Shown here: positions 1 through 64,000 of the stretch, piece after piece
How positions within the stretch are numbered: the first letter of the stretch is position 1
Layout: each line of letters begins with the position of its first letter
From: Chiloscyllium plagiosum
Taxonomy: Eukaryota
DNA: 64,000 nucleotides
Assembly: GCF_004010195.1 (NCBI RefSeq)
Contig: NC_057719.1
Location: 41,920,139 to 41,984,138 of the forward strand
Direction: 5' to 3'
Notes under the pieces: generated by a model
Database searches by the model: none
What the model was told of the DNA's origin: nothing
What the model saw: the letters and a program-made list of their open reading frames with translations, nothing else
Translations under genes and position numbers: made by a program

Positions 1-95
1 TGAAACACAGGTAAATGGGGCTAGCTCAGTTTAGGAGAGCTGGTCAAGGAATTGGATGGAAGGGCCTGTTTCTGGGCTTTATGACTCTATGACTC
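1..95 (+). mobile_element. CR1 LINE 3' tail
   Basis: gaagggcctgtttc followed by terminal tatgactctatgactc repeat, as in the CR1 end at 45160-45198. Confidence 0.65.
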
Positions 96-1787
96 AAAAG
101 GAAAAGGAAAATGGGGGTCTCCAGTGTTCCATTCACTGAGGTCTTATTCAGGGAGTTTTGCCAGTCTCAATACATTCTTGCCAAATTAATAAATTAACTT
201 CATGCCAAAGGCCTGACCAATCCATTCAGATACTTCTGGATTTCAATACTGTTCAACGCCAGTTACATCAGGTTTTTTTCAGTCCAGATTCCTGAAGTAT
301 TTCCACTCCAGCATGTCAGGCAGGATGCACTCTGAAGTTGTGGGAAATCCTCTGCAAATAAAGAGCTCTTTGGTATGTTGGTCAATTTCTGACCAACAGG
401 AGAACACTTCGGCTATTGCTCTCAGCTGCCCTGATTTTAATTTTCAAGGAAGTCTGAGACTAGAGAACATGTAACAGAAAATCTTAGATTTTGTGTTCAG
501 CAGATGGAAAGATCAAAATTATTAAGGTCACTGGAGAGGCTTCAATTGGTAGAAGGCATTTTATTGTTTTGATCGGGAGAAGAGTCATGCTCATGTTTGT
601 CACCATATTATACAGATGTACCACAAGGGTTTATCTCAAAGTGAGTTATAATCCTGCATTATGTACTCTGAAACAAATGGGGAATGTTGTCAGCCAGTTT
701 TCATGAAGATGATATCCTTTAAATATTTACCAAAGCATAAAGCAATTTCACTGCTGCATGCAGGAATATTAACCTATAAAATCAGCTATGTAAATAACAT
801 TCTATTTAAAATCATAGTCCTTGAAATTATACAGTATGGAAATAGGTTGAAAAGCGTAATGCATTTGAAATTCTTCTTTCCTGCTATTGTGAGTTGTATT
901 AATCAATTTATTTTGAAAGGTTAATGCTAAAGTTAAAAACGCGAAAAAAGCAATTTGAAATGAACATATTAAATGTTCATATGTATCAACCCATATCATA
1001 ATTTCAAGGTCATTTAAAAAATTCATTGTTATTTATTTGGAGGTTGGTTGCTTTCCTTCCACTGTTTAATAGATTGCCAAACCCTACTGGTTTCTTAAAT
1101 ATTTGCAGAAACATGTTGGAAACATAGCATTTACTTTTTGAAATGTTCTATGTGTCTCTTATAGAATGTGCAACAATTATCTTTTGCTATTTTGATTTTC
1201 TTTCGCTCCTGTATCCATAGATTCCAGACCTTTGGTCCTTTTGCAAGGATGCTTTTTAATATAATCATGTAAACAGGAAGATGTGGAAATCCCTTGACTG
1301 GTCTCGCAGAGTAACTTTGGTAGACAGAAGACCAGCAGAACTTTTGGAGAAAAAGTCGATAATCAATTGAGGATCAGTTGACTTCCCACCAGCATTACAA
1401 CTTGAGACTGTGAAATCCCTGGGGGAGCATCAGTAATGTAAACTGAGGACAATAACCATGTAATTTCCATTTGTTTTCCAATGTCCAAATATGTTAGCTT
1501 TCTGTCAACCAACACTAGATAGCTACCAGAATTAGAAGTATAGGTTCATTCTTCAATCCTTCAAGAATGGCTACACAATGGCTAGTAATAACTCCTAATC
1601 CCTACTGCAACTGAGAAAAACCAATAAAGGACTGAGTAAGCACATTGCTAGCCTGTATGGTTCAAATGTTATATTCAGTCACTGAAGAGCTCTCAAAAGC
1701 TTGTCTGCAAATTTCTTTCCTTCATAGTTAAGTGGACTGTGTTGTATGGTTTGCAAGTATGTTAATCCTGTTGAATTTTCTTTTTTC

Positions 1788-2076
1788 CAGTGTGGAAACA
1801 GGCCCTTCGGCCCAACAAGTCCACACCGACCCGCTGAAGCGCAACCCACCCCTCTACATTTATCCCTTCACCTAACATTACGGGCAATTTAGCATGGCCA
1901 ATTCACCTAACCTGCACATTTTTTGAATGTGGGAGGAAACCGGAGCACCCGAAGGAAACCCACGCAGACACAGGGAGAATGTGCAAACTACACACAGTCA
2001 GTCGCCTGAGGTGGGAATTGAACCCGGGTCTCTGGCGCTGTGAGGCAGCAATGCTAACCACTGTGCCACCGTGCCC
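1788..2076 (-). mobile_element. HE1-type V-SINE (tRNA head, V core, CR1 tail)
   Basis: Minus strand GGCACGGTGGCACAGTGG (A box), GGTTCAATTCC (B box), GGTGCTCCGGTTTCCTCCCACA core, CR1-like tail GAAGGGCCTGTTTCCACAC. Confidence 0.85.
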
Positions 2077-2094
2077 CCCACAAGTTATGTGTCA

Positions 2095-2750
2095 CAGAGT
2101 CATACAGTCAGAGTCATACAGCTTTGAAATAGATCCTTTCGTCTAACTCGTCCACATTGACCATGTTCCCAAAGTAAACTAGTCCCACCTGCCTGCGCTT
2201 TCCTATTCATTAACTTATTCAAACATCTTTTAAATGCTGTAACTGTACCCGCATCCACCACTTCTTCAGAACTATTCTGTGTGTAAAAAAGCTGCCCCTC
2301 ATGTCCTTTTTAAATCTTTCTCCTTTCACCTTTAAAAATGCCCGCTAGTTTTGAACTCCCCCAGCCAAGAGAAAAGATCCTTATCATCCACCTGCTCTAT
2401 GGCCCTCATGATTTTATAAATCTCAATCTCCTATACTTCACTGAAAAAATGTCCCAGCTTTTCCAATCTATTTTTATATCTTAAACCCTGCATTCCCAAG
2501 AACTTGCTGGTAAATCTTTGTGGAACCCTCTCCAGTTTAAAAGTCTTCTTCCTATAACAGGGCAACCAGAACAGCACACAGTATTCCAGAAGAGGCCTCA
2601 CAATGTTCTGTACAACCACATGATGTCCCAACTCCTATACTCAACGGTCTGAGCAATGAAGGAAAGTGTGCCGAATGCCTTCTTAACCACCTTGTCTACC
2701 CATGTTGCAAATGTCAAAGAATTATGTATCAGAACCCCTGGGTCTCTCTC
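2095..2750 (-). mobile_element. CR1 LINE 3' fragment
   Basis: ORF track RPLLEYCVLFW...KLERVPQRFT; terminal gactct repeats near 2095. Confidence 0.85.
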
Positions 2751-3162
2751 TTCTAATCATTACAAAGTTACTAATAGGTTTTAATTCTCTAAGCAGATGG
2801 GATCAGTTATGAAATCTTGTTCATGATCTGAATTCACTTCAGATTCTGAATGTACAGCAAGTATGGGCATAAAGCAGGATAATACAGTGTGAAAGTGATA
2901 TACTAATGAATGGACAGATACCTTCATTTATGACATTTATTGTATAACAGTTGAATGAATTATTTTCTCTTTAATATATAAACAGCAGAAGTCAGGAATT
3001 CCAAAATGAGCTACATTGGAGTTGTAAATATAAATGTACTAACTTCTTAATTGCAAGTCAATGCAGTTAAATGTAATTTGGAAAATTGCAGTTAAATTCA
3101 TTTTAACATTTCTGAACTGAGAAAAAATTATTAAACACTTCAAGGAATTCATCAAAACTCAC

Positions 3163-3274
3163 CATAATTGTCTTGCTGTTCCCGCCTAGTGCAGTGCTAA
3201 GCAGCCTGGTAAGTATTGAGTTACGGTAAGGAATGTACTGAACTCTCTTGCCCACAGCCTTGTCCGATAGGGAA
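3163..3274 (-). CDS. KIF28: KIF28-like kinesin, exon 7 ([37 protein letters not shown])
   Basis: [22 protein letters not shown] motif; acceptor gtgcag|T completes the Ser codon from exon 6; donor ATG|GTGAGT; 112 nt. Confidence 0.93.
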
Positions 3275-3482
3275 CTGCACAATATTTAATGAACAGTAAG
3301 CAGTTTCTCACTTTAACAACAGGTACATAAAGCCATCAAGGCTTGGTCACACTGATTTTGTTTCGTACAAAAAATTGCCAGTTCAGATGTTGGGCATAAA
3401 TATTAAAACTGTAAGCTGAACTCCAAAAGCAATATTGGTTTCATTTATTTTTTGAAGAAAGGTCAGATTGGGTTAAGCTCAC

Positions 3483-3637
3483 CTAATAACATTTCCAAGA
3501 GTTGTTAGACTGAGATTGATTGCCCGTGCTTCATTGAATCTGTCAGGAGCAGTTCCTGCACTTCGTTGCCTTTCACTGCCAGCCAAATCCACCAAGTTAA
3601 TCTCTGAATGCTTTGTCATGAATTGGTTTGCAAACAC
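3483..3637 (-). CDS. KIF28: KIF28-like kinesin, exon 6 ([24 protein letters not shown]...[12 protein letters not shown])
   Basis: Switch [11 protein letters not shown] read by hand on the minus strand; acceptor taacag|GTG, donor AG|GTGAGC; 155 nt, ends in phase 2. Confidence 0.93.
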
Positions 3638-4381
3638 CTGTTATGAATACTAAACAGTTATTTATTTCTTCATCAAGCTTATGTCAAGGTAACTGTCAAG
3701 TTGAGTGGAATACGATAGATGCACTATGAATTATGGACATAAAAATAAAGATAAAAAATGTTTTGAATAGCATGTAAGTACATACATGGTGTGTGATAGT
3801 GGGAACCTTGTTGTAACAATCATTGTCAGATTAGAAATAAGGAATATTGAAAAATGTTTATACAAATATTTAAGCAACTATTCAACAAGTGAGAAAGTAA
3901 AAATTGAATTCCTAGTTAATCCTTTTCATGTGTATGGTATTGTAGAAATTTAAAGGATTTGAAAGAATTAGGTAGAGCAGCAAATCAGAGCTGTTTTAAA
4001 TACCTGGTGGCAGCATTATTGACTGCTCCAGAAAAATATATTGCTTTTCAATAATACCCCAGTATTGAATGACATGATTCTAATTTAACATGGATGTGGA
4101 ATAAATTATGAACAGGAAAAATCCTTGCAGTTGACAATCAATACTGCTGGATATAAATAATGGAGTCAATAGTGATAATTCACTTTCTTTTGTGGGAAAG
4201 GACATCAGCATCTCATCTACAGACACCTAATACCACTAACCTAATGGACAACCTACACCGACATATAAATCATTGCCATTAACTGTTGAAGAACCAGGTA
4301 GTTTTGTTATTCATACCACAGTAGGGACTGATTCTCAGTTTTGAAGCAATTCAAGTTTGAAGCAGCTCTAATGGTTAGGTG

Positions 4382-4582
4382 TCGAGCGTGTAGTGCTGGA
4401 AAAGCACAGCGGGTCAGGCAGCATCCGAGGATTAGGAAAATCGACGTTTCAGACATTAGCCCTTCATCAGGAACATCCTGATGCCTGAAACATCGATTTT
4501 CCTGCTCCTTGGATGCTGCCTGACCTGTTGTGCTTTTCCAGCCCCACACTGTCGACTCTGATCTCCAGCATCTCACTTTCTC
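4382..4582. mobile_element. Palindromic PLE terminal element (family A)
   Basis: Inverted arms; hammerhead core on minus at 4443-4470; TSD ctaatggtt(a/c)ggtg at 4368-4381 and 4583-4596. Confidence 0.8.
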
Positions 4583-6296
4583 CTAATGGTTCGGTGCCCA
4601 ACATCACTGGGAAGAAGCAGAATCAATGTTCATGGTTGAGTATTTTTATTCTTCTATTGGTTAAATGAAAGTGGGAGTTCAGGTCACTATAAAGTCTTCA
4701 ATCAACTTCCAATTATATCCAAAGTGTTAATTTTCGAATTTATCATTTGTGTACACAATAGGAAAACATCATAAAGAGGATATTTGCTATTAAGCCAAAC
4801 TCATTTAGAAAATATTAATCTTCATAATGTTATCATTCATAATTCAGTGACATATCTGTATATAGGAGATATTGGAAGAATGAGTGTGGAGGATGCCTGG
4901 GAGGGCATGAGGCAAAAGTAGTCCTGAAGGGTTTTACAGCCTGATATTCATGGTACAATTGGGTTGTTGTCAAAATTAAGAGATGTGCCAAAGAGAGAGA
5001 AACATAGATGGACAATTGCCTCGATCATTTGCCATCTTGTGCTTCCTGCTGGTGGTTTAGGGTCTGGTTCTATTCCACTCCTGCATCCCCAGAACAAAAA
5101 TATGGCAAGTGTTTGTAAAAGGCAGGTCTGCTGACTTCCTATACTCAAACTCCCCACTCCCTCTTCAAAAACCCAACCCTACCTTGACTGTGCCTCTTTA
5201 TCCACCCTGTTTATCACATCCTCAAGGAAGGCTAAATTGTAAAATGGAATTTTCCTTTCATAAAATCATATTGACTCAACTTGATTGCGTTATGATTAAC
5301 GAAATATCCTGCTACTTCCTTAATGTTGTCACCTGAACTACTCTTTTTTACAGGTCTCCTTTAATCTAATTTCCTGTTTCCAGTTGCCTGGCATTGCAAT
5401 GTCAAGCTTGAGTTCAGTATTCAGTGACTGTGCTCCAATGCGATTGACAATCTTGAGACAATTCTCAGTACAAGAAGAATTCATCAGTCAATCTACTCAC
5501 CCATAATATGGGGCATTATAAATTAATTATGCAAAGAAGCCAAAATAATTAATGTGTTCTCAGTTTTGAAATGGAAGGCATCTAGTTACATGCAATACAT
5601 AGATATTGGGTAGTGTTAATTTAATGAAAATGAACCATTCTCAGCCCACACAACACATATCATGGATTTCATTGACATAAACTTTGAAATCAGGTTTCTC
5701 AGGGAAAATGTGTAGTTTGTGTTGGATGTGGGATAGCTTTGTTTGATGGCTTATTTAGAAAAAAATGGCTACCATGCATGATTTCTTCATTTAATCCAGG
5801 ACAGGATTCCAGTTCTAAAGCTAGATTACTTTGTGATGATTCCTCATCCAGAAAGGACATAAGGTTTGGGAATTTCCTTTCACCCCCTCAACCTATTCAA
5901 AAAGCTCATTTAACTTCTCATGATCAGAATGTCCTCACTCTGGGCCAAGTCTCTGACCTTTGATCATTGGCTTCCTGCTCTGTGAACTGAGAACTGAGGG
6001 AATGGCTTTCAAAGTTAAGTAAGTGATTATATGGAGTTCCTGAGGTGATAACAGTCAAACAATTGAGTAGGAACCTCAACAGAAGGCAGACCTAAGGCAA
6101 TATAGAGTTAACTTCACAGTAGTAAAATTATTCCTCATAAATAGCCTCAGCGGTATATATTGAAATCAATCTTGGGATGTTAAAAATGTGGAACAGTCAG
6201 GAATTTAAGGATCATATTCAGTTTGAAACCATTCACAGTTTTAAATATATTTTTCTTGTAATTAGGAGACAATCCATTATGCAATAAAAAGTGCCT

Positions 6297-6501
6297 ACCT
6301 TTTTACTCAGAGAGTAGTAAGGGTATGGAATGCTTTGCCTGCAAAGGTAGTAGATTCGCCAACTTTAAGTACATTTAAGTCGTCACAGGACAAGCATATG
6401 GACGTACATGGAATAGTGTAGGTTAGATGGGCTTCAGATTGGTATGACAGGTCGGCGCAATATCGAGGGCCGAAAGGCCTGTACTGTAATGTTCTATGTT
6501 C
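6297..6501 (+). mobile_element. CR1 LINE 3' end
   Basis: FTQRVVRVWNALP-coding segment; tail closely matches the minus-strand CR1 end at 20547-20770. Confidence 0.85.
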
Positions 6502-7121
6502 ATATTTAATTGTGCAATCCTTACTAGCCCTGATAAATCATTGTGTGATATGCATTACTGAATTGATAGAAATCGACTGTTCTGAAATTCCAGTTCCACA
6601 TACACTCACCCTGGAGATCCAATAATATAGAAAATTCAATACTGATTTATACATATCACCAATCAGGTTAAGAATACACATCTTGCAAAGGATTCTGGTT
6701 CTCTACAGACATCTCAAAACATAGTATATGCCTAGAATATAGCTGCTGGTTTTTAGATTTTGACAGATTTTGCACAGTACATTGCTAAGACTTGAAATGC
6801 CCTTGCCATCATGATCTTTACATTTGCACATTCATTTTTTAGCTATTGGACACGCATAAAAGTGTTATTAAAGTTTATCAGATGCAAGCTTCCGAAGTTT
6901 TTCTGAGTTCCAAAGTTTTTGTTTCCTCAAATCTGACTTATAATTGATATGAATTTGTATCCAGAGAGGATATGTTAGCTGATGCAACAATACTTAATAA
7001 AACCTTATAAATATTCTATTACACATAATACAATTATTCACAAACATTAGATTATATTGTATAGAAATATTACATTCCAAAAGAGTAGCACACATTTAGT
7101 AGTGTGACATGTTTCAAGTGA

Positions 7122-7330
7122 TGGAAATGTGTTGCTGGAGAAGCGCAGCAGGTCAGGCAGCATCTAGGGAACAGGAGAATCAACGTTTCGGGCATTAGCC
7201 CTTCTTCAGGAAGGGCTAATGCCCGAAACGTCGATTCTCCTGTTCCCTAGATGCTGCCTGACCTGCTGCGCTTCTCCAGCAACACATTTCCATCTCTGAT
7301 CTCCAGCATCTGCAGACCTCATTTTCTCTT
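7122..7330. mobile_element. Palindromic PLE terminal element (family A)
   Basis: Near-perfect inverted arms; exact 14-bp TSD catgtttcaagtga at 7108-7121 and 7331-7344; hammerhead core on minus at 7182-7209. Confidence 0.88.
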
Positions 7331-7439
7331 CATGTTTCAAGTGACCTTGGCACAAAATGAAATCTGAGACATCTCCACCTCAGGTCACATGCTATGATAC
7401 AATAATAATTCAAGTGTTTATTAAAGGAACACTTGACAT

Positions 7440-8038
7440 GTTGACCATGAGATATAAGAGATGTGATGTCATGCTGTACCTTTATAGAGCCCTGGTTGGA
7501 CCACACTTGGAATATTGTGTTCAGTTTTGGTCACCTCATTTCAGGAAGGATGTGGAAGCTTTAGAGAAGGTGTAGAGGAGATTTACCAGGATGCTGCCTG
7601 GACTGGAGGGTATGTCTTATGAAGAAAGGTTGAGGGAGCTAGGGTTCCACTTATTGGAGTGAAGAAGGATGCAAGGTGACTTCATAGAGGCTTACAAGAT
7701 GATGAGAGGCAGAGATAGAGTGGATGGTCAGTGACATTTTCCCAGAGCAAAAATAGCTATCATGAGAGGGTATAATTTTAAGGTGATTGGAGGAAGGTTT
7801 AGGGGAAATGTCAGAGGTTGGTTCTTTACACAGAGAGTGGTGGGTGTGTGGAATGCACTGCCAGCAGTCGTAGTAGAGTCAGATACATTAGGGACATTGA
7901 AGCGACTCTTGGATAGACACATGGAAGATGGTACAACGAAGAATATGTCTGTTAGTCTGATTTTGGAGTAGGATAATAGGTCAGCACAACATCGAGGGCC
8001 AAAGGGCCTTTACTGTGCTGTGCTGTTCTCTGTTCTAT
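7440..8038 (+). mobile_element. CR1 LINE 3' fragment
   Basis: LYRALVGPHLEYCVQFWSP and FFTQRVVGVWNALP; CR1 tail. Confidence 0.9.
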
Positions 8039-8279
8039 AACACATCATCCCACTTTTCCCAATGATGAAAATTTATCCAAAACAGATGTGCATGACTGTA
8101 TATCAGCACTCCCTTATAATTTGATAATTACACTAACGGGTAAAACAGAGTTTATATGACCAATATTTTATATTTCAATGTAATGCTTTAGAGATCTAAT
8201 AACACACCCTGATTTATCTGGAGGGATACACAATATTCACTGTTGCTCACTTATTGTACAATTAGTTTGTCTTCCTGCT

Positions 8280-10500
8280 GTTTATGGCTGTTTGGTTTGA
8301 GCTGGCTTCTGATCCTACAAATGCCACGATCAGTTATGATTTTGTATTATTTAGGCTGGTTGCATTTTATGAAGCTTTTGCTGGTATCTACAAATTTGTA
8401 TTTGTATTTATAACTGACATTCTCAGCTCAGTATGCAGCCTGGATAGTTCTCTACTTGCTCTCATTGTGTATTTCTTTCATTCTCCTCTATATTTGAAGG
8501 AAATTGTCCTGGATGGTTATCCCTTGTCCATTGATGTTGCATGAAAATGTAGCAATGCTATGCATGTATCTTCTTCGTTGTTTGACACTTAATGATTATT
8601 AATTTGATAGTATGTACCATTTGATCTGCTAGAATATTTGAGCAGAGATATTATGATAACAATGTGATACGGGTCAATCCCCATATAGCAAACGTTGAAA
8701 TGGTTTGAAAGTGTTCTGCAGTCCGACGTCAGAGATTATCTGATCCAGGATACCAAATAAGCCAAAAATAACACTCATTGTGCCAATGATGTTTGTGCTG
8801 TTTATGTTGCTAAACCATTGAACAGCAGGCACTACGAGGATGCAATCAACTCTGTGCACTGTGTATCGTTCTGCTCCTATTTTTGTCCAAGTAGTGACTT
8901 GTGTGGATAAAGAGGTTCCCTTCACTGCTGGGTTGCTATGTTTCTCACATGCATTCATGAGTCATTGAATATCCTGATTTATTCCTGGTCAGTGCATGAT
9001 TCCAGTAAGATGGACATGCTACCTTGCCCTAATGCTTTTGATATTAAGACTTATTTAACCTTGAAAATGATTTGCCCTGATGTAACAATTTCATCTCTGC
9101 ATAGCAAAACTGAATAAATCTTTGCAAGTTCTTCTTTAACACTATCAGACCATTCCTCAATAATGATTATTTACATTTCTTGTGGTTGTTCATGTTCAAC
9201 AGCTGTTAGTTGCATCTGTTCAGACTGGTCAAAGTGTCACAGATTAACCTTGAGAACTTCTTAGTCAATAATGTCAATTTGTAGATTAAGCAGAATATTT
9301 TATGTGGGCTGGCAATCTGTTCAGTGTGTCAAATACAAACATCTTGGTACTTGGTTAAAACCTCACTTCAAAGTCATATCCTTTTAGATTACTTCGATTG
9401 GTTCAAATGTGAACTGCTCTGCCTCAGTTGGTGTGGTTTGAATCTCCTGAATTGTGAACACATTGAGATCTGTGCACACTGGTAGGTCTATGTCTGGACC
9501 GATGGTATCTATCAGGAAAAGGATTTTGGGAAACCAAGATGAGCTTGAGTATTGGCACTGCAGTGTGATTCTGTCAAAGAATGAAGTTGTTTTCCATCAT
9601 ATCCTGAGTTATTCTAGAGTGTACCACAGATTTCCATTTGTTGAGGTGCATATCTTTCAGAATGCTTAGTGATGACTTGATTTCATTAGCTCCTGAGTTG
9701 ATTTTTACTTATAGTATGTGCTTTCCTGTCTTTTCAGGACATATAATACTATTGTTTTGATCACTTTATACTAACGACACGGTTTGTAAGCCTAACAATA
9801 TGGAAAGTATCAGTAATCTTCTGACATTTATCTCTCACTTGGTTGATTCAGAACTTCACTGATCTGTTTACTTTTGTGCAATTTCTTAATACTTTCTTTA
9901 ATGCCAGTGTTTGGTGTTATACTACCTTATTGGTCATATGTGTTGTGATCTAGGATCTGGCTTGACTGTGGGAACCAAATTTTGCACATGTACCCATACT
10001 CCTTGGTGCCACAAGATTCACAGATATCAAGAAAAGTTGGACTAGTTTTGGGTAGATGTGATAAATCACATTGGTTACAGATTTAGATGGTTTGATGCAA
10101 CTTGCTGACTGTAACAATACTGTTGGTGACATCAAAATCATGGAACTGCTGTTGACTTTGCAATGTGGGTTCATACGAGCGTCCATCCTCAGGTAATGCA
10201 TAAATGGTATCACACGTTTTTTTTTCCCAAAAGATCTTTTCTAAAGGTCTTCACTGATGTAGAAGCAGATGCACCTTGCTGATAATACCTCTTCAGAAAT
10301 ATTATACTCATGTTTTTTGCTGTGGCATCTTCTGTCATACTCATCAACAGGCTCTTCAAGCAGCTGTCTGTGTGACATGAGTTGGAGTTTGTAAATCCTG
10401 AAGTTAAGTCTACCTTGAGCTGGTCTTTGATGATCTTTCCAGATCTCTTCTGGATCTTTTCTGATCATCCACGGAAAGACCAGTTGTTCTAATTTTGCCA
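8280..10500 (-). mobile_element. Highly decayed LINE, possibly RTE-like
   Basis: Only scattered, frameshifted LINE-like peptide remnants on minus; no intact motif. Confidence 0.35.
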
Positions 10501-10727
10501 ATAGCAAGAGTGATTTTCAGAGCCTGTGTCTCATAAAAATTTATTTTACAGGTTTTGCATTTCTCTCCTATTTTTCTTCTTGCTTCTCATCTTTTTAATT
10601 TTTCTCTGCTATTGCTCTTTTAAGAAATGTGGCCTTGAAGTTTAAGAACCTAAGGCTTGTAATAGCAGATTTTGACTCTAGGTAGCAATCATGCCAAAAA
10701 AGGGAATAGTGATACTGATGATAGGAG

Positions 10728-10930
10728 CAAATAACTGCAGATGCTGGAATCTGTACTGAACAACAAATGCTGGAGATCACAGGAAGTCAGACAGCATCCA
10801 TGGAGAGACAGCAAGCTAACATTTCAACTCTAGATGACTCTTCATTGGAGCTGAGTGGATGTGCCCTGATGAGCATGGACAGCATGGATGCTGTCTGACC
10901 CGCTGTGATCTTCAGCATTTGTAGTTTTCA
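10728..10930. mobile_element. Degenerate palindromic PLE terminal element (family-A relative)
   Basis: ctgcagatgctgg tail and arm aaatgctggagatcacagg...gtcagacagcatccatg, mirrored by catggatgctgtctgacc...gtgatcttcagcattt. Confidence 0.65.
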
Positions 10931-11739
10931 ATTATGATACTATGCCAGCTTTCTTTTCAGTTTCACACTGATTTGCAGGAAGTAAATGGCGAAACTCACA
11001 GACATCATATTGCAGGTAAACCTTTGACACATAGGAAATCATTATTTTAGTGTTTCTAAGCAGTTTTTTTGTTAAGATCCTTTGAAACAGTGCTTTCAGG
11101 ACTGTTTAACTGCCTTTTTAATGAAATCAGATCAAGGGACTGTCTAGCTTGTTTCTTTTTAAAGAGAGAGAGTATGTATGGTGCTTCAAATCTGTAACTT
11201 TAGTTTTGATTGTAATTTCATTTTTAAGTAAAGCACTCATAAAAGTTTCCTGTGTCTTGAATGAATTTATATTCAAGCCAAAAAGAATTTAACTCTGTTC
11301 AAATCAAAAGGAATTTAACTCTGTCTTTTTGGTGGTCAATGCCTTAAATAGAGATATGTACTGCTGCTGAATGTCTGAATTCCCTGTTACCATGAGGCTG
11401 CTATTCAGTTGATCTTCCATTAGTTTTCCAGATATCTACCACATAGAGGAAAATGAAGCTTTTATACCCTCAAATCATATATTATGGTGAATGATAATGT
11501 CATGGGATTATGCCTTCTGCTCCTTGATTCTCCCACAAGGGGAAGCAACTTTTCAACATCAACCCTGTCAATTCCCCCAAGAATGAGTACAGGCGCAATC
11601 TACTCAGCCTGTCTTCATATCCACTCATTTCTTTCTCACTGATGTTACACTCACTGGTTTATATCTGCACTAAGGCATTAGTGTGGTGATCTAGACCTGC
11701 TATCATTGTGTGAATTAGTATTTACTGAACTTACAAACG

Positions 11740-13085
11740 CACCAATTGCACAGTTGAGTTTAGTTTTAACAATGCCACAAATGACCATATAATGATGATG
11801 AGATAGGATCCCTGCTCGGCCCAGATTATGAAATCACCTTTGTTCGGTTTCTCAAGAAACCTCCTAACTCTTACGTACTTCTGATATGTAAATGACAGTT
11901 GAATCTACAACTGTCTGTAAAAATATCCTTGCATTTTTTAATGAGCTACATCATGAACTCAAATTGAAGTTTGAAATATTCAATGATTTCCCTTGCCTCA
12001 ATGACCTAGTTGAGAAATTGACTGGGGTTCTCCACAACTGTCCGTCACAAACCTATTTTCACGGGTTAGTATAAGTAGTTCTTTCTCTAATGCAATGGTT
12101 GTGTTCTCGCGCAACCCCACATTATAGAAAAATTGCACTTTAGAAACACCATTAAACGTGTTGGCGATGAAATCGCATTACAGCCAACACATGTTTTAAA
12201 GGTTCACATTTTAGAAACAATGTCCCTAATTTGTCAATTGTGTTACGGTGAATTTGCATTAACGAAATGCACAATATAGCAGAATGTCCTGTATTTGTAC
12301 AGTTTCACGCACTTGGAAATTAACTACATCAGCAATTTCCTAAACAGGGCCAGAGCCACTTGTTCATCCTGCAAGCTTAATGTACAAGTCAGGCACATCA
12401 AGCCATCCTAGGTGAAAATGGGACACTGGTCAGATCATTTCTCACTGTATATCATGCAAACCCATATGCTAAGGTTATCACTTTTGGCTCTGAAAATCTT
12501 GGTCTACCTCAAATGAAGGGTAAGATATCTCAAATGTTTGAGTTACAGGTGAAGCTGGCAGTTTCATGATGCAATTATGCAAAAGTAGCCTGAGTGGTGT
12601 CCCCCACAACAGGTTGCTGCTGTCAAGCCAAGAAGCTGTTTTGTCTGTCAAACAACTGTATGATATGATATATGAATTGCAGTGCCAGTGTGTTGCCATG
12701 TAAGTACACCCTAAACACTGAAAGATCATATCAAATAACTTGTCCCTTTAGCATTCAAATGAGTGAAGTAGTGTTTGCACCAAACCAGCCTATAGTTGAA
12801 AACCTCACAATACAGTGTCCAACAATTGGATGTTTGCTGGATAATCCTAAATAGACTAAGTAGCAAAGAATTATGCTGACAACAATCTAAGATAGCCAGT
12901 TAGGCTGACAGTATGGTGCATTTGTATGTACTGGAAGCTACATATATTAATACACAGGGGCCTACACTTACACATACATTGCCTGTTACAGCTTAACAAA
13001 ATAGGTGATAACAATTTGATGGTTCATTTCTCAGGGCAATGCCTTTGCTAACCAAAATCAAACGGCTCGGTTTACTGTTTGAACA
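11740..13085 (+). mobile_element. Decayed Penelope-like element (family C): RT and GIY-YIG remnants
   Basis: Frameshifted motifs in the right order: EFSFNN, GSLLGP, YF*YVND (YxRYVDD), KPIFTG, NRARATCS, IYELQCQC, VLEATYI. Confidence 0.7.
12073..12293. mobile_element. Probable Tc1/pogo (Tigger-like) MITE inside the family-C element
   Basis: Interrupts the PLE peptide remnants; right end ...atagcagaatgtcctg-TA, loosely inverted to left end TA-...gtagttctttctcta. Confidence 0.45.
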
Positions 13086-13089
13086 AAGA

Positions 13090-13345
13090 CTGTAAGAAAT
13101 AGGAACAGAATAGGCCATTCGGCCCCACAAGCCCACTCCACCATTCAACAAGTTCATAGCTAATCTGAGATTCTCCACTTTCCCGCCCTTTCCCCATAAT
13201 CCTGATTTCCCTACTGATCTACCTATCTCAGCCTTAAATACACACAAGGACTCTGTCCTCACAACGCTTTGTGGCAAAGAGTTCCAAAGATGCACATTCC
13301 ACCTGGGGAAATAATTCTTCCTCATCTGTCTTAAATTGGTGCCCC
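13090..13345 (-). mobile_element. CR1 LINE 3' end
   Basis: NYFPRWNVHLWNSLPQ...FKAEI; tail gaatggcctattctgttcctatttctta. Confidence 0.8.
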
Positions 13346-13884
13346 AAGGGATATAGAGGGTCACTGGCAGCAAGGCATGAAGGTTGCTTTCAGCGTGTCA
13401 TCCTTTTCTTCATGGGTCCAAGCACTCAATAGCTATAAACTCCATACAACCCTGTCACGGTAGGTGCTGCAAGACGTGTCAGAGTGTGGACATAGATACC
13501 ACCATTACGCATGGGGGACACCTCCCACCTTGTACATGGCAGGTACTCATGTGACTCAGCCAACGTTGTCTATCTTATACGTTGCAGGCAAGGATGCCCG
13601 GAGGTATGGTACACTGGGGAAACTGAGCAAAGGCTACGACAACGGATAAATGGGCACCGCACAACAATCAACAGACAGGAGGGTTCCCTCCCAGTTGGGG
13701 AACACTTCAGTGGTCCAGGACATTCGAACTCAGACCTTCAGGTGACCATCATCCAAGGCAGACTTCGGGACAGGCAGCTGCGAAAAGTGGCCGAGCAGAG
13801 GCTGATAGCTAAGTTCGGTACCCATAGGGATGGCCTCAACTAGGACCTTGGGTTCATGTCACATTACAGGTGACCACCATTGCA

Positions 13885-14160
13885 CTATACACACGCAGAG
13901 ATACTCCTACACATACACACTCTCACACACACACAGACACTCCTATACACACAAACACATGGACACACATATATACAGACACGCACACAGACACCCACAC
14001 ACACCCTTGCAGACACACACTCCCACACTCACACATGCGCCCCCTCACAGACTTAAGACACTCTGCATCACTACACACACACATACACTTTCTCACACTC
14101 ACAACCCCCAACCCAGACAGACCCACACACATAGACAAACAAAGACCCACATGCGCACAT
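13885..14160. repeat. CA-rich low-complexity tract in the family-B 3' UTR
   Basis: Imperfect (CA)n/(CACAGA)n run; explains the H/T-rich spurious ORFs. Confidence 0.85.
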
Positions 14161-14570
14161 ATATTTTGTGGGGTGAATTTGTTCTTGCAGAGTTACATTG
14201 TACTTTGCTCAAAAACTGCATGCATTCATGTAGAACTCTGAGCTCAAAAACTGCATGAATTTATGTAAAACTCCGTTATCTCATTTTTTAGATTAGAATC
14301 AATCTAAACATCATGGCATAGACAGAGAACACAGGGGGCTAACACCTTCAACATATTGTCTAGCTATCACCATTGTTAACAGCTAACCTGAGAATGCAAC
14401 TTTTTTAAAAAAGGTTTTGTGATTTACACATGAAAGAAGTGAAACTATCATGGTATTCTAACAGATGAAAGGCTTAACAGACAATCAATCTTTCAATGTA
14501 TAATTTCAGTTACATCACACTGTAAATTTTTGCTATAAATTCTGTGTGTTAGGATTGAGCCCTCCACTAC

Positions 14571-14605
14571 CACCTGATGAAGGAGCAATGCTCCGAAAGG
14601 TAGTG
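14571..14605 (+). ncRNA. Minimal type I hammerhead motif (family B)
   Basis: CAC-CTGATGA-A-GGAGC-AAT-GCTCC-GAAA-GGTA-GTG; helix I CAC/GTG; other copies read GCTA in place of GGTA. Confidence 0.75.
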
Positions 14606-15009
14606 TGCTTCCAATTAAACCTGTTGGACTATAACTTGGTGTTGTGTGATTTTTAACGCTGTAAACAAAGGTTCCCTTTTGGATGCCCACCAGCAAATAC
14701 AGCATGGTTTTCTTGTGCTTCCCACATGGGAGACCCTACCACCGGTTAACACCAATGTAGCCAGGCCGTCAGCTGGACACTTATTCCAATTAAAGGCCTC
14801 AAGTGACAAGGTAGTTTGAAGGCCATCCATAGGCCTTCCCATCATAGAATTGGCATAGAGACAGGAAAACTCTCAGGTTTAGCAAGGCCCACTGCTACCA
14901 ATTTCCTCTTAGAGGAGGACATAACATTCTGCTTATTGTTTCTCAGCATTTAATTCCAATTTGTTCTTCATTTGTAATTTGTTTTCAGTTTGATTGTAGT
15001 TTTGCTTAG

Positions 15010-15585
15010 AATTACGTAGGATATGAAGCAGAAAAGCAGGGCATTGGAACTAAGCAGTCCATGGTGGTGATTATGCTCAACTCAAGCCTCTTCTCATCTA
15101 AATTTATCATCATACTCCTTCTTCCCCTTCTCCCTAGTATGCTTGTCCAATATCCCGCTCAAAGCATCTATATTACTTGCTTTGGTAGAGTATTTAATAT
15201 TTTCACCACTGTGTGAAAACGTTTCCTCTGAATTTCTTATCGCATTTTTTGGTGACTAACTTGTATTGATGACATTGTGTTTTGCTATTCCTTCAAAAGG
15301 AGACATTCACTCTGTACCTACTCTGTCAAAACATTTCATCATTTTAAATACCTCTATTAGATTACCTCTCAGCCTTCAGTTTTCAAGGCAAAAGTGGTAC
15401 AACCTGTCAGTCCAATCTACACATGAATGACCACACATTCCTCATATTATCCTTGTAAATCTTCTTCGCACTTTATCCAGTACCTCTATATTTTCATATG
15501 ATGACTATAGCATCATATGGTACAATAAGTGTGATCAAATGAAGATTTGATATAAGATTAGCATAACTCTCCTATACTTAATATC
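15010..15585 (-). mobile_element. Old CR1-like 3' fragment
   Basis: Degenerate similarity to other minus CR1 copies (atccttgtaaatcttc; cctctattagattacctctcagcc). Confidence 0.55.
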
Positions 15586-16359
15586 ATATAAATTATTTCT
15601 TAATTTTGCTTGTGCATTTTGATTCAAAGTATTATTTTACCAGATGAAACTCTTTAAAACATTATTCATTTAAGAGATAGAATTAAATGATCAGTTTGTT
15701 AAGTAGTCCATCATACTTAATGAGACATACAATTCACCAAATCAAAAAATTACATGTAAATAAACTCTCAATTCAACTGCAATTTTTACTTGTAATATGT
15801 TATTCTATTAGACCCCTTTTTGAATTGTTCCTATTATTCCCATTCAGGTTGAGCAAATATCATGTTCTGTTCATTAGATTATTGGATTGACTTTTATTTG
15901 GAATGAGCCTAACACCCTACCCATCAGAAAGTTATCATGTTGCTCAACAGTAAATAGGATCAAAAGGTGGAAAAACTGATAATAGACATTTATGGCTTTT
16001 TACTTTCATATGCATTGTAGTCTGAACAAAATAGATGAATTAACGGCACAAATAGGATAACAAGTTATAAACTTTACAGAGACTGAAATTGGTTGCAAGA
16101 AGATCAGATTTGGGACCTAAAAATTCTGGAGTATGTGAGTTTTCCAAAGGAAGGGCAGGGAGAAAAGGGTGGTGCGTTAGAACTAGATTGAATAAGTACA
16201 AGAGCAAGAAATGATCTTGCATTAGAATCCGAATGGCTAGAGGTAAGAAATAAAAAGGGAGAAAAGACACTGGTAGGAGTAGTCTATAATCATCCCATTA
16301 ACAATAGCTATATAGTGGGACATAACCAGGGCATGTTACAAAGGCAAAAACAGGGTAAA

Positions 16360-16751
16360 AACAAGGACTGTAGATGCTGGAAACCAGATGCTAGATTAGA
16401 GTAGTACTGGAAAAGCACAGCAGTTCAGGCAGCATCCGAGGAGCAGGAAAATCGACGTAAGGTGATAGATCAGAAAGGAGGGTGGAGTGGAAGGTGGAAA
16501 GGAAGATAGGCATGTAGGACAATTCATGGGGACAGTACTGAGCTGGAAGTTTGGAACTGGAGTGAGGTGGAGGAAGAGGAAATGAGGAAACTGGTGAAGT
16601 CCACATTGATGTCCTGGGGTTGAAGTGTTCCGAGGTGGAAGATGAGGAGTTCTTCCTCCAGACATCGGGTGGTGAGGGAGCGGCGGTGAAGGAGGCCCAG
16701 GACATTCATGTCCTCGGCTGAGTGGGAAGGGGAGTTGAAATGCTGGACCAC
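16360..16751 (-). mobile_element. Penelope family A 3' fragment (GIY-YIG C-terminus and terminus; hammerhead deleted)
   Basis: VVQHFNSPSHSAEDMNVLGL...LEEELLIFHLGTLQPQDINVDF followed by the family-A terminal sequence. Confidence 0.85.
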
Positions 16752-16967
16752 CATCTTTCTGCCAAAGTATAACCAAGGCCCATTCAGTTGTCAGACTCTC
16801 TTGGTGCCTCCAAATGAACATTACTAGTTTCCTGCATTAGTTGAAAATAGTGTTGAGCATTATCAGAACAGGCATGATCTCATTGAATGGCAAAGAAGAT
16901 TAGATGGGTTGACTGGTCTCTTTCTGCATCTACATCTTATCTCTCTTATTGGGCTTACACTTACTAC

Positions 16968-17189
16968 CTGTTGAAAATGGATATTGATCACCATGTGGGA
17001 TCTGCTGCTGGTGGTGTTCCAGTTCGTTGTTGCGACACTTCTGTTCCGAATTCCTTGATCCAGTAAAGCCTCAAGTTGCTTAAAATTGCTACATGGCACT
17101 GATTTCAGACTCTCAACATAAAATCCATGTCTGCCTTCCCGCACACGCAGGCCATGAGGCTTACGAACCTTTGACAGGAGGTCTTGAAC
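16968..17189 (-). CDS. KIF28: KIF28-like kinesin, exon 5 (VQDLLSK...GLRVRE...GFYVESL...NTTSSRSHMVINIHFQQ)
   Basis: Switch I NxxSSRSH; acceptor ttctaag|GTT, donor CAG|GTAGTAAGT; 222 nt, phase 0. Confidence 0.92.
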
Positions 17190-17390
17190 CTTAGAAACCA
17201 AGTGTAAACATTAACATGGACAGGCATAGTATCAATGGAGTTGTCGTAGATAGAACAGATATGCAGGAACTAAACAGCAACAACACCCGATCATGTGAAT
17301 TAATCCAATGTAGGTCAATTAGAATGTTGCTGAAAATGTGTTGCTGGAAAAGCGCAGCTGGTCAGGCAGCATCCAAGGAACAGGAGAATC

Positions 17391-17418
17391 GACGTTTCGG
17401 GCATAAGCCCTTCTTCAG
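17391..17418 (-). ncRNA. Minimal hammerhead motif (family A) on the KIF28 sense strand
   Basis: CTGAAGA-A-GGGC-TTAT-GCCC-GAAAC-GTC on minus. Confidence 0.8.
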
Positions 17419-17426
17419 GAGAGCTC

Positions 17427-17454
17427 CTGAAGAAGGGCTTATGCCCGAAACGTC
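17427..17454 (+). ncRNA. Minimal hammerhead motif (family A)
   Basis: CTGAAGA-A-GGGC-TTAT-GCCC-GAAAC-GTC on plus. Confidence 0.8.
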
Positions 17455-17579
17455 GATTCTCCTGTTCCTTGGATGCTGCCTGACCTGCTGCGCTTTTCCA
17501 GCAACACATTTTCAGCTCTGATCTCCAGCATCTGCAAGTCCTCACTTTCTCCTCCAATTAGAATGTTACTTGGTTTGGG

Positions 17580-18060
17580 GAAATGTTTTATACTAGGTTT
17601 ATTTTTCAGGAGGCACACCGAGACAAATATTGACTCTGCCTGGAGAACCATCAACTCGTTGAAACACGCTTTGGTCTGCCTGAAACTTGTAAAGAGTTGA
17701 CCTCAACCAATGATGCAGACTGGCACATTCCAAGCTCTAGGACTACATGCTGAGGGACACATTAAAACCTGAGCTGGCTGCTGTCAAGGCACAGTGGGGA
17801 AAGACCACCATCTTTCTGCCAAAGTATAACCAAGGTCCCTTCAGTTGTCAGACTCTCTTGGTGCCTCCAAATAAACATTAATAGTTTCCTGCATTAGTTG
17901 AAAATGCCATTTTTTTCCAACTGTAGAAAAACCCTGAGGAATGTAAATGCTCCAATGCTTTTGTTTGATTTTCTCCATAAAGATTGTACTGAAGTGATTT
18001 AGTACATTTGTATGTACTTACAGATAATTTTATGAATAAAGTATATTTTCAAATAAAAAA
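17580..18060 (+). mobile_element. Tx1/L1-like LINE 3' fragment
   Basis: Broken C-terminal peptide AWRTINSLKHAL...CRLAHSKL*DYMLRD...AAVKAQWGKTT; ends tatgaataaagtatattttcaaataaaaaa. Confidence 0.65.
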
Positions 18061-18469
18061 TGAGGTACAAATTATGTTGTCATTTAAGATTAAATGGGAT
18101 TGATGCTGAAAAGAAAAAGGGTTGAATACATATGGGAGCAGAATTCTCATGGTGTTGAGTGCTTTAGCTCAGGTGGAGTCAGTTAAAAATGGTTTGGACA
18201 AACTATCTGTTCAAATTGTATCTTCTACATATTTCTAGTGAACTTAGCTTCATTATTGAATTTTCATGAGGAAGTTTTAAAAATCAAGTAAATCAATTAT
18301 GGTATGTGATGAAGTGGTGAGGCTGCTGGCACAAAAAAGGCAAAATTTAAGCTGTGTTCACATTTGCCCATGTGACAGATTGAGGTTTGCTGAATAAAGT
18401 TGGGAAACACTAAATATCTAGGTTTTAATTTTCTACTTGATTTCTATATAGTGAAAGATTTAAAAGTAC

Positions 18470-18505
18470 CTGTTCATTGTAGATCTCAAACATGCTAAAA
18501 TAAAC
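18470..18505 (-). CDS. KIF28: KIF28-like kinesin, exon 4 (36-nt mini-exon VYFSMFEIYNEQ)
   Basis: Acceptor tatag|GTT, donor CAG|GTACTT; supplies the conserved EIYNE motif missing between exons 3 and 5; not in the ORF track. Confidence 0.9.
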
Positions 18506-18609
18506 CTATAAAAGACAATACGGAATCAATAGAGGAGCACTTCAGGATGCCACAATAAATGTGAAATAAACTCTGATTGAGTGCGTATGTGATAACACTG
18601 ACTCCTTAC

Positions 18610-18816
18610 ATAAAACTGTCCATCCTTGCTTTGACGCTGTTTAATTTCCTGGAAAAGTGCTTCACAAATCATGGGAACAAGACCTTTGTTTCCTCCATAT
18701 CCAGTCATCAAATAGCTCTTCCCTGATCCAGTCTGACCATAGGAAAAAATGGTTGCATTGTACCCATTCCAGGCATTTTCCAAGACAGCTCTTCCAAGTT
18801 CATTAAAGACATGCTC
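18610..18816 (-). CDS. KIF28: KIF28-like kinesin, exon 3 (EHVFNELGRAVLENAWNGYNATIFSYGQTGSGKSY...DGQFY)
   Basis: P-loop GQTGSGKS; acceptor tttaaag|GAG, donor TAT|GTAAGG; 207 nt, phase 0. AWxGYN resembles KIF28/KLP-6. Confidence 0.92.
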
Positions 18817-19059
18817 CTTTAAATGTTAACAATAAATTAATCCCTCCATAGTTCAAATTGTAGTACAATACTATAAATTATTATTATTTAGCCCAATCTA
18901 TGGTTGTATTACTTTTCCTTAAAATACTATAAAAGACCATTACATTTCTGATAATACTTTGTACTTAACTGCATATCAGCAGTTATAATCTTAATGCTAA
19001 AAACCAATTAATAGTTGCATTGCTATACCTTATTTCTCAGAAAAGATTGTCTGACTGAC

Positions 19060-19251
19060 CTGACTGATGTATCGGCTGTGAGGTCCATTAGGCAGGAAAA
19101 CTCCCTGGTCATTCTCAATATACCCATCAGTTGACCAGTAGCAATAATCAAAGGTAAAGGTTCTTTTGTTTTGGAGGTCTTTTGGATCCAGAATGGTACA
19201 ATTGTTGCCAGCCATTGAGATGATACATTTACTTCTCATTGCTTTTTCTCT
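19060..19251 (-). CDS. KIF28: KIF28-like kinesin, exon 2 (REKAMRSKCIISM...TFTFDYCYWSTDG...RYISQ)
   Basis: Acceptor ttttctaag|AGA, donor CAG|GTCAGT; 192 nt, phase 0; kinesin-3 FTFDYxYWS motif. Confidence 0.9.
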
Positions 19252-19939
19252 CTTAGAAAATCACGTGCAGGAATAAACAACACATACCGATTAATTTTAA
19301 GGCATTAGCACTGAAAATCCACACAATGTAATCTCGATTATACACATCCAATGCAGATCATTTGAAGAAACTGGGACGGCAGCTAAAATTCATAGGATAG
19401 GACAGTGAACATGTATCCCTATGTCATCCATGATCTACCTCCTTTTAGCGGAAGGTTTTCTATCCCTCCCACAAACTGTATGCAACCCTCAATTAACCTC
19501 TGAAACCAATCTTAATTTTTTTTTACTCACTCACAGAATGTGGGTGTCGATGGCTTGGCCAGCATTTATTACCCATCACTAGTTGCCTTGAGGTGGTGGT
19601 GGTAAGCTGTCTTTATGAACTGCTGCAGTCCATGTGCTGTAGGTCAACCTACAGTGCCATTTAGGGAGGGTAGTTTCAGGATTTTGATGCACAGAAGAAA
19701 TGGTGGTATATTTCCAATTCAGGATGGATGCCTTGGTGGGGAACTGGCAGGTGGTGTTCCCCATGTATCTGCTGCACTTGTCCTTCAAGGTAGAAGTTGT
19801 GGGTTTAGAAGGTGCTGCCTTAGGAGCCTTTTCTGTAATCCATCAATCAGATGATGCACTCTACTGCTACTGAGTGTTGTGAAGTGAGTGGATATTTGTG
19901 GATGTGGTGTCAATCAAAAAGGCTGATTTGTCCTGGATG

Positions 19940-20163
19940 GTCGAGAGTGTGGTGCTGGAAAAGCACAGCAGGTCAGACAACATCCGAGGAGCAGGAGAAT
20001 CGATGTTTCGGGTAAAAGCCCTTCATCAGGAATCGTCCTGATGAAGGGCTTTTGCCCAAAATGTCAATTTTCCTCTTCCACGGATGATGCCTGACTTGCT
20101 GTGCTTTTCCAGCACCACACTCTCGACTCTAATCTCCAGCATCTGCATTCCTCACTTTCGCCT
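19940..20163. mobile_element. Palindromic PLE terminal element (family A)
   Basis: Inverted arms around ...cttcatcagg aatcgt cctgatgaag...; both hammerhead cores carry point mutations; no clear TSD. Confidence 0.8.
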
Positions 20164-20546
20164 TGACTATTGTTTGAACTTTACCTGTCCAGGCAAGTGG
20201 AGAATATTTTATTACACTCCTTACTGTGGCTTGTAGAGAGTAAACAGGCTTTAAACAGGTAAGTTACTCACTTCAGGATTCTCACTCTCTAACCTGCTAT
20301 TGTAGCCATTTTATTTATATGAATGGTACAGTTCTAAAAAAATGGCAACCCCCCCCCTCCCCCACCCCCAGCATTTTGAGAGTGGGGGATTGCAATGATG
20401 GTAACATGATTAAATGTCAAACAACAATGTTTAAATTCTCTCTTGGAGATGGTCATTTGTGTGGTCATTTTTCAGCCTAAACTTGGATATTGTTCAGGTC
20501 TTACTCCATTTGGACCTGGATTGCTTCAGTATCACAAGGAATGCTG

Positions 20547-21678
20547 ATAGAATATAGAACATAGAACATTACAGCGCAGTACAGGTCCTTCGGCCCTCGA
20601 TGTTGCACCGCCATGTCATACTAATCTGAAGCCCATCCCACCTACACTGTTCCATGTACATCCATATGCCTGTCCAATGACGACTTAAATGCACTTAAAC
20701 TTGGTGAATCTATTACCATTGCAGGCAAAGCATTCCATACCCTTACTACTCTCTGAGTAAAGAAACTACCTCTGACATCTGTCTTATACCCATCTCACCC
20801 TTTCCAAAGCTTCCACATCCTTCTTATAATGCGGTGACCAGAACTGTACACAATACTCCAAGTGTGGCCGTACCAGAGCTTTGTACAGCTGCAGCATAAC
20901 CTCCTGGTTCTGGAACTCAATCCCTCTATTAATAAACGCCAAGACACTGTATGCCTTCTTAACAACCCCGTCAATCTGGGTAGAAACTTTCAGGGATATG
21001 TGTAAATGGGCACCAAGATCTCTCTGCTCATCTGCACTCCCAAGAATCTTACCATTAGCCCAGTACTTTGCATTCCGATTACTCATCCAAAGTGTATCAC
21101 CTCACACTTGTCCACGTTAAACTCCATTTGCCACCTCTCAGCCCAGCTCTGCATCCTAGCTATGTCTCTCTGCAACCTACTACATTCTTCGTCACTATCC
21201 ACAACTCCACTGACCTTAGTGTCGTCCGCAAATTTACTACCCCACCCTTCTAAGCCCTCATCCAGGCCATTTATAAAAATGACAAACAGCAGTGGACCCA
21301 ACATCAACCCTTGCAGTATGCCACTAGAAACTGGACTCCAAGATGAACCTGTTCCATCAACTACAACCCTCTGTTTTCTTTCAGCAAGCCAATTATTGAT
21401 CCAAACTGCTATGTCTCCCACAATCCCATTCCTCCGCATTTTGTATAATAGTCTACTGTGGGGAACCTTATCGAATGCCTTGCTGAAATCCATATACACC
21501 GCATCAACCGGTTTACTCTCATCTACCTGTTTGGTCACTTTGTCAAAAAACTCAATAAGATCCGCTAGGCACGACCTACCCTTCACAAAACCGTGCTGAC
21601 TGTCCCTGATCAGATTATTCATTTCTAGATGGTTATAAATCCTATCTCTTATAACTTTTTCCAACACTTTACCAACAA
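20547..21678 (-). mobile_element. CR1 LINE, RT to 3' end, with internal deletion near 20790
   Basis: ORF 21083-21724 QHGFVKGRSC...YMDFSKAFDKV...KFADDTK; RPHLEYCVQFWSP; (TTCTATG)n tail. Confidence 0.95.
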
Positions 21679-24600
21679 TATATGATGGTGCTGAAGATTG
21701 TGAAATCATCAGCAAACAACCCAATTCTGACCTTATGACAGAGGGATGGTCACTGATGAAGTAGCTGAAGATGATTGGGTCTAAGACATTCTCCTGAGGA
21801 GCACCTACAGGGATATCCTAGAGTGTAAATAACTGACCTCCAATATGACCATTTTCCTGTGTGATAGGTATGAATCCATGATAGGTGGAGGGTTTGCTCC
21901 CTGATTCCCATTGACTCTAGTTTTGCTTGGTCTCCTTGATATCACACTTGGTGAAGTTCAGCCTTGATGTCCAGGGCTGTCACTTTCGCTTTCAACTCTA
22001 GAATTCATCTCTTTTGTCCATGTTTGAACCAAGGTTGCAATCAGGTCAGGAGCTGAGTGGCCCAAGCAGAACCTAAACTGGGCATCACTGAGCAGGTTAT
22101 TGCTGAGCACTTTTGATGACACTTTCCATCACTTTACTGATGGTCGAGAGTTGACTGAAAAGGTGGTAATTAACCAGGTTGGATTTGTCTAATTTTGTCT
22201 ACAAGATCTGGAGCTTTTCCATATTATGGGGTAAATGCCATTGCATAGCTGCATTGGAACAGCTTGGCTAGGGTTGTCAAGTTCTGGAGTACACGTTTTC
22301 AGTGCTATTGCTGGAATATTGTCAGGACCTACAGCCTTTGCAATATCTAGTGCCTTCAGCCATTTCTTGATATCACCTGGAGTGAATTGGCCGAAGACTG
22401 GCATCTTTGATACTGGGGTCCTTTGGAGGAGGCTGAGATTGATCATCCATTTGTCACTTCTGGCCGAAGATTGCTGCAGTCGCTTCAGTCTTATCTTTTG
22501 TATTGATGTGTTGGCCACCCCCGTCATTGAAGATGGGATATTTTTGGAGCATCATTTGTGAAGTAAATTGTTTAATAGTCAACCACCATTCAGAATTGGA
22601 TATGGAGGAATGGCAGTTAGATCTGATCCATTGTTGGTGGAATCGCTTAGCTCTGAGAATCACTAGCTGCTTCTGCTGTTTGGTATGTAAGAAGCCTGTT
22701 TTGACACTACATTTTTACATATGCCTAGTGCTGCTTCTGGCATGCCCTTCTGCACACTTCGTCAGAACAGAGTTGATCCCTTGCTTGATGGTAACGGTTG
22801 AGTGAGGGATATGCCAGGCCATGAGGTTGCTGGTTGTGCTGGAGTACAACATGATGGAGGATATTCTCATTGTAAAGGTGGGGCTTCATCTCCACAAGGA
22901 CTGTGTAGTTTTGCTGATGCTGTCTCAGATTTTGTCTGCAGCTGTCAGATTGGTAAGGATGAAGTCACTTTTGCTGGGTTGCTTACCACCCGCACGAGTC
23001 TAGGAGCTTATCCTTTAGGACCTGACAAGCTCAATCTGTAGTACTGCTGCTGAGCTACTCTTGATGGTGGATTTTGAAATCCCCCACTCAGAGTCCATTT
23101 TGTGCCCTTGCCACTCTTAGTGCTTCCTTGAAGTGTTGTTCCGATTCATCAACTGAGGGAGGATGGTATATGGTAATCAGCAGGAGATTTCCTTGCCAGT
23201 GTTTAACCTGAAGCCATGAAACACCATGGGGTCCAGAATCAATATTGAGGACCCCTAGGACAACACCCTTTGGATTCTATACCACTGTGCCACCAACTCT
23301 GTTTGCTCTGTCTTCCAGTTGGACAGAACATATCCAGGGATAGGGATGGTGGTGTCTGGGAAATTGTCTGTAAGATATGATTCCATGAGGATGACTATGT
23401 CGCTGTTGTTTAACCTGTCTGTGAGACACCTCTTCCAATTTTGGCACTCGTCCCCAGATGCTAGTAAGGAGGACTTCGCAAGGTCAGCAAAACAATTTCT
23501 GCTGTGATCTTTTCCAGTGCCTAGGCCAATGTGCCAGGTAGTCTGTCTGGTTTAATCCTTTTTGAGACTTTGTCATGATTAGTACAACTGAATAGTGTGA
23601 TAAGGTCATTTCGGAGGCTGATTAAGACTCAATCAAATTGTTAAGGGTCTGCAGACACATATAGAGAAGATTAGGTAAGAGTGGCAGTTTCCTTCCCTAA
23701 AGGACATCAGTGAACCAGATAGATAGGTTTTCCCTGGCAATTGTTTCAAGGTCAGCATCAGACTTTTAATTCCAGATGCTTGTTGCATTCAAATTCCACC
23801 AAGTGTCATGGTAGGATTCAGAACTGAGTCCACAGAACATACCTGGGTTACTGGATGACTAATCTAGCGACAATACTACTACACCATTGTTTCCCCTTAA
23901 AAAAAAGACTTGGCTATTCTGCAGCAGTCTATTCCATTTGATGACTATGTACTAGGAGGTAGGCCACTAACTCACTTGATCCACCAGCCTCCAGCTCCAG
24001 ATGAACTGAAGAAGCAGGAACTCCTAGACTAAGGATCAGAGTAATCAGAATTCTTAACTTTATCCTTCTCTCATTCCCTCGATGACTTTTCCATTTTAAG
24101 CATTTAAATCTTTTTATTTTATGAGTCAACAAAAAGATCCATCCTTTACAATGCAGGCTCCAAAACCCCATAAAGAACAGAGATTTAACATTTACTGGAG
24201 TTGCAGCAAGAATTATCTCCCTACTGCAGGTTGTTGCTACCATTTAAAACATAATCGCTTCATTGAAACAAACCAGTAGATTAACATGCAGCTAACAGTC
24301 AAGAATGTTTTTTTTAAGTGCTCAGGAAACTTTGTTCTGTTTCAGTTTGGTGTTTGAAATGTGGATTTGCAGTCAAGCTTCTAAATTGTGTTTGTCTGTC
24401 ATATACAGCATAAACTCAAGCAGAAGATAATAATGAGACAATGTTTTATTCTGTAAACACAGCCATAATTTGCCCATGCACTTCCACAATTTTGACAATG
24501 AACTGAGCATGATTTTTTTATACATCACAGTAATTTTTTTCTTTTCAGATTCACGCTGAGTCGGTGATCATTAGGAATCACTTTCCAACTTTATGTTGTC

Positions 24601-24779
24601 AGTGGGGAGCCTCAACAATTGGCTTCACTTGTCGTAAAATCAGGTACATTTTGCACATTTTTCAATGTTTGTAATGATGGTTGCATGCACCAGAAATTCC
24701 TGTGGGCAAGGCTCCCTGCAGTTAGCATCAAATTGGAAAATGACCCCTGCAGTCTTAATCAGTTTGGATGAACGAATGG

Positions 24780-24940
24780 CACCAAAAATAGATTGATTGG
24801 CCATTCATTTTATTACAGTCTATAGGACATTGTTCTCTATAAAATGACTGCTACCTTTGCCTCCAAAACAAGTTACTGAACTTCAAAATGCATTCAGTTC
24901 TTGGAGAAATTTCTGAAGAAAGTCTATATCAATGTAAAAA
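24780..24940 (+). mobile_element. Possible decayed Deu-domain SINE 3' portion
   Basis: Loose resemblance (aaatgactgctacctttgcc...aacttcaaaatgcattca...ctatatcaatgtaa) to DeuSINE tails recalled from memory. Confidence 0.35.
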
Positions 24941-25649
24941 TGTTATTTATCTTCCATGCAATTTGTCAGCGTGCAATATTCCAATTAAATCAGTAAACAT
25001 ATCACTCGCATGTCATTTTCACAAATAATGTATACATTGACTTTTGTGCAGTACTAGTTACATTTTTGTCAGCATCGTTTCATCTTTAATGGCACTATCG
25101 ACACTTGAGCTGCTACCCAAATTAGGGCAGGAGTTCACCCCTTTATCCTGCTCAGAAACTTAACTCAACCTTTTCTTTTCAAACTTATAAAATGAGATAA
25201 TTATTTATTCATTTAATTGAACCAAGGATGTCTTTACCAATAGAATCAACTGAACTTCCCAGCCCTTTCTTGGGCGTGATACTTCTCAAACACTGGTTCC
25301 CCAGTAGAGTGCTCCCCAGTTATGCTGGTGCTATGCACTGATCTTATGGCTGACAATTAATATAGTTAGGGTCTGGAGACATCACTGGACCTTGTTCTTC
25401 TGAACCTCAATGAGGACCTGCCTGGAGAGAGTTTCTCTCACGCTGTTTGAAAAGTGTCAATTAATGGATGCATTAGCAGCGTCCCTATGGTGTGTGCTAG
25501 TCTGTTGATATTTTATACCCTCTTCATAAGTCAATCTTGTGGTGTACAGACTAGGTGCAGGTAGACATAGATAATCAAGTTCATCATCACCTCCAAGGTG
25601 CCAGCTCAGCCTTCAGCTGACTGAGGGAAATGGCATTTGAGGACAAGAA

Positions 25650-27540
25650 TCTCATCACTGAGACTAAGGTCATGGTTTACTAGACACCAGTGATCTCTGC
25701 ACATCTTGCTGCTCCTGAGATGTGGACATCCAGGCACCTTAAACATTACAGAATTGTCAATGCCATTGCTTTCATATGATCCTCTGAATCCAGTAGCAAC
25801 CCAATATTCCCAGGACCAGTAATCATTCAAACCAGTTCCATTGGGTGAGATCTGTCAATTGCGTGATTGGCACCAAATTCTGAAAGTAGCTGCTCAGTCA
25901 CATCAGGACATTCCCAGGACAACAATGGCAACTCATCAGCAGTGTGCTCGAAGTATCTTTGAAAAGGTGCAGGTTTACTACAGGAAATGAGGGAAGAGAT
26001 TGCTGCGCCTTCGGCAATGATCTTTGCATCCTCACTATCCACTGGAGTAGTGCCAGATGATTGGAGGGTGGAAAATGTTATTCCTTTGTTCAAGAAAAGG
26101 AATAAGGATAAACCTGGGAATTATAGATCAGTCAGTCTTACGTCTGTGTTGGACAAATTATTGGAGAGGATTCTGAGACAGGATTTGTGATTACTTGAAA
26201 AACCACAGTTTGCTTAGAGATAATTATCATGGCTTTGTGAGGGGTAGGTCATGCCTCACAAAACTAATTCAATTATTTGTGGAAGATAGAGCAGTGGATG
26301 TGGTGTACAAGGATTTTAAAAAGGAGTTTGATATGTTTCCCCATTGTAGGCTCATTCAGAAAGTTAAGAGGCATGGGATACAGGGAAATTTGGCTGTCTG
26401 GATATAGAATTGGCTGGCCCATAAAAGACAGAGAGTGGTGGTAGATGGAAAGTATTCACCCTGGAGCTTAGTGACCAGTGGTATTGCGCAGGGATTGGCT
26501 CTGGGACCTCTGCTCTTTGTGATTTTTATAAATGACTTGGATGAGGAAGTGGAAGGGTGGATTAGTAAGTTTGCTGATGATAAGAAGGTTGGTGGAGTTT
26601 GATATGTGTTGTAGGTTGCAGTGGAACATTGACATTGCAAAACAGGGCTGATAAGTGGCAGATGGAGCTCAACCTGGAAAAGTGTGAAGTGATTCATTTT
26701 GGAAGTCGAATTTAGATGCAGATTATGGAGTTAAAGGCAGGAGTCTTGGCAGCGTGGAGGAACAGAGGGATCTCAGGGTCCATGTTCATAGATCGCTAGA
26801 AGTTGCCACCGAAGTTGATAAGATTGTTAAGAAGGCTTATGGTGTGTTGGCTTTCATTAGCAGGAGATAGAGTTTAAGAGCTATGAGGCCATGCTGCAGC
26901 TCTGTAGAGCCCTGGTTAGACCACACCTGGAACATTGTGTTCATTTCTAATCGCCTCATTATAGGAAGGATGTGGAAGCTTTAGAGAGGGTGCAGAGGAG
27001 ATTGACCAGGCTGCTGCCTGGAGGGTATGTCTTATGAAGACAGGTTGAGGGAGGTAAGACTTTTCTCAATGGAGCAAAGAAGGATGAGAAGTGACTTGAT
27101 AGAAGTGCACAAGATGATGAGAGGCACAGAGTGAATAGGGCAGAAATGGATATCACAAAGGGGCATAATTTTAAGAAAATTGGAGGAAGTTTTAGGGGAG
27201 ATGTCAGAGGTAGGTTCTTTACACAGAGAGTGGTGGGCACATGGAATGCACTACCAGCAGCAGTAGTAGTAGAGTCAGATTCATTAGGGACATTTAAGCG
27301 ACTCTTGGATAGGCACATGGATGATAATAAAATGAAAAGTATGTAGGCTAGTTTGATCTTCGAGTAGGAGAAAAGTTCGGCACAACATCACGGGCCGAAA
27401 GGCCTGTACTGTTCTGTGTTCTATGCTCTAAAAGGTCAAGCATATTCCTGCTGATAAATGAAAGATCCTGGCTTGTGATCAGCCAAAATGGAAAATGCTC
27501 AGGATGGGTCTAAAGACATCAAAAGACATTGTCAGGAATA
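25650..27540 (+). mobile_element. RTE-like LINE 3' remnant split by a CR1 insertion
   Basis: Remnants PEMWT/RHLK on the left and SLKRSSIPADK*KILACDQPKW across the junction; 7-bp TSD aaaaggt at 25962-25968 and 27430-27436. Confidence 0.55.
25969..27429 (+). mobile_element. CR1 LINE, 5'-truncated (RT to tail)
   Basis: VPDDWRVENVIPLFKK..PGNYR, HGFVRGRSCLT, KFADD, FFTQRVVGTWNALP; TSD aaaaggt. Confidence 0.95.
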
Positions 27541-27866
27541 TGCAGAAACAAAGTCGAGGTGTCCTAGGTATCATACTTCCAAACAACTATTCTAACTAAT
27601 CCTTCAAGTACCCAATGTCTCCCATGTGGCAGAGTCTGCAGAATAGAGATTTTGAGGAGCTACCTGAGATAAAGCGTAAGTAAGCTGAGTGTTATAATTT
27701 CCTTAGAATTCTATTCTATCATCAAGCCATGTAAAATTCTATACCTGGCCTACAAAGGTATTTTTAAATCATTAATTTCAATTCTTCACAGTTAATAATA
27801 GATTTTACAGACAGGTTTCACTGGGAAATTTACTGGCATCTTAAAGAATAAAATGGATAATCTTAC

Positions 27867-27920
27867 CTGATTGAATGGGCGTACACGAACAGCAACTTTT
27901 AGACTACTTCCATTAATCAT
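27867..27920 (-). CDS. KIF28: KIF28-like kinesin-3, coding exon 1 (MINGSSLKVAVRVRPFNQ)
   Basis: ATG at 27920-27918; kinesin N-terminal motif KVAVRVRP; donor CAG|GTAAGA; 54 nt, phase 0, joins exon 2 as RPFNQ|REK. Confidence 0.85.
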
Positions 27921-28719
27921 TATGAAGCTTCTCAAGTTAAGCGATATTTTGCAGTTTGATTTAAAAACACAGTAAAGGTGAAAAAAAGCAGTGGAAGCTG
28001 TACTGTGAAATAGTTCATCTACTTCATGCACTGCCAATGTTAATGGATTTGTGCCTTGCTGATATCTTCTGCTGGTGTTTTATATGATGCTATATCAGGA
28101 AGGTGACCTTCGTGTGACTGATGTAATGTCACTGGCATGTCTGAAAGCCAAAAGGTGCTCTGTCAAGCCTCAGAGCTGACCATGTTGGCAACTGCAGAAG
28201 AATAGTGATGAAAGTACTGAATTATTCGACAAGACATATTAATGTTTAATTCCTATCACCAAGTTAGGGAAACCAAAATACTGAAGTCATATAGTCACTA
28301 GATTAGAAGGAGAAACAAATTACAAATAATAAAGTAAAACATTTTATCTCTTTTGGAATTGTTTTTATTTTTTGTTTTGGATTTACGTAAGTACCTAAGG
28401 TTTGAAATTTTAATTGAGTGACTTAATTATTTAAAAGTCAATTCTACAATACTCATTATTAATTTATTCAACAGTCTCATATGTCAGACAACAGGATTAA
28501 GATTATATTGAAGTTCATTGTAATCCTTTGCTAAATGAGCATGGAATTTTTTTTCTGATTCTCAACTTACATTACATTTCACATTCTGCTTAGAAACTCC
28601 ACTTTACAGACTGCCTGAATCCATTCTGGATCTAACTGGCTTTTATTAAAACACTAAAAATACAAACGTTTGGTGGTACAGAACGTGAGTCTTGTGGGGG
28701 ATAAAAAAAACCTTATGTC

Positions 28720-29000
28720 CTGATTAGAACATTTCACAGAAATGTCAATTCAAAAGGAAAGCCAACATTTAGACTGCCTGTGAGGAGAGTGCTGATTGAT
28801 TGACAAGTGGGCCCTGATTGGTAGAGGTGTTGCCATGTGGAATTCACCCATTAATTCCAATTGACAGTTGACAGTCATGTTTTGTTTAAATCTTAAACCA
28901 GTCACATTGACTCTGACTGCCCTTAGAAATGAACAAGCAAATGTCTTTGAATTGTATTGTCAAATTGAAACAGATGCAGTGCATATATATATTCTTGCTG
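28720..29000 (-). mobile_element. Family-C Penelope 3' terminal remnant
   Basis: Reverse complement of 28880-28990 resembles 12970-13088 (gttcatttc...gggca...tttaaacaaa); carries CCAAT and CATGGCAAC. Confidence 0.5.
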
Positions 29001-29267
29001 TCTTCAAAGAGAAGGTACATTTTTTATTTAAACGCCCACAAAAAACGTAGGGAGTTCTTTCAACCTTCAAGAAGAAATGACTGCACTTTTGGTCATGCCA
29101 ATTTTTTTTATTCTGAGTATTCAGAATCAGAAGTGACAAGCTTTAAACAATTTCCTGAGGGCTTCTGAAGGTCAAGATATTTCAGGCTGTAGATCCTTAA
29201 AGACTGGACATTACCCAAAGGGTTGTGTCAAAACTTCCATCCTTCAGATTAGATTTCATTCTGTGCA

Positions 29268-29552
29268 GTGTGGAAACAGGCCCTTCAGCCCAGCAAGTCC
29301 ACACCGACCCTCCAAAGAGTAGCCCACCCAGACCCATTCCCCCTAACTAATGCACCTAACTCTATGGGCAATTTGGCATGACCAATTCACCTAACCTGCA
29401 CATCTTTGCACTGTGGGAGGTAACCGGAGCACACCCATGCAGACACAGGGAGAATGTGCAAACTCCACACAGACAGTCGCCCGAGGTTGGAATCGAACCC
29501 AGGTCCCTGGCATTGTGAGGCAGCAGTGCTAACCACTGAGCCACCGTGCCGC
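29268..29552 (-). mobile_element. HE1-type V-SINE
   Basis: Same head, core and tail as 1788-2076; B box GGTTCGATTCC. Confidence 0.88.
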
Positions 29553-29869
29553 CTAACCATACATAAAATAGGTCAAAGAAACACGCCAAACAATGGGAAT
29601 GTGATTACCTGCAAAGATATCCAAATTGCGCAGTGATCTCAGGTTTTATAAAGTCACAACATTGAATGGAGGCATGTTGAAGAAGAATAAAAGTGAGCTT
29701 AGGGAAATGAACAACATGCCAATTGTGCAGAGTGAACTCGATAGAACACATACAGATATGACAATGTGATGGGACACCAAGACAATGAATGACACTCTGA
29801 CAACACATCTGAAAATCAAGAATATTGGGAATCCAAATTGACATCTCCACAGGGTTGCACCATAACAAG

Positions 29870-30215
29870 ATCAAGGCTTTTCCTTCCCTTAGCACATTAC
29901 TTATCAGGTGTCTTTGGGATGTTTACAGTGTCCTCTATTGTGAAAATTGATCCAAAACATTTGTCTAAGTTTCCTGCCATTTTCCTTTTCTCCTGTATTA
30001 GTTCCCCAGTCACTTCCTACAATCACTTTAGCTACTCACTTCCTTTTTATGTACGCATAGAATCTCTCATTATCTGCTACTTTCATAAGCAATTTTCTCC
30101 CTTTTTAAATAGCTTTCTGGTCATTCATTGGTGGTTCCTAAACCATTCCCATTCCTCCAGCCTAATATTAGCTTCACCACGTGTTTTTAATGTGTTTTTT
30201 TTTATAATTAGAGAT
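29870..30215 (-). mobile_element. Old CR1 ORF2 remnant
   Basis: Minus strand ENGRKLRQMF...FTIED resembles the CR1 EMAxxLNxYFxSVFTxED region. Confidence 0.5.
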
Positions 30216-30221
30216 ATTTCC

Positions 30222-30328
30222 TAATCAACCAGTTCAGGGATGTTGTTACACACCTCTGGAGTAGGTGAGGCTTGAACACAGGACCATCCTTGGTCAGAGG
30301 TAGGGACACTACCAATGAGCCACAAGAC
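30222..30328 (-). mobile_element. Short tRNA-derived SINE
   Basis: Minus TGGCTCATTGG (A box) ... TGTTCAAGCC (B-like); no full cloverleaf. Confidence 0.55.
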
Positions 30329-31266
30329 GGTACACTCCTTGACCACATTTGTTAACAACAGTTGGTTCATCCTCCTAATTGAAACCCTGATCAGAAATCT
30401 GTCTGAAATACAGAGCTCGTCCTTAATGTACAGGAAGACAATGAAGTAGAGTGGCAACCTGAGTCTGACTGCCACCACATGGAAAATCTAATCTGAATTG
30501 TCCAACCTTCATCTGTGCTCAGATCATAAGTCTTCAATTCTGAAGAAAAAAATGTTTCTTATCCTGCTTTTGAATGGTATGGATAACATCTGGCAGTCTG
30601 AGAATTTGTAATTATTTACAAAGTAAATCTAAATGTAAAATAGCAACCAGTAAAAGTGACAATAAACCTGTCAAAAAGCCATATGGTTCCCCAACTGTTC
30701 TTTTAAGGAGGGCTGTTCTCCTGACTTGACTTGGCAAATATATGCCTCCAGCCACACATCAGTGTAATTTACTCTTATCTCTCTCAAAAGTAACTTTAAA
30801 TAGCTATATAGTTACGTCCAGGTCAACTAGATGTGGACAATCAATACTGATTATGCCAGTGACTGAAAATGTAGCAAGTTCCACTCCCACGAGTACTCTG
30901 CCACACTGCTCTCACCTTCACCCAGTGGAACATTGGGGCCTATGCAGCTGAGGTCTGGTAGTTCAAATTTATTGTGTCTCATGTTGTGAAGATTTGCTGC
31001 CCATCTAGGCAACTCACAACTCCTCAGATATTGTAACAGTTTATGCCCATAAACAGCAAGACCCAGACAATATTAAGCTGACATGTGGCAGTAGCATTTG
31101 CAACATTCAAATGCTAGGGAATGGCCATCATCGACAAGACAGAATCTAACCATTGCCCCTTGACATTCAATGGCATTATCATTGCTGAGTACCCTATTAT
31201 CAATGCTCCTGGATGTTAACATTGACTAGAAACTAGCCATATGAATACAGTGGCTGCAAGAGCAGG

Positions 31267-31640
31267 GATTTTTAAACATCCATTCATTGGGTGGACCAGC
31301 ATTATTTGCCCAGCCCTAATTGCCAAGGAGCAATTAAGAGTCAATCACATTGCTGTAGGTCTTACATCACATGTTGGCTAGACCAGGTAATGATGGCAAA
31401 TTTCCTTCACTGAAGTGTATTAGTGAATCAGGTGGGGTTTTTTTTCCCCTGACATTCAATAGTTGTATCATGGTCATCATTAGACTCTTATTTCTAGATT
31501 TCAATATTATCTATTTGAATTCTATATTATCAAATTCAAATTCCACCATCTGCTATGGTCGGATTCAAACCCAGGCCCCCTGGTCTGGGTCTCTGGATTA
31601 ATAGTCTTGCGATAATAACAGTAGGACTTCGTCTACCCCA
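31267..31640 (-). mobile_element. Bipartite tRNA-headed SINE (LINE 5' head joined to LINE 3' tail)
   Basis: B box GGTTTGAATCC (31571-31561); body matches 23896-23620; tail GGCAATTAGGGCTGGGCAAATAATGCTGG matches the LINE tail at 19550-19590. Confidence 0.75.
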
Positions 31641-31789
31641 AAGCTAGGAATCCTGCAGTGAGTAACTCAACTCCTAATTTGCCAAAGCCTGTTTAGTCTC
31701 TATAGGCCACAGTGACGAGTGTCATAGAACATTCCCTACCTGCCTGGATGAGTGCAGCTCCAACAACACTCAAGAAGCTTGACACCATT

Positions 31790-32079
31790 GGGAGACAGGC
31801 TGCCTACTTGCGGAACATTTCAGAGAACACCTCTGGAACACCCGGACCAACCAACCCAACCACCCTGAGGCTCAACACTTCAACTCCCCCTCCCACTCCA
31901 CCAAGGACATGCAGGTCCTTGGACTCCTCCATCGCCAGACCATAGCAACACGACGGTTGGAGGAAGATGCTTGACACACTTTCCTCATTCCTGAAGAAGG
32001 GCTCATGCCCGAAATGTCGATTCTCCTGCTCCTTGGATACTGCCTGACCTGCTGCGCTTTTCCAGCAACACATTTTCAG
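31790..32079 (+). mobile_element. Penelope family A fragment (GIY-YIG remnant, internal deletion, hammerhead 31991-32018)
   Basis: AEHFREHLWNTRTNQPNHPEAQHFNSPSHSTKDMQVLGL; short TSD caccatt. Confidence 0.85.
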
Positions 32080-33994
32080 CACCATTCAAGACAAAACAGC
32101 CAACTTAATTGGTGCCACTTCCACAAATATTCACTCCCTCCACCACCAATGCATACTGGCAGCAATGCTTCCATTGTTAAGATGTACTGCATAAATTCAC
32201 CAAGCTCATACGACAGCATCTTCTAAACCCAAAAACACTACCATCTTGAAAGAGATGGTATCAGATACATGGGAATACCACCACCTATGAGTTCCTCTCC
32301 AAGCCACTCAACATCCTGACTTCAAAACATATTGCCGTTCTTTTAGTGTCACTGGGTCAAAAGCCTGGAACTCCCTCCCCAAATGCCGGGTGGGGGTAGC
32401 TACACTAAATAGATTGCAGTGGGTCAAGAAGGCAGCTGGTCATCATCTTCTCAAGGGCACGTAAGGATGGGCAGTAAGTACAAGCCCAGACAGCAATGCC
32501 CACTTGCCATGAATGAATTTTAAAAATTCCTGCATCACTCCAGCTAAAATAGATGTGGTAGTGTGGATATTCTATAAAAGAATCAATATGCCTAGAAACA
32601 TGGGTGTAGTAATGTGCAATTCTGTTGCAATACAATAAGACGTATTTCCTGAATGTGGTTGTTTACATTGTTGCTTAAACAAAACCTCTTGAACTTCCAG
32701 ACAGGAATTTCTTTCTTCGTGTAACCATCACAAGGTGCTAAGAAATTAAAACCCAGTGGAAAGCTTGCACTCATTCAGTCCCCAAAATGAAGGTTGCTGA
32801 CAGCTGTGTACTCAAACCTTAATAAGCCACTATCGGCAGTAATCCTCAACACAGTGCTCAGCAGATCATGACCAGAATTACCATGTGCTCAGTCAAGGAA
32901 TAAATATGCACTTGATGTGCAGCTAATCCACAATTAGTCGTAAACAAACACTTCACATCTAAAGAAGTATTACAGTTTCAATACACAGCTAATTTAGCAA
33001 AGGAAATGTGAACGCTTCAGGAGATCAGGAATATGAATGAAGGCCTGTTTGACGTTTTATATTCTTTATGATTTGAGATCAACTGTCATTTCTCCTGTAT
33101 TAGATAGTGAGAGTAGGCAACAGTAAGACTTATGAATGCAAAATTTGCTCTTGAGGTCTGAAGGATATCAGAGGGTCAGTCAGTTGCATTACCTTCTTAC
33201 AAAGAGTTTCAGAGAATGTACAACACTTATATAGACTGCTCCATGTTCCATATAGTTTTTTAAATGTGAATGAAACTACCATTAGAAAACAATGTACTAA
33301 AGAATACAAACTGCACAGCAAACAAACCTAGCAGTTACAAAATAAGATTTCACTGGAGACAACGCAACCCCCATTGTAGGTTGATGCACCACTTCTTGTT
33401 AGTCGGTTGTGCATATCTGTGAAACAGGAAACTGAGAGGATCACTTAAGGAGTTGGTCACATTTTACGTTAGGAGCATACAAGCAGAAAGAGATAGGGTG
33501 ACCACCAAACAGTTGAAGAGAGCAAAGCAGGCAGTGGATGGTGCTTGCTCCATCCTGAATATTGGTGAGGGCAAGGGAGAGCAGCTAGAGCCCATTTGTA
33601 GCACCACGACTGACTTAACTCCTCAGGGCAGGAGGAAGAAGAATAGAAGAGCAGTAATGTTAGGGGATGCTGCAATAAATCATTTCTGACTCCAGGATGG
33701 TGTGTTGCCCTCTCTGACCCAGAGTCAGCATCCCATACAGTGGCAGGTAAACTGACGACGAGCATCAACCAAGCTTAGAATGCAGCATAATGTCAGAAAG
33801 ACAAAGTTAAGGGCACTCTACCTGAATGCACAAAGCATTCCTTGAAGGTCACCACACTTCAGGTTTGAAAGATTAAAAAGGTAGGATCTTCATGGTAATC
33901 TCAGGAATCAAACCTATGCTGTTGGTGTCATTCTGCATCATAAATCAACCACCACCAAATTGTGCTAATCAACCACTTAGGTATTATAGTAATT

Positions 33995-34197
33995 AGAATT
34001 AGAATCCCGACAGTGTGAAAACAGGCCATTTGGCCCAACAAGTCCACACGCAGAACCATTCCCCTGTACCTATTACTCTACATTTCCCCTAACTAATGCA
34101 CCCAGCCTACACATCCCTGAACACTGTGGGCAATTTAGCATGGCCAATTCACCTAACCTGCACATCTTTGGACTGTGGGAGGAAACCAGAGCACCCT
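33995..34197 (-). mobile_element. HE1-type V-SINE, 5'-truncated
   Basis: V core and tail only. Confidence 0.8.
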
Positions 34198-34346
34198 GGG
34201 TAACATCAATTTGCAAATAGACTGAGTAAACCTAATGAGCATAAGTGCGGTGATGAGTTTCTAAAGCGAACTGGGGATGGTTCTCCCCAGCTGTGTGTTA
34301 AGGAACTGACTGGAGAACAGGTCACTTTCTATCTAGTATTGTGTTA

Positions 34347-34652
34347 ATTATTAATCCAAGATTCAGAAAATGTTCTGAGGATCCAGGTTTGAATGCTACC
34401 ATGGCATATGGTAGAATTTGACTTCAATAAAAATCTGGAATGAAGAGTCTAATGACCATGAATCCATTGTTGATTGTTGGCCCTTCTGGTTCATTAATGC
34501 CCTTTAGGGAAGGAAACTTCTATCAATACCTGCTGTAGCCTACATGCAACTCCAAACCCACAGCAATGTGGCTGACTCTGGGAAATTAGTAATGGGCAAT
34601 AAATGCTGGCCTGGCCAAGAATGCTCTCATCTCATAAATACATAGAAAAAAA
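34347..34652 (+). mobile_element. Bipartite tRNA-headed SINE
   Basis: ggtttgaatgc B-like box; ctggttcattaatgccctttagggaaggaaa body; tail gggcaataaatgctggcc then A-run. Confidence 0.75.
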
Positions 34653-35259
34653 TGGATTTATGAGAAATGATGGAGGAATAATCTTATAAAAGCACATTTC
34701 AGGATGAATAATCATAAATGATAAAATATTACATCATGCTTGAAAGTCATGTAGTTCAAACCAAGGTGTTAAATTTAAAGAAAGGGCATTATGAAGGTAT
34801 GAGGGATAAATTGGCTGAGGTGCAACTGGGAGCATACATTAATAGGTATTATGGTGCAGAGGCTATTGATGCACCAACAAGCATTTATGGTACAACTTCA
34901 AAGTGTCTATAGCCTTTGGAGCTGTAAGTCAAACTTTGAACTAAGAACCTCCCTACAGTGCTAATGGAAGATTGTGAAATCAGTAATTATAGCACTAATC
35001 TAGCAATAATAAACCTCAAGTATATGTCAACAGATAGAGTGAAGTAGCAAACACTACTTTTTTATACACTGCACAGACTCTTTTCAAATGTTTAAAATCC
35101 ATGAGTTTTAAATGCCTCTCTAGTTCAACATTTCCTTTCATAGATCTGTTACTAGTTCTAAAGAGCTTGATAATCCAAATGAATTTATACACTTTTTAAA
35201 AACACACATGCGTGCCTACTTTAATAATCCCAAATGGCGCCTTACCTTTCCCAAAGGGC

Positions 35260-35500
35260 TAGTAAAAGTCAACCACATTGCTGTGGATCTGGAGTCACTT
35301 GTGAGCCAAAGGAAATAAAGGAAATGGGCTTTTACAACAATCAACATAGTCACTAACTTACGTTTTTATTCCAGACTTCTATCTTATAGTGAAATCACAA
35401 CTTGCTGTAATGTGATTTGAACCCAACATCTTCAGTACGTTAGCCTAGGGTTCTAGATTTCATAATCCACTGGCATTACCATAATGCTGCCACCTCTCCC
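35260..35500 (-). mobile_element. Older copy of the bipartite SINE
   Basis: GGGTTCAAATC B box and gtgactccagatccacagcaatgtggttgact body on minus. Confidence 0.6.
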
Positions 35501-35556
35501 ACTTTCTAAAAGACGTTGTTTATTGCCTAATACAAACAAGTTACCTTAGTAAGATA

Positions 35557-36612
35557 AACATAGAAACACAGAAACGTAGAAGATAGGAGCAGGAGGAGGC
35601 CATTTGGTCCTTTAAGCCTGCTTTGCCATTCATCACGATCATAGTTGATTGTCCAACTCAACAGCCTAGTCCTGCTGTCTCCCTATAATCTTTGATCCCA
35701 TTCACCCCAAGTACAATATCTAGCCACCTCTTGAATAAAGTCAGTGTTTTGGCACCAACTACTTCCTGTGGTAATAGGTTCCACAGGCCGACCACTCTTT
35801 GGGTGAAGAAGTTTCTCCTCATTTCCATCCTAAATGATCTACCCCAAATCCTCAGAGTGTGATCCCTGGTTCTGGACACACCCACCATCAGAAACATCCT
35901 CCCTGTATCTACCCTGTTTAGTCCTGTTAGAATTTTAGAAGTCCCTATGAGATCCCCCCTCATTCGTCTGAACTCCAGGTAAAACAAGTCTAACCTTGTC
36001 AATCTCTCCTCATTCGTCAGTTCTGCCATCCCCAGAATCAGCCTGGTAAACCTTTGCTGTATTCCCTCTAGAGCAAGAGCATCCTTCCTCAGAAAAGGCT
36101 AGGTGTGGCCTTACCAAGGCCCTGTACAACCGCAACAACACATCCCTGCTCCTGTGCTTGAAACCTCTCACAATGAGCATCAACATACCATTTGCCTTCT
36201 TTACCGTCTGCTGCACCTGCATGCTTATCTTAGGTGACTGCTGGAAATGTGTTGCTGGAAAAGCGCAGCAGGTCAGGCAGCATCCAGGGAACAGGAGAAT
36301 CGACGTTTCGGGCATAAGCCCTTCCTGAAGAAGGGCTTATGCCCGAAACGTCGATTCTCCTGTTCCCTGGATGCTGCCTGACCTGCTGCGCTTTTCCAGC
36401 AACACATTTCCAGCTCTGATCTCCAGCATCTGCAGACCTCACTTTCTCCTATCTTAGGTGACTGGTGCACAAGAACATCCAGGTCCCACTGCACACTACC
36501 CCCCTCCCAATTTACGACCATTCAGGTAGTAATCTGCCTTCTTGTTTTTGCTTCCAAAGTGAATAACCTCACGTTTATCCAAGTTATACTACATCTGCCA
36601 TTGGTTTGCCCA
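35557..36612 (-). mobile_element. CR1 LINE 3' portion with nested PLE palindrome
   Basis: LEFRRMRGDLI...FFTQRVVGLWNLLP; LYRALVRPHL. Confidence 0.92.
36241..36449. mobile_element. Palindromic PLE element (family A) inside CR1; hammerhead on plus at 36325-36352
   Basis: Exact 15-bp TSD tatcttaggtgactg at 36226-36240 and 36450-36464. Confidence 0.9.
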
Positions 36613-37261
36613 CCAGTTTTACTAAGTATATGAAGAGAACAATGAACGTAGTTCTGCACTCCATAAGATTCTAATGTTTCTGCTTTATTCCCAACAAAGC
36701 AGCATGGCATCATCAGATTAGGTGAAGTTTAATACAGTCTCCAATAGAAACCTTTTCAGAACCATTACCCAATAAATTTATATTAGAGCTGTAAAGAGAG
36801 AAAGCTGACAGACTGTTGATCAGCCACACCTCATTGTTAGTTCTTAATAAGAGAACCAAGAGAACACACAATGTATCTTAATGGTGGAAATCAGGTTTCA
36901 GATCTTCAGCACTGGTAGTTCTTTTGTTTTATTTGAGGTGAAAACAAAACAGGTTTCCTGTCAAATGCTTTTCCTGTGCCCTTTCTACTCTGTTAATATG
37001 TCAAAAACTGTGAGGAAATTCACAAATCTTGTCTCACAAATCTTACCTTCCCATCCCTACCTGATCATCAATAAATCAACAACTAGGGTTCTCAATATAA
37101 ATCAATGGAGTCAGTCAATCTCAGCTAATATTTTAATATCAGGCATTCACTAGAATGAAAATACTGATATAACTTAAAACCACTGAAATGATCCAAATCG
37201 TCCAATGTAACATGAAGCAATGGAATATCTCGATACCTATTTTAGTCAGCGGCGAATGTAG

Positions 37262-37357
37262 AGTAATAGATTAGGGAATGGGTCTGGGAGGGTTACTCTT
37301 CAATGGATCGGCGTGGACTTGTTGGGCCAAATGGCCTGTTTCCACACTATAGGGATC
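37262..37357 (+). mobile_element. HE1 SINE 3' tail fragment
   Basis: gggtctgggagggttactcttc...gtggacttgttgggcc...cctgtttccacact. Confidence 0.7.
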
Positions 37358-38499
37358 CTATGAACTATCAATAAAATAATGAGATAATTCTACTTTGTAT
37401 CTATTCCATTTGGAAAGGCACTCGGCTGCTCTGGAATTAGGAATATTCGCAGATGGCCATTGACAATTGTAACTACACAAATGTCAACTAAGTATCTAAA
37501 ATGCATGAGGGAGTTTACCAAATCAATAATTGACATTCTTGAGGAGGCTAAGGAGAATGCATTACACAGTATTAAATATATGAACGTACACTGGGATACT
37601 CCAATCATGATGGCTGAGCAAAGACTGATAATATGGCTTTTCTGTTTAAAAAATGTTTGAAGGCAGTTGAATTTGAAAGGTAGCAGCTCCATAGATGAGC
37701 TATCAATGTAGATGGGCTATCAGATTATCTGCAAGTTAGTGGCTGATAATTTAATTTTTTTGCTTAATTGTGCAGTAATAAAAACATTTTGACACATTCT
37801 TCATTGATCTGTTGTATGAATCTCCGCAAAATCATGAAACGTGTAAAACACATCATTCACATTATGGCAAATTGCTTTGGTTTCTGACAAATTGTCTCTT
37901 CTAATAGCTTAAAAGCACTTTACATGGGTTTATTGGATGTTGTCTACTTTAACATAGGCACATTTTGGAAATGTTGCAATTTAGTTTAAGTAGTAAAACC
38001 TATTTTACATTCATCTCTGAATAAGTGCATTTGATTTATTCATTTTAGTTGGTATTTTATCTTTGGGAACAAAGAACATGTGGTAAACCTGAATTTTATG
38101 TCGAGACAGCAGTGCAGTGGAATCACCCATGCCTCTGTCTCTGCCTGGCTGGGTAACCTAGACCTGATTTTTCAGTGACAATGGGCTCAGTTTAGGGCTT
38201 CTGCCCCCATCTGAAAGGAAGTCCCAACTTCAAATGTTGCCGGCCAATCAACTAGTCCCAGGAGCACCAGGAGACATGGCCACTGCAGTCAGTTCCTCAG
38301 CAGGATCATCACTGGGTATTGAACAATTGGTATGGGTGGGCCATGATTGGTTGGCGGGAGTTGGTGGGGGTGGAGCTGACCATTGCAGGGACCTCCGTTG
38401 AGCTCACTAAAGAGGTACCAGCCCAGCTTGCTGTCAGATGACTGAGATAAAGTTCCAGTGGAGGCAATGAGACAATGGGCATAGTGCTCCTAATTATAG

Positions 38500-38798
38500 G
38501 AGCGACACGGTGCTTAGCACTGTTGTCTCACAGCACCAGGGACCTGGGTTCAATTCCTGCCTCAGGTGACTGTGTGGAGTCTGCACATTCTCCCTGTGTC
38601 TGCATGGGCTTCCTCCAGGTGCTCTGGGTTTCCTCCTACAGTCCAAAGATGTGCAGGTCAGGTAAATTGGCCATGCTAATTTGTCCATAGTGTTAGGTGC
38701 ATTAGTCAGAGGGAAATGGGTCTGGATGGATTACTTGTCAAAGGGTCAATGTGGACTTGGGCTGAAGGGCCTGTTTCCACACTGTAGGGAATCTAATC
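38500..38798 (+). mobile_element. HE1-type V-SINE
   Basis: GGTTCAATTCC B box, V core, tail ending aatctaatct. Confidence 0.85.
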
Positions 38799-40004
38799 TT
38801 ATGCCACCTGATTTTACACATCCCACCCCAAAGCTGGCAGCTGACTCCTGGGGTGGTGGGGAGGTGTAGGGGTGGGCAAGTAAACTTCTAGTCATGAAAT
38901 CCTGTTGTGGAACTTGCCTATGCAAACTCCACAGGTAGTTAATTGTAAATATTTTTACAAGAGGCCCTTTTTGCGAATCTAACATATCTTCCTTTTATTA
39001 AAATACATTTTGTAATAAAAAAGTATCTATCAGAAACAAATGGAACCTCACAGTACTAATGTTTTGAAAATATTATCAAGCGAAAAATGATTTTCCAGCT
39101 TTACATTTATAAAGGCAGATCAAAATCTGAATGATATTCCACCCAAAATATATTGCCTTTGAGAGGTTACCTGTGCCTGTAAATAACCAGCTCTTAGAAT
39201 TGTCACTCAGCACGGTGTTTATAGTTTTCTGTACTCATGTCATCAGATCACTGAAGGTCAATGAACTATTATAATGCTGCCTGAAGCAGGCCCCTTGAAC
39301 ACATTCATTATCAGTTTTTATGCTACTCATCTTACAGATGTATGCCAATGCTTTTCATGAATGTTAAAGTGTGAGTTTAGCTCTTGTGTGACTGAAACAT
39401 AACAAATATAAACATATAAAATAATGGCCTTTTTGACTGTGTCTTCATTAGAAGTAATTATCTACTTTGTTACTTTCACATTTTAAAAACAGAAGTAGCT
39501 GTATACATGTTGGTAAACTGTTGTAAGTCAAAACCAAGTGTATTTTTTTTTACTCTGCATCACCTTTGAATTATCTCTTTGGTACTTCCTTAAATCTGGT
39601 CATAATTATCCTACAAAGCAACCTGCTTGTCTTGGATTATATAAAGCAGTATTCCCATATCATTCTAATTGATAATGCACAATGACTCATATCTTCAATG
39701 TTTTACACTTGTCTTTAGGTCTAAACAAGTTTTCAGTAATGTGTTCAGAAAACAAGTAGCAAATCTAGTTCATACTTCCATCAGTTTCCATTTTAATATT
39801 AAAACATTAAGTGTAGTTATCTTACAATAATTAACAAGCATGTAGGAATTAGACATATATTGTTACACAATTAGGCAAGAAAACCATTCACCCAAATCTC
39901 TCAAAGTTAAAATAATCAGATTTTTAAACTATTTAATTACACACTGAGGAATGAATTCAAATTTTTTCTGCACATTTTGCCATCTTCAACTGGGTACAAA
40001 CATA

Positions 40005-40335
40005 GAGTTCTTACAGTGTGGAAGCAGGTCATTTGGCTCACTGAGTCCACATTGACCTCCAAATAACATCCCACTCTAATCCACCCCATCCCTGAAACCC
40101 TCCACTTCCCCATGGCTAATCCACCTAGCAAGCACATCCCTATGGGCAATTTAGCATGGCCAATGCACCTAATCTTGGCACATCTTTGGACTGTGGGAGG
40201 AAATCAGAACACCTGGAGGAAACCCATGCAAGCAGGAGAATGTGTAAACTCCAGAGAGTTGCCCAACGCTGAATCAGAGTCGGGTCCTTGGTGCTGTGAG
40301 GCAACAACGCTAAGCACTTAGCCACCATGCCACCC
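40005..40335 (-). mobile_element. HE1-type V-SINE (diverged)
   Basis: Head, core and tail recognisable on minus. Confidence 0.8.
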
Positions 40336-43159
40336 TCCACTGTCCCAGCAACGGTAATCAGGTTATTGTTTATTTAATATGTATTGTTGTTTGAAATAAT
40401 AGCAATATATTTCCAAGTGAGAATAATACAGGGTTTGAATGTGGAGCTGGTGACATTCCTATGCAACTGCTGTGATTATTTTGGGTGTTAGAGATTACAG
40501 GTTTGGAGAATGCTGGGGAAGAAGCCTTAGCAAGTTGTTGGTGTGCATCTGGTCAATGGTACATGCTGCGCCAGAGGTAAAAGGCATGAATGTTAAGGAG
40601 TGCCGATCAAACATGTCGCCAAGTTCTTTGATTCACATAGTACTGAGTTTCTTGAAGATGGCTGAGTAAAACAATTGTTGAAACTGCACCAAAATCTGTC
40701 ACATTATATTACTTTTTAGAATTCAAACTGGCATTGCAGTGTGACATTTTCACGAATCTATGTGTGTGCACAAATGTACAAAGATTACAGGATTGGGAAA
40801 AGGTGCAATGTTTTCCAAGATCAAATATTTTTCTATTATTTATTGTTTGTGGGGAAGCCTGAAATCCAGCTGGTTCTACGGAATTAAAACTCAGCAAAAT
40901 GTCAAAGTTTTCAGGCTGATCAACAGTAACTTCTGACTACCAATTTAGTATCCAAAATTGTACTGAAAAGATGGCAAACAACGTTGTTCAAGTGCCAGTA
41001 ACTGTACTGTACAGATTTCCATATTCCAGTGTAAACAAAATGATGTAAAAGAATATCTGTGGAGAACCTCTTTCACAAGTAAACAACATCAGGCATAAAA
41101 TTTAATATGAATAATCTTTGACATTTCTCCTAATTAAGCTAATCAGTTAAGAAGTTTGTTTTTTTCATCTGCTGCCTGCTATAATTTTCTTTCATGTGTT
41201 CCAAAATCCTTTATATTTATTCAGTAGCACAGTCTAGTCCTTGTTATTCTTCAGTAATTTCAAAATTAAAATTAAAATGAACCATTAAGTTGAAGTTGTG
41301 CACAGCCATATGTCCCTGATTTCCTCTGCATTTTTTCCCAGTGCGTAGACGCGATGGGCTGAACGGCCTGCTTCCACACTGTAGGGATTCTTTGGTTCTC
41401 CGGTGACCACTTTCTGTAACTGTCAAATCTTCTTTATGAAGCTGTATCAGAAACACATGTCTTATTTCAAACCTGGTAACAACATGTCCACATGCTTTTC
41501 TTCTTAAATATCCTGTCCAATTAATCATTCCTTGTGTTCAGTTATTGAGCTTTTTTTCACTGGCATTGATTTAATGGTCATAATAGATACTATTAATTTA
41601 AATGACAGATGAAAAATTGTCATTAATATTGCTTTATTCATTTTTGTATTCTATTAAAATAAAACACATATAGATATTAAGGCCAGCTGGGTCAACCCGT
41701 TTCCAGCACTTTATGTGTCATATACATTAATCAAATCATTGTACAGTTAAATGAATGTGTTTTCTTTTTTTAAGGAGTAATATTAAATTAAGGAGTAAAT
41801 CTAAACGGCACCAAATTTGTAAATAAATAATAAGTAACAGAATGTACCTAATTGTAGCTATACATCCTGTTTAAAACGTATTACTATACTGTAATAGATT
41901 ATTTCCACCATTTCACAACAGTACTTTAAATATTTTGGTTCAGATTAATATCATTTATTTTGTCTACAGCACCAGCTTGTGGTGGATATTATAATTGCGT
42001 GTAAAGATTGAGTATTGTCCAGCAGGTTGACAACAGTACAAATGTTTTTCAGTGCACTGTGGTATTGAAGTCATCTGTGATCTGCATGTAAACAAGTATG
42101 CTTATTGAAACATAAATCTTTACTATTATTTGAAGAATCTAGGAATTGTTTACAAATACATTTCTCCCCTCATTTTGCTTTAATTTTATATAACACATAC
42201 TCTCTTAGTCCATTACTTTGTTCATGCATCTAATTCTTTGTAAATGTGAAGTCTCACTTTCAACCTACATTTTCAGAATCTTTTATTGGTATATGAATTT
42301 TGTTCTACCCATGAGATATTGTTTCGAAATGAATACAGAATAAGGCAGAATCACGTAAATGAAGAATCATTTTTCAAAGAAAGGCAAAGATAGAAGAACT
42401 CTGAATTACGATAATATCACCGATCATGACTAACCTCTATCTTCATCAAAATTAAGGGGGCATTTATATTCTACCATCAGCAAAGATACAGTCATTTCTG
42501 CTTTGTACAAAATCTCTGCAGTGTAAATTAAGAGTCAGGGCCTAACCCAGCACTAAACTGAAGCAGAACAAGACTGCCATCTTCTCTGGTAAATGCCTAG
42601 TTTTACCAGAGTTAAATCCAAAATGATGGCTTAAACTGTACAATAAGCAAAGCAGAGTGAGACTTGTTCCTCCTGGGAGTACCTCTCCCTGATGTAAATG
42701 TTCGACTGTGCCATAACCTTTGGTATAGGCTCCATTACAAATCAATGGTAGTTTCAATTGTACTTCAAATTTGCTACTGCTTTTACAATAGCAGCTATAT
42801 AGGAACATAGGAATGGAGTACTTTGTCCCTTGATTCTGTTCCACCATTCCATGAGATCTTTAATCAAATTCCATCCCTCTGTCTCAGTCTATATCCCTTA
42901 ATATTGAAGAGACCAAATGCATAGATCACTCAAATATTATGAACAATCACTGGAAATAATTAAAAAGACCAAATCTCCTCTATATGTGGATGTTTAGAAT
43001 ACAAGGCTAAATATAATACAATCTGCCATTATACATCCACTCCACCAACTTGTACACACCATGATTCAGCCCCTGACTAAAATACTGTGAGCATTTGGGC
43101 ACCTCACCTCAAGAAAGACACGTTGGTCTTAAAAGGAGTGCAATACTGACTTACTAACA

Positions 43160-44050
43160 TCACAGAATTGCTATGCTGCAGAATGTGACATTCAGCCTAT
43201 TGTGTCTGCACTGACTCTGTCAATGAACATAATGACTTTAATGTCATTCTTCTGCCTTTTCCCCATAACCCTGAATATTGTTTCTTGTAAATAATCATAT
43301 AATGCCCTATTACATGCCTCAGTTGAACCTGTCTCCACCACACTTTGAGCTAGCGCATTCCAGACCAGTACCACTCATTGCATGCAAAGTTCCTCTTATG
43401 ATCAGAAGCAGTTTTTCACTATCTACCCAGTCCAACCCTTCATGATTTTGAAACTTTAACTGTATCTTGTCTTAGTCATTTGTTCTCCAGCAAATATAGT
43501 CCCAACTTCTCCAATAGGTCTTCTGAAGATGTTCATCCTGGAAACATTCATATAAATTCACGTTTTCTGCACACTCTCCAATGCATTCGCATTATTCTTA
43601 GAGTGTGCTGCCCAGAACTATAAACAATCCTGCAGCTGAGATTAAATGGTGTCTCATATAAGTACAACATAACCTCCTTGGCTTTTCCTTATGCCCCTAT
43701 TAGTAAAGTTGGAGATGGTTCATGCTTTGTGAACTGTTTTGTTTACCTGCCCTGCCACCTTGAGTGAATTATGGACTTCTGCTCTTGCATATCCTGAAGG
43801 ATATTTTATCCTGTTTCTCCATCTTGTTCTAACAAAATGTATCACCTCATACTACTCTGTATTGAACGTCATCTGCCACTTATTCATCTACTCCACCAAC
43901 TTGTCAAAGTGCTTTTGGAATTCCACACTGTCCTCTTATTCTACAATGTTTCCAAGTTTTGCACCATTTGCAAAGCTTAAAATTGTCCCCGGTCTCCAAG
44001 ATCTAGATCATTAATATATATTAGGAACACATCCCAACATTGACCACATC
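43160..44050 (-). mobile_element. Old CR1 3' portion
   Basis: VLVWNALAQSVVETGS and degenerate upstream CR1 motifs. Confidence 0.7.
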
Positions 44051-44054
44051 GTAT

Positions 44055-45198
44055 ACTGCTCAGAAAGGTTAGACTGCATGGAATCCAGGGCAAGCTGGCA
44101 AATTGAAGACATGATTGGCTTGATGGTAGGAAGCAGAAGGTAATAGTGGAAGGATGCTTGTCAGACTGGAGGCCTGTGACTAGTGGAGTGCCTCAGGGGT
44201 CAATGCTGGACTCATTACTGTTTGTTATCTATATCAATGATTTGGATGAGAATGTACAGGGCATGATTAGTAAGTTTGTAGATGTCACTAAAATAGGCAT
44301 TATTGTGGACAGTGAGGAAGGTTGTCAGCAATTGTAATAGGACCTTGATCAGCTGGGGAAGTGGGACGAGAAATGGCAAACAGAGTTTAATATAGATAAG
44401 TGGGAGGTCTTGCATTTTGGAAAGTCAAATCAAGGTCGGAGTTTCATGGTGAATGGTAGGGCCTTAAGGAGCGTAATGGAACAGAGGGATCTTGGTGTTC
44501 AGGTTCACAGTTCTCAGAAAGTGGAGTCACAGGTAGACAGGGCAGTGAAGAAGGCTTTTGGCACACTGGCCTTCATCAGTCAGGGCATTGAGTATAGAAG
44601 TTGGGAAGTTATGTTGCAGTTATACAGAACGTTGGTGAGGTCTCACTTGGAGAACTGTGTTCAGTTTTGGTCACCTTGTTATTAGGAAGAGTGCTATTAA
44701 ACTGGAAAGAGTGCCGAAGAAATTTACAAGGATGTTGCCTGGATTCAACAGTCAGAATGACAGGGAGAGGTTGGACAAGCTAGGACCTTTTTCTTTAGAG
44801 CGTAGGAGACTGAGAGGGAAACTTATAGAGGTGTATAAGAGCATGAGAGTCATGCATAGAGTGAATGCGCTCAGTCTTTTTCCCAGAGATTGGGAATCGA
44901 GGACGAGAGGGCAACAGTTTAAGGTTAGAGGGGAAAGAATAAAAGGGAATCTGAGGAGCAACATTTTTACACAGAGAGTGGTAGGCATATGGAATGAGCT
45001 GCCAGCAGAAGTGGTTGATGCTGGTACATTAATAACATTTAAAAGGCATTTAGACAAATACATGGATAGGAAAGAACTGGAAGGATATGGGCCAAGTGCA
45101 AGGAAATGAGGTTAGCTTGGATGGACATTTTGGTTGGCTTGGACCAGTTTGGGTCAAAGGGCCTGTGTCCTTGCTGTAGGATTCTATGACTCTATGAC
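44055..45198 (+). mobile_element. CR1 LINE, 5'-truncated
   Basis: [12 protein letters not shown]...YINDLD...LERRRLRG...FTQRVVGIWNELP; tail tctatgactctatgac. Confidence 0.95.
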
Positions 45199-45289
45199 CA
45201 CTCGACTACTCCATTGCAAACCTTAATCCAGGGTGAAAGATTTCTGATCACTCAGTAAATTTTGTATCCATTTTGCTGATCAATTGTGA

Positions 45290-45450
45290 AATTAAAATCT
45301 GAGATTGAAAGATTTATAATAACTAAAGGTATTAATGTGATGTGGGACAGAGATGGATATATGGATTTAGGTTGTAGGTCACCAATATCCATGTTAAATT
45401 GTGGAACAGATTTTGGGGTTAAATGGCCTCTTCCTACTCCTATGTTCCTA
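45290..45450 (+). mobile_element. CR1 3' tail fragment
   Basis: LKSEIERF...aaatggcctcttcctactcctatgttccta. Confidence 0.65.
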
Positions 45451-45529
45451 ATTCCTCAAATAGTAAAAATGTCAGTAATTTCCTATTTAAAATTATTAAT
45501 TCAGCTGACAGTTATTGTTTTCTTTTTGT

Positions 45530-46790
45530 GAAAAACTGTTCCACACTGCTACAACCCTTTGAAGAAAGAAGCTTTTCTTCATTTATTTCTTCAATGGCCT
45601 AGTTCTGATTTTAAGATTCACGACTCCAGCTTTGCAGAAACACTACTTTTCCGTTACTAGCAGAATGTTCTTCTTTCTAGCCACCCCATCAATTTCTTTC
45701 AAAGTCCTAAATATGCTAATCAAATTCTCCTTAAGTTTCTATTTGACTGTCATGCAAGTCAACACAATCTCTGCATATAATCTAACTCTTTCAACCTTGT
45801 ATGGCACATATCCCAAAGTCAATGTATCCTTTCTAAATTGCAGTGCCTAGAACTGTAAATCAGATATGTCCCACTCATGTCTATGTTTAGCTGTAGCAAA
45901 TCTTCCTCCCTCTACATTCTAACCCTCCAATTTAGAAAAACTAGAAGCCTTTTGACTACCATTTAATGTGACTATGACATTCTAGTGTGTAAACACTGAT
46001 CTAAAAGTTCTTTGGAATTCAATTGTTGCTTGTTTTTCATTGTTTAAAAGATTGGTTTTTCTTTACCTAATATTGATGGCCACACACTTTCCTGCATTGA
46101 GGTACATCTACCATTGTTTTGTGTCTTGTTTAATCTATCTTTGTGAATTGACATTCCTGACTATGCTACTTACCGAGTTACCAATCAGTCTGTCATTAAC
46201 AAACCAGTATATGTAGCTCTCTAATATGTTATTAAAATCTTTAATAGTACAATGAGTAGTTAAAGTCCCAGCACAAATTTGTATGAGACATCACTAGTTA
46301 TTTTCTTCCAATTACCAATTGTTCTTTCTTTATATCTATTATTACCTAAACAGCCTTCAATTCCGTGAGCATTCATTTTCATATAAATTCCATCCATAGA
46401 CATTCCCCTGTCAAATTCTTAAGTTAGTTCCTCAAAAAAGTCAACTAGATTTACTGGATATGACCAATCCTTTACAAATCTATAATCCTTTACAAATCTA
46501 ACAGCTCAATTTTCTTCAAGTACTTAGTTAGTCAATCCTTTATTAAATTCCAATATCTTTTTCATATATTATGCCAACAAATCTAAAGCTTCCTAATTTG
46601 TTACTAAAATAATGGAATTACATCATTACTTTTGAATCTAAAAGGACAATTCCCAGGTTGAGAGAAATTTGAAAAATTAAGGCTAAAGTATCTACTACTT
46701 CTTCTGAAATCCTGGGGAATCATCAAGTCTGGAATTTGTCAGTCGTTTGTTCCTTTATTTTTTCTAATATCATTTCTTGTTTATTTTAAC
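45530..46790 (-). mobile_element. Very decayed CR1
   Basis: Scattered CR1-like motifs on minus (ccagacttgatg, tttgaggaactaact, cagttctaggcac). Confidence 0.5.
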
Positions 46791-47063
46791 TTTAATGAGC
46801 TACAAGCTTGGATTCATTGGAAAGTGATGGCAGGTGATGGAGTGGAATTAACCAAAATTTGACTGGCTGTGAATTTCGCATGTAATACAAAAAAGTCAAA
46901 TAAACCTTTTGTACAATCGTAAACTCCTTTCAATCAATAGAAAAACAATTTACCATCTCCAAACGTCATTATAAAAATTATATGAATGCTACTATCAAAC
47001 CAGCTGCGGTTGCATAGTATACAAAGTGACCAAGAAACTGCCAGACAAGACATATATTCAGAG

Positions 47064-47190
47064 AAGGCGAAAGTGAGTAATGCAGATGCTGGAGATCAGA
47101 ATCAAGATTAGTGTAGTGCTGGAAAAGCACAGCAGGTCAGGCAGCATCCGAGGAGCAAGAAGATTAATGTTTCAGGCAAAAGCCCTTCAT
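47064..47190 (-). mobile_element. Single-arm PLE family A terminus truncated within the hammerhead core
   Basis: TSD cata(t/c)attcagag at 47051-47063 and 47191-47203; on minus the element begins at (TG)ATGAAGGGC. Confidence 0.8.
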
Positions 47191-48131
47191 CATACATTCA
47201 GAGTAGCACAACTAAAATCTTAGGATAACATCATCAACAAAGTGTAATAAGAAGCACTAAGCTCTAAATTTTCAAATATCTCAAAATCTCTGTCTAAAAA
47301 TCTCCAAATACATAGAAAGGTTAACAAAACTGATTCCATGAGCACATATTTTAGTCACCAACATAAAGTGGATTCTCCCCTTCATGCTCTTGTACGCATT
47401 CTCTGACATGGCTGTACAGATCTGGACTAAAACAGTCTCAATTAATTTAAAATGATAACTGAGATGTTCCAAAGATTTCACATCTGAATTTCCATATTGT
47501 TATCTTTCATTATACTAACTCAAGAAATCATTCCCATGTGTAATAAAGCTGAGAAATTTACTTGGAACACCTTTTAAGATATTAAACATAGCAAAATGTC
47601 AGCAGCCCCAAAAGTTTCTTTACTTTTATCCAATTTCCTGTTATTATTTTTCTGAACTGCCGGTTAAACTGTCCAATCTTTCAAACTCACTCCAAATGGT
47701 CTTTGAGATAGGTCCCTTCCTAATTTAATTTCAAGACTGATTCATTCATTGGAGCACTGGTGTTAGCTGATGGGCAGCTGGTGTTTTATGCCATTAGTGT
47801 GCTAGCAATTTGGCACCAGATTCATGCTGTAATGAGGGTGATGTGTGTATATGACAGAAGAAAGTGAGACACAAATCCAAGCATTCTGGTGGAAGCTAAA
47901 GTTTGGGTCATGCCAAGTATAACATGATGCACATGGGACAGAAATGTTAACTATTGGTTTATTTGCCCAAAGCGGATGTCATTATTCTTACTGCAAAGCA
48001 CACTGCATAAAGCTGTTTGCTCTGAAATGTTAATGCTGCCACTACGGCTGAACTGAAACCCATTGGCTTCACTGGTGTGAACAGTCTGTTGCTAACTTTC
48101 TCCTGATTAAGATAAACTCTATTGAAATTTG

Positions 48132-48297
48132 GAGATGCCGGTGTTGGACTGGGGTGTACAAAGTTAAAAATCACACAACACCAGATTATAGTCCAACAAG
48201 TTTAATTGGAAGCACACCAGCTTTCAGAGCTCCGAAAGCTAGTGTGCTTCCAATTAAACGTGTTGGACTATAACCTGGTGTTGTGTGATTTTTAACT
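48132..48297. mobile_element. Palindromic PLE terminal element (family B)
   Basis: Inverted copies of the 14595-14657 terminus centred on helix II (ctttcagagctccgaaag); TSD aactctatt(g/c)aaatttg at 48115-48131 and 48294-48310. Confidence 0.85.
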
Positions 48298-48515
48298 CTA
48301 TTCAAATTTGTTTTTAATGTTCACTTTGGCCACTACGTTTCATCAATTTTATTGGTTTGATTAATGTGCCGAGGGCCTTACAAAGGTGCAGGTTGAGAGG
48401 TTGCCCATGAACCTTATCACCTATCCCTTAATTGCTGAGGTAGTGAGAAAGGGATGAGTATATCCCCATAGCCAAACCAAACAATTACTTGCCTTACCTG
48501 GCACATTCCTCAACA

Positions 48516-48838
48516 CTGAAAATGTGCTGCTAGAAAAGCGCAGCAGGTCAGGCAGCATCAAAGGAGCAGGAGAATCGACGTTTCGGGCATGAGCCCTTTT
48601 TCAGGAATGAGGAAAGTGTGCCAAGCAGGCTAAAATAAAAGGTAGGGAGGAGGGACTTGGGGGAGAGGCGTTGGAAATGCGATAGGTGGAAGGAGGTTAA
48701 GGTGAGGGTGATAAGGTGAGAGTGATAGGCCAGAGTAGGGGTGGGGGCGGAGAGGTCAGGAAGAAGATTGCAGGTGAGGAAGGTGGTGCTGAGTTCGAGG
48801 GTTGGGACTGAGACAAGGTGGGTGGAGGGGAAATGAGT
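48516..48838 (-). mobile_element. Penelope family A 3' UTR and terminus
   Basis: Matches 54790-54980 in reverse; hammerhead core mutated to CUGAAAA. Confidence 0.85.
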
Positions 48839-51078
48839 AACACTTCAGAAGTACTTAATTGACTGCAAAGGACTTTGGGATATTCTGCTGTCAGGAACTT
48901 TGAGTTAGAGGCTTCCTTGTATTGTGTCTGTTTCCATAGAGTGCATTTTCTGCAACAGTTTGCCAGCGGCTATAGCTTGACGAATGCCTCTCCATTTCAA
49001 ATTTGCTGAGCAGAATGCCCTCTTCCTTTTACCAACTGCCACAGGTGTATGGTAGGATTTACAGGTTAATAATGAAATCACTTTCTGTGGTCATTACATG
49101 ATGGAATAGGACTCAAGCCCAGTGTTAAACTCAAAGGCTGGTACACAACCTTCTGTAACACAAAACATCCAAGTTCATGAAAGGCATAATTCTACATCTT
49201 TATTTTCTTCTTTCATAGGGACAACATTGCATTTACTAGCATTTCATGAACCTGACCCATCTTTGAACCTGGTTAAAGACTATTACAGATAGAAACAAAG
49301 ACTTGTTCTTTAACATCAAATATGAATATGGCATGTGTAGACTGCTTACCATAGTGAGACATAGACTAGAAGAAATTCATGCAGAAGCATACCAGTGCCT
49401 AGGCCTACATGCCCTTCAACAGGAAGAATATAAATTATAAATATTTTTGAATAACCTGGATGGAGTTTAATTTCTGCCACTGTGTTCAAAATGTTCAAAT
49501 GTTTAAAATGTTCATTTATTATTTCGACTGCTGTTTATGAGCATTTATTGGTTTTGCCACATACAAAAACAACATTTTGCAATAGTTATTATAACACAAA
49601 AAAAGTGGCTTGACCCATTGCAAAAGGAGAGAGAAAGTTGGTAAGGGTGAAAAGTAATTAACAATTCCAGTCTTCCTGTTGTTTTCTGATGTAAATTATG
49701 GTCTCTCTGGGGACTCATTTATTTTCCTGCAGAATACATATAATACAAACAATATGTAAATTCAGTATTTTGCATCTAAAAGCAAAACCAGTGTCAAAAT
49801 TGGGATTGAAAGGTAGCATTTACGGAACGGACAACATTTATTTTAAGTTAATCAACCATAAAAATGCTAATCGACTACAGCTGTACTTAATTATTAGTCA
49901 ATTATCTGGCTGACTTTCTACATGGCATGAAACAGATAGGAACTGCTTTTAGGCTTTTAGTTACCCTGCTGTCATCAATCCTCATCACGGCGTGTCTTGA
50001 TTTTGACAAGAGAGCAAGCATTGTCGGCAAGTAGACTCTATGCATCTGTGCAGCATGATGTGACCTTCCTGCTGAGTGTTGTGTCTTCTTGCCTATAGCA
50101 TGGAATATAAATGGCACTGAAAACTTCAGATAATTATGAAGCAGCAATGATAACTGCGGAGTAAAATAAGATATCAAAAATACTATGGGCATTATTATTT
50201 TTACTGATGTGATTGAAAAATGTTACGAAAGAGCTGCAAAGTGAATAGACATCTTTTGCTGTGGAAAGTCACGTGGGTTTTTATTATTGTTTCTGCAACA
50301 ACAAAAAAAATACTGCTGTGTTTCCAACACAACTTTATTGCCTGAAGGTACAAATTAAGATTAAAAACAGCACAATATCCTAATTCTAGGTTAATCTAAT
50401 TTTGATAGATATGTTAAATTCAAAGCCTAACTGGATTTAACAGTTGCTCCAATACTAAGGGTCAATTAGCTTCACAACTGAGTTAGCGTAAAATGTTAAT
50501 GGCTACAGAGCACACATTCTGTACTTGTTTGGGAGCCAGTAGCTGCCAATTGGCTTGAATACAAGCATGGCTGATGTCTCGAGTGAGATGTAACCATCCC
50601 ACAGATGTGACACCAGGGATCCACAGTGAGGACATATCTAGTGGCTATGTGGTGCACAATTAGCTACTTTGCAAACAATTTTTTTAAATCTCATATGTGA
50701 GAAGCATTTGAACATTTTTCACAATTGCTGTCTATACTCAGATACTGTTTATTAGAATTATGTTCATCAAGAATATATGAAACATGAACAGGAGCACACT
50801 ATCTGGCCCCTTGAATCTTCTTAACCATTCAGGGAGATCATTGTTGTTCTAATTGTGGCCTTCTTGATTAATATTCTGTTTAGCTCAGCTTTGGATAAAC
50901 TCAATGATCCAGCCTCCACTGCCTCTCTGTGGAGGATTCCAAAAATTAAAGACACTTCTGAGAAAAGTTTCTCCTCTGGTTAGTCTTAAATTGGAGGTCA
51001 CATGTATTGAATTTGTGCTAGATTCCCCTTTGATGGGATATGTACTCTCAGCAGCTACCTTGCCTAGTCTCTTCAGAA

Positions 51079-51293
51079 GAGAAAGTGAGGACTGCAGATG
51101 CTGGAGATCAGAGCTGAAAATGTGTTGCTGGAAAAGCACAGCAGGTCAGGCAGCATCCAAGGAACAGAAGAATCGACGTTTCGGGCATAAGCCCTTCTTC
51201 AGGAATGAAGAAAGTGTGTCCAGCAGGCTAAGATAAAAGGTAGGGAGGAGTCCTGCTGACCTGCTGCGCTTTTCCAGCAACACATTTTCAGCT
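51079..51293. mobile_element. Asymmetric inverted PLE family A element; intact hammerhead core on minus at 51175-51202
   Basis: Long minus arm plus ~40-nt plus arm; TSD cta(g/a)tctc(t/c)tcagaa at 51064-51078 and 51294-51308. Confidence 0.85.
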
Positions 51294-51334
51294 CTAATCT
51301 CCTCAGAATCCTGTATGTCTCAATCAGATCATGT

Positions 51335-51622
51335 CTCAGTGGCTCAGTGATTAGCACTGTTGCCTCACAGCACCAGGATTCCATGTTCAATTCCAGCCTC
51401 GGACAACTGTCTGTGTAGAGTTTGTACATTCTTCCTGTGTCTGCGTGGGTTTCCTTCCACAGTCCAAAGATATGCAGGTCAGGTGAACTGGCCATGCTAA
51501 ATTACCCATAGTGTTAGGTGTAGTAGTCAGAGGGAAATGGGTCTGGGTGGGTTACTCTTCAGAGGGTTGGTGTGGACTGGTTGGGCTGAAGGGCCTGTTT
51601 CCACACTGTAGGGAATCTAATC
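51335..51622 (+). mobile_element. HE1-type V-SINE
   Basis: tggctcagtga A box, tgttcaattcc B box, core and tail. Confidence 0.85.
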
Positions 51623-51954
51623 ATTCTTCTAAATTCATTGAGTAGAAGTCCGACTTGTAGAATCTTTCCTCATTAGCCAATACCTTCATCCCAGGAGTGA
51701 GCCCAGTAGTGAATCTTCTCTGAATATTTTTTTCCCCAAAAGAAACATATTTTGCACAAAATTTGAAGTGTACATTTTTAAAAAAAATACTCTTGAAACT
51801 TACAGAATTTTTAATAAAATTCAATTTGACTCCATTCAACATGTTTCAATCTGAAGTGCCTCAATACCCTTAATATTGTCATAACTAATCATGGGACCCA
51901 GTTTGCAATCATTTAAAGATGCTGAGTATCACCAATTTTATGTAAGATCAATGT

Positions 51955-53095
51955 ACAATAGAACATACAAAATAGGAGCAGACATATAAACACTCTATCT
52001 TCTGCCAGCCAACAAACCGTATCCATGCTAATATGTTACCCTCTACACCATGAGAATTTACACTTCCACAATAACCTTTGATGTGTTCTTATGACACGGT
52101 GGTGAAGCCTTCTGTTAATTAAACCAAACACCCAGAAAAGCTCACTTCGCCTCATAATCTGTTAAAATATAAGTGACAGAGAACTCCCAAATTCCATATT
52201 TAAAGAAAATAACATCAATTTATTCTTTAGCACTAAAAGTGAACATTAAACAACAGCTATTCACAACTCCAAGCCCCACTTTCTCTTAATTGCTTAGTAT
52301 CTGCCTCCAACTGTATAACAATATACTGTTCCAAAACACTTATTAAAATTCCATAAACTTAATTTCAAAACAATACAGTGGCTGTCATCTCCAGTGCCTT
52401 TCTTCTTCCGTCTGAAGATCTCTCTGGGTCATCTTCTTTCCTTTTACTGTGAAGATGTTTCATATGAAAAGGTACCTTAGGTAGACAGTGTTTCAAATAG
52501 CAGTTGCTCTGTCTGACTTTCAAACTGTGTGCCTTTTTTATACACCCAACATCTGATTGTCTCATTGGTTTGATGTTGGCAAAACATTGGGTTTTAATAT
52601 CCTGAAGCATAATTTAAACTCATTGGTTAAATTTGAATTGTTGTTAAAACAGCAAACAAATCAGGTATCTATTTCACAGCCAAATGTTACATATTTTCAA
52701 TTTTCCAGTACACTCCGGGATTGCTAGTTAGTCAAATGGCAGGTGCTTGTAAGGTCTCAGTGCAAAACAGCATTCACTCTCTCTTAAAGGTACAGTACAC
52801 ACGTTCAACTTCATAACAGTGGCACCTTACCAAATACATTCTGGAGTCCAAGTATTATATAGCTGCGGACTCTTTATCAGAGTGAATGTTGGTCATTCAA
52901 AGAACTCCATTAAATAGATAAACATGATTTCTATTTTCAAAACCAATTTGACATTTCCTGATCTCCTTTCATTTCTAAAAGTGCACAGCGTTAAACTCTT
53001 CAGCGATCAGTTCTAACATTGTCTCCACAACAGACGTCAAGCTAACTGGCCTGTAGTTTTCTGCTATCTGCCTGTCTCCGTTTTTGAATTTCCTT
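51955..53095 (-). mobile_element. Decayed CR1 fragments split by a solo LTR
   Basis: Host reads ataacctttgatgtg|gcaccttaccaaat across the LTR; ENYRPVSLTSVV on minus near 53030-53062. Confidence 0.65.
52087..52818 (-). mobile_element. Solo LTR (Gypsy-like), 732 bp
   Basis: Ends t(c)ttatga...tcataaca; 4-bp TSD gtgt/gtgg; on minus two CCAAT boxes (~52625, ~52566), TATAAAAA (~52541) and AATAAA (~52222) in LTR order. Confidence 0.7.
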
Positions 53096-53604
53096 GTTTA
53101 GCCTCACAGATAGAGGGAGGGGAGGAGGAGAAGGCAGCTTGCATGGACACTCAGGCCTGGAAGGATAGGTCATTGGTGGGTGTGCAATGCAATGTGGTTG
53201 TGGTCATGGTAGATTGAAGGATCCAAGGAAGAATAGTGGGTGGGGTCAGGGCAGTAGAGAAAATGGGAAAGGTTTGGCAGCCTATGGTGGGAACAGTGAG
53301 TCTAGGCAAGAAAATGAGGATTTGAAAAGGTTGTGTCAGTACTATCCACTGAGAGTGTCAATCTCAAAATGTTGGCTGCAGAGGGCCAGGGCTTTTAGTT
53401 TATCTACATTTCAATTATACCTGCCACAAGTGATCGAGAGTGATGTCCTTCATAATGCATAGGATAAAGAGTCAGCCGGGGCTAGTGAATACAACACAGG
53501 ATATTCAATAAAAGGAACATTCAATAAATAATTAACACAAACACACATGATTGTTTCCTCCTCAACAACGAAATGTCCCTAACATCCAATGTATGTTAAC
53601 ATGG

Positions 53605-53765
53605 GGTCATAGAGGTATAGAAATGTAGAGCACAGAAACAGACCCTTCAGTCTAACTCATCCATGCTAACCAGATATCCTAAATTAATCTAGTCCCATTT
53701 GCCAGCACCTGGCCCATACACCTCTAAACCCTTCCTATTGATATATCCATCCAGATGTTTTTTAG
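53605..53765 (-). mobile_element. CR1 3' tail
   Basis: Matches the tails at 55729 and 59517. Confidence 0.8.
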
Positions 53766-54711
53766 TGCCAGTATATTTAGTTTTCTGACTGTTAGCCCCA
53801 GCAAACAACATTGCATGCATGAATAAAGTGACAGCAATGTAATGTGACATCTTCACAAATAGAATTTAATTTTGAAAAATGTCCGCGTGACTTTTTTGTT
53901 TTCGAGTTTCATGTTAATAACAATGGAGTTGGCCATGCATGGTTTGGCTGGGATGTAAAGCTTCACTGATTGACCAGAAGGCTTTCTTTTATCTCACCCA
54001 TAGCAGCAGCATTGTGGGAAAAGGGTGCCCCTCTTGGGAATCACACGTTTCATGTGCATGCTGCCAGCATTGGATTTTAATTAAAGTCCCATGGAAAAGG
54101 GCGGGAAAGCAAGAAGCTGGAAGCAGCAAAGTCTTTACGTTCCACCACTGGGTGCAGCATGCCACTGACAAAATTCTGCCCTTTGTATCTTGCTCACAAT
54201 TACCACCTATTTTTCTATAATAAATAGTTCAAACCCCAGCACTGATTATTGTGGTGTTCCACTAGTTACTTTGCCAGTCTGGCAAAAGATCCCTTCTGAC
54301 CTATAAACTACGAAGGATTCATGCCTCTTGTGAAATGTGAAAGTTCCTGTTAAATGTCATCAACTCCTCCAGCTGTGCCTCTTCACAAGGTCCTGGGGAT
54401 CTCAGGGCTTCACCTCAGTGACATTAAACACATCCAGCTGTGTCACTCAGGCAACTGAAAGTGCCTTCATATTTTAGATGTCAAATTCACAGAATCCTAA
54501 TTTAATAATGACTGGAACTTGAAGCATGCTTTTAAATAATTCTTTCAACACATTCATTATTTATATCAAGAATAAATTATGAATTATTTACATCGATCAA
54601 CACAAACCAAATGGAATACACCAATACATTTCTCTTTAAGAAGGGTAGAAGTTCAGCAAAAATTGTATTTAACTCAATCAGAAACAAGAGGTAGAATCTT
54701 ACAGAAGCCTG

Positions 54712-54981
54712 AACAACAGTTGGAGGAAGAGCGCCTCATCTTCTGCCTGGGAACCCCCCAACCACAAGGGATGAACTCAGATTTCTCCAGTTTCCTCATT
54801 TCCCCTCCCCCCACCTTGTCTTTCCAACGCCCCTCCCCCAAGTCCCTCCTCCCTACCTTTTATCTTGGCCTGCTGGGCACACTTTCCTCATTCCTGAAGA
54901 AGGGCTTATGCCCGAAACGTCGATTCTCCTGTTCCTTGGATGCTGCCTGACCTGCTGCGCTTTTCCAGCAACACATTTTCA
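54712..54981 (+). mobile_element. Penelope family A 3' fragment with intact hammerhead core (54894-54921)
   Basis: LEEERLIFCLGTPQPQGMNSDF then CTGAAGAAGGGCTTATGCCCGAAACGTC. Confidence 0.88.
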
Positions 54982-55728
54982 ACATGGTCTATGGCAAGAT
55001 TTGTGGTAGAATCATGTGAGAAGTCTGGTGAGGCCTATCTTGGAAGCAATTCACTGCTTCTTTTATGCTTCTAATGGATGTTGAGGCAAATTCTTTGCCA
55101 GGTAGCCGTGAGTTGTTTATCTTTAGAAGAATTCTTGCTTGTTAAATCTCTTATCAAATGCACATTTCAATTTATTAATAAGCAGCTTCCTATTATTTCA
55201 ACTGTGCTGAACAAGCTAGATGTTGAGAATCCTCCGAGTAAATTCAGCTCTCAGCTGGCTGCAAGGACCTGCCACGTTGTTCAGTGTAGAACAGTACCAT
55301 AGCACAGGGTTCATAGGCACCAGCCACAAGCGCCACTTTTTCACAGACATTGGCATTCAAGATTAGCCAACGTAGCTTCAGCCAGAGCCAAAGGCTCTCT
55401 GTATTGCCATATTGAGAAGACCTACTGTGCAAGTACACAGACACCCTGCTCGACTTTCAGAATCTGTCCTGTAGGTGGAGAGACAGAAGTATGAGGATAA
55501 GAGGCCATCTTGCTGTGCAACACACCAATGCATCAATGTACCACCTATAGCATGTGCCAGCTACCAATTACACTGACTGACGTTATTCCAAACAAGTGAC
55601 CATTGGGGAGAAGCTAGTCCTCAGTCCAGACGGGGAGGGGTGTGGAAGGGGTCACTTTCAGGTGGCATCAGTGATGCATCCAGTCCAAGTTTGCCACAGT
55701 CGTTTGGCCAGACAAGATCAGGGAATAC

Positions 55729-56995
55729 AGTCATAGAGTCAAAGAGATGTACAGCATGGAAACAGACCCTTCAGTCCAACTTGTCCATGCCAACCGAATA
55801 ACTGAACATAATCTCGCCCCACCTGCCAGCACCCGGCCAATGTTCCTCCAAACCCTTCCTATTCATATTCCTATCCAGGTGCCTTTTAAATGTACTAGCG
55901 TCCACCACTTCCTCTGGCAGCTCATTCCATACATGCACCAACCACAAAGTGAAAAAAATGCCCCTTATGTGTCTTGTATCTTTCCCCTCTCACCCTAAAC
56001 CTATGCCCTCTAGTTCTGGATTCCCTCGCCCCAGGGAAAAGACCTCGTCTATTTATCCTATCCATGCCCCTCTATAAGGTCACCCCTCAGCCTCCGACTC
56101 TCCAGGGAAAACAGCCCCAGCCTGTTCAGCCTCTGTCTATAGCTCAAATCCTCCAACCCTGGCAACATCCTTGTAAATCTTTTCTGAACCCTTTCAATTT
56201 TCACAAGCTATGAACCTGCACTCTAAGGTCTCCTTGTTCAACAACACTCCCTAGGACCTTACCATAAAGTGTATAAGTCCTGCTAAGATTTGCTTTCCCA
56301 AAATGCAACACCACGCATTTATCTAAATTAAACTCCATCTGCTACTTCTCAGCCCATTGGCCCACCTGATCAAGATCCTATTGTAATCTGAGGTAATCTT
56401 CTTCACTGTCCACTAGACCTCCAATTTTGATGGCATCTGCAAACTTACTAACTATACCTCCAATGTTCACATCCAAATCATTTATATAAATGATGGAAAG
56501 TAGTGGACCCAGCACCGATCCTTGTGGCACTCCACTGGTCACAGGCCTCCAGTCTAAAGATCAACCCTCCACCACCACCCTCTGTCTTCTGCCTTTGAGC
56601 CAGGTCTGTATCCAAATGGCTAGTTCTCCCTGTATTCGGTGAGATCTAACCTTGCTAACCAGTTTCCCATGAGGAACCTTGTTGAACGCCTTACTGAAGT
56701 CCATATACTATAGCACCACTCTGCCCTCATTAATCCCCTTTGTTACTTCTTCAAAAAACTCAATCAAGTTTGTGAGACATGATTTCCCACGCACAAAGCC
56801 ATGTTGACTATCCCCAATCAGTTCTTGCCTTTCCAAATACATGTAATTCCTGTCCCTCAACATTCCCTCCAACAACTTGCCCACAACCAATGTCAGGCCC
56901 CCTGGTCTACAGTTCCCTGGCTTCTGTTTACCACCTTTCTTAATAGTGATACCACGCTAGCCAACCTCCAGTCTTCTGGCACCTCACTTGTGACT
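55729..56995 (-). mobile_element. CR1 LINE, RT to tail, internally deleted
   Basis: [39 protein letters not shown]; tail. Confidence 0.93.
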
Positions 56996-57627
56996 GAAGT
57001 TGGCTATGCTGCACAGAAAGTGGACTATGCTGAGCTGGGAGAGGAGTTGGGAAGGGGGTTGCAATGTCAGTGCTCAGCAGTTGGTCTATGGACCACTCAT
57101 CAAAGTTGCTTAGAAGTCTGGGGTGATTGGAAGTCAATCACATCCCTGGTGAGTTCAACTCATTGCTGGTTGCATCTCAGGACATAATCCATGGGCAGCA
57201 GCCATATTGTTCATGGACATTGGCACCCGAGATTTACCAAACCTTTATGATCTGCATGGCATCTTTCCAATGCGCTTGCAGGACATTTGGGAACCAGATC
57301 TGCATTGTAGGGTATTGAAAGGCTATAGAAAGGACACTTTGTATCTACAACAGGATTTCCAGCTCATGGATTGGACCCGCCTGCAACTCAGGGCTGCTCA
57401 CCTGATCCATTAACACTTGCTCACTCAGTGCCTGTGGCATGCTCACAGTGTCAATGCCTTGCCTTGTCTGTAAGTGAATTGGTGCTGTAAGGCTAGCAGT
57501 ACTGTTGTATTAACATGTTCTTTTACAAAGACATACAGACAGGTTCCTGGTCATCTTTGTCAGTAGGGATCTGCCCTGCTTGGGGAGGGTGATGGGACAT
57601 CTTACTATACAACACAGCAAGATCTCA

Positions 57628-58190
57628 AACAGTCAATCTCTCCTCATACATCAGTCCCGCCAACCCTGGTATCAGCCTGGTAAACCTTCGCTACACCCCC
57701 TTGAGAGCAGAGCATCCTTCCACAGGAGACCAAAACTGTACACGATATTCTAGGTGTGGCTTCACCAAGGCCCTGCATAACTGCAACAGCACATCCCTCT
57801 TGTCATGAAGACCAAAATACCATTTGCCTTCTTTACCACCTGCTGCATCTGCATGCTTACCTTCAGCAACTGGTGCACAAGACCACCCCAGTCCTGCTGC
57901 ATCTCTCCCCTCTCCCAAGTTACAGCCATTCAGGTATCAATCTGCCTCCTTGTTTCTGCTTCCAAAGTGAATGACATCACATTTGTCTAAATTATACTGC
58001 ATCTGTCATTGATTCGCCCACTCACCCAACCTGTCCAGGTCTTGCTGAAGGACCTTTGCATCCTCATCACAGTTCACCCTCCCACCCAACTTGGTATCCC
58101 ATGCAAACTTTGAGATGTCACATTTTGCTCCCTCATCCACATCATTAATATACATCATAAACAGCTGTAAAAGGGGACATGGAGTCTCTG
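57628..58190 (-). mobile_element. CR1 fragment
   Basis: YINDVDEG...KFAWDTKLGG; ALVKPHLEYRVQFWSP. Confidence 0.88.
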
Positions 58191-58299
58191 GGAGCATACC
58201 TGAGTGTTGGTCTGAGATGGGATAGGGATTTGAGAAGAGCACACAGTCCCTTTTTGATGAACTGTGTTGGCACACAGCTGCCAGGCACCTTCAGCAAGT

Positions 58300-58456
58300 T
58301 GATGCATGTGCAGTAAGCAGGGCTGTGGTGGAGCAGAGCATATGGTGGCTGAAGATACAATTCCACCACTTGGACTGATCTGTGGAACAGTCTGTCTCCA
58401 GTACATACTGGACGGAATGTGCTGCATCATCCTGCTGTGCTGTTGCCTGCACAATT
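58300..58456 (+). mobile_element. PIF/Harbinger transposase C-terminal remnant
   Basis: RAVVEQSIWWLKIQFHHLD* then, frameshifted, LQYILDGMCCIILLCCCLHN; matches the Harbinger RxxVExxIGxLKxRFxCL...CCxLHN pattern. Confidence 0.6.
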
Positions 58457-59516
58457 GGAGCAGGCAATGAGGTAAAATCCTGGTTGCTGAGAAACTGGGT
58501 CAAGTGAAAGGTCTTCTGAGAAGGAGGATGGGGTCTACAGAGTCTACATGGCCCAAAGAGATAGGGGAAAACCATAGACATTTTAATGAGGAGAGGTTTC
58601 TATGTTAAACAATGTAGTTTATTGTGTGATAGCAATCAGAACAAGTTACAGTGGTAAGATTGACATCACCATTATGAATATTAGAGACAGGTATGTTGCC
58701 TTTGAGATCCTAAAGTGTTCCAATTTTCTCCAGCCATTATCAGATTAGGTAGACCTCAATTTTCTTGTCAACATTAACCTTTTCCAAACCATTACCTAAC
58801 ACACCAGAAATGGGATAAGTAAAGAAACAAAAGATGGGTCTCGAGGAGAGGTATTCAACCAGAGGTTTCTGGTCCCCTTGAATTCCAAGATGATTTTGAG
58901 TGATAAAACAAAGATAACCAGAGAAACATGTCAAGAAAAGTGCAATTGTACCCAGACATCAGGGTGACCAATCGTTCTGGAATTTCCAAGAATCTTCTGG
59001 AAATTCCCTTCCCATTCTGAATCCTGGTGTGGGCTTTGTCTCAGCTTCCTCTGGGCAGCAACTGAGGAGGCCACTTAAGGTCTCTGCTTGCTGCTATTTG
59101 AGCATCTTTTCATACTGTGGTGCTGTGCATGCAGAGTCTAACACAGCACAGTTTGCATGAACAGACACATGAGTGCACGCAGCCACAAGGGAGCAGGAGC
59201 AATGGCTGCTATTCTGATTTGAGCTGTCCAGCTTCAGAAGATGTGTGTTTGGGATTGAGACAGGGATGGTTCAGTCACCGGTGGAAACTTTTGGTGAGAA
59301 AGAAAAAGGAGGGGGTAATGTCTGGCCCACCAGTGACAGTACTCATGCCTAACCTGGTGAGAGGGTTGTGATTTTCTGAATTTGGATACCAAGGCTTTAT
59401 GTGTATGCAGCTGGGTAGGTTGGTAGAACCAGAGTTGGGAAGAGAGGTTTCAGAGAGAGAGAGCAAGGAAGATGGATTGGGGCGATGAGATTATGAGTGA
59501 CCAGGGAAAGGAAGGA

Positions 59517-60296
59517 TAGAGTTATAGAGATGTACAGCACAGACACAGAACTTTCAGTCCATGACGACCACCCAACCTAATCTAGCTCCACCTGTCAGCA
59601 CCCGGCCCATATCCCTCCAAACCCTTCCTATTCATATACCCATCCAGATGCCTTTTAAATGTTACAATTGTATCAGCCTCCACCACTTCCTCTGGCAGCT
59701 CATTCCATACACGCACCACCCGTGTGAAAAAGTTGCCCCTTCAGTCTCTTATATATTTCCCCTCTCACCCTAAACCTATGCTCTCTAGTTCTGGACGCCA
59801 CCACCCCAGGGAAATGACCTTGTCTGTTTACCCTATCCATGCCCTTCATGATTTTATAAAGCTCAAAAGATCACCCCCTCAGCCTCCGACGCTCCAGGGA
59901 AAACAGTCCCAGTCTATTCACTTCTCCCTATAGCTCAAATTCTCCAACCCTGGCAACATCCTTGTAAATCTTTTCTGAACCCTTTCAAGTTTCACAACAT
60001 CTAGGAAGGAGAACAGAATTGTATGCAATATTCCAAAAGTGGCCCAACCAATGTCCTGTACAGCTGCTACATGACCCCCCACTCTGACCGATAAAGGAAA
60101 GCATACCAAACACCTTCTTCACTATCCTATCTACCTGTGACTCCACTTTCAAGGAGCTATGAACGTACACTCCCAAGGACCTTACCATTAAGTGTAAAAA
60201 TCCTGCTAAGATTTGCTTTCCCAAAATGCAGCACCTCGCATTTATCGAAGCTCCATCTGTCACTTCTCAGCCCATCTGATCAAGATCCCATTGTAC
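59517..60296 (-). mobile_element. CR1 3' portion
   Basis: VHSSLKVESQVDRIVKK; KLERVQKRFTRMLPGLE; tail. Confidence 0.9.
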
Positions 60297-60334
60297 TGCT
60301 AAGATGATGTTTCCCTTCATAGGGAATCTGAATC

Positions 60335-61045
60335 AAATTAATTTGAATTTATTGTCATGTGTACCGAGGCACAGTGAAAAGCTTTGTTTTGAAAGCAATA
60401 CAAGCAGATCACATGGTTAAGTAGCATTGACAGTAAATAATAGGCAAACAGCAGCAAAAACAAAAACACAGGTACAACAAATGTTAAGAGTTTGTGAGTC
60501 CATTCAGTATTCTAACAGTAGGGTAGAAACTGTTGCAAAACCAGCTGGTGCGTGTGTTCAGGCTTCTGTACCTTCTCCCAATGGTAAAGGTCGTAGAAAA
60601 ACATTGCCAGGGTGGGATGGATCTTTAAGAATGTTGGCAGCCTTTCTTTGACAGCGAGCCTGGTAGATGGATTCTATAGATGGCAGGTTAGCCCAGTGCT
60701 TCCACATGAAGTGTCCAAGAAAGCTTGTTGTGGATGACCACTCCCACGAGCTTGACACTCTCCACTCGTTCCTCCTCTGTGCTGTTTAATGTGTGGGGGG
60801 TATGAGTAACATCCTGCCGAAAGTCATTAATGAGTTTCTTGGTTTTGCCAGCATTGAACGCTAGGTTGTTCTCACTGCACCATTTTTCAGGTCTTCCACC
60901 TCCCGTCGGTAGTTTGTTTCATCGTCATCTGAGATTCGACCAACTATGGTGGTGTCATCAGCAAACCTGTAAATGGCATTCATCTGGTATTTGGCGACGC
61001 AGCCATGGGTATACAGTGAGTACAGTCGGGGGCTGAGTACACATC
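60335..61045 (-). mobile_element. Rex1/Babar-type LINE 3' portion
   Basis: LYSLYTHGCVAKYQMNAIYRFADDTTIVGRISDDDE and LPSIESIYQARCQRKAANILKDPSHPG. Confidence 0.8.
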
Positions 61046-62342
61046 ATCGATGTTAAGTTTCTGTCCTTTGCATGTACTAGTGGAAGTGGAGAGAAGGGCT
61101 TAGGAGGTAGGATTAGCAAGGACCAACTACTAAAAGGGAAAGGACATATCAATGCAAGAGCAGGCTAGCACAGAAAATTTTTCTCTTGCAACAATTTGAC
61201 CAGACTGTCTATATCTCCAACCCCATCTAGTGCAGTGGCTGAATAGACTCCCCAGTTGAGACATTAATGATACACCCACCCTCTCCTTATATATGAATGG
61301 CCCTATCCCAGAATTTAAGATGAGATCATTGCTGCAATAGGCAGGCAGGTTAAAACTGGATGATGCCATGCTTTTAGTAACACAGCCCCGGAACATAACT
61401 CTAGCTGCCTTAGATGAATACAAACTCTAACACTGTACCTTTGGGGTCTTCTTGTATTCCTTTGCACAGAATTAAATACTTAATCAATAAAACAATAAAA
61501 TGTTAGTAAAATCTCTTAATATTTCTCATTCCAATCTGTTTTGGTGCTCTTTTCTTATTTGCTGCAATTGTTTACATTACGCAATGAACTTTACACTCAG
61601 CTTTTCTCATGAAATTGTAAATATTGAACATGAAAAGTGTAACATTCAAAATGCATTTCTCAAAAAGCTACACGGTGATATACAATTCCAGTTATTCGTC
61701 TGTTATCAATCTGTGCTTAAAAACTAAAATGCTCAGTTTCTTTTAAACCTGTGGGTATTACAATTATGTCCCAGAACAATATGCTGATCTAGTGCAACAT
61801 CTAAGCTATCATTTATGCTGCATCGCTCAGTTAGATCATCGCTTTTGGCTGATGACCAAACAGCCCACGATACCAAGATTACATTTGTGTACATTTCCTG
61901 TAACTAAGCATTTGTCAAATTAATTTGCACATGTTATTGTAAATATTATGATGGGGAATTAATGAAATAATCTTTCAGTTGTGTGTCTTGAATTTGAATA
62001 TAATCAGACAAGAAGGATGTAAATCCTGTTTATATCCTTTAAATTCAAGCCTGCCAACAGAGGCTGGGTGAATCAAATCCAAAAAAACCACTTCTGCACC
62101 ATAAAAAATAACTTGCAGTAAGCTTTGCAGAGATTATCTAACTCAGTTTATGCTGGTAATGGAGGTTTCAGTTGCAACAGTGCCATGAAGCAGGCTTAGT
62201 AAGGAACATTCCTTTTGAAGATATTGGGCAATGCAGGACTCACTTAATAAGTTTTACTTAGAATGCTAATCCTTTAAAAATATATTGGTTTGGGCTCAAC
62301 TGAGTATTGTGTTCAGTTCTGGGTGCCACATTTCATAGTAGA

Positions 62343-62723
62343 TTTAGATTTAGAATCAGTCTAAACATCAGGTCATAGACAGAGAACACAGGGGGCTAAC
62401 ACCTTCAATAAGTTGTCTAGCTATCACCATTGTTAACAGCTAACCCGAGAATGCAACTTTTAAAAAAAGGGTTTTGTGATTTACACATGAAAGAAGTGAA
62501 ACTATCACTGTATTCTAACTGATGAAAGGCTTAACAGACAATCAATTCTTCAATGTATAATTTCAGTTACATCACACTGCAAATTTTTGCTATAAATTCT
62601 GTGTTACGATCGAGCCCTCCACAATCACCTGATGAAGGAGCGTCACTCCAAAAGCTAGTGTGCTTCCAATTAAACCTGTTGGACTATAACCTGGTGTTGT
62701 GTGATTTTTAACTTTGTACACCC
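62343..62723 (+). mobile_element. Penelope family B 3' terminal fragment (hammerhead GAAA mutated to AAAA)
   Basis: Close match to 14290-14657. Confidence 0.9.
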
Positions 62724-62949
62724 AGGCCTATGAGTATCCACAACATAGGTGATTTGCTGATATATCCAGATCCCATCATGGTGACTCTGTCTGGAGGTGC
62801 TGCAAATGGTCAGTCAGCAGTGATATTGTCTGTCAATCTGGTTTCTGTTGTTAGGGTTTTATTTTCATGGAATGTAATTGCTGTTCCAGAATTTGCTGAT
62901 CTTGGCACACTACAGCCAGGTTTCGCACCAGAAACTGTAGTTTCTCAAT

Positions 62950-63710
62950 CCTAGAACCAGCTTTAGAAATCTCTTCTGTGCTCTCTTCAATCCATTCACA
63001 TATTTCCTATAATAGGTCACCCAGACCTGTGCAAAATACGAATACTCTACCTGAGGACTAAAAGATGTTTTATATAAGGTCAGTATAAACTGCTTTCTCT
63101 TGTACTCTGTGCCTTTATAAATAAAGCCAAGGATTGGCTATGTTTTATGAACTGCTGTCTCCAACTGTCTTGCCACCTTCAATGATCTATGCAAATACAT
63201 ATCTGCTCCTCTTGTTCCTACACCTCCCCCACAAGAATTATAACTCCTGTTCTATATTATTTTGCCATGTTCAGCCTACCAAAATGCATCACCTTACACT
63301 TGTCCTCCTTGAAACTCTCCTGCCACATATCCACCAACCGTCTGCATTCTTTAAAGTTCAACCCTATCCCATTCACAGTTTACAAGTTTTGCATCATCTG
63401 CAAAACTTGAAATTGTCTGTTGATCTAGATCAATAATATATAACAAGAAAAGCAATAGCCCCAACACCAACCCTTTTCCACTTTAAACCCTAATCCAGCA
63501 CAAAAAATAACTTCTGGCCTCTTCTTTCTGTTTCCAATCAATATGGACCATGCGGTTGTTCACCCTGCCCCATAAACATCTTGTAACTGCTCAGTAGCAT
63601 CCCTAACCTGGCACCAGCGAGGCAGCCATACTATCTTGAGGTCATACAAACAGCCACACAAAAGCCTGATTGTTATCCTAATTAATTAATTCTCTATTGC
63701 TATTACTCTT
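62950..63710 (-). mobile_element. Decayed CR1 fragments (ORF2 3' part and ORF1 remnant)
   Basis: ggtctgggtgacc, tttgcagatgatgc (FADD) and a remnant resembling the ORF1 VIGDS...MVCCLPGARV region. Confidence 0.6.
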
Positions 63711-64000
63711 CCTTGGGATGCTTGGGAGAAGGAAGGAAGGAAGGGGAAGGAGGAAAAGGAGACGTGGGTCTGCTTCTTGTGCTGCAGCCTGGGCCTTGCC
63801 CACAGCTGTCCCAACTGCTGCTGCTGCCTGAGGCCTACCTCCACTGTTGCTGCCAGAGCCTCACCCAGGTCAAGGGAGTGTTGCTGCTGCCTGGGGCACT
63901 CCTACTGCTGGTCCCTGGAACCCCACCTGGACTTAAAAATACAGCTGTTTCCTAGGGTCTACCACCACTAACACACAGCAGCACAGCATGGCGAGCCTCA

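Follow-up and report, generated by a model that had tools for sequence, protein, structure and literature searches.

Hammerhead motifs in Chiloscyllium plagiosum very probably head the pseudo-LTRs of short Penelope-like element insertions

We wondered why one stretch of Chiloscyllium plagiosum DNA should hold so many hammerhead motifs on both strands, and whether these could act as ribozymes where they now lie. The original prediction for this stretch (64,000 nt, hereafter the window) had listed eleven sites as a dense set of minimal hammerhead ribozymes from a Penelope family termed A. All eleven could be located in the sequence: a hammerhead pattern allowing up to three mismatches gave 14 matches in the whole window against 0.01 expected, a number reached in none of 100 shuffles. 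A structure-aware descriptor recovered exactly seven sites, the same seven that had been called intact or nearly so, and its strict version had 0 matches in all 100 shuffles. The seven intact copies carry the CUGANGA and GAAA boxes together with an NUH cleavage triplet, which reads GTT instead of GTC in the motif at 7209(-). Minus-strand coordinates had previously denoted the low coordinate, i.e. the C17 end; in Table 1 the intact motifs are placed by C3, relative to which element positions (-4, +29, +88 etc.) are numbered. The family A motifs form one repeat family with 11 loci and are thus not independent; motif density is high because copies of the repeat are abundant.

The structural details support assignment to the minimal type I hammerheads of Penelope-like elements (PLEs). 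An extra A lies between positions 9 and 10.1 in all 14 tabulated motifs, the G10.1-C11.1 pair is G-C in 12 of them (G-T in 4470 and 47193), and positions 15.2/16.2 are palindromic without a loop 3, reading ACGT in family A, as originally described for helix III, and AGCT in one of two family B copies. Together with the core boxes, these features match the class as it appears in the excerpts of PMC4209133. The predicted loop II variants TTAT, TAAT, TCAT and TTTT were also recovered on tabulated motifs. Helix II of family A comprises 4 bp, and helix I two Watson-Crick pairs followed by U-U and A-U. Family B has the same fold with different helices, namely a five-pair helix II and a three-pair helix I with the second pair swapped. 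An Rfam search, proposed as a check on the original prediction, returned no hammerhead at the gathering threshold, nor when a 91-nt stretch was searched at E up to 10; most of the matches listed paired the palindromes with microRNA-precursor models, and all fell short of the gathering scores. Rfam hammerhead models expect a real helix III. A metagenome scan for the 28-nt motif gave 0 matches, and matches of a 22-nt stretch at 10 metagenome loci were discarded as chance, none extending past 25 nt.

The Penelope link is now backed by GIY-YIG remnants beside three family A copies, which are matched by a whale-shark protein with reverse transcriptase (RT) and GIY-YIG domains. The remnant at 16584-16751 (56 aa) shares 64% identity with this Rhincodon typus protein (E 6e-13), and tblastn of the protein against the window gave matches at 16751 (E 5e-15), 31792 (3e-11) and 54588-54854 (6e-9). 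At all three loci the GIY-YIG remnant stands shortly upstream of the 3' pseudo-LTR. The Rhincodon typus protein has Pfam matches to GIY-YIG and to RVT_1, the latter scoring under its cut-off; Pfam gave no match on the three short remnants alone. RT is carried by this homologue and its relatives, and as the window contains no family A RT fragment, the RT-endonuclease link is provided by the homologue alone. At residue 318 the homologue has a C-x4-CxxC linker, outside the stretch covered by the family A remnants; a CX2-5CxxC linker between RT and endonuclease is common to Neptune and Nematis according to the excerpts of PMC8557442. The source element is very probably a high-copy, endonuclease-bearing PLE, and probably of Neptune type.

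Every motif heads one end module of ~125 bp, consisting of hammerhead, pseudo-LTR and an optional tail of ~36 bp, and the window holds 11 family A loci with such modules (Table 1). The element has two fixed 3' end points: tail-less ends stop at about +88 to +93, tailed ones at about +122 to +127. Five head-to-head palindromes, each with one tail and four of them with 12-14-bp target duplications, account for nine of the 14 matches, and five of the seven intact motifs are located in palindromes. Target duplications were found at six of the seven tailed family A loci searched, with scores of 9-16; among random position pairs, score 9 occurred in 1/300 and score 10 in 0/300. Family A loci thereby display the PLE hallmark of inverted repeats, a single tail and a target duplication, with the optional 30-40-bp tail, an insertion architecture described in the accessible parts of PMC3846280 and PMC8557442. 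Young arms share variants private to their locus, the two at 7.2 kb being 1/81 apart and at least 3/81 from full-length arms elsewhere. The arms of old palindromes differ at 10/70 and 12/75 sites, so ongoing conversion is not homogenising them.

Table 1. Hammerhead motifs and Penelope-like end modules in the window. A1 and A2 (older) are subfamilies of family A; B is a second PLE family.
Feature	Position	Strand	Description
Intact motifs (C3)	4470, 7209, 17418, 17427, 36325, 51202, 54894	-, -, -, +, +, -, +	Recovered by the structure-aware descriptor
A2 head-to-head palindrome	4368..4595		Intact tail-less arm, C3 4470(-); tailed + arm, motif with internal deletion; ~13-bp target duplication at 4368 and 4583
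A1 palindrome	7108..7344		Motif 7182-7209(-) intact; + arm carries the tail; arms overlap at the junction (5-nt spacer) and differ at 1/81 sites; 12-14-bp target duplication
A2 copy	16364..16751	-	GIY-YIG C-terminal remnant 16584-16751, then 3' UTR, then end module joined at +24, deleting most of the hammerhead
A1 palindrome	17316..17567		Two intact motifs, 17391-17418(-) and 17427-17454(+); both arms begin at -2; tail on + arm; 13-bp target duplication
A2 palindrome	19940..20163		Both motifs mutated, 20002-20029(-) and 20038-20065(+); arms begin at -4 and -2; in LINE-like repeat; target duplication searched, none found
A1 tail-less copy	31792..32080	+	GIY-YIG remnant 31792-31965 fused to position -23 by internal deletion; mutated motif 31991-32018; 7-bp duplication
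A1 palindrome	36226..36462		Tailed arm carries intact motif 36325-36352(+); arms overlap at the junction and match at 81/81 sites; 14-bp target duplication
A2 solo tailed copy	47051..47206	-	Begins about +2; mutated motif 47166-47193; ~13-bp target duplication
A1 tail-less copy	48516..48834	-	Uninterrupted 3' UTR; motif 48577-48604, G8 to A; 6-bp duplication
A1 asymmetric palindrome	51066..51308		Tailed arm, intact motif 51175-51202(-), ~50 nt native upstream sequence; short inverted arm 51253-51302; 13-bp target duplication, 2 mismatches
A1 tail-less copy	54714..54981	+	GIY-YIG C-terminal remnant 54714-54797; shortened 3' UTR; intact motif 54894-54921 in native context
TCATTCC, initiator-like heptamer	54888..54894	+	Its A (54890, -4) is the candidate RNA 5' end
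Further family A motif	47166-47193	-	Shortened and mutated; absent from original prediction
Further motif matches	7205, 36302-36329	+, -	Inversion junction replaces first box; absent from original prediction
Family B motifs	14574, 62629	+, +	Absent from original prediction
Third-family motif, decayed	near 10811-10850	-	Spotted by eye; absent from original prediction

Taken together, the loci very probably represent hammerhead-headed PLE pseudo-LTRs, inserted as short retrotransposed 3' ends and, at the palindromes, by twin priming. Each locus would be the short 3' end of a PLE. By extrapolation from the excerpts of PMC11167929, the two 3' end points would mark two internal sites at which reverse transcription starts, with both target strands being cut and extended by the element protein. 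Palindromes would most likely originate from a staggered cut with both strands primed, one per start site, using RNA of the same source copy for both events and joining the two cDNA ends afterwards. In source elements the hammerhead was very probably under selection and is a candidate activity, probably cleaving slowly, as a dimer and with protein help, while dispersed copies would decay and mostly be unable to fold it. Variants shared between loci affect 3/5 free positions (N7, loop II) versus 0/18 constrained non-CpG positions (Fisher p 0.006). Compared with the downstream pseudo-LTR, the ribozyme does not differ significantly in shared variants (0/18 versus 10/58, p 0.11), nor are private variants significantly rarer in it (3/225 versus 23/805, p 0.24).

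The dense set of working ribozymes that the original prediction implied found no support, density being a matter of repeat copy number. That dispersed copies process host transcripts is very improbable, even though seven motifs are intact and polyA RNA reads contain the family on both strands. Helix I is marginal, its computed pairing probability in native context being at most 0.07, and an upstream hairpin is predicted to mask the first box. The palindromes form predicted 90-bp hairpins (-127 to -191 kcal/mol), within which helix II had probability 0.00 in the two palindromes computed. Since palindrome motifs lie on opposite strands, no single transcript can dimerise them in cis; intact motifs on the same strand of the window come no closer to each other than 2.7 kb. 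The double-hammerhead fold reaches -10.5 kcal/mol versus -18.9 for helices II and III alone and -24.1 for the cofold optimum, under a model blind to core tertiary energy. In addition, copies decay at CpG sites within the hammerhead core, minimal PLE hammerheads are inactive as monomers in the excerpts of PMC4209133, and protein was needed in those of PMC11167929. RNA depth has neither step nor pile-up at the cut site (1450 vs 1306) in a library that is a poor test of cleavage. As far as modelled folding can tell, most family A copies are probably unable to act as ribozymes at their present sites. If the hammerhead match were incidental, the palindromes could belong to a tandem retrozyme family or be a miniature inverted-repeat DNA transposon, which would fit their short length (~200-225 bp), high copy number, inverted-repeat form and target duplications, as well as the few 125-128-bp tandem joints seen genome-wide. 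This reading is scarcely credible and largely refuted by the variable junctions: palindrome centres vary by locus, the tail is on one arm only, GIY-YIG sequence is reached by solo and longer copies, and the window has no tandem array of such units.

The less ordinary feature of family A is where its copies start: 11 of 17 arms (6/11 loci) begin between -4 and +7, the ribozyme 5' edge. Ribozyme cleavage was rejected as the source of this boundary, as none of the 17 arms begins at the cut site +29, and so was a splice acceptor, there being no AG just upstream of -4. On the 51202 copy, DNA contig depth falls from 10.5M (51188-51199) to 2.65M (51212-51223) and RNA read depth from 1047 to 183 over the same intervals, a 4-6-fold drop overall; A2-subfamily markers make up only 11-17% (DNA contigs) and 25-36% (RNA reads) of the aligned material. 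The largest 5'-side loose end among those listed for raw RNA reads is 51206, i.e. -4 (157 reads, mixed flanks, agreement 0.41), and the joints 51203-to-51079 and 51207-to-51080 are 125-128-bp tandems at the same boundary. The heptamer TCATTCC around -4, common also to the 31991, 48604 and 51202 copies, fits initiator consensuses whose background rates are 12.9 and 2.1 per kb per strand; a weak TATA-like stretch lies ~30 nt upstream. A -4 loose end at an initiator-like A suggests run-off cDNA from a transcription start. As an addition to twin priming, the template RNA would start at this A, its initiator lying just before the ribozyme, and reverse transcription begun at the internal start sites would run off it after ~95 or 130 nt; run-off would give the dominant short unit and template jumps the short tandems. 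We place this addition just short of an even chance. The initiator match is post hoc and lies in a pyrimidine-rich region with five matches in 320 nt, 5' ends in the window scatter over -4 to +7, and a cap-derived extra G is inconsistent, with G at two of the window's junctions. Moreover, about a quarter of the DNA depth continues upstream, as do five loci, and family B lacks 5' clustering in three loci. Most of the RNA reads stem from genomic copies embedded in host transcripts, so that they mark copy ends, not transcription starts. It is unlikely, though worth serious weight, that the clustering instead marks a fold-back or stalling hot spot at which a single cDNA turns near the ribozyme and copies itself into a palindrome. 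The 7.2k and 36.3k junctions fit such a fold-back equally well, matching a predicted one at -3 with a 5-nt loop (probability 0.28), private variants common to both arms would be expected, and self-priming has been proposed for PLE palindromes (excerpts of PMC3846280). Yet fold-back is predicted most strongly at +9/+10 (0.90-0.93), where none of five palindromes is centred. The solo copy at 47.1k and the tandem joints have the same boundary without inversion, the second arm ends where solo tail-less copies end, and the one family B palindrome, with its zero-spacer centre, is more easily explained by annealing of two cDNA ends.

Extending the twin-priming reading by analogy with retroviruses, we speculated that an RNA start at -4 would make the dominant genomic unit a run-off cDNA akin to strong-stop DNA, with the hammerhead serving strand transfer and twin priming; this proposal is quite doubtful. 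C17 cleavage of the downstream hammerhead would leave a 32-nt redundancy (-4 to +28) at both transcript ends, resembling the retroviral R region, and the ACGU palindrome would link a pair of pseudo-LTRs in the manner of a dimerisation signal. If true, this would explain pseudo-LTR regeneration and the retention of a motif whose cleavage is dispensable for insertion in vitro. Family A offers many short insertions with sharp ends and is thus useful for questions of PLE transposition: where template RNA begins, how inverted pseudo-LTRs arise and what purpose the conserved hammerhead serves. Were the -4 boundary a transcription start, family A would allow a strong-stop-like step in the PLE cycle to be tested directly.

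In open-licence literature, the combination of Penelope, shark and hammerhead ribozyme had a single match, which uses 'shark' for a fold shape, with Repbase and Dfam outside this search; family A may well be catalogued there already. The same literature gave no paper on Neptune Penelope elements in shark genomes, only an unrelated title on strong-stop in PLEs, and, among the papers listed for inverted Penelope pLTRs, no use of 'twin priming' together with pLTR. No shark term occurs in the two supplementary files of PMC4209133 that were searched.

Among published PLE insertions, those in the excerpts of Arkhipova 2013 (PMC3846280) and Craig 2021 (PMC8557442) combine a target duplication and a single tail of 30-40 bp with a pseudo-LTR that is inverted and truncated at its 5' end, and family A shares their head-to-head arms, junction overlap, one-arm tail and duplication. 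Unlike them, a family A insertion is often just two end modules (~200-225 bp) with the palindrome junction at the ribozyme 5' edge, and its duplications measure 12-14 bp versus 8-10 bp in Adineta. Poseidon PAc of Anolis carolinensis (Frangieh 2024, PMC11167929, as excerpted) likewise has two fixed 3' end points bracketing the tail, a hammerhead ~90-125 nt upstream and no RNA ends at the cut site. In contrast to PAc, the family A homologue has the C-x4-CxxC linker of Neptune/Nematis type and no long ORF begins in the ribozyme of family A. Non-LTR retrozymes, reported in one cartilaginous fish, also combine a type I hammerhead with PLE pseudo-LTR origin (bioRxiv 10.64898/2026.07.22.740005, in part); they are tandem units with a hammerhead each, whereas the window copies are solo or inverted. 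Hammerhead dimer cleavage (Lunse 2017) is treated in the review PMC6765202 (excerpts). The closest counterpart is the minimal hammerhead of metazoan PLEs (Cervera and de la Pena 2014, PMC4209133, as excerpted), which resembles family A in sitting within the pseudo-LTR, in its thousands of scattered single copies and in its close opposite-strand pairs. Its helix I has 4-5 bp in Schistosoma and 2 bp in a Drosophila virilis variant, against two Watson-Crick pairs in family A, and its helix II 7-8 bp in Schistosoma against 4 bp. Hammerhead motifs at the ends of short PLE copies are a known arrangement, and family A adds one host lineage and one family to a class described in 2014.

Matches to the hammerhead pattern at ≤3 mismatches numbered 14 in the window against 0.01 expected by chance, and a structure-aware descriptor (both boxes, helix II, paired 15.2/16.2 and UH) recovered seven copies; its strict form found none in 100 shuffles. 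These seven are the very sites called intact in the original prediction, which had also proposed a check against Rfam; there, no hammerhead reached the gathering threshold or E≤10 when the window was searched, and 91 nt around 54894 gave none either. Judged by its sequence anatomy, the motif is a hammerhead. Numbering from C3 as +1 places the predicted cut after +28. Of the free positions (N7, loop II), three of five carry variants common to several loci of family A, the Penelope-like element (PLE) repeat headed by these motifs; of the constrained non-CpG positions, 0 of 18 do (p 0.006). Between hammerhead and downstream module, neither shared (p 0.11) nor private variants (p 0.24) differed significantly. 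Among the variants listed from read data, those inside the motif were CpG changes, N7 and loop II. The second PLE family, B, has other helices but retains both boxes and the extra A, in support of a conserved fold. Helix I is the weakest part, with two Watson-Crick pairs and a predicted pairing of ≤0.07 in native context; a predicted upstream hairpin could cover the first box.

Every family A motif heads a module of 28 nt hammerhead, then ~62 nt and an optional ~36-nt tail, present in the window as 17 arms at 11 loci in two subfamilies (A1 younger, A2 older). Upstream of three of these loci the sequence continues as broken reading frames. One such remnant, 16584-16751(-), shares 64% identity with a 469-aa protein that its source labels Rhincodon typus (hits: 6 of 13 candidates), and tblastn with this protein matched 16751-16536, 31792-31965 and 54588-54854. 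The protein carries a C-x4-CxxC linker and matches GIY-YIG above and RVT_1 below cut-off; two longer relatives contain both domains. This homology identifies family A, at the level of sequence, as an endonuclease-bearing PLE, probably of Neptune type, in a host that is probably a shark; no reverse transcriptase of family A was found within the window.

The dispersed copies are probably not active as ribozymes. Nine of the 14 matches lie within five palindromes predicted to form hairpins of -127 to -191 kcal/mol, and helix II probability was 0.00 in the two palindrome loci computed. The two motifs of a pair occupy opposite strands, and the spacing between intact motifs on one strand is 2.7 kb or more. 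Published minimal PLE hammerheads did not cleave as monomers and cleaved little as dimers (PMC4209133); that of an Anolis PLE depended on protein, was not needed for insertion, and no RNA ends appeared at its cut site (PMC11167929). One polyA single-cell run placed 3009 reads on both strands, 96% of which continue into unlike sequence; it showed no end pile-up or step at the cut site, in a library that cannot capture cleavage ends.

The palindromes are head-to-head and occur at 4.4k, 7.2k, 17.4k, 20.0k and 36.3k (loci named by kb position); a sixth, 51.2k, is asymmetric. Each bears a tail on one arm, and the other arm ends at about +88 to +93, as do three solo tail-less copies. Target duplications of 12-14 bp were found at 6/7 tailed loci searched, and random position pairs matched the lowest observed score in 1/300 trials. 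Four longer copies, checked separately, had 6-7-bp duplications (2/4) or none (2/4). Comparing 32076-32087, 48510-48519 and 54975-54990 with tailed loci, duplication length seems tail-dependent, in small numbers: 12-14 bp at most loci with a tail, 6-7 bp or none at solo copies lacking one. Tails, among them 36414-36450(+), resemble a 3' splice site with a branch-like CTGAT and two CAG, and no long ORF starts in the family A module; the ORF may thus need splicing. In three of the four longer copies (16458, 31968, 54821) an internal deletion lies between endonuclease end and ribozyme, one joining at the helix III ACGT. The tail-less ends of 20.0k (A2; 19939-19945) and 32.0k (A1; 32081) share one position of the same LINE-like repeat, by chance or by target preference through microhomology. 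The insert AGAGC at the 17419-17424 junction has the sequence with which a cDNA started near +93 would begin, and is possibly an aborted re-start; read run X16 contains a similar loose-end consensus.

Young loci carry private variants common to both arms and in old loci the arms have diverged from one another, which indicates that both arms derive from one source copy. Inverted 5'-truncated pseudo-LTRs with one tail, junction overlap and target duplication are described in PMC3846280 and PMC8557442. In the Anolis PLE, the tail is bracketed by two internal start sites of reverse transcription, and both target strands undergo cutting and extension (Frangieh 2024, PMC11167929). The palindromes would then be twin-primed insertions; their junction centres vary between loci, and fold-back remains a rival as origin of the two overlap junctions (7.2k, 36.3k).

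The 5' ends of 11 of the 17 family A arms fall within -4 to +7; no arm begins at +29. Read depth across this boundary drops 3.9-fold in DNA contigs and 5.7-fold in RNA reads; with A2 marker shares of 11-17% and 25-36%, subfamily divergence is not enough to account for these drops. Among the 5'-side loose ends listed for raw reads, -4 has the most support (157 reads, mixed flanks); in some contigs the tail end is joined to -1 or -5, giving 125-128-bp tandems. The base at -4 is the A in TCATTCC, a heptamer that fits initiator consensuses; a weak TATA-like stretch lies about 30 nt before it. Our preferred reading, held tentatively and a little short of an even chance, has the RNA beginning at -4 and the short copies produced as run-off cDNAs. 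For cDNA fold-back, the strongest prediction is at +9/+10, the centre of none of the palindromes. D. virilis Penelope offers a precedent for a promoter close to the ribozyme: its transcription start is in the pseudo-LTR, and 46 nt downstream begins an intron (PMC2377424), the end of which has been mapped to helix I (PMC4209133). Against an RNA start at -4, however, the initiator match is post hoc, arm 5' ends scatter, a consistent cap signature was not seen, the three family B loci show no 5' clustering, and reads show copy ends rather than transcription starts.

Other repeats and PLE families in the window
Feature	Position	Remarks
Reverse transcriptase fragment	21086-21817(-)	RVT_1, E 6e-26
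Dispersed ~300-bp repeat, SINE-like in size	1775-2078, 29252-29553, 33998-34195, 38506-38802, 40097-40335, 51339-51622	about 75-81% identity
Family B (second PLE)	13450-14666(+), 62343-62723(+), 48115-48310	
Family B GIY-YIG remnant	13544-13849	
Family B hammerhead-like motifs	14574, 62629	one core change each
Family B one-tailed palindrome	48152-48297	target duplication; zero-spacer centre inside helix II
Third, decayed PLE-like end	10720-10926	mutated hammerhead-like motif near 10811-10850(-); 44-bp inverted arm

The reverse transcriptase fragment did not match the PLE protein above and probably belongs to a LINE family; related fragments lie near 26-27 kb, 44-45 kb, 55.7-57 kb and 59.5-60.3 kb. 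In family B the 3' UTR is long and contains an AC-rich microsatellite, and the tail region of the third PLE-like end is similar to that of family A.

For the copy with C3 at 51202, summed depth in DNA contigs was near 10 million over the module versus about 7 in the flank, a measure that is not copy number yet shows a very abundant repeat. The proposed dense set of ribozymes is simply the local density of this repeat (11 loci in 64 kb). Reading the motifs as minimal PLE hammerheads was right in kind, overstated in function. The value of family A lies mostly in its testable 5' boundary. Its insertion architecture has been known since at least 2013, and the family, whose motif has all four features listed for minimal PLE hammerheads by Cervera 2014 (PMC4209133), is a further member of the hammerhead class known since 2014.

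Follow-up and report, generated by a model that had tools for sequence, protein, structure and literature searches.

What is a palindrome with a hammerhead motif on each strand doing so close to a splice acceptor of the kinesin gene KIF28, and how did it get there? In the 64,000-nt stretch of Chiloscyllium plagiosum DNA analyzed here (the window), an initial annotation had drawn attention to this feature. We consider, with a probability of about 0.85, that it consists of two 5'-truncated ends of the pseudo-LTR (pLTR) of a Penelope-like element (PLE), placed head to head, likely copied twice after a double nick and probably functionless for KIF28. The pLTR origin, which the initial annotation had not named, accounts for every structural feature.

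A young insertion in a KIF28 intron

The neighbouring exons encode a kinesin (Pfam Kinesin) whose closest relatives are bamboo-shark KIF28. The gene lies on the - strand, where seven coding exons were located by tblastn from 27920 to 3157. Coding exon 5 (16968..17189, - strand) matches residues 163-240 of bamboo-shark KIF28 P0002 at 96% in tblastn and belongs to the Pfam Kinesin domain. Its acceptor AG is found at 17191-17190, separated by 139 bp from the insertion, as the distance of about 140 bp given previously had implied. Branch-point-like motifs at -21 and -42 are located between the insertion and this acceptor and are intact. A 103-bp direct repeat (96%), with copies at 16746-16848 and 17803-17905 and a spacing of 1057 bp, flanks both exon 5 and the element. 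The left copy of this repeat has as neighbours a PLE endonuclease fragment (16751-16668) and the pLTR of that fragment (16458-16364).

The insertion occupies positions 17329-17554 of the window (226 bp) and is a near-perfect palindrome with a one-sided tail. It is bordered by a 13-bp target-site duplication (TSD), with identical left (17316..17328) and right (17555..17567) copies; in 192 control trials at random positions, no 'TSD' called was longer than 8 nt. When positions are numbered relative to C3 of the hammerhead, the tail-less arm (17329..17420, - strand) corresponds to an inverted, 5'-truncated pLTR end from -2 to +89. The tailed arm comprises the part common to both arms (17425..17516, + strand, likewise a 5'-truncated pLTR end from -2 to +89), followed by the PLE 'tail' of 38 bp that is present on this side only (17517..17554, + strand) and that has one extra base near 17536 compared with family copies. 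Between the arms lies a 4-nt junction (17421..17424) that is non-native, i.e. it differs from the native upstream sequence of long copies; one base pair forms within it, and a loop of 2 nt remains. With the junction pair included, each inverted arm has 93 positions (17329-17421 versus 17424-17516); 92 of these are paired, and one is a T.T mismatch (17359/17486). The initial annotation was thus correct about the 226-bp insertion, its exact 13-bp TSD and a one-sided tail of about 40 bp. Its perfect palindrome with identical arms of about 90 bp stands as inverted arms of 93 bp, but these are neither perfect nor identical.

Contigs from other sequencing runs bear on the reality and the age of this structure. 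In a related organism (organism B), two contigs (X9 record 24 and X12 record 9) pass from 17315 to 17555 with no letters between. This empty site, with one target copy, was found in both organism-B runs compared, which come from two studies, and the flanks there show 10 and 12 differences per 462 bases (2.2-2.6%) relative to the window. Contigs of organism A, from three samples and two studies, cross the left junction, from flank to inverted arm (17162-17352 in X1, 16950-17350 in X3 and 16900-17350 in X2). These left-junction contigs, together with the empty site in the ~2.5%-diverged organism B, indicate that the insertion is real and young, in agreement with the age first proposed. That the palindrome is an assembly artefact, created by a false inverted duplication, is hardly credible. 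The centre and the right junction of 17329-17554 are spanned by none of the independent contig pieces listed, which an artefact would explain. However, the left flank joins the inverted arm in all three organism-A samples, the TSD is exact and agrees with the empty site of organism B, one base differs between the arms, and the same architecture recurs across the genome. Its presence or absence can serve as a marker to tell two close sharks apart.

Penelope-like origin of the arms and of their hammerhead cores

The arms are almost certainly derived from the pLTR of a PLE. Arm sequence occurs at 11-12 places in the window and is found directly 3' of a PLE endonuclease C-terminus at 54576-54981 and at 31792-32080. 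At locus L035, it directly follows an ORF that combines an RVT_1 domain, a C-x4-C-x2-C linker and a GIY-YIG domain; the RVT_1 match (E 4e-6, 27 bits) is under the Pfam cut-off of 29.6 and the GIY-YIG match (E 2.6e-5) is over the cut-off. An arm unit was also present 1.3-1.9 kb downstream of the reverse transcriptase (RT), in the same orientation, in all six of the 9-kb stretches chosen around RT matches. Because of this position 3' of an RT and GIY-YIG ORF, we regard the arm as the 3' part of the pLTR of an endonuclease-bearing (EN+) PLE. Four features expected for such an element were found: a pLTR linked to an RT-GIY-YIG ORF, an inverted 5'-truncated pLTR at the 5' side, a one-sided tail and a TSD. 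The C-x4-C-x2-C motif just before GIY-YIG in L035 marks the element as a putative Neptune/Nematis-type PLE. This label rests on the linker, described as a mark of these groups (PMC8557442), and on the report of Neptune in fishes (PMC4209133). A full-length pLTR-ORF-pLTR parent in partial tandem would have a 5' pLTR that continues into the ORF; among the loci inspected, where 150 RT matches were scored of 46,398 candidates, no such copy was seen. The palindrome of L170 was considered as the 5' end of a full-length element and rejected, as it has its own TSD-like repeat and its post-tail sequence is unmatched in the nine RT-bearing loci checked. The window also contains, at 13496-13840, a fragment of another PLE endonuclease of GIY-YIG type, which is more distant (31% to the domain of L035).

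An inverted 5'-truncated copy with a tail of 30-40 bp at one end has been described as the typical footprint of PLEs, and the origin of the inverted pLTR and of the one-sided tail was stated there to be open (PMC8557442). In rotifer PLEs, including Pen2a_Av, inverted pLTRs with TSDs of 8-10 bp and junction palindromes have been reported (PMC3846280). The shark unit shares with Pen2a_Av-type insertions the head-to-head 5'-truncated pLTR, the one-sided tail, the TSD and the pLTR hammerhead; it differs in consisting only of two pLTR ends with no ORF, in its TSD of 13 bp, and in a number of units that is extrapolated to about 10^5 per genome.

Descriptor matches place one minimal hammerhead core at 17391..17418 on the - strand, which is the strand of the KIF28 pre-mRNA (predicted cut between 17391 and 17390), and the other at 17427..17454 on the + strand (predicted cut between 17454 and 17455). 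The + strand core is composed of CUGAAGA, an extra A, a 4-bp helix II with a 4-nt loop, GAAA, C15.2-G16.2 and UC. The core boxes, the extra nucleotide between 9 and 10.1, G10.1-C11.1 and the palindromic 15.2-16.2 are present on both strands, and both cores are without helix III or loop 3 (GAAA-CG-UC). In helix I, the native 5' strand is cut short at -2 and continued by junction sequence, so that two native pairs are left; the junction of this unit gives a longer, fortuitous helix I, which is better on the + than on the - strand. Of the complete hammerhead assigned to each strand by the initial annotation, the core and helix II are thus present, whereas helix III is absent and the 5' strand of helix I is cut at -2. 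A canonical three-helix hammerhead was rejected, since helix III is missing and the Rfam hammerhead models gave no match to the feature at gathering score, nor at E<=10.

Judged from the motifs, both cores are putative minimal hammerheads (min-HHRs) of the class described in PMC4209133, the weak, dimer-dependent kind known from PLEs. They have in common with that class the CUGANGA and GAAA boxes, the extra base at 9/10.1, G10.1-C11.1, the palindromic 15.2-16.2 and the lack of loop 3. Helix II measures 4 bp in the shark and 7-8 bp in the Schistosoma min-HHRs. The min-HHR pairs of that report lie 100-700 bp apart on opposite strands, whereas the shark cores are 8 bp apart, have junction sequence as 5' strand of helix I and possess no same-strand dimer partner (PMC4209133). 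For min-HHRs, the monomer was reported not to cleave and dimer cleavage was low (PMC4209133); cleavage of minimal hammerheads as dimers is also covered in a review (PMC6765202), and the hammerhead motif of an Anolis PLE required the protein of the element (PMC11167929). The descriptor gave 54 matches in 120 unselected 10-kb stretches of the genome and none in each of five shuffles; among these matches loop II is variable and its stem is kept. A second min-HHR family, which accounts for nine of the 54 matches (loci L046-L165), has a 5-bp helix II, a C-G to G-C change at 15.2-16.2 and a covarying helix I. Of 43 sampled head-to-head units, only three retain both cores intact, so the KIF28 unit is cleaner than most. 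By extrapolation, units with two intact cores would still number thousands genome-wide.

The predicted fold of the - strand has an energy of -197 kcal/mol (z = -25.6), which none of 200 shuffles equalled, and forcing the hammerhead core open would cost about 49 kcal/mol on either strand. RNA folding prediction is thus consistent with the earlier proposal that a long hairpin masks the ribozyme in the KIF28 pre-mRNA. On either strand the antisense arm would be transcribed first, and the ribozyme may thereby be zipped into the 93-bp hairpin and stay silent in the pre-mRNA. Ribozyme activity at this locus appears unlikely, because helix I is truncated at -2, the sole partner motif is antisense and opening of the core is predicted to be costly. 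A microRNA precursor was also considered. The best match to Rfam miRNA families reached 55 bits versus 99 required, and the matches were symmetric on both strands, as for a generic hairpin; this candidate was rejected.

Abundance and formation of head-to-head units

To place the unit in its genomic context, a census was made of 120 unselected 10-kb stretches whose positions were round numbers on the 45 largest contigs, with a total of 1.2 Mb minus 43,513 bases, i.e. 1.156 Mb, small contigs being left out. It yielded 43 compact head-to-head units and 118 single matches. The resulting 37 units per Mb, or about one per 27 kb, extrapolate to approximately 132,000 units genome-wide (95% CI 96,000-178,000). 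The window contains six of them, and four are located in KIF28, where three further units are found in introns at 4394, 7122 and 19948. Adjacent pairs were head-to-head in 43 cases versus tail-to-tail in three, and the 3' ends across copies are bimodal, near +90 and at +123 to +128. In the young units (n=15) the TSD has a median length of 13 nt, with a called range of 4-18 nt; automated TSD calls on single copies were of chance length and were left out. The KIF28 unit is an ordinary, clean PLE insertion stub, and the architecture of the class has already been published. Searches by title and abstract gave no shark-specific account of such palindromes or of PLE twin priming, most subscription journals and Repbase being outside their coverage.

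Several units depart from the simplest form. Two young palindromic units of the window, at 7122-7331 (TSD of 14 bp) and 36240-36450 (15 bp), are built of arms that overlap at the 5' edge of the hammerhead through a short stretch of inverted microhomology. At 51076-51302, a tailed arm that extends to -48 is joined to a short inverted arm starting from +53, with no clear TSD. The centres of the units L074:4988-5235 and L155:3502-3701 hold a short additional copy of the hammerhead region, which suggests template slipping at the join. In an older related hammerhead family (L059:132-408, L129:5548-5859 and also L086:2093-2385), the palindromic arms extend further inward. The centres of L059 and L129 are near-identical over 80 nt; they were maybe copied as a unit, or the pLTR may have its own hairpin.

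Could the palindromes be a self-propagating, non-autonomous element of MITE-like or retrozyme-like type that moves as a unit? A MITE has terminal inverted repeats at both ends, a fixed centre and a short TSD of fixed length across copies. The high copy number of similar palindromes of 200-230 bp would fit such an element, as would the shared centre of L059 and L129 in the older family. The 32-nt junction pattern of the KIF28 unit, however, has one occurrence in the 3.56-Gb genome, and centres of the young family differ between copies, a single microhomology junction (L064, L128) being found more than once among the 43. The tail is one-sided and the TSD length is variable. On these three grounds MITE identity was rejected. 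Retrozymes have direct repeats with same-strand hammerheads and are able to release a monomer (cf. PMC7229834). Here the hammerhead motifs are on opposite strands and not in tandem, and retrozyme identity was rejected as well. We therefore regard movement of the palindrome as a unit as very improbable, and the uniqueness of its centre argues that the palindrome was made at insertion from two PLE pLTR ends.

How the two ends were joined is less certain. It seems reasonably probable that two coupled reverse-transcription events took place on one source RNA (double priming). The GIY-YIG endonuclease would cut both strands of an AT-rich site, the nicks being 13 nt apart. From the left flank, the free 3' end would then prime reverse transcription at an inner start site of about +89; that of the right flank would do so at an outer site of about +127, where the tail ends, and uncleaved RNA would serve as the template. 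Both cDNAs would halt close to the 5' edge of the hammerhead and be joined via the four non-native bases.

The census units bear on this scheme in several ways. Exactly one tail is present in 37 of the 43 units, none in six and two in no unit; all six tail-free units belong to the older class, and each of the 15 young units is single-tailed. Since independent choice of start sites would yield units with two tails, the two ends appear to be coupled. In the one-tail units (n=37), the tail-less arm extends at least 5 nt further 5' in 18, the reverse holds in six and the arms are even (within 4 nt) in 13. Each arm of the 18 units has sequence missing from the other, which plain fold-back of a single cDNA would not produce. 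As for the template, 73 of 86 arm 5' ends are located upstream of the predicted cut and 51 are within -8..+2, so the RNA was probably mostly uncleaved; only four of the 86 are at the ribozyme cut (+27..+30), a weak enrichment. A cap-derived G at the 5' end of the arms was also considered. At -5, G was found in six of 40 anchors with non-native upstream sequence (two of these six being one junction read from both strands) against a background of 21% (p = 0.87), and positions -6 to -9 are confounded by subfamily differences; a cap-derived G at -5 was not borne out.

Subfamily variants were compared in 19 units, four of them from the window. The two arms of an insertion agree in 65 of 68 comparisons at four subfamily-diagnostic columns, versus about 37 expected if they were independent, and in 139 of 154 over all nine variable columns (106 expected). 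Arm divergence is 2.1% within and 5.9% between insertions. Arms of one insertion thus come from one source or were homogenised later.

These variants common to both arms are also compatible with fold-back, in which a cDNA running from the tail to -2 would receive a few untemplated bases, snap back, be copied to +89 and be joined to the other nick. Fold-back is a minority explanation in our judgement, yet it fits the KIF28 unit, where both arms end at -2 around a 2-nt loop, as well as double priming does; it is other copies that speak for double priming. It also fits the 13 even units and the six with a longer tailed arm, and junction palindromes have been taken as a sign of self-priming (PMC3846280). 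Moreover, the ends of the arms were taken from BLAST alignments and lose sharpness in old copies, the 15 young units split evenly (tail-less arm longer in five, tailed arm longer in five, even in five), and a part of the signal could be mimicked if the arms had later undergone deletion or gene conversion with each other. Fold-back nevertheless leaves the extra 5' sequence of the tail-less arm in the 18 units unexplained unless deletions followed. The tail-less end at about +90 is also a frequent 3' end of single ORF-following copies, as expected for a true RT start site. We thus prefer double priming.

Double priming has parallels. In LINE-1 twin priming, both nicked strands prime reverse transcription and an inverted 5' part results, the two parts coming from different stretches of the RNA. 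The shark arms, in contrast, have 92 nt in common and two fixed starting points. The protein of the Anolis carolinensis Poseidon element, PAc, was reported to nick and extend both strands in vitro; two RT start sites delimit the tail, uncleaved RNA is used so that ribozyme cleavage is unnecessary, and the target is AT-rich (PMC11167929). The shark family appears to agree with PAc in the two start sites, the extension of both strands, the AT-rich target and the uncleaved template; it differs by a CxxC linker of Neptune/Nematis type, which separates its RT from its endonuclease. The in vitro PAc data answer only partly how PLEs form the inverted pLTR and the one-sided tail (PMC11167929). A more general proposal, to which we give even odds, is that shark Neptune-type PLEs integrate by obligatorily coupled double priming, with two fixed start sites (the tail end and the inner site, neither being used twice in one insertion), one RNP and the same uncleaved RNA, so that short insertions are born as hairpins of about 90 bp.

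Consequences for KIF28 and for shark genomes

Does the insertion matter for KIF28? A working regulatory element, whose hairpin would be edited by ADAR or diced and would alter exon 5 splicing or the transcript level, is suggested by the near-perfect 93-bp duplex predicted, by the proximity of the exon 5 acceptor, and by the heavy ADAR editing reported for palindromic Xenopus Harbinger and lizard Penelope repeats (PMC5625713). We judge such an element highly unlikely. The insertion is missing in a relative that is ~2.5% diverged, three more units are present in introns of the same gene at a genome-wide density of about one per 27 kb, the acceptor and the branch-point-like motifs are untouched, and incidental editing is not function. 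The special, locus-specific role near exon 5 that the initial annotation implied thus gave way to a standard PLE footprint. In all likelihood the insertion is without selected function, which we infer from its youth, abundance and position. ADAR editing of the hairpin is plausible by precedent, and would perhaps occur incidentally where KIF28 is expressed. The shark unit resembles the edited Harbinger and lizard Penelope repeats in being a self-folding repeat of about 200 bp that would form tight dsRNA in a pre-mRNA. Its palindromes are built anew at each insertion and not from a palindromic consensus, and the observed editing is that of the frog and lizard repeats (PMC5625713).

RNA reads were also inspected. 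In run X21, of which about 2% was examined, 464 reads matched, none on KIF28 exons and 99% continuing into other loci; in this run the PLE family is transcribed from other loci. X22 gave no reads, and X19 contigs were found on repeats only. Read starts did not accumulate at the predicted ribozyme cut, although a poly(A) single-cell library of this sort would not reveal cleavage. A>G/T>C changes in X21 at 17380, 17440, 17465 and 17469 were rejected as signs of editing, as the contigs show the same differences as family variants at four of the five positions of this kind. In run X1, which carries the element, a contig covers 16966-17191, i.e. exon 5 and two bases shared with the neighbouring exons at each end, at a depth of 19 versus 8 in the intron. 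This contig fits a mix of spliced and unspliced RNA, the kind of run being off record, and gives a weak hint of normal splicing.

By itself this locus has little weight, as one neutral-looking insertion among about 10^5; the class is weightier. Thousands of young units with exact ends make double priming and fold-back distinguishable from sequence alone. If the coupled mechanism is true, the ~10^5 palindromes would constitute a natural library for reading PLE integration and the shark counterpart of inverted Alu pairs, i.e. a main ADAR/dsRNA load. If many of these units are transcribed within introns, they would be a large endogenous source of dsRNA in sharks.
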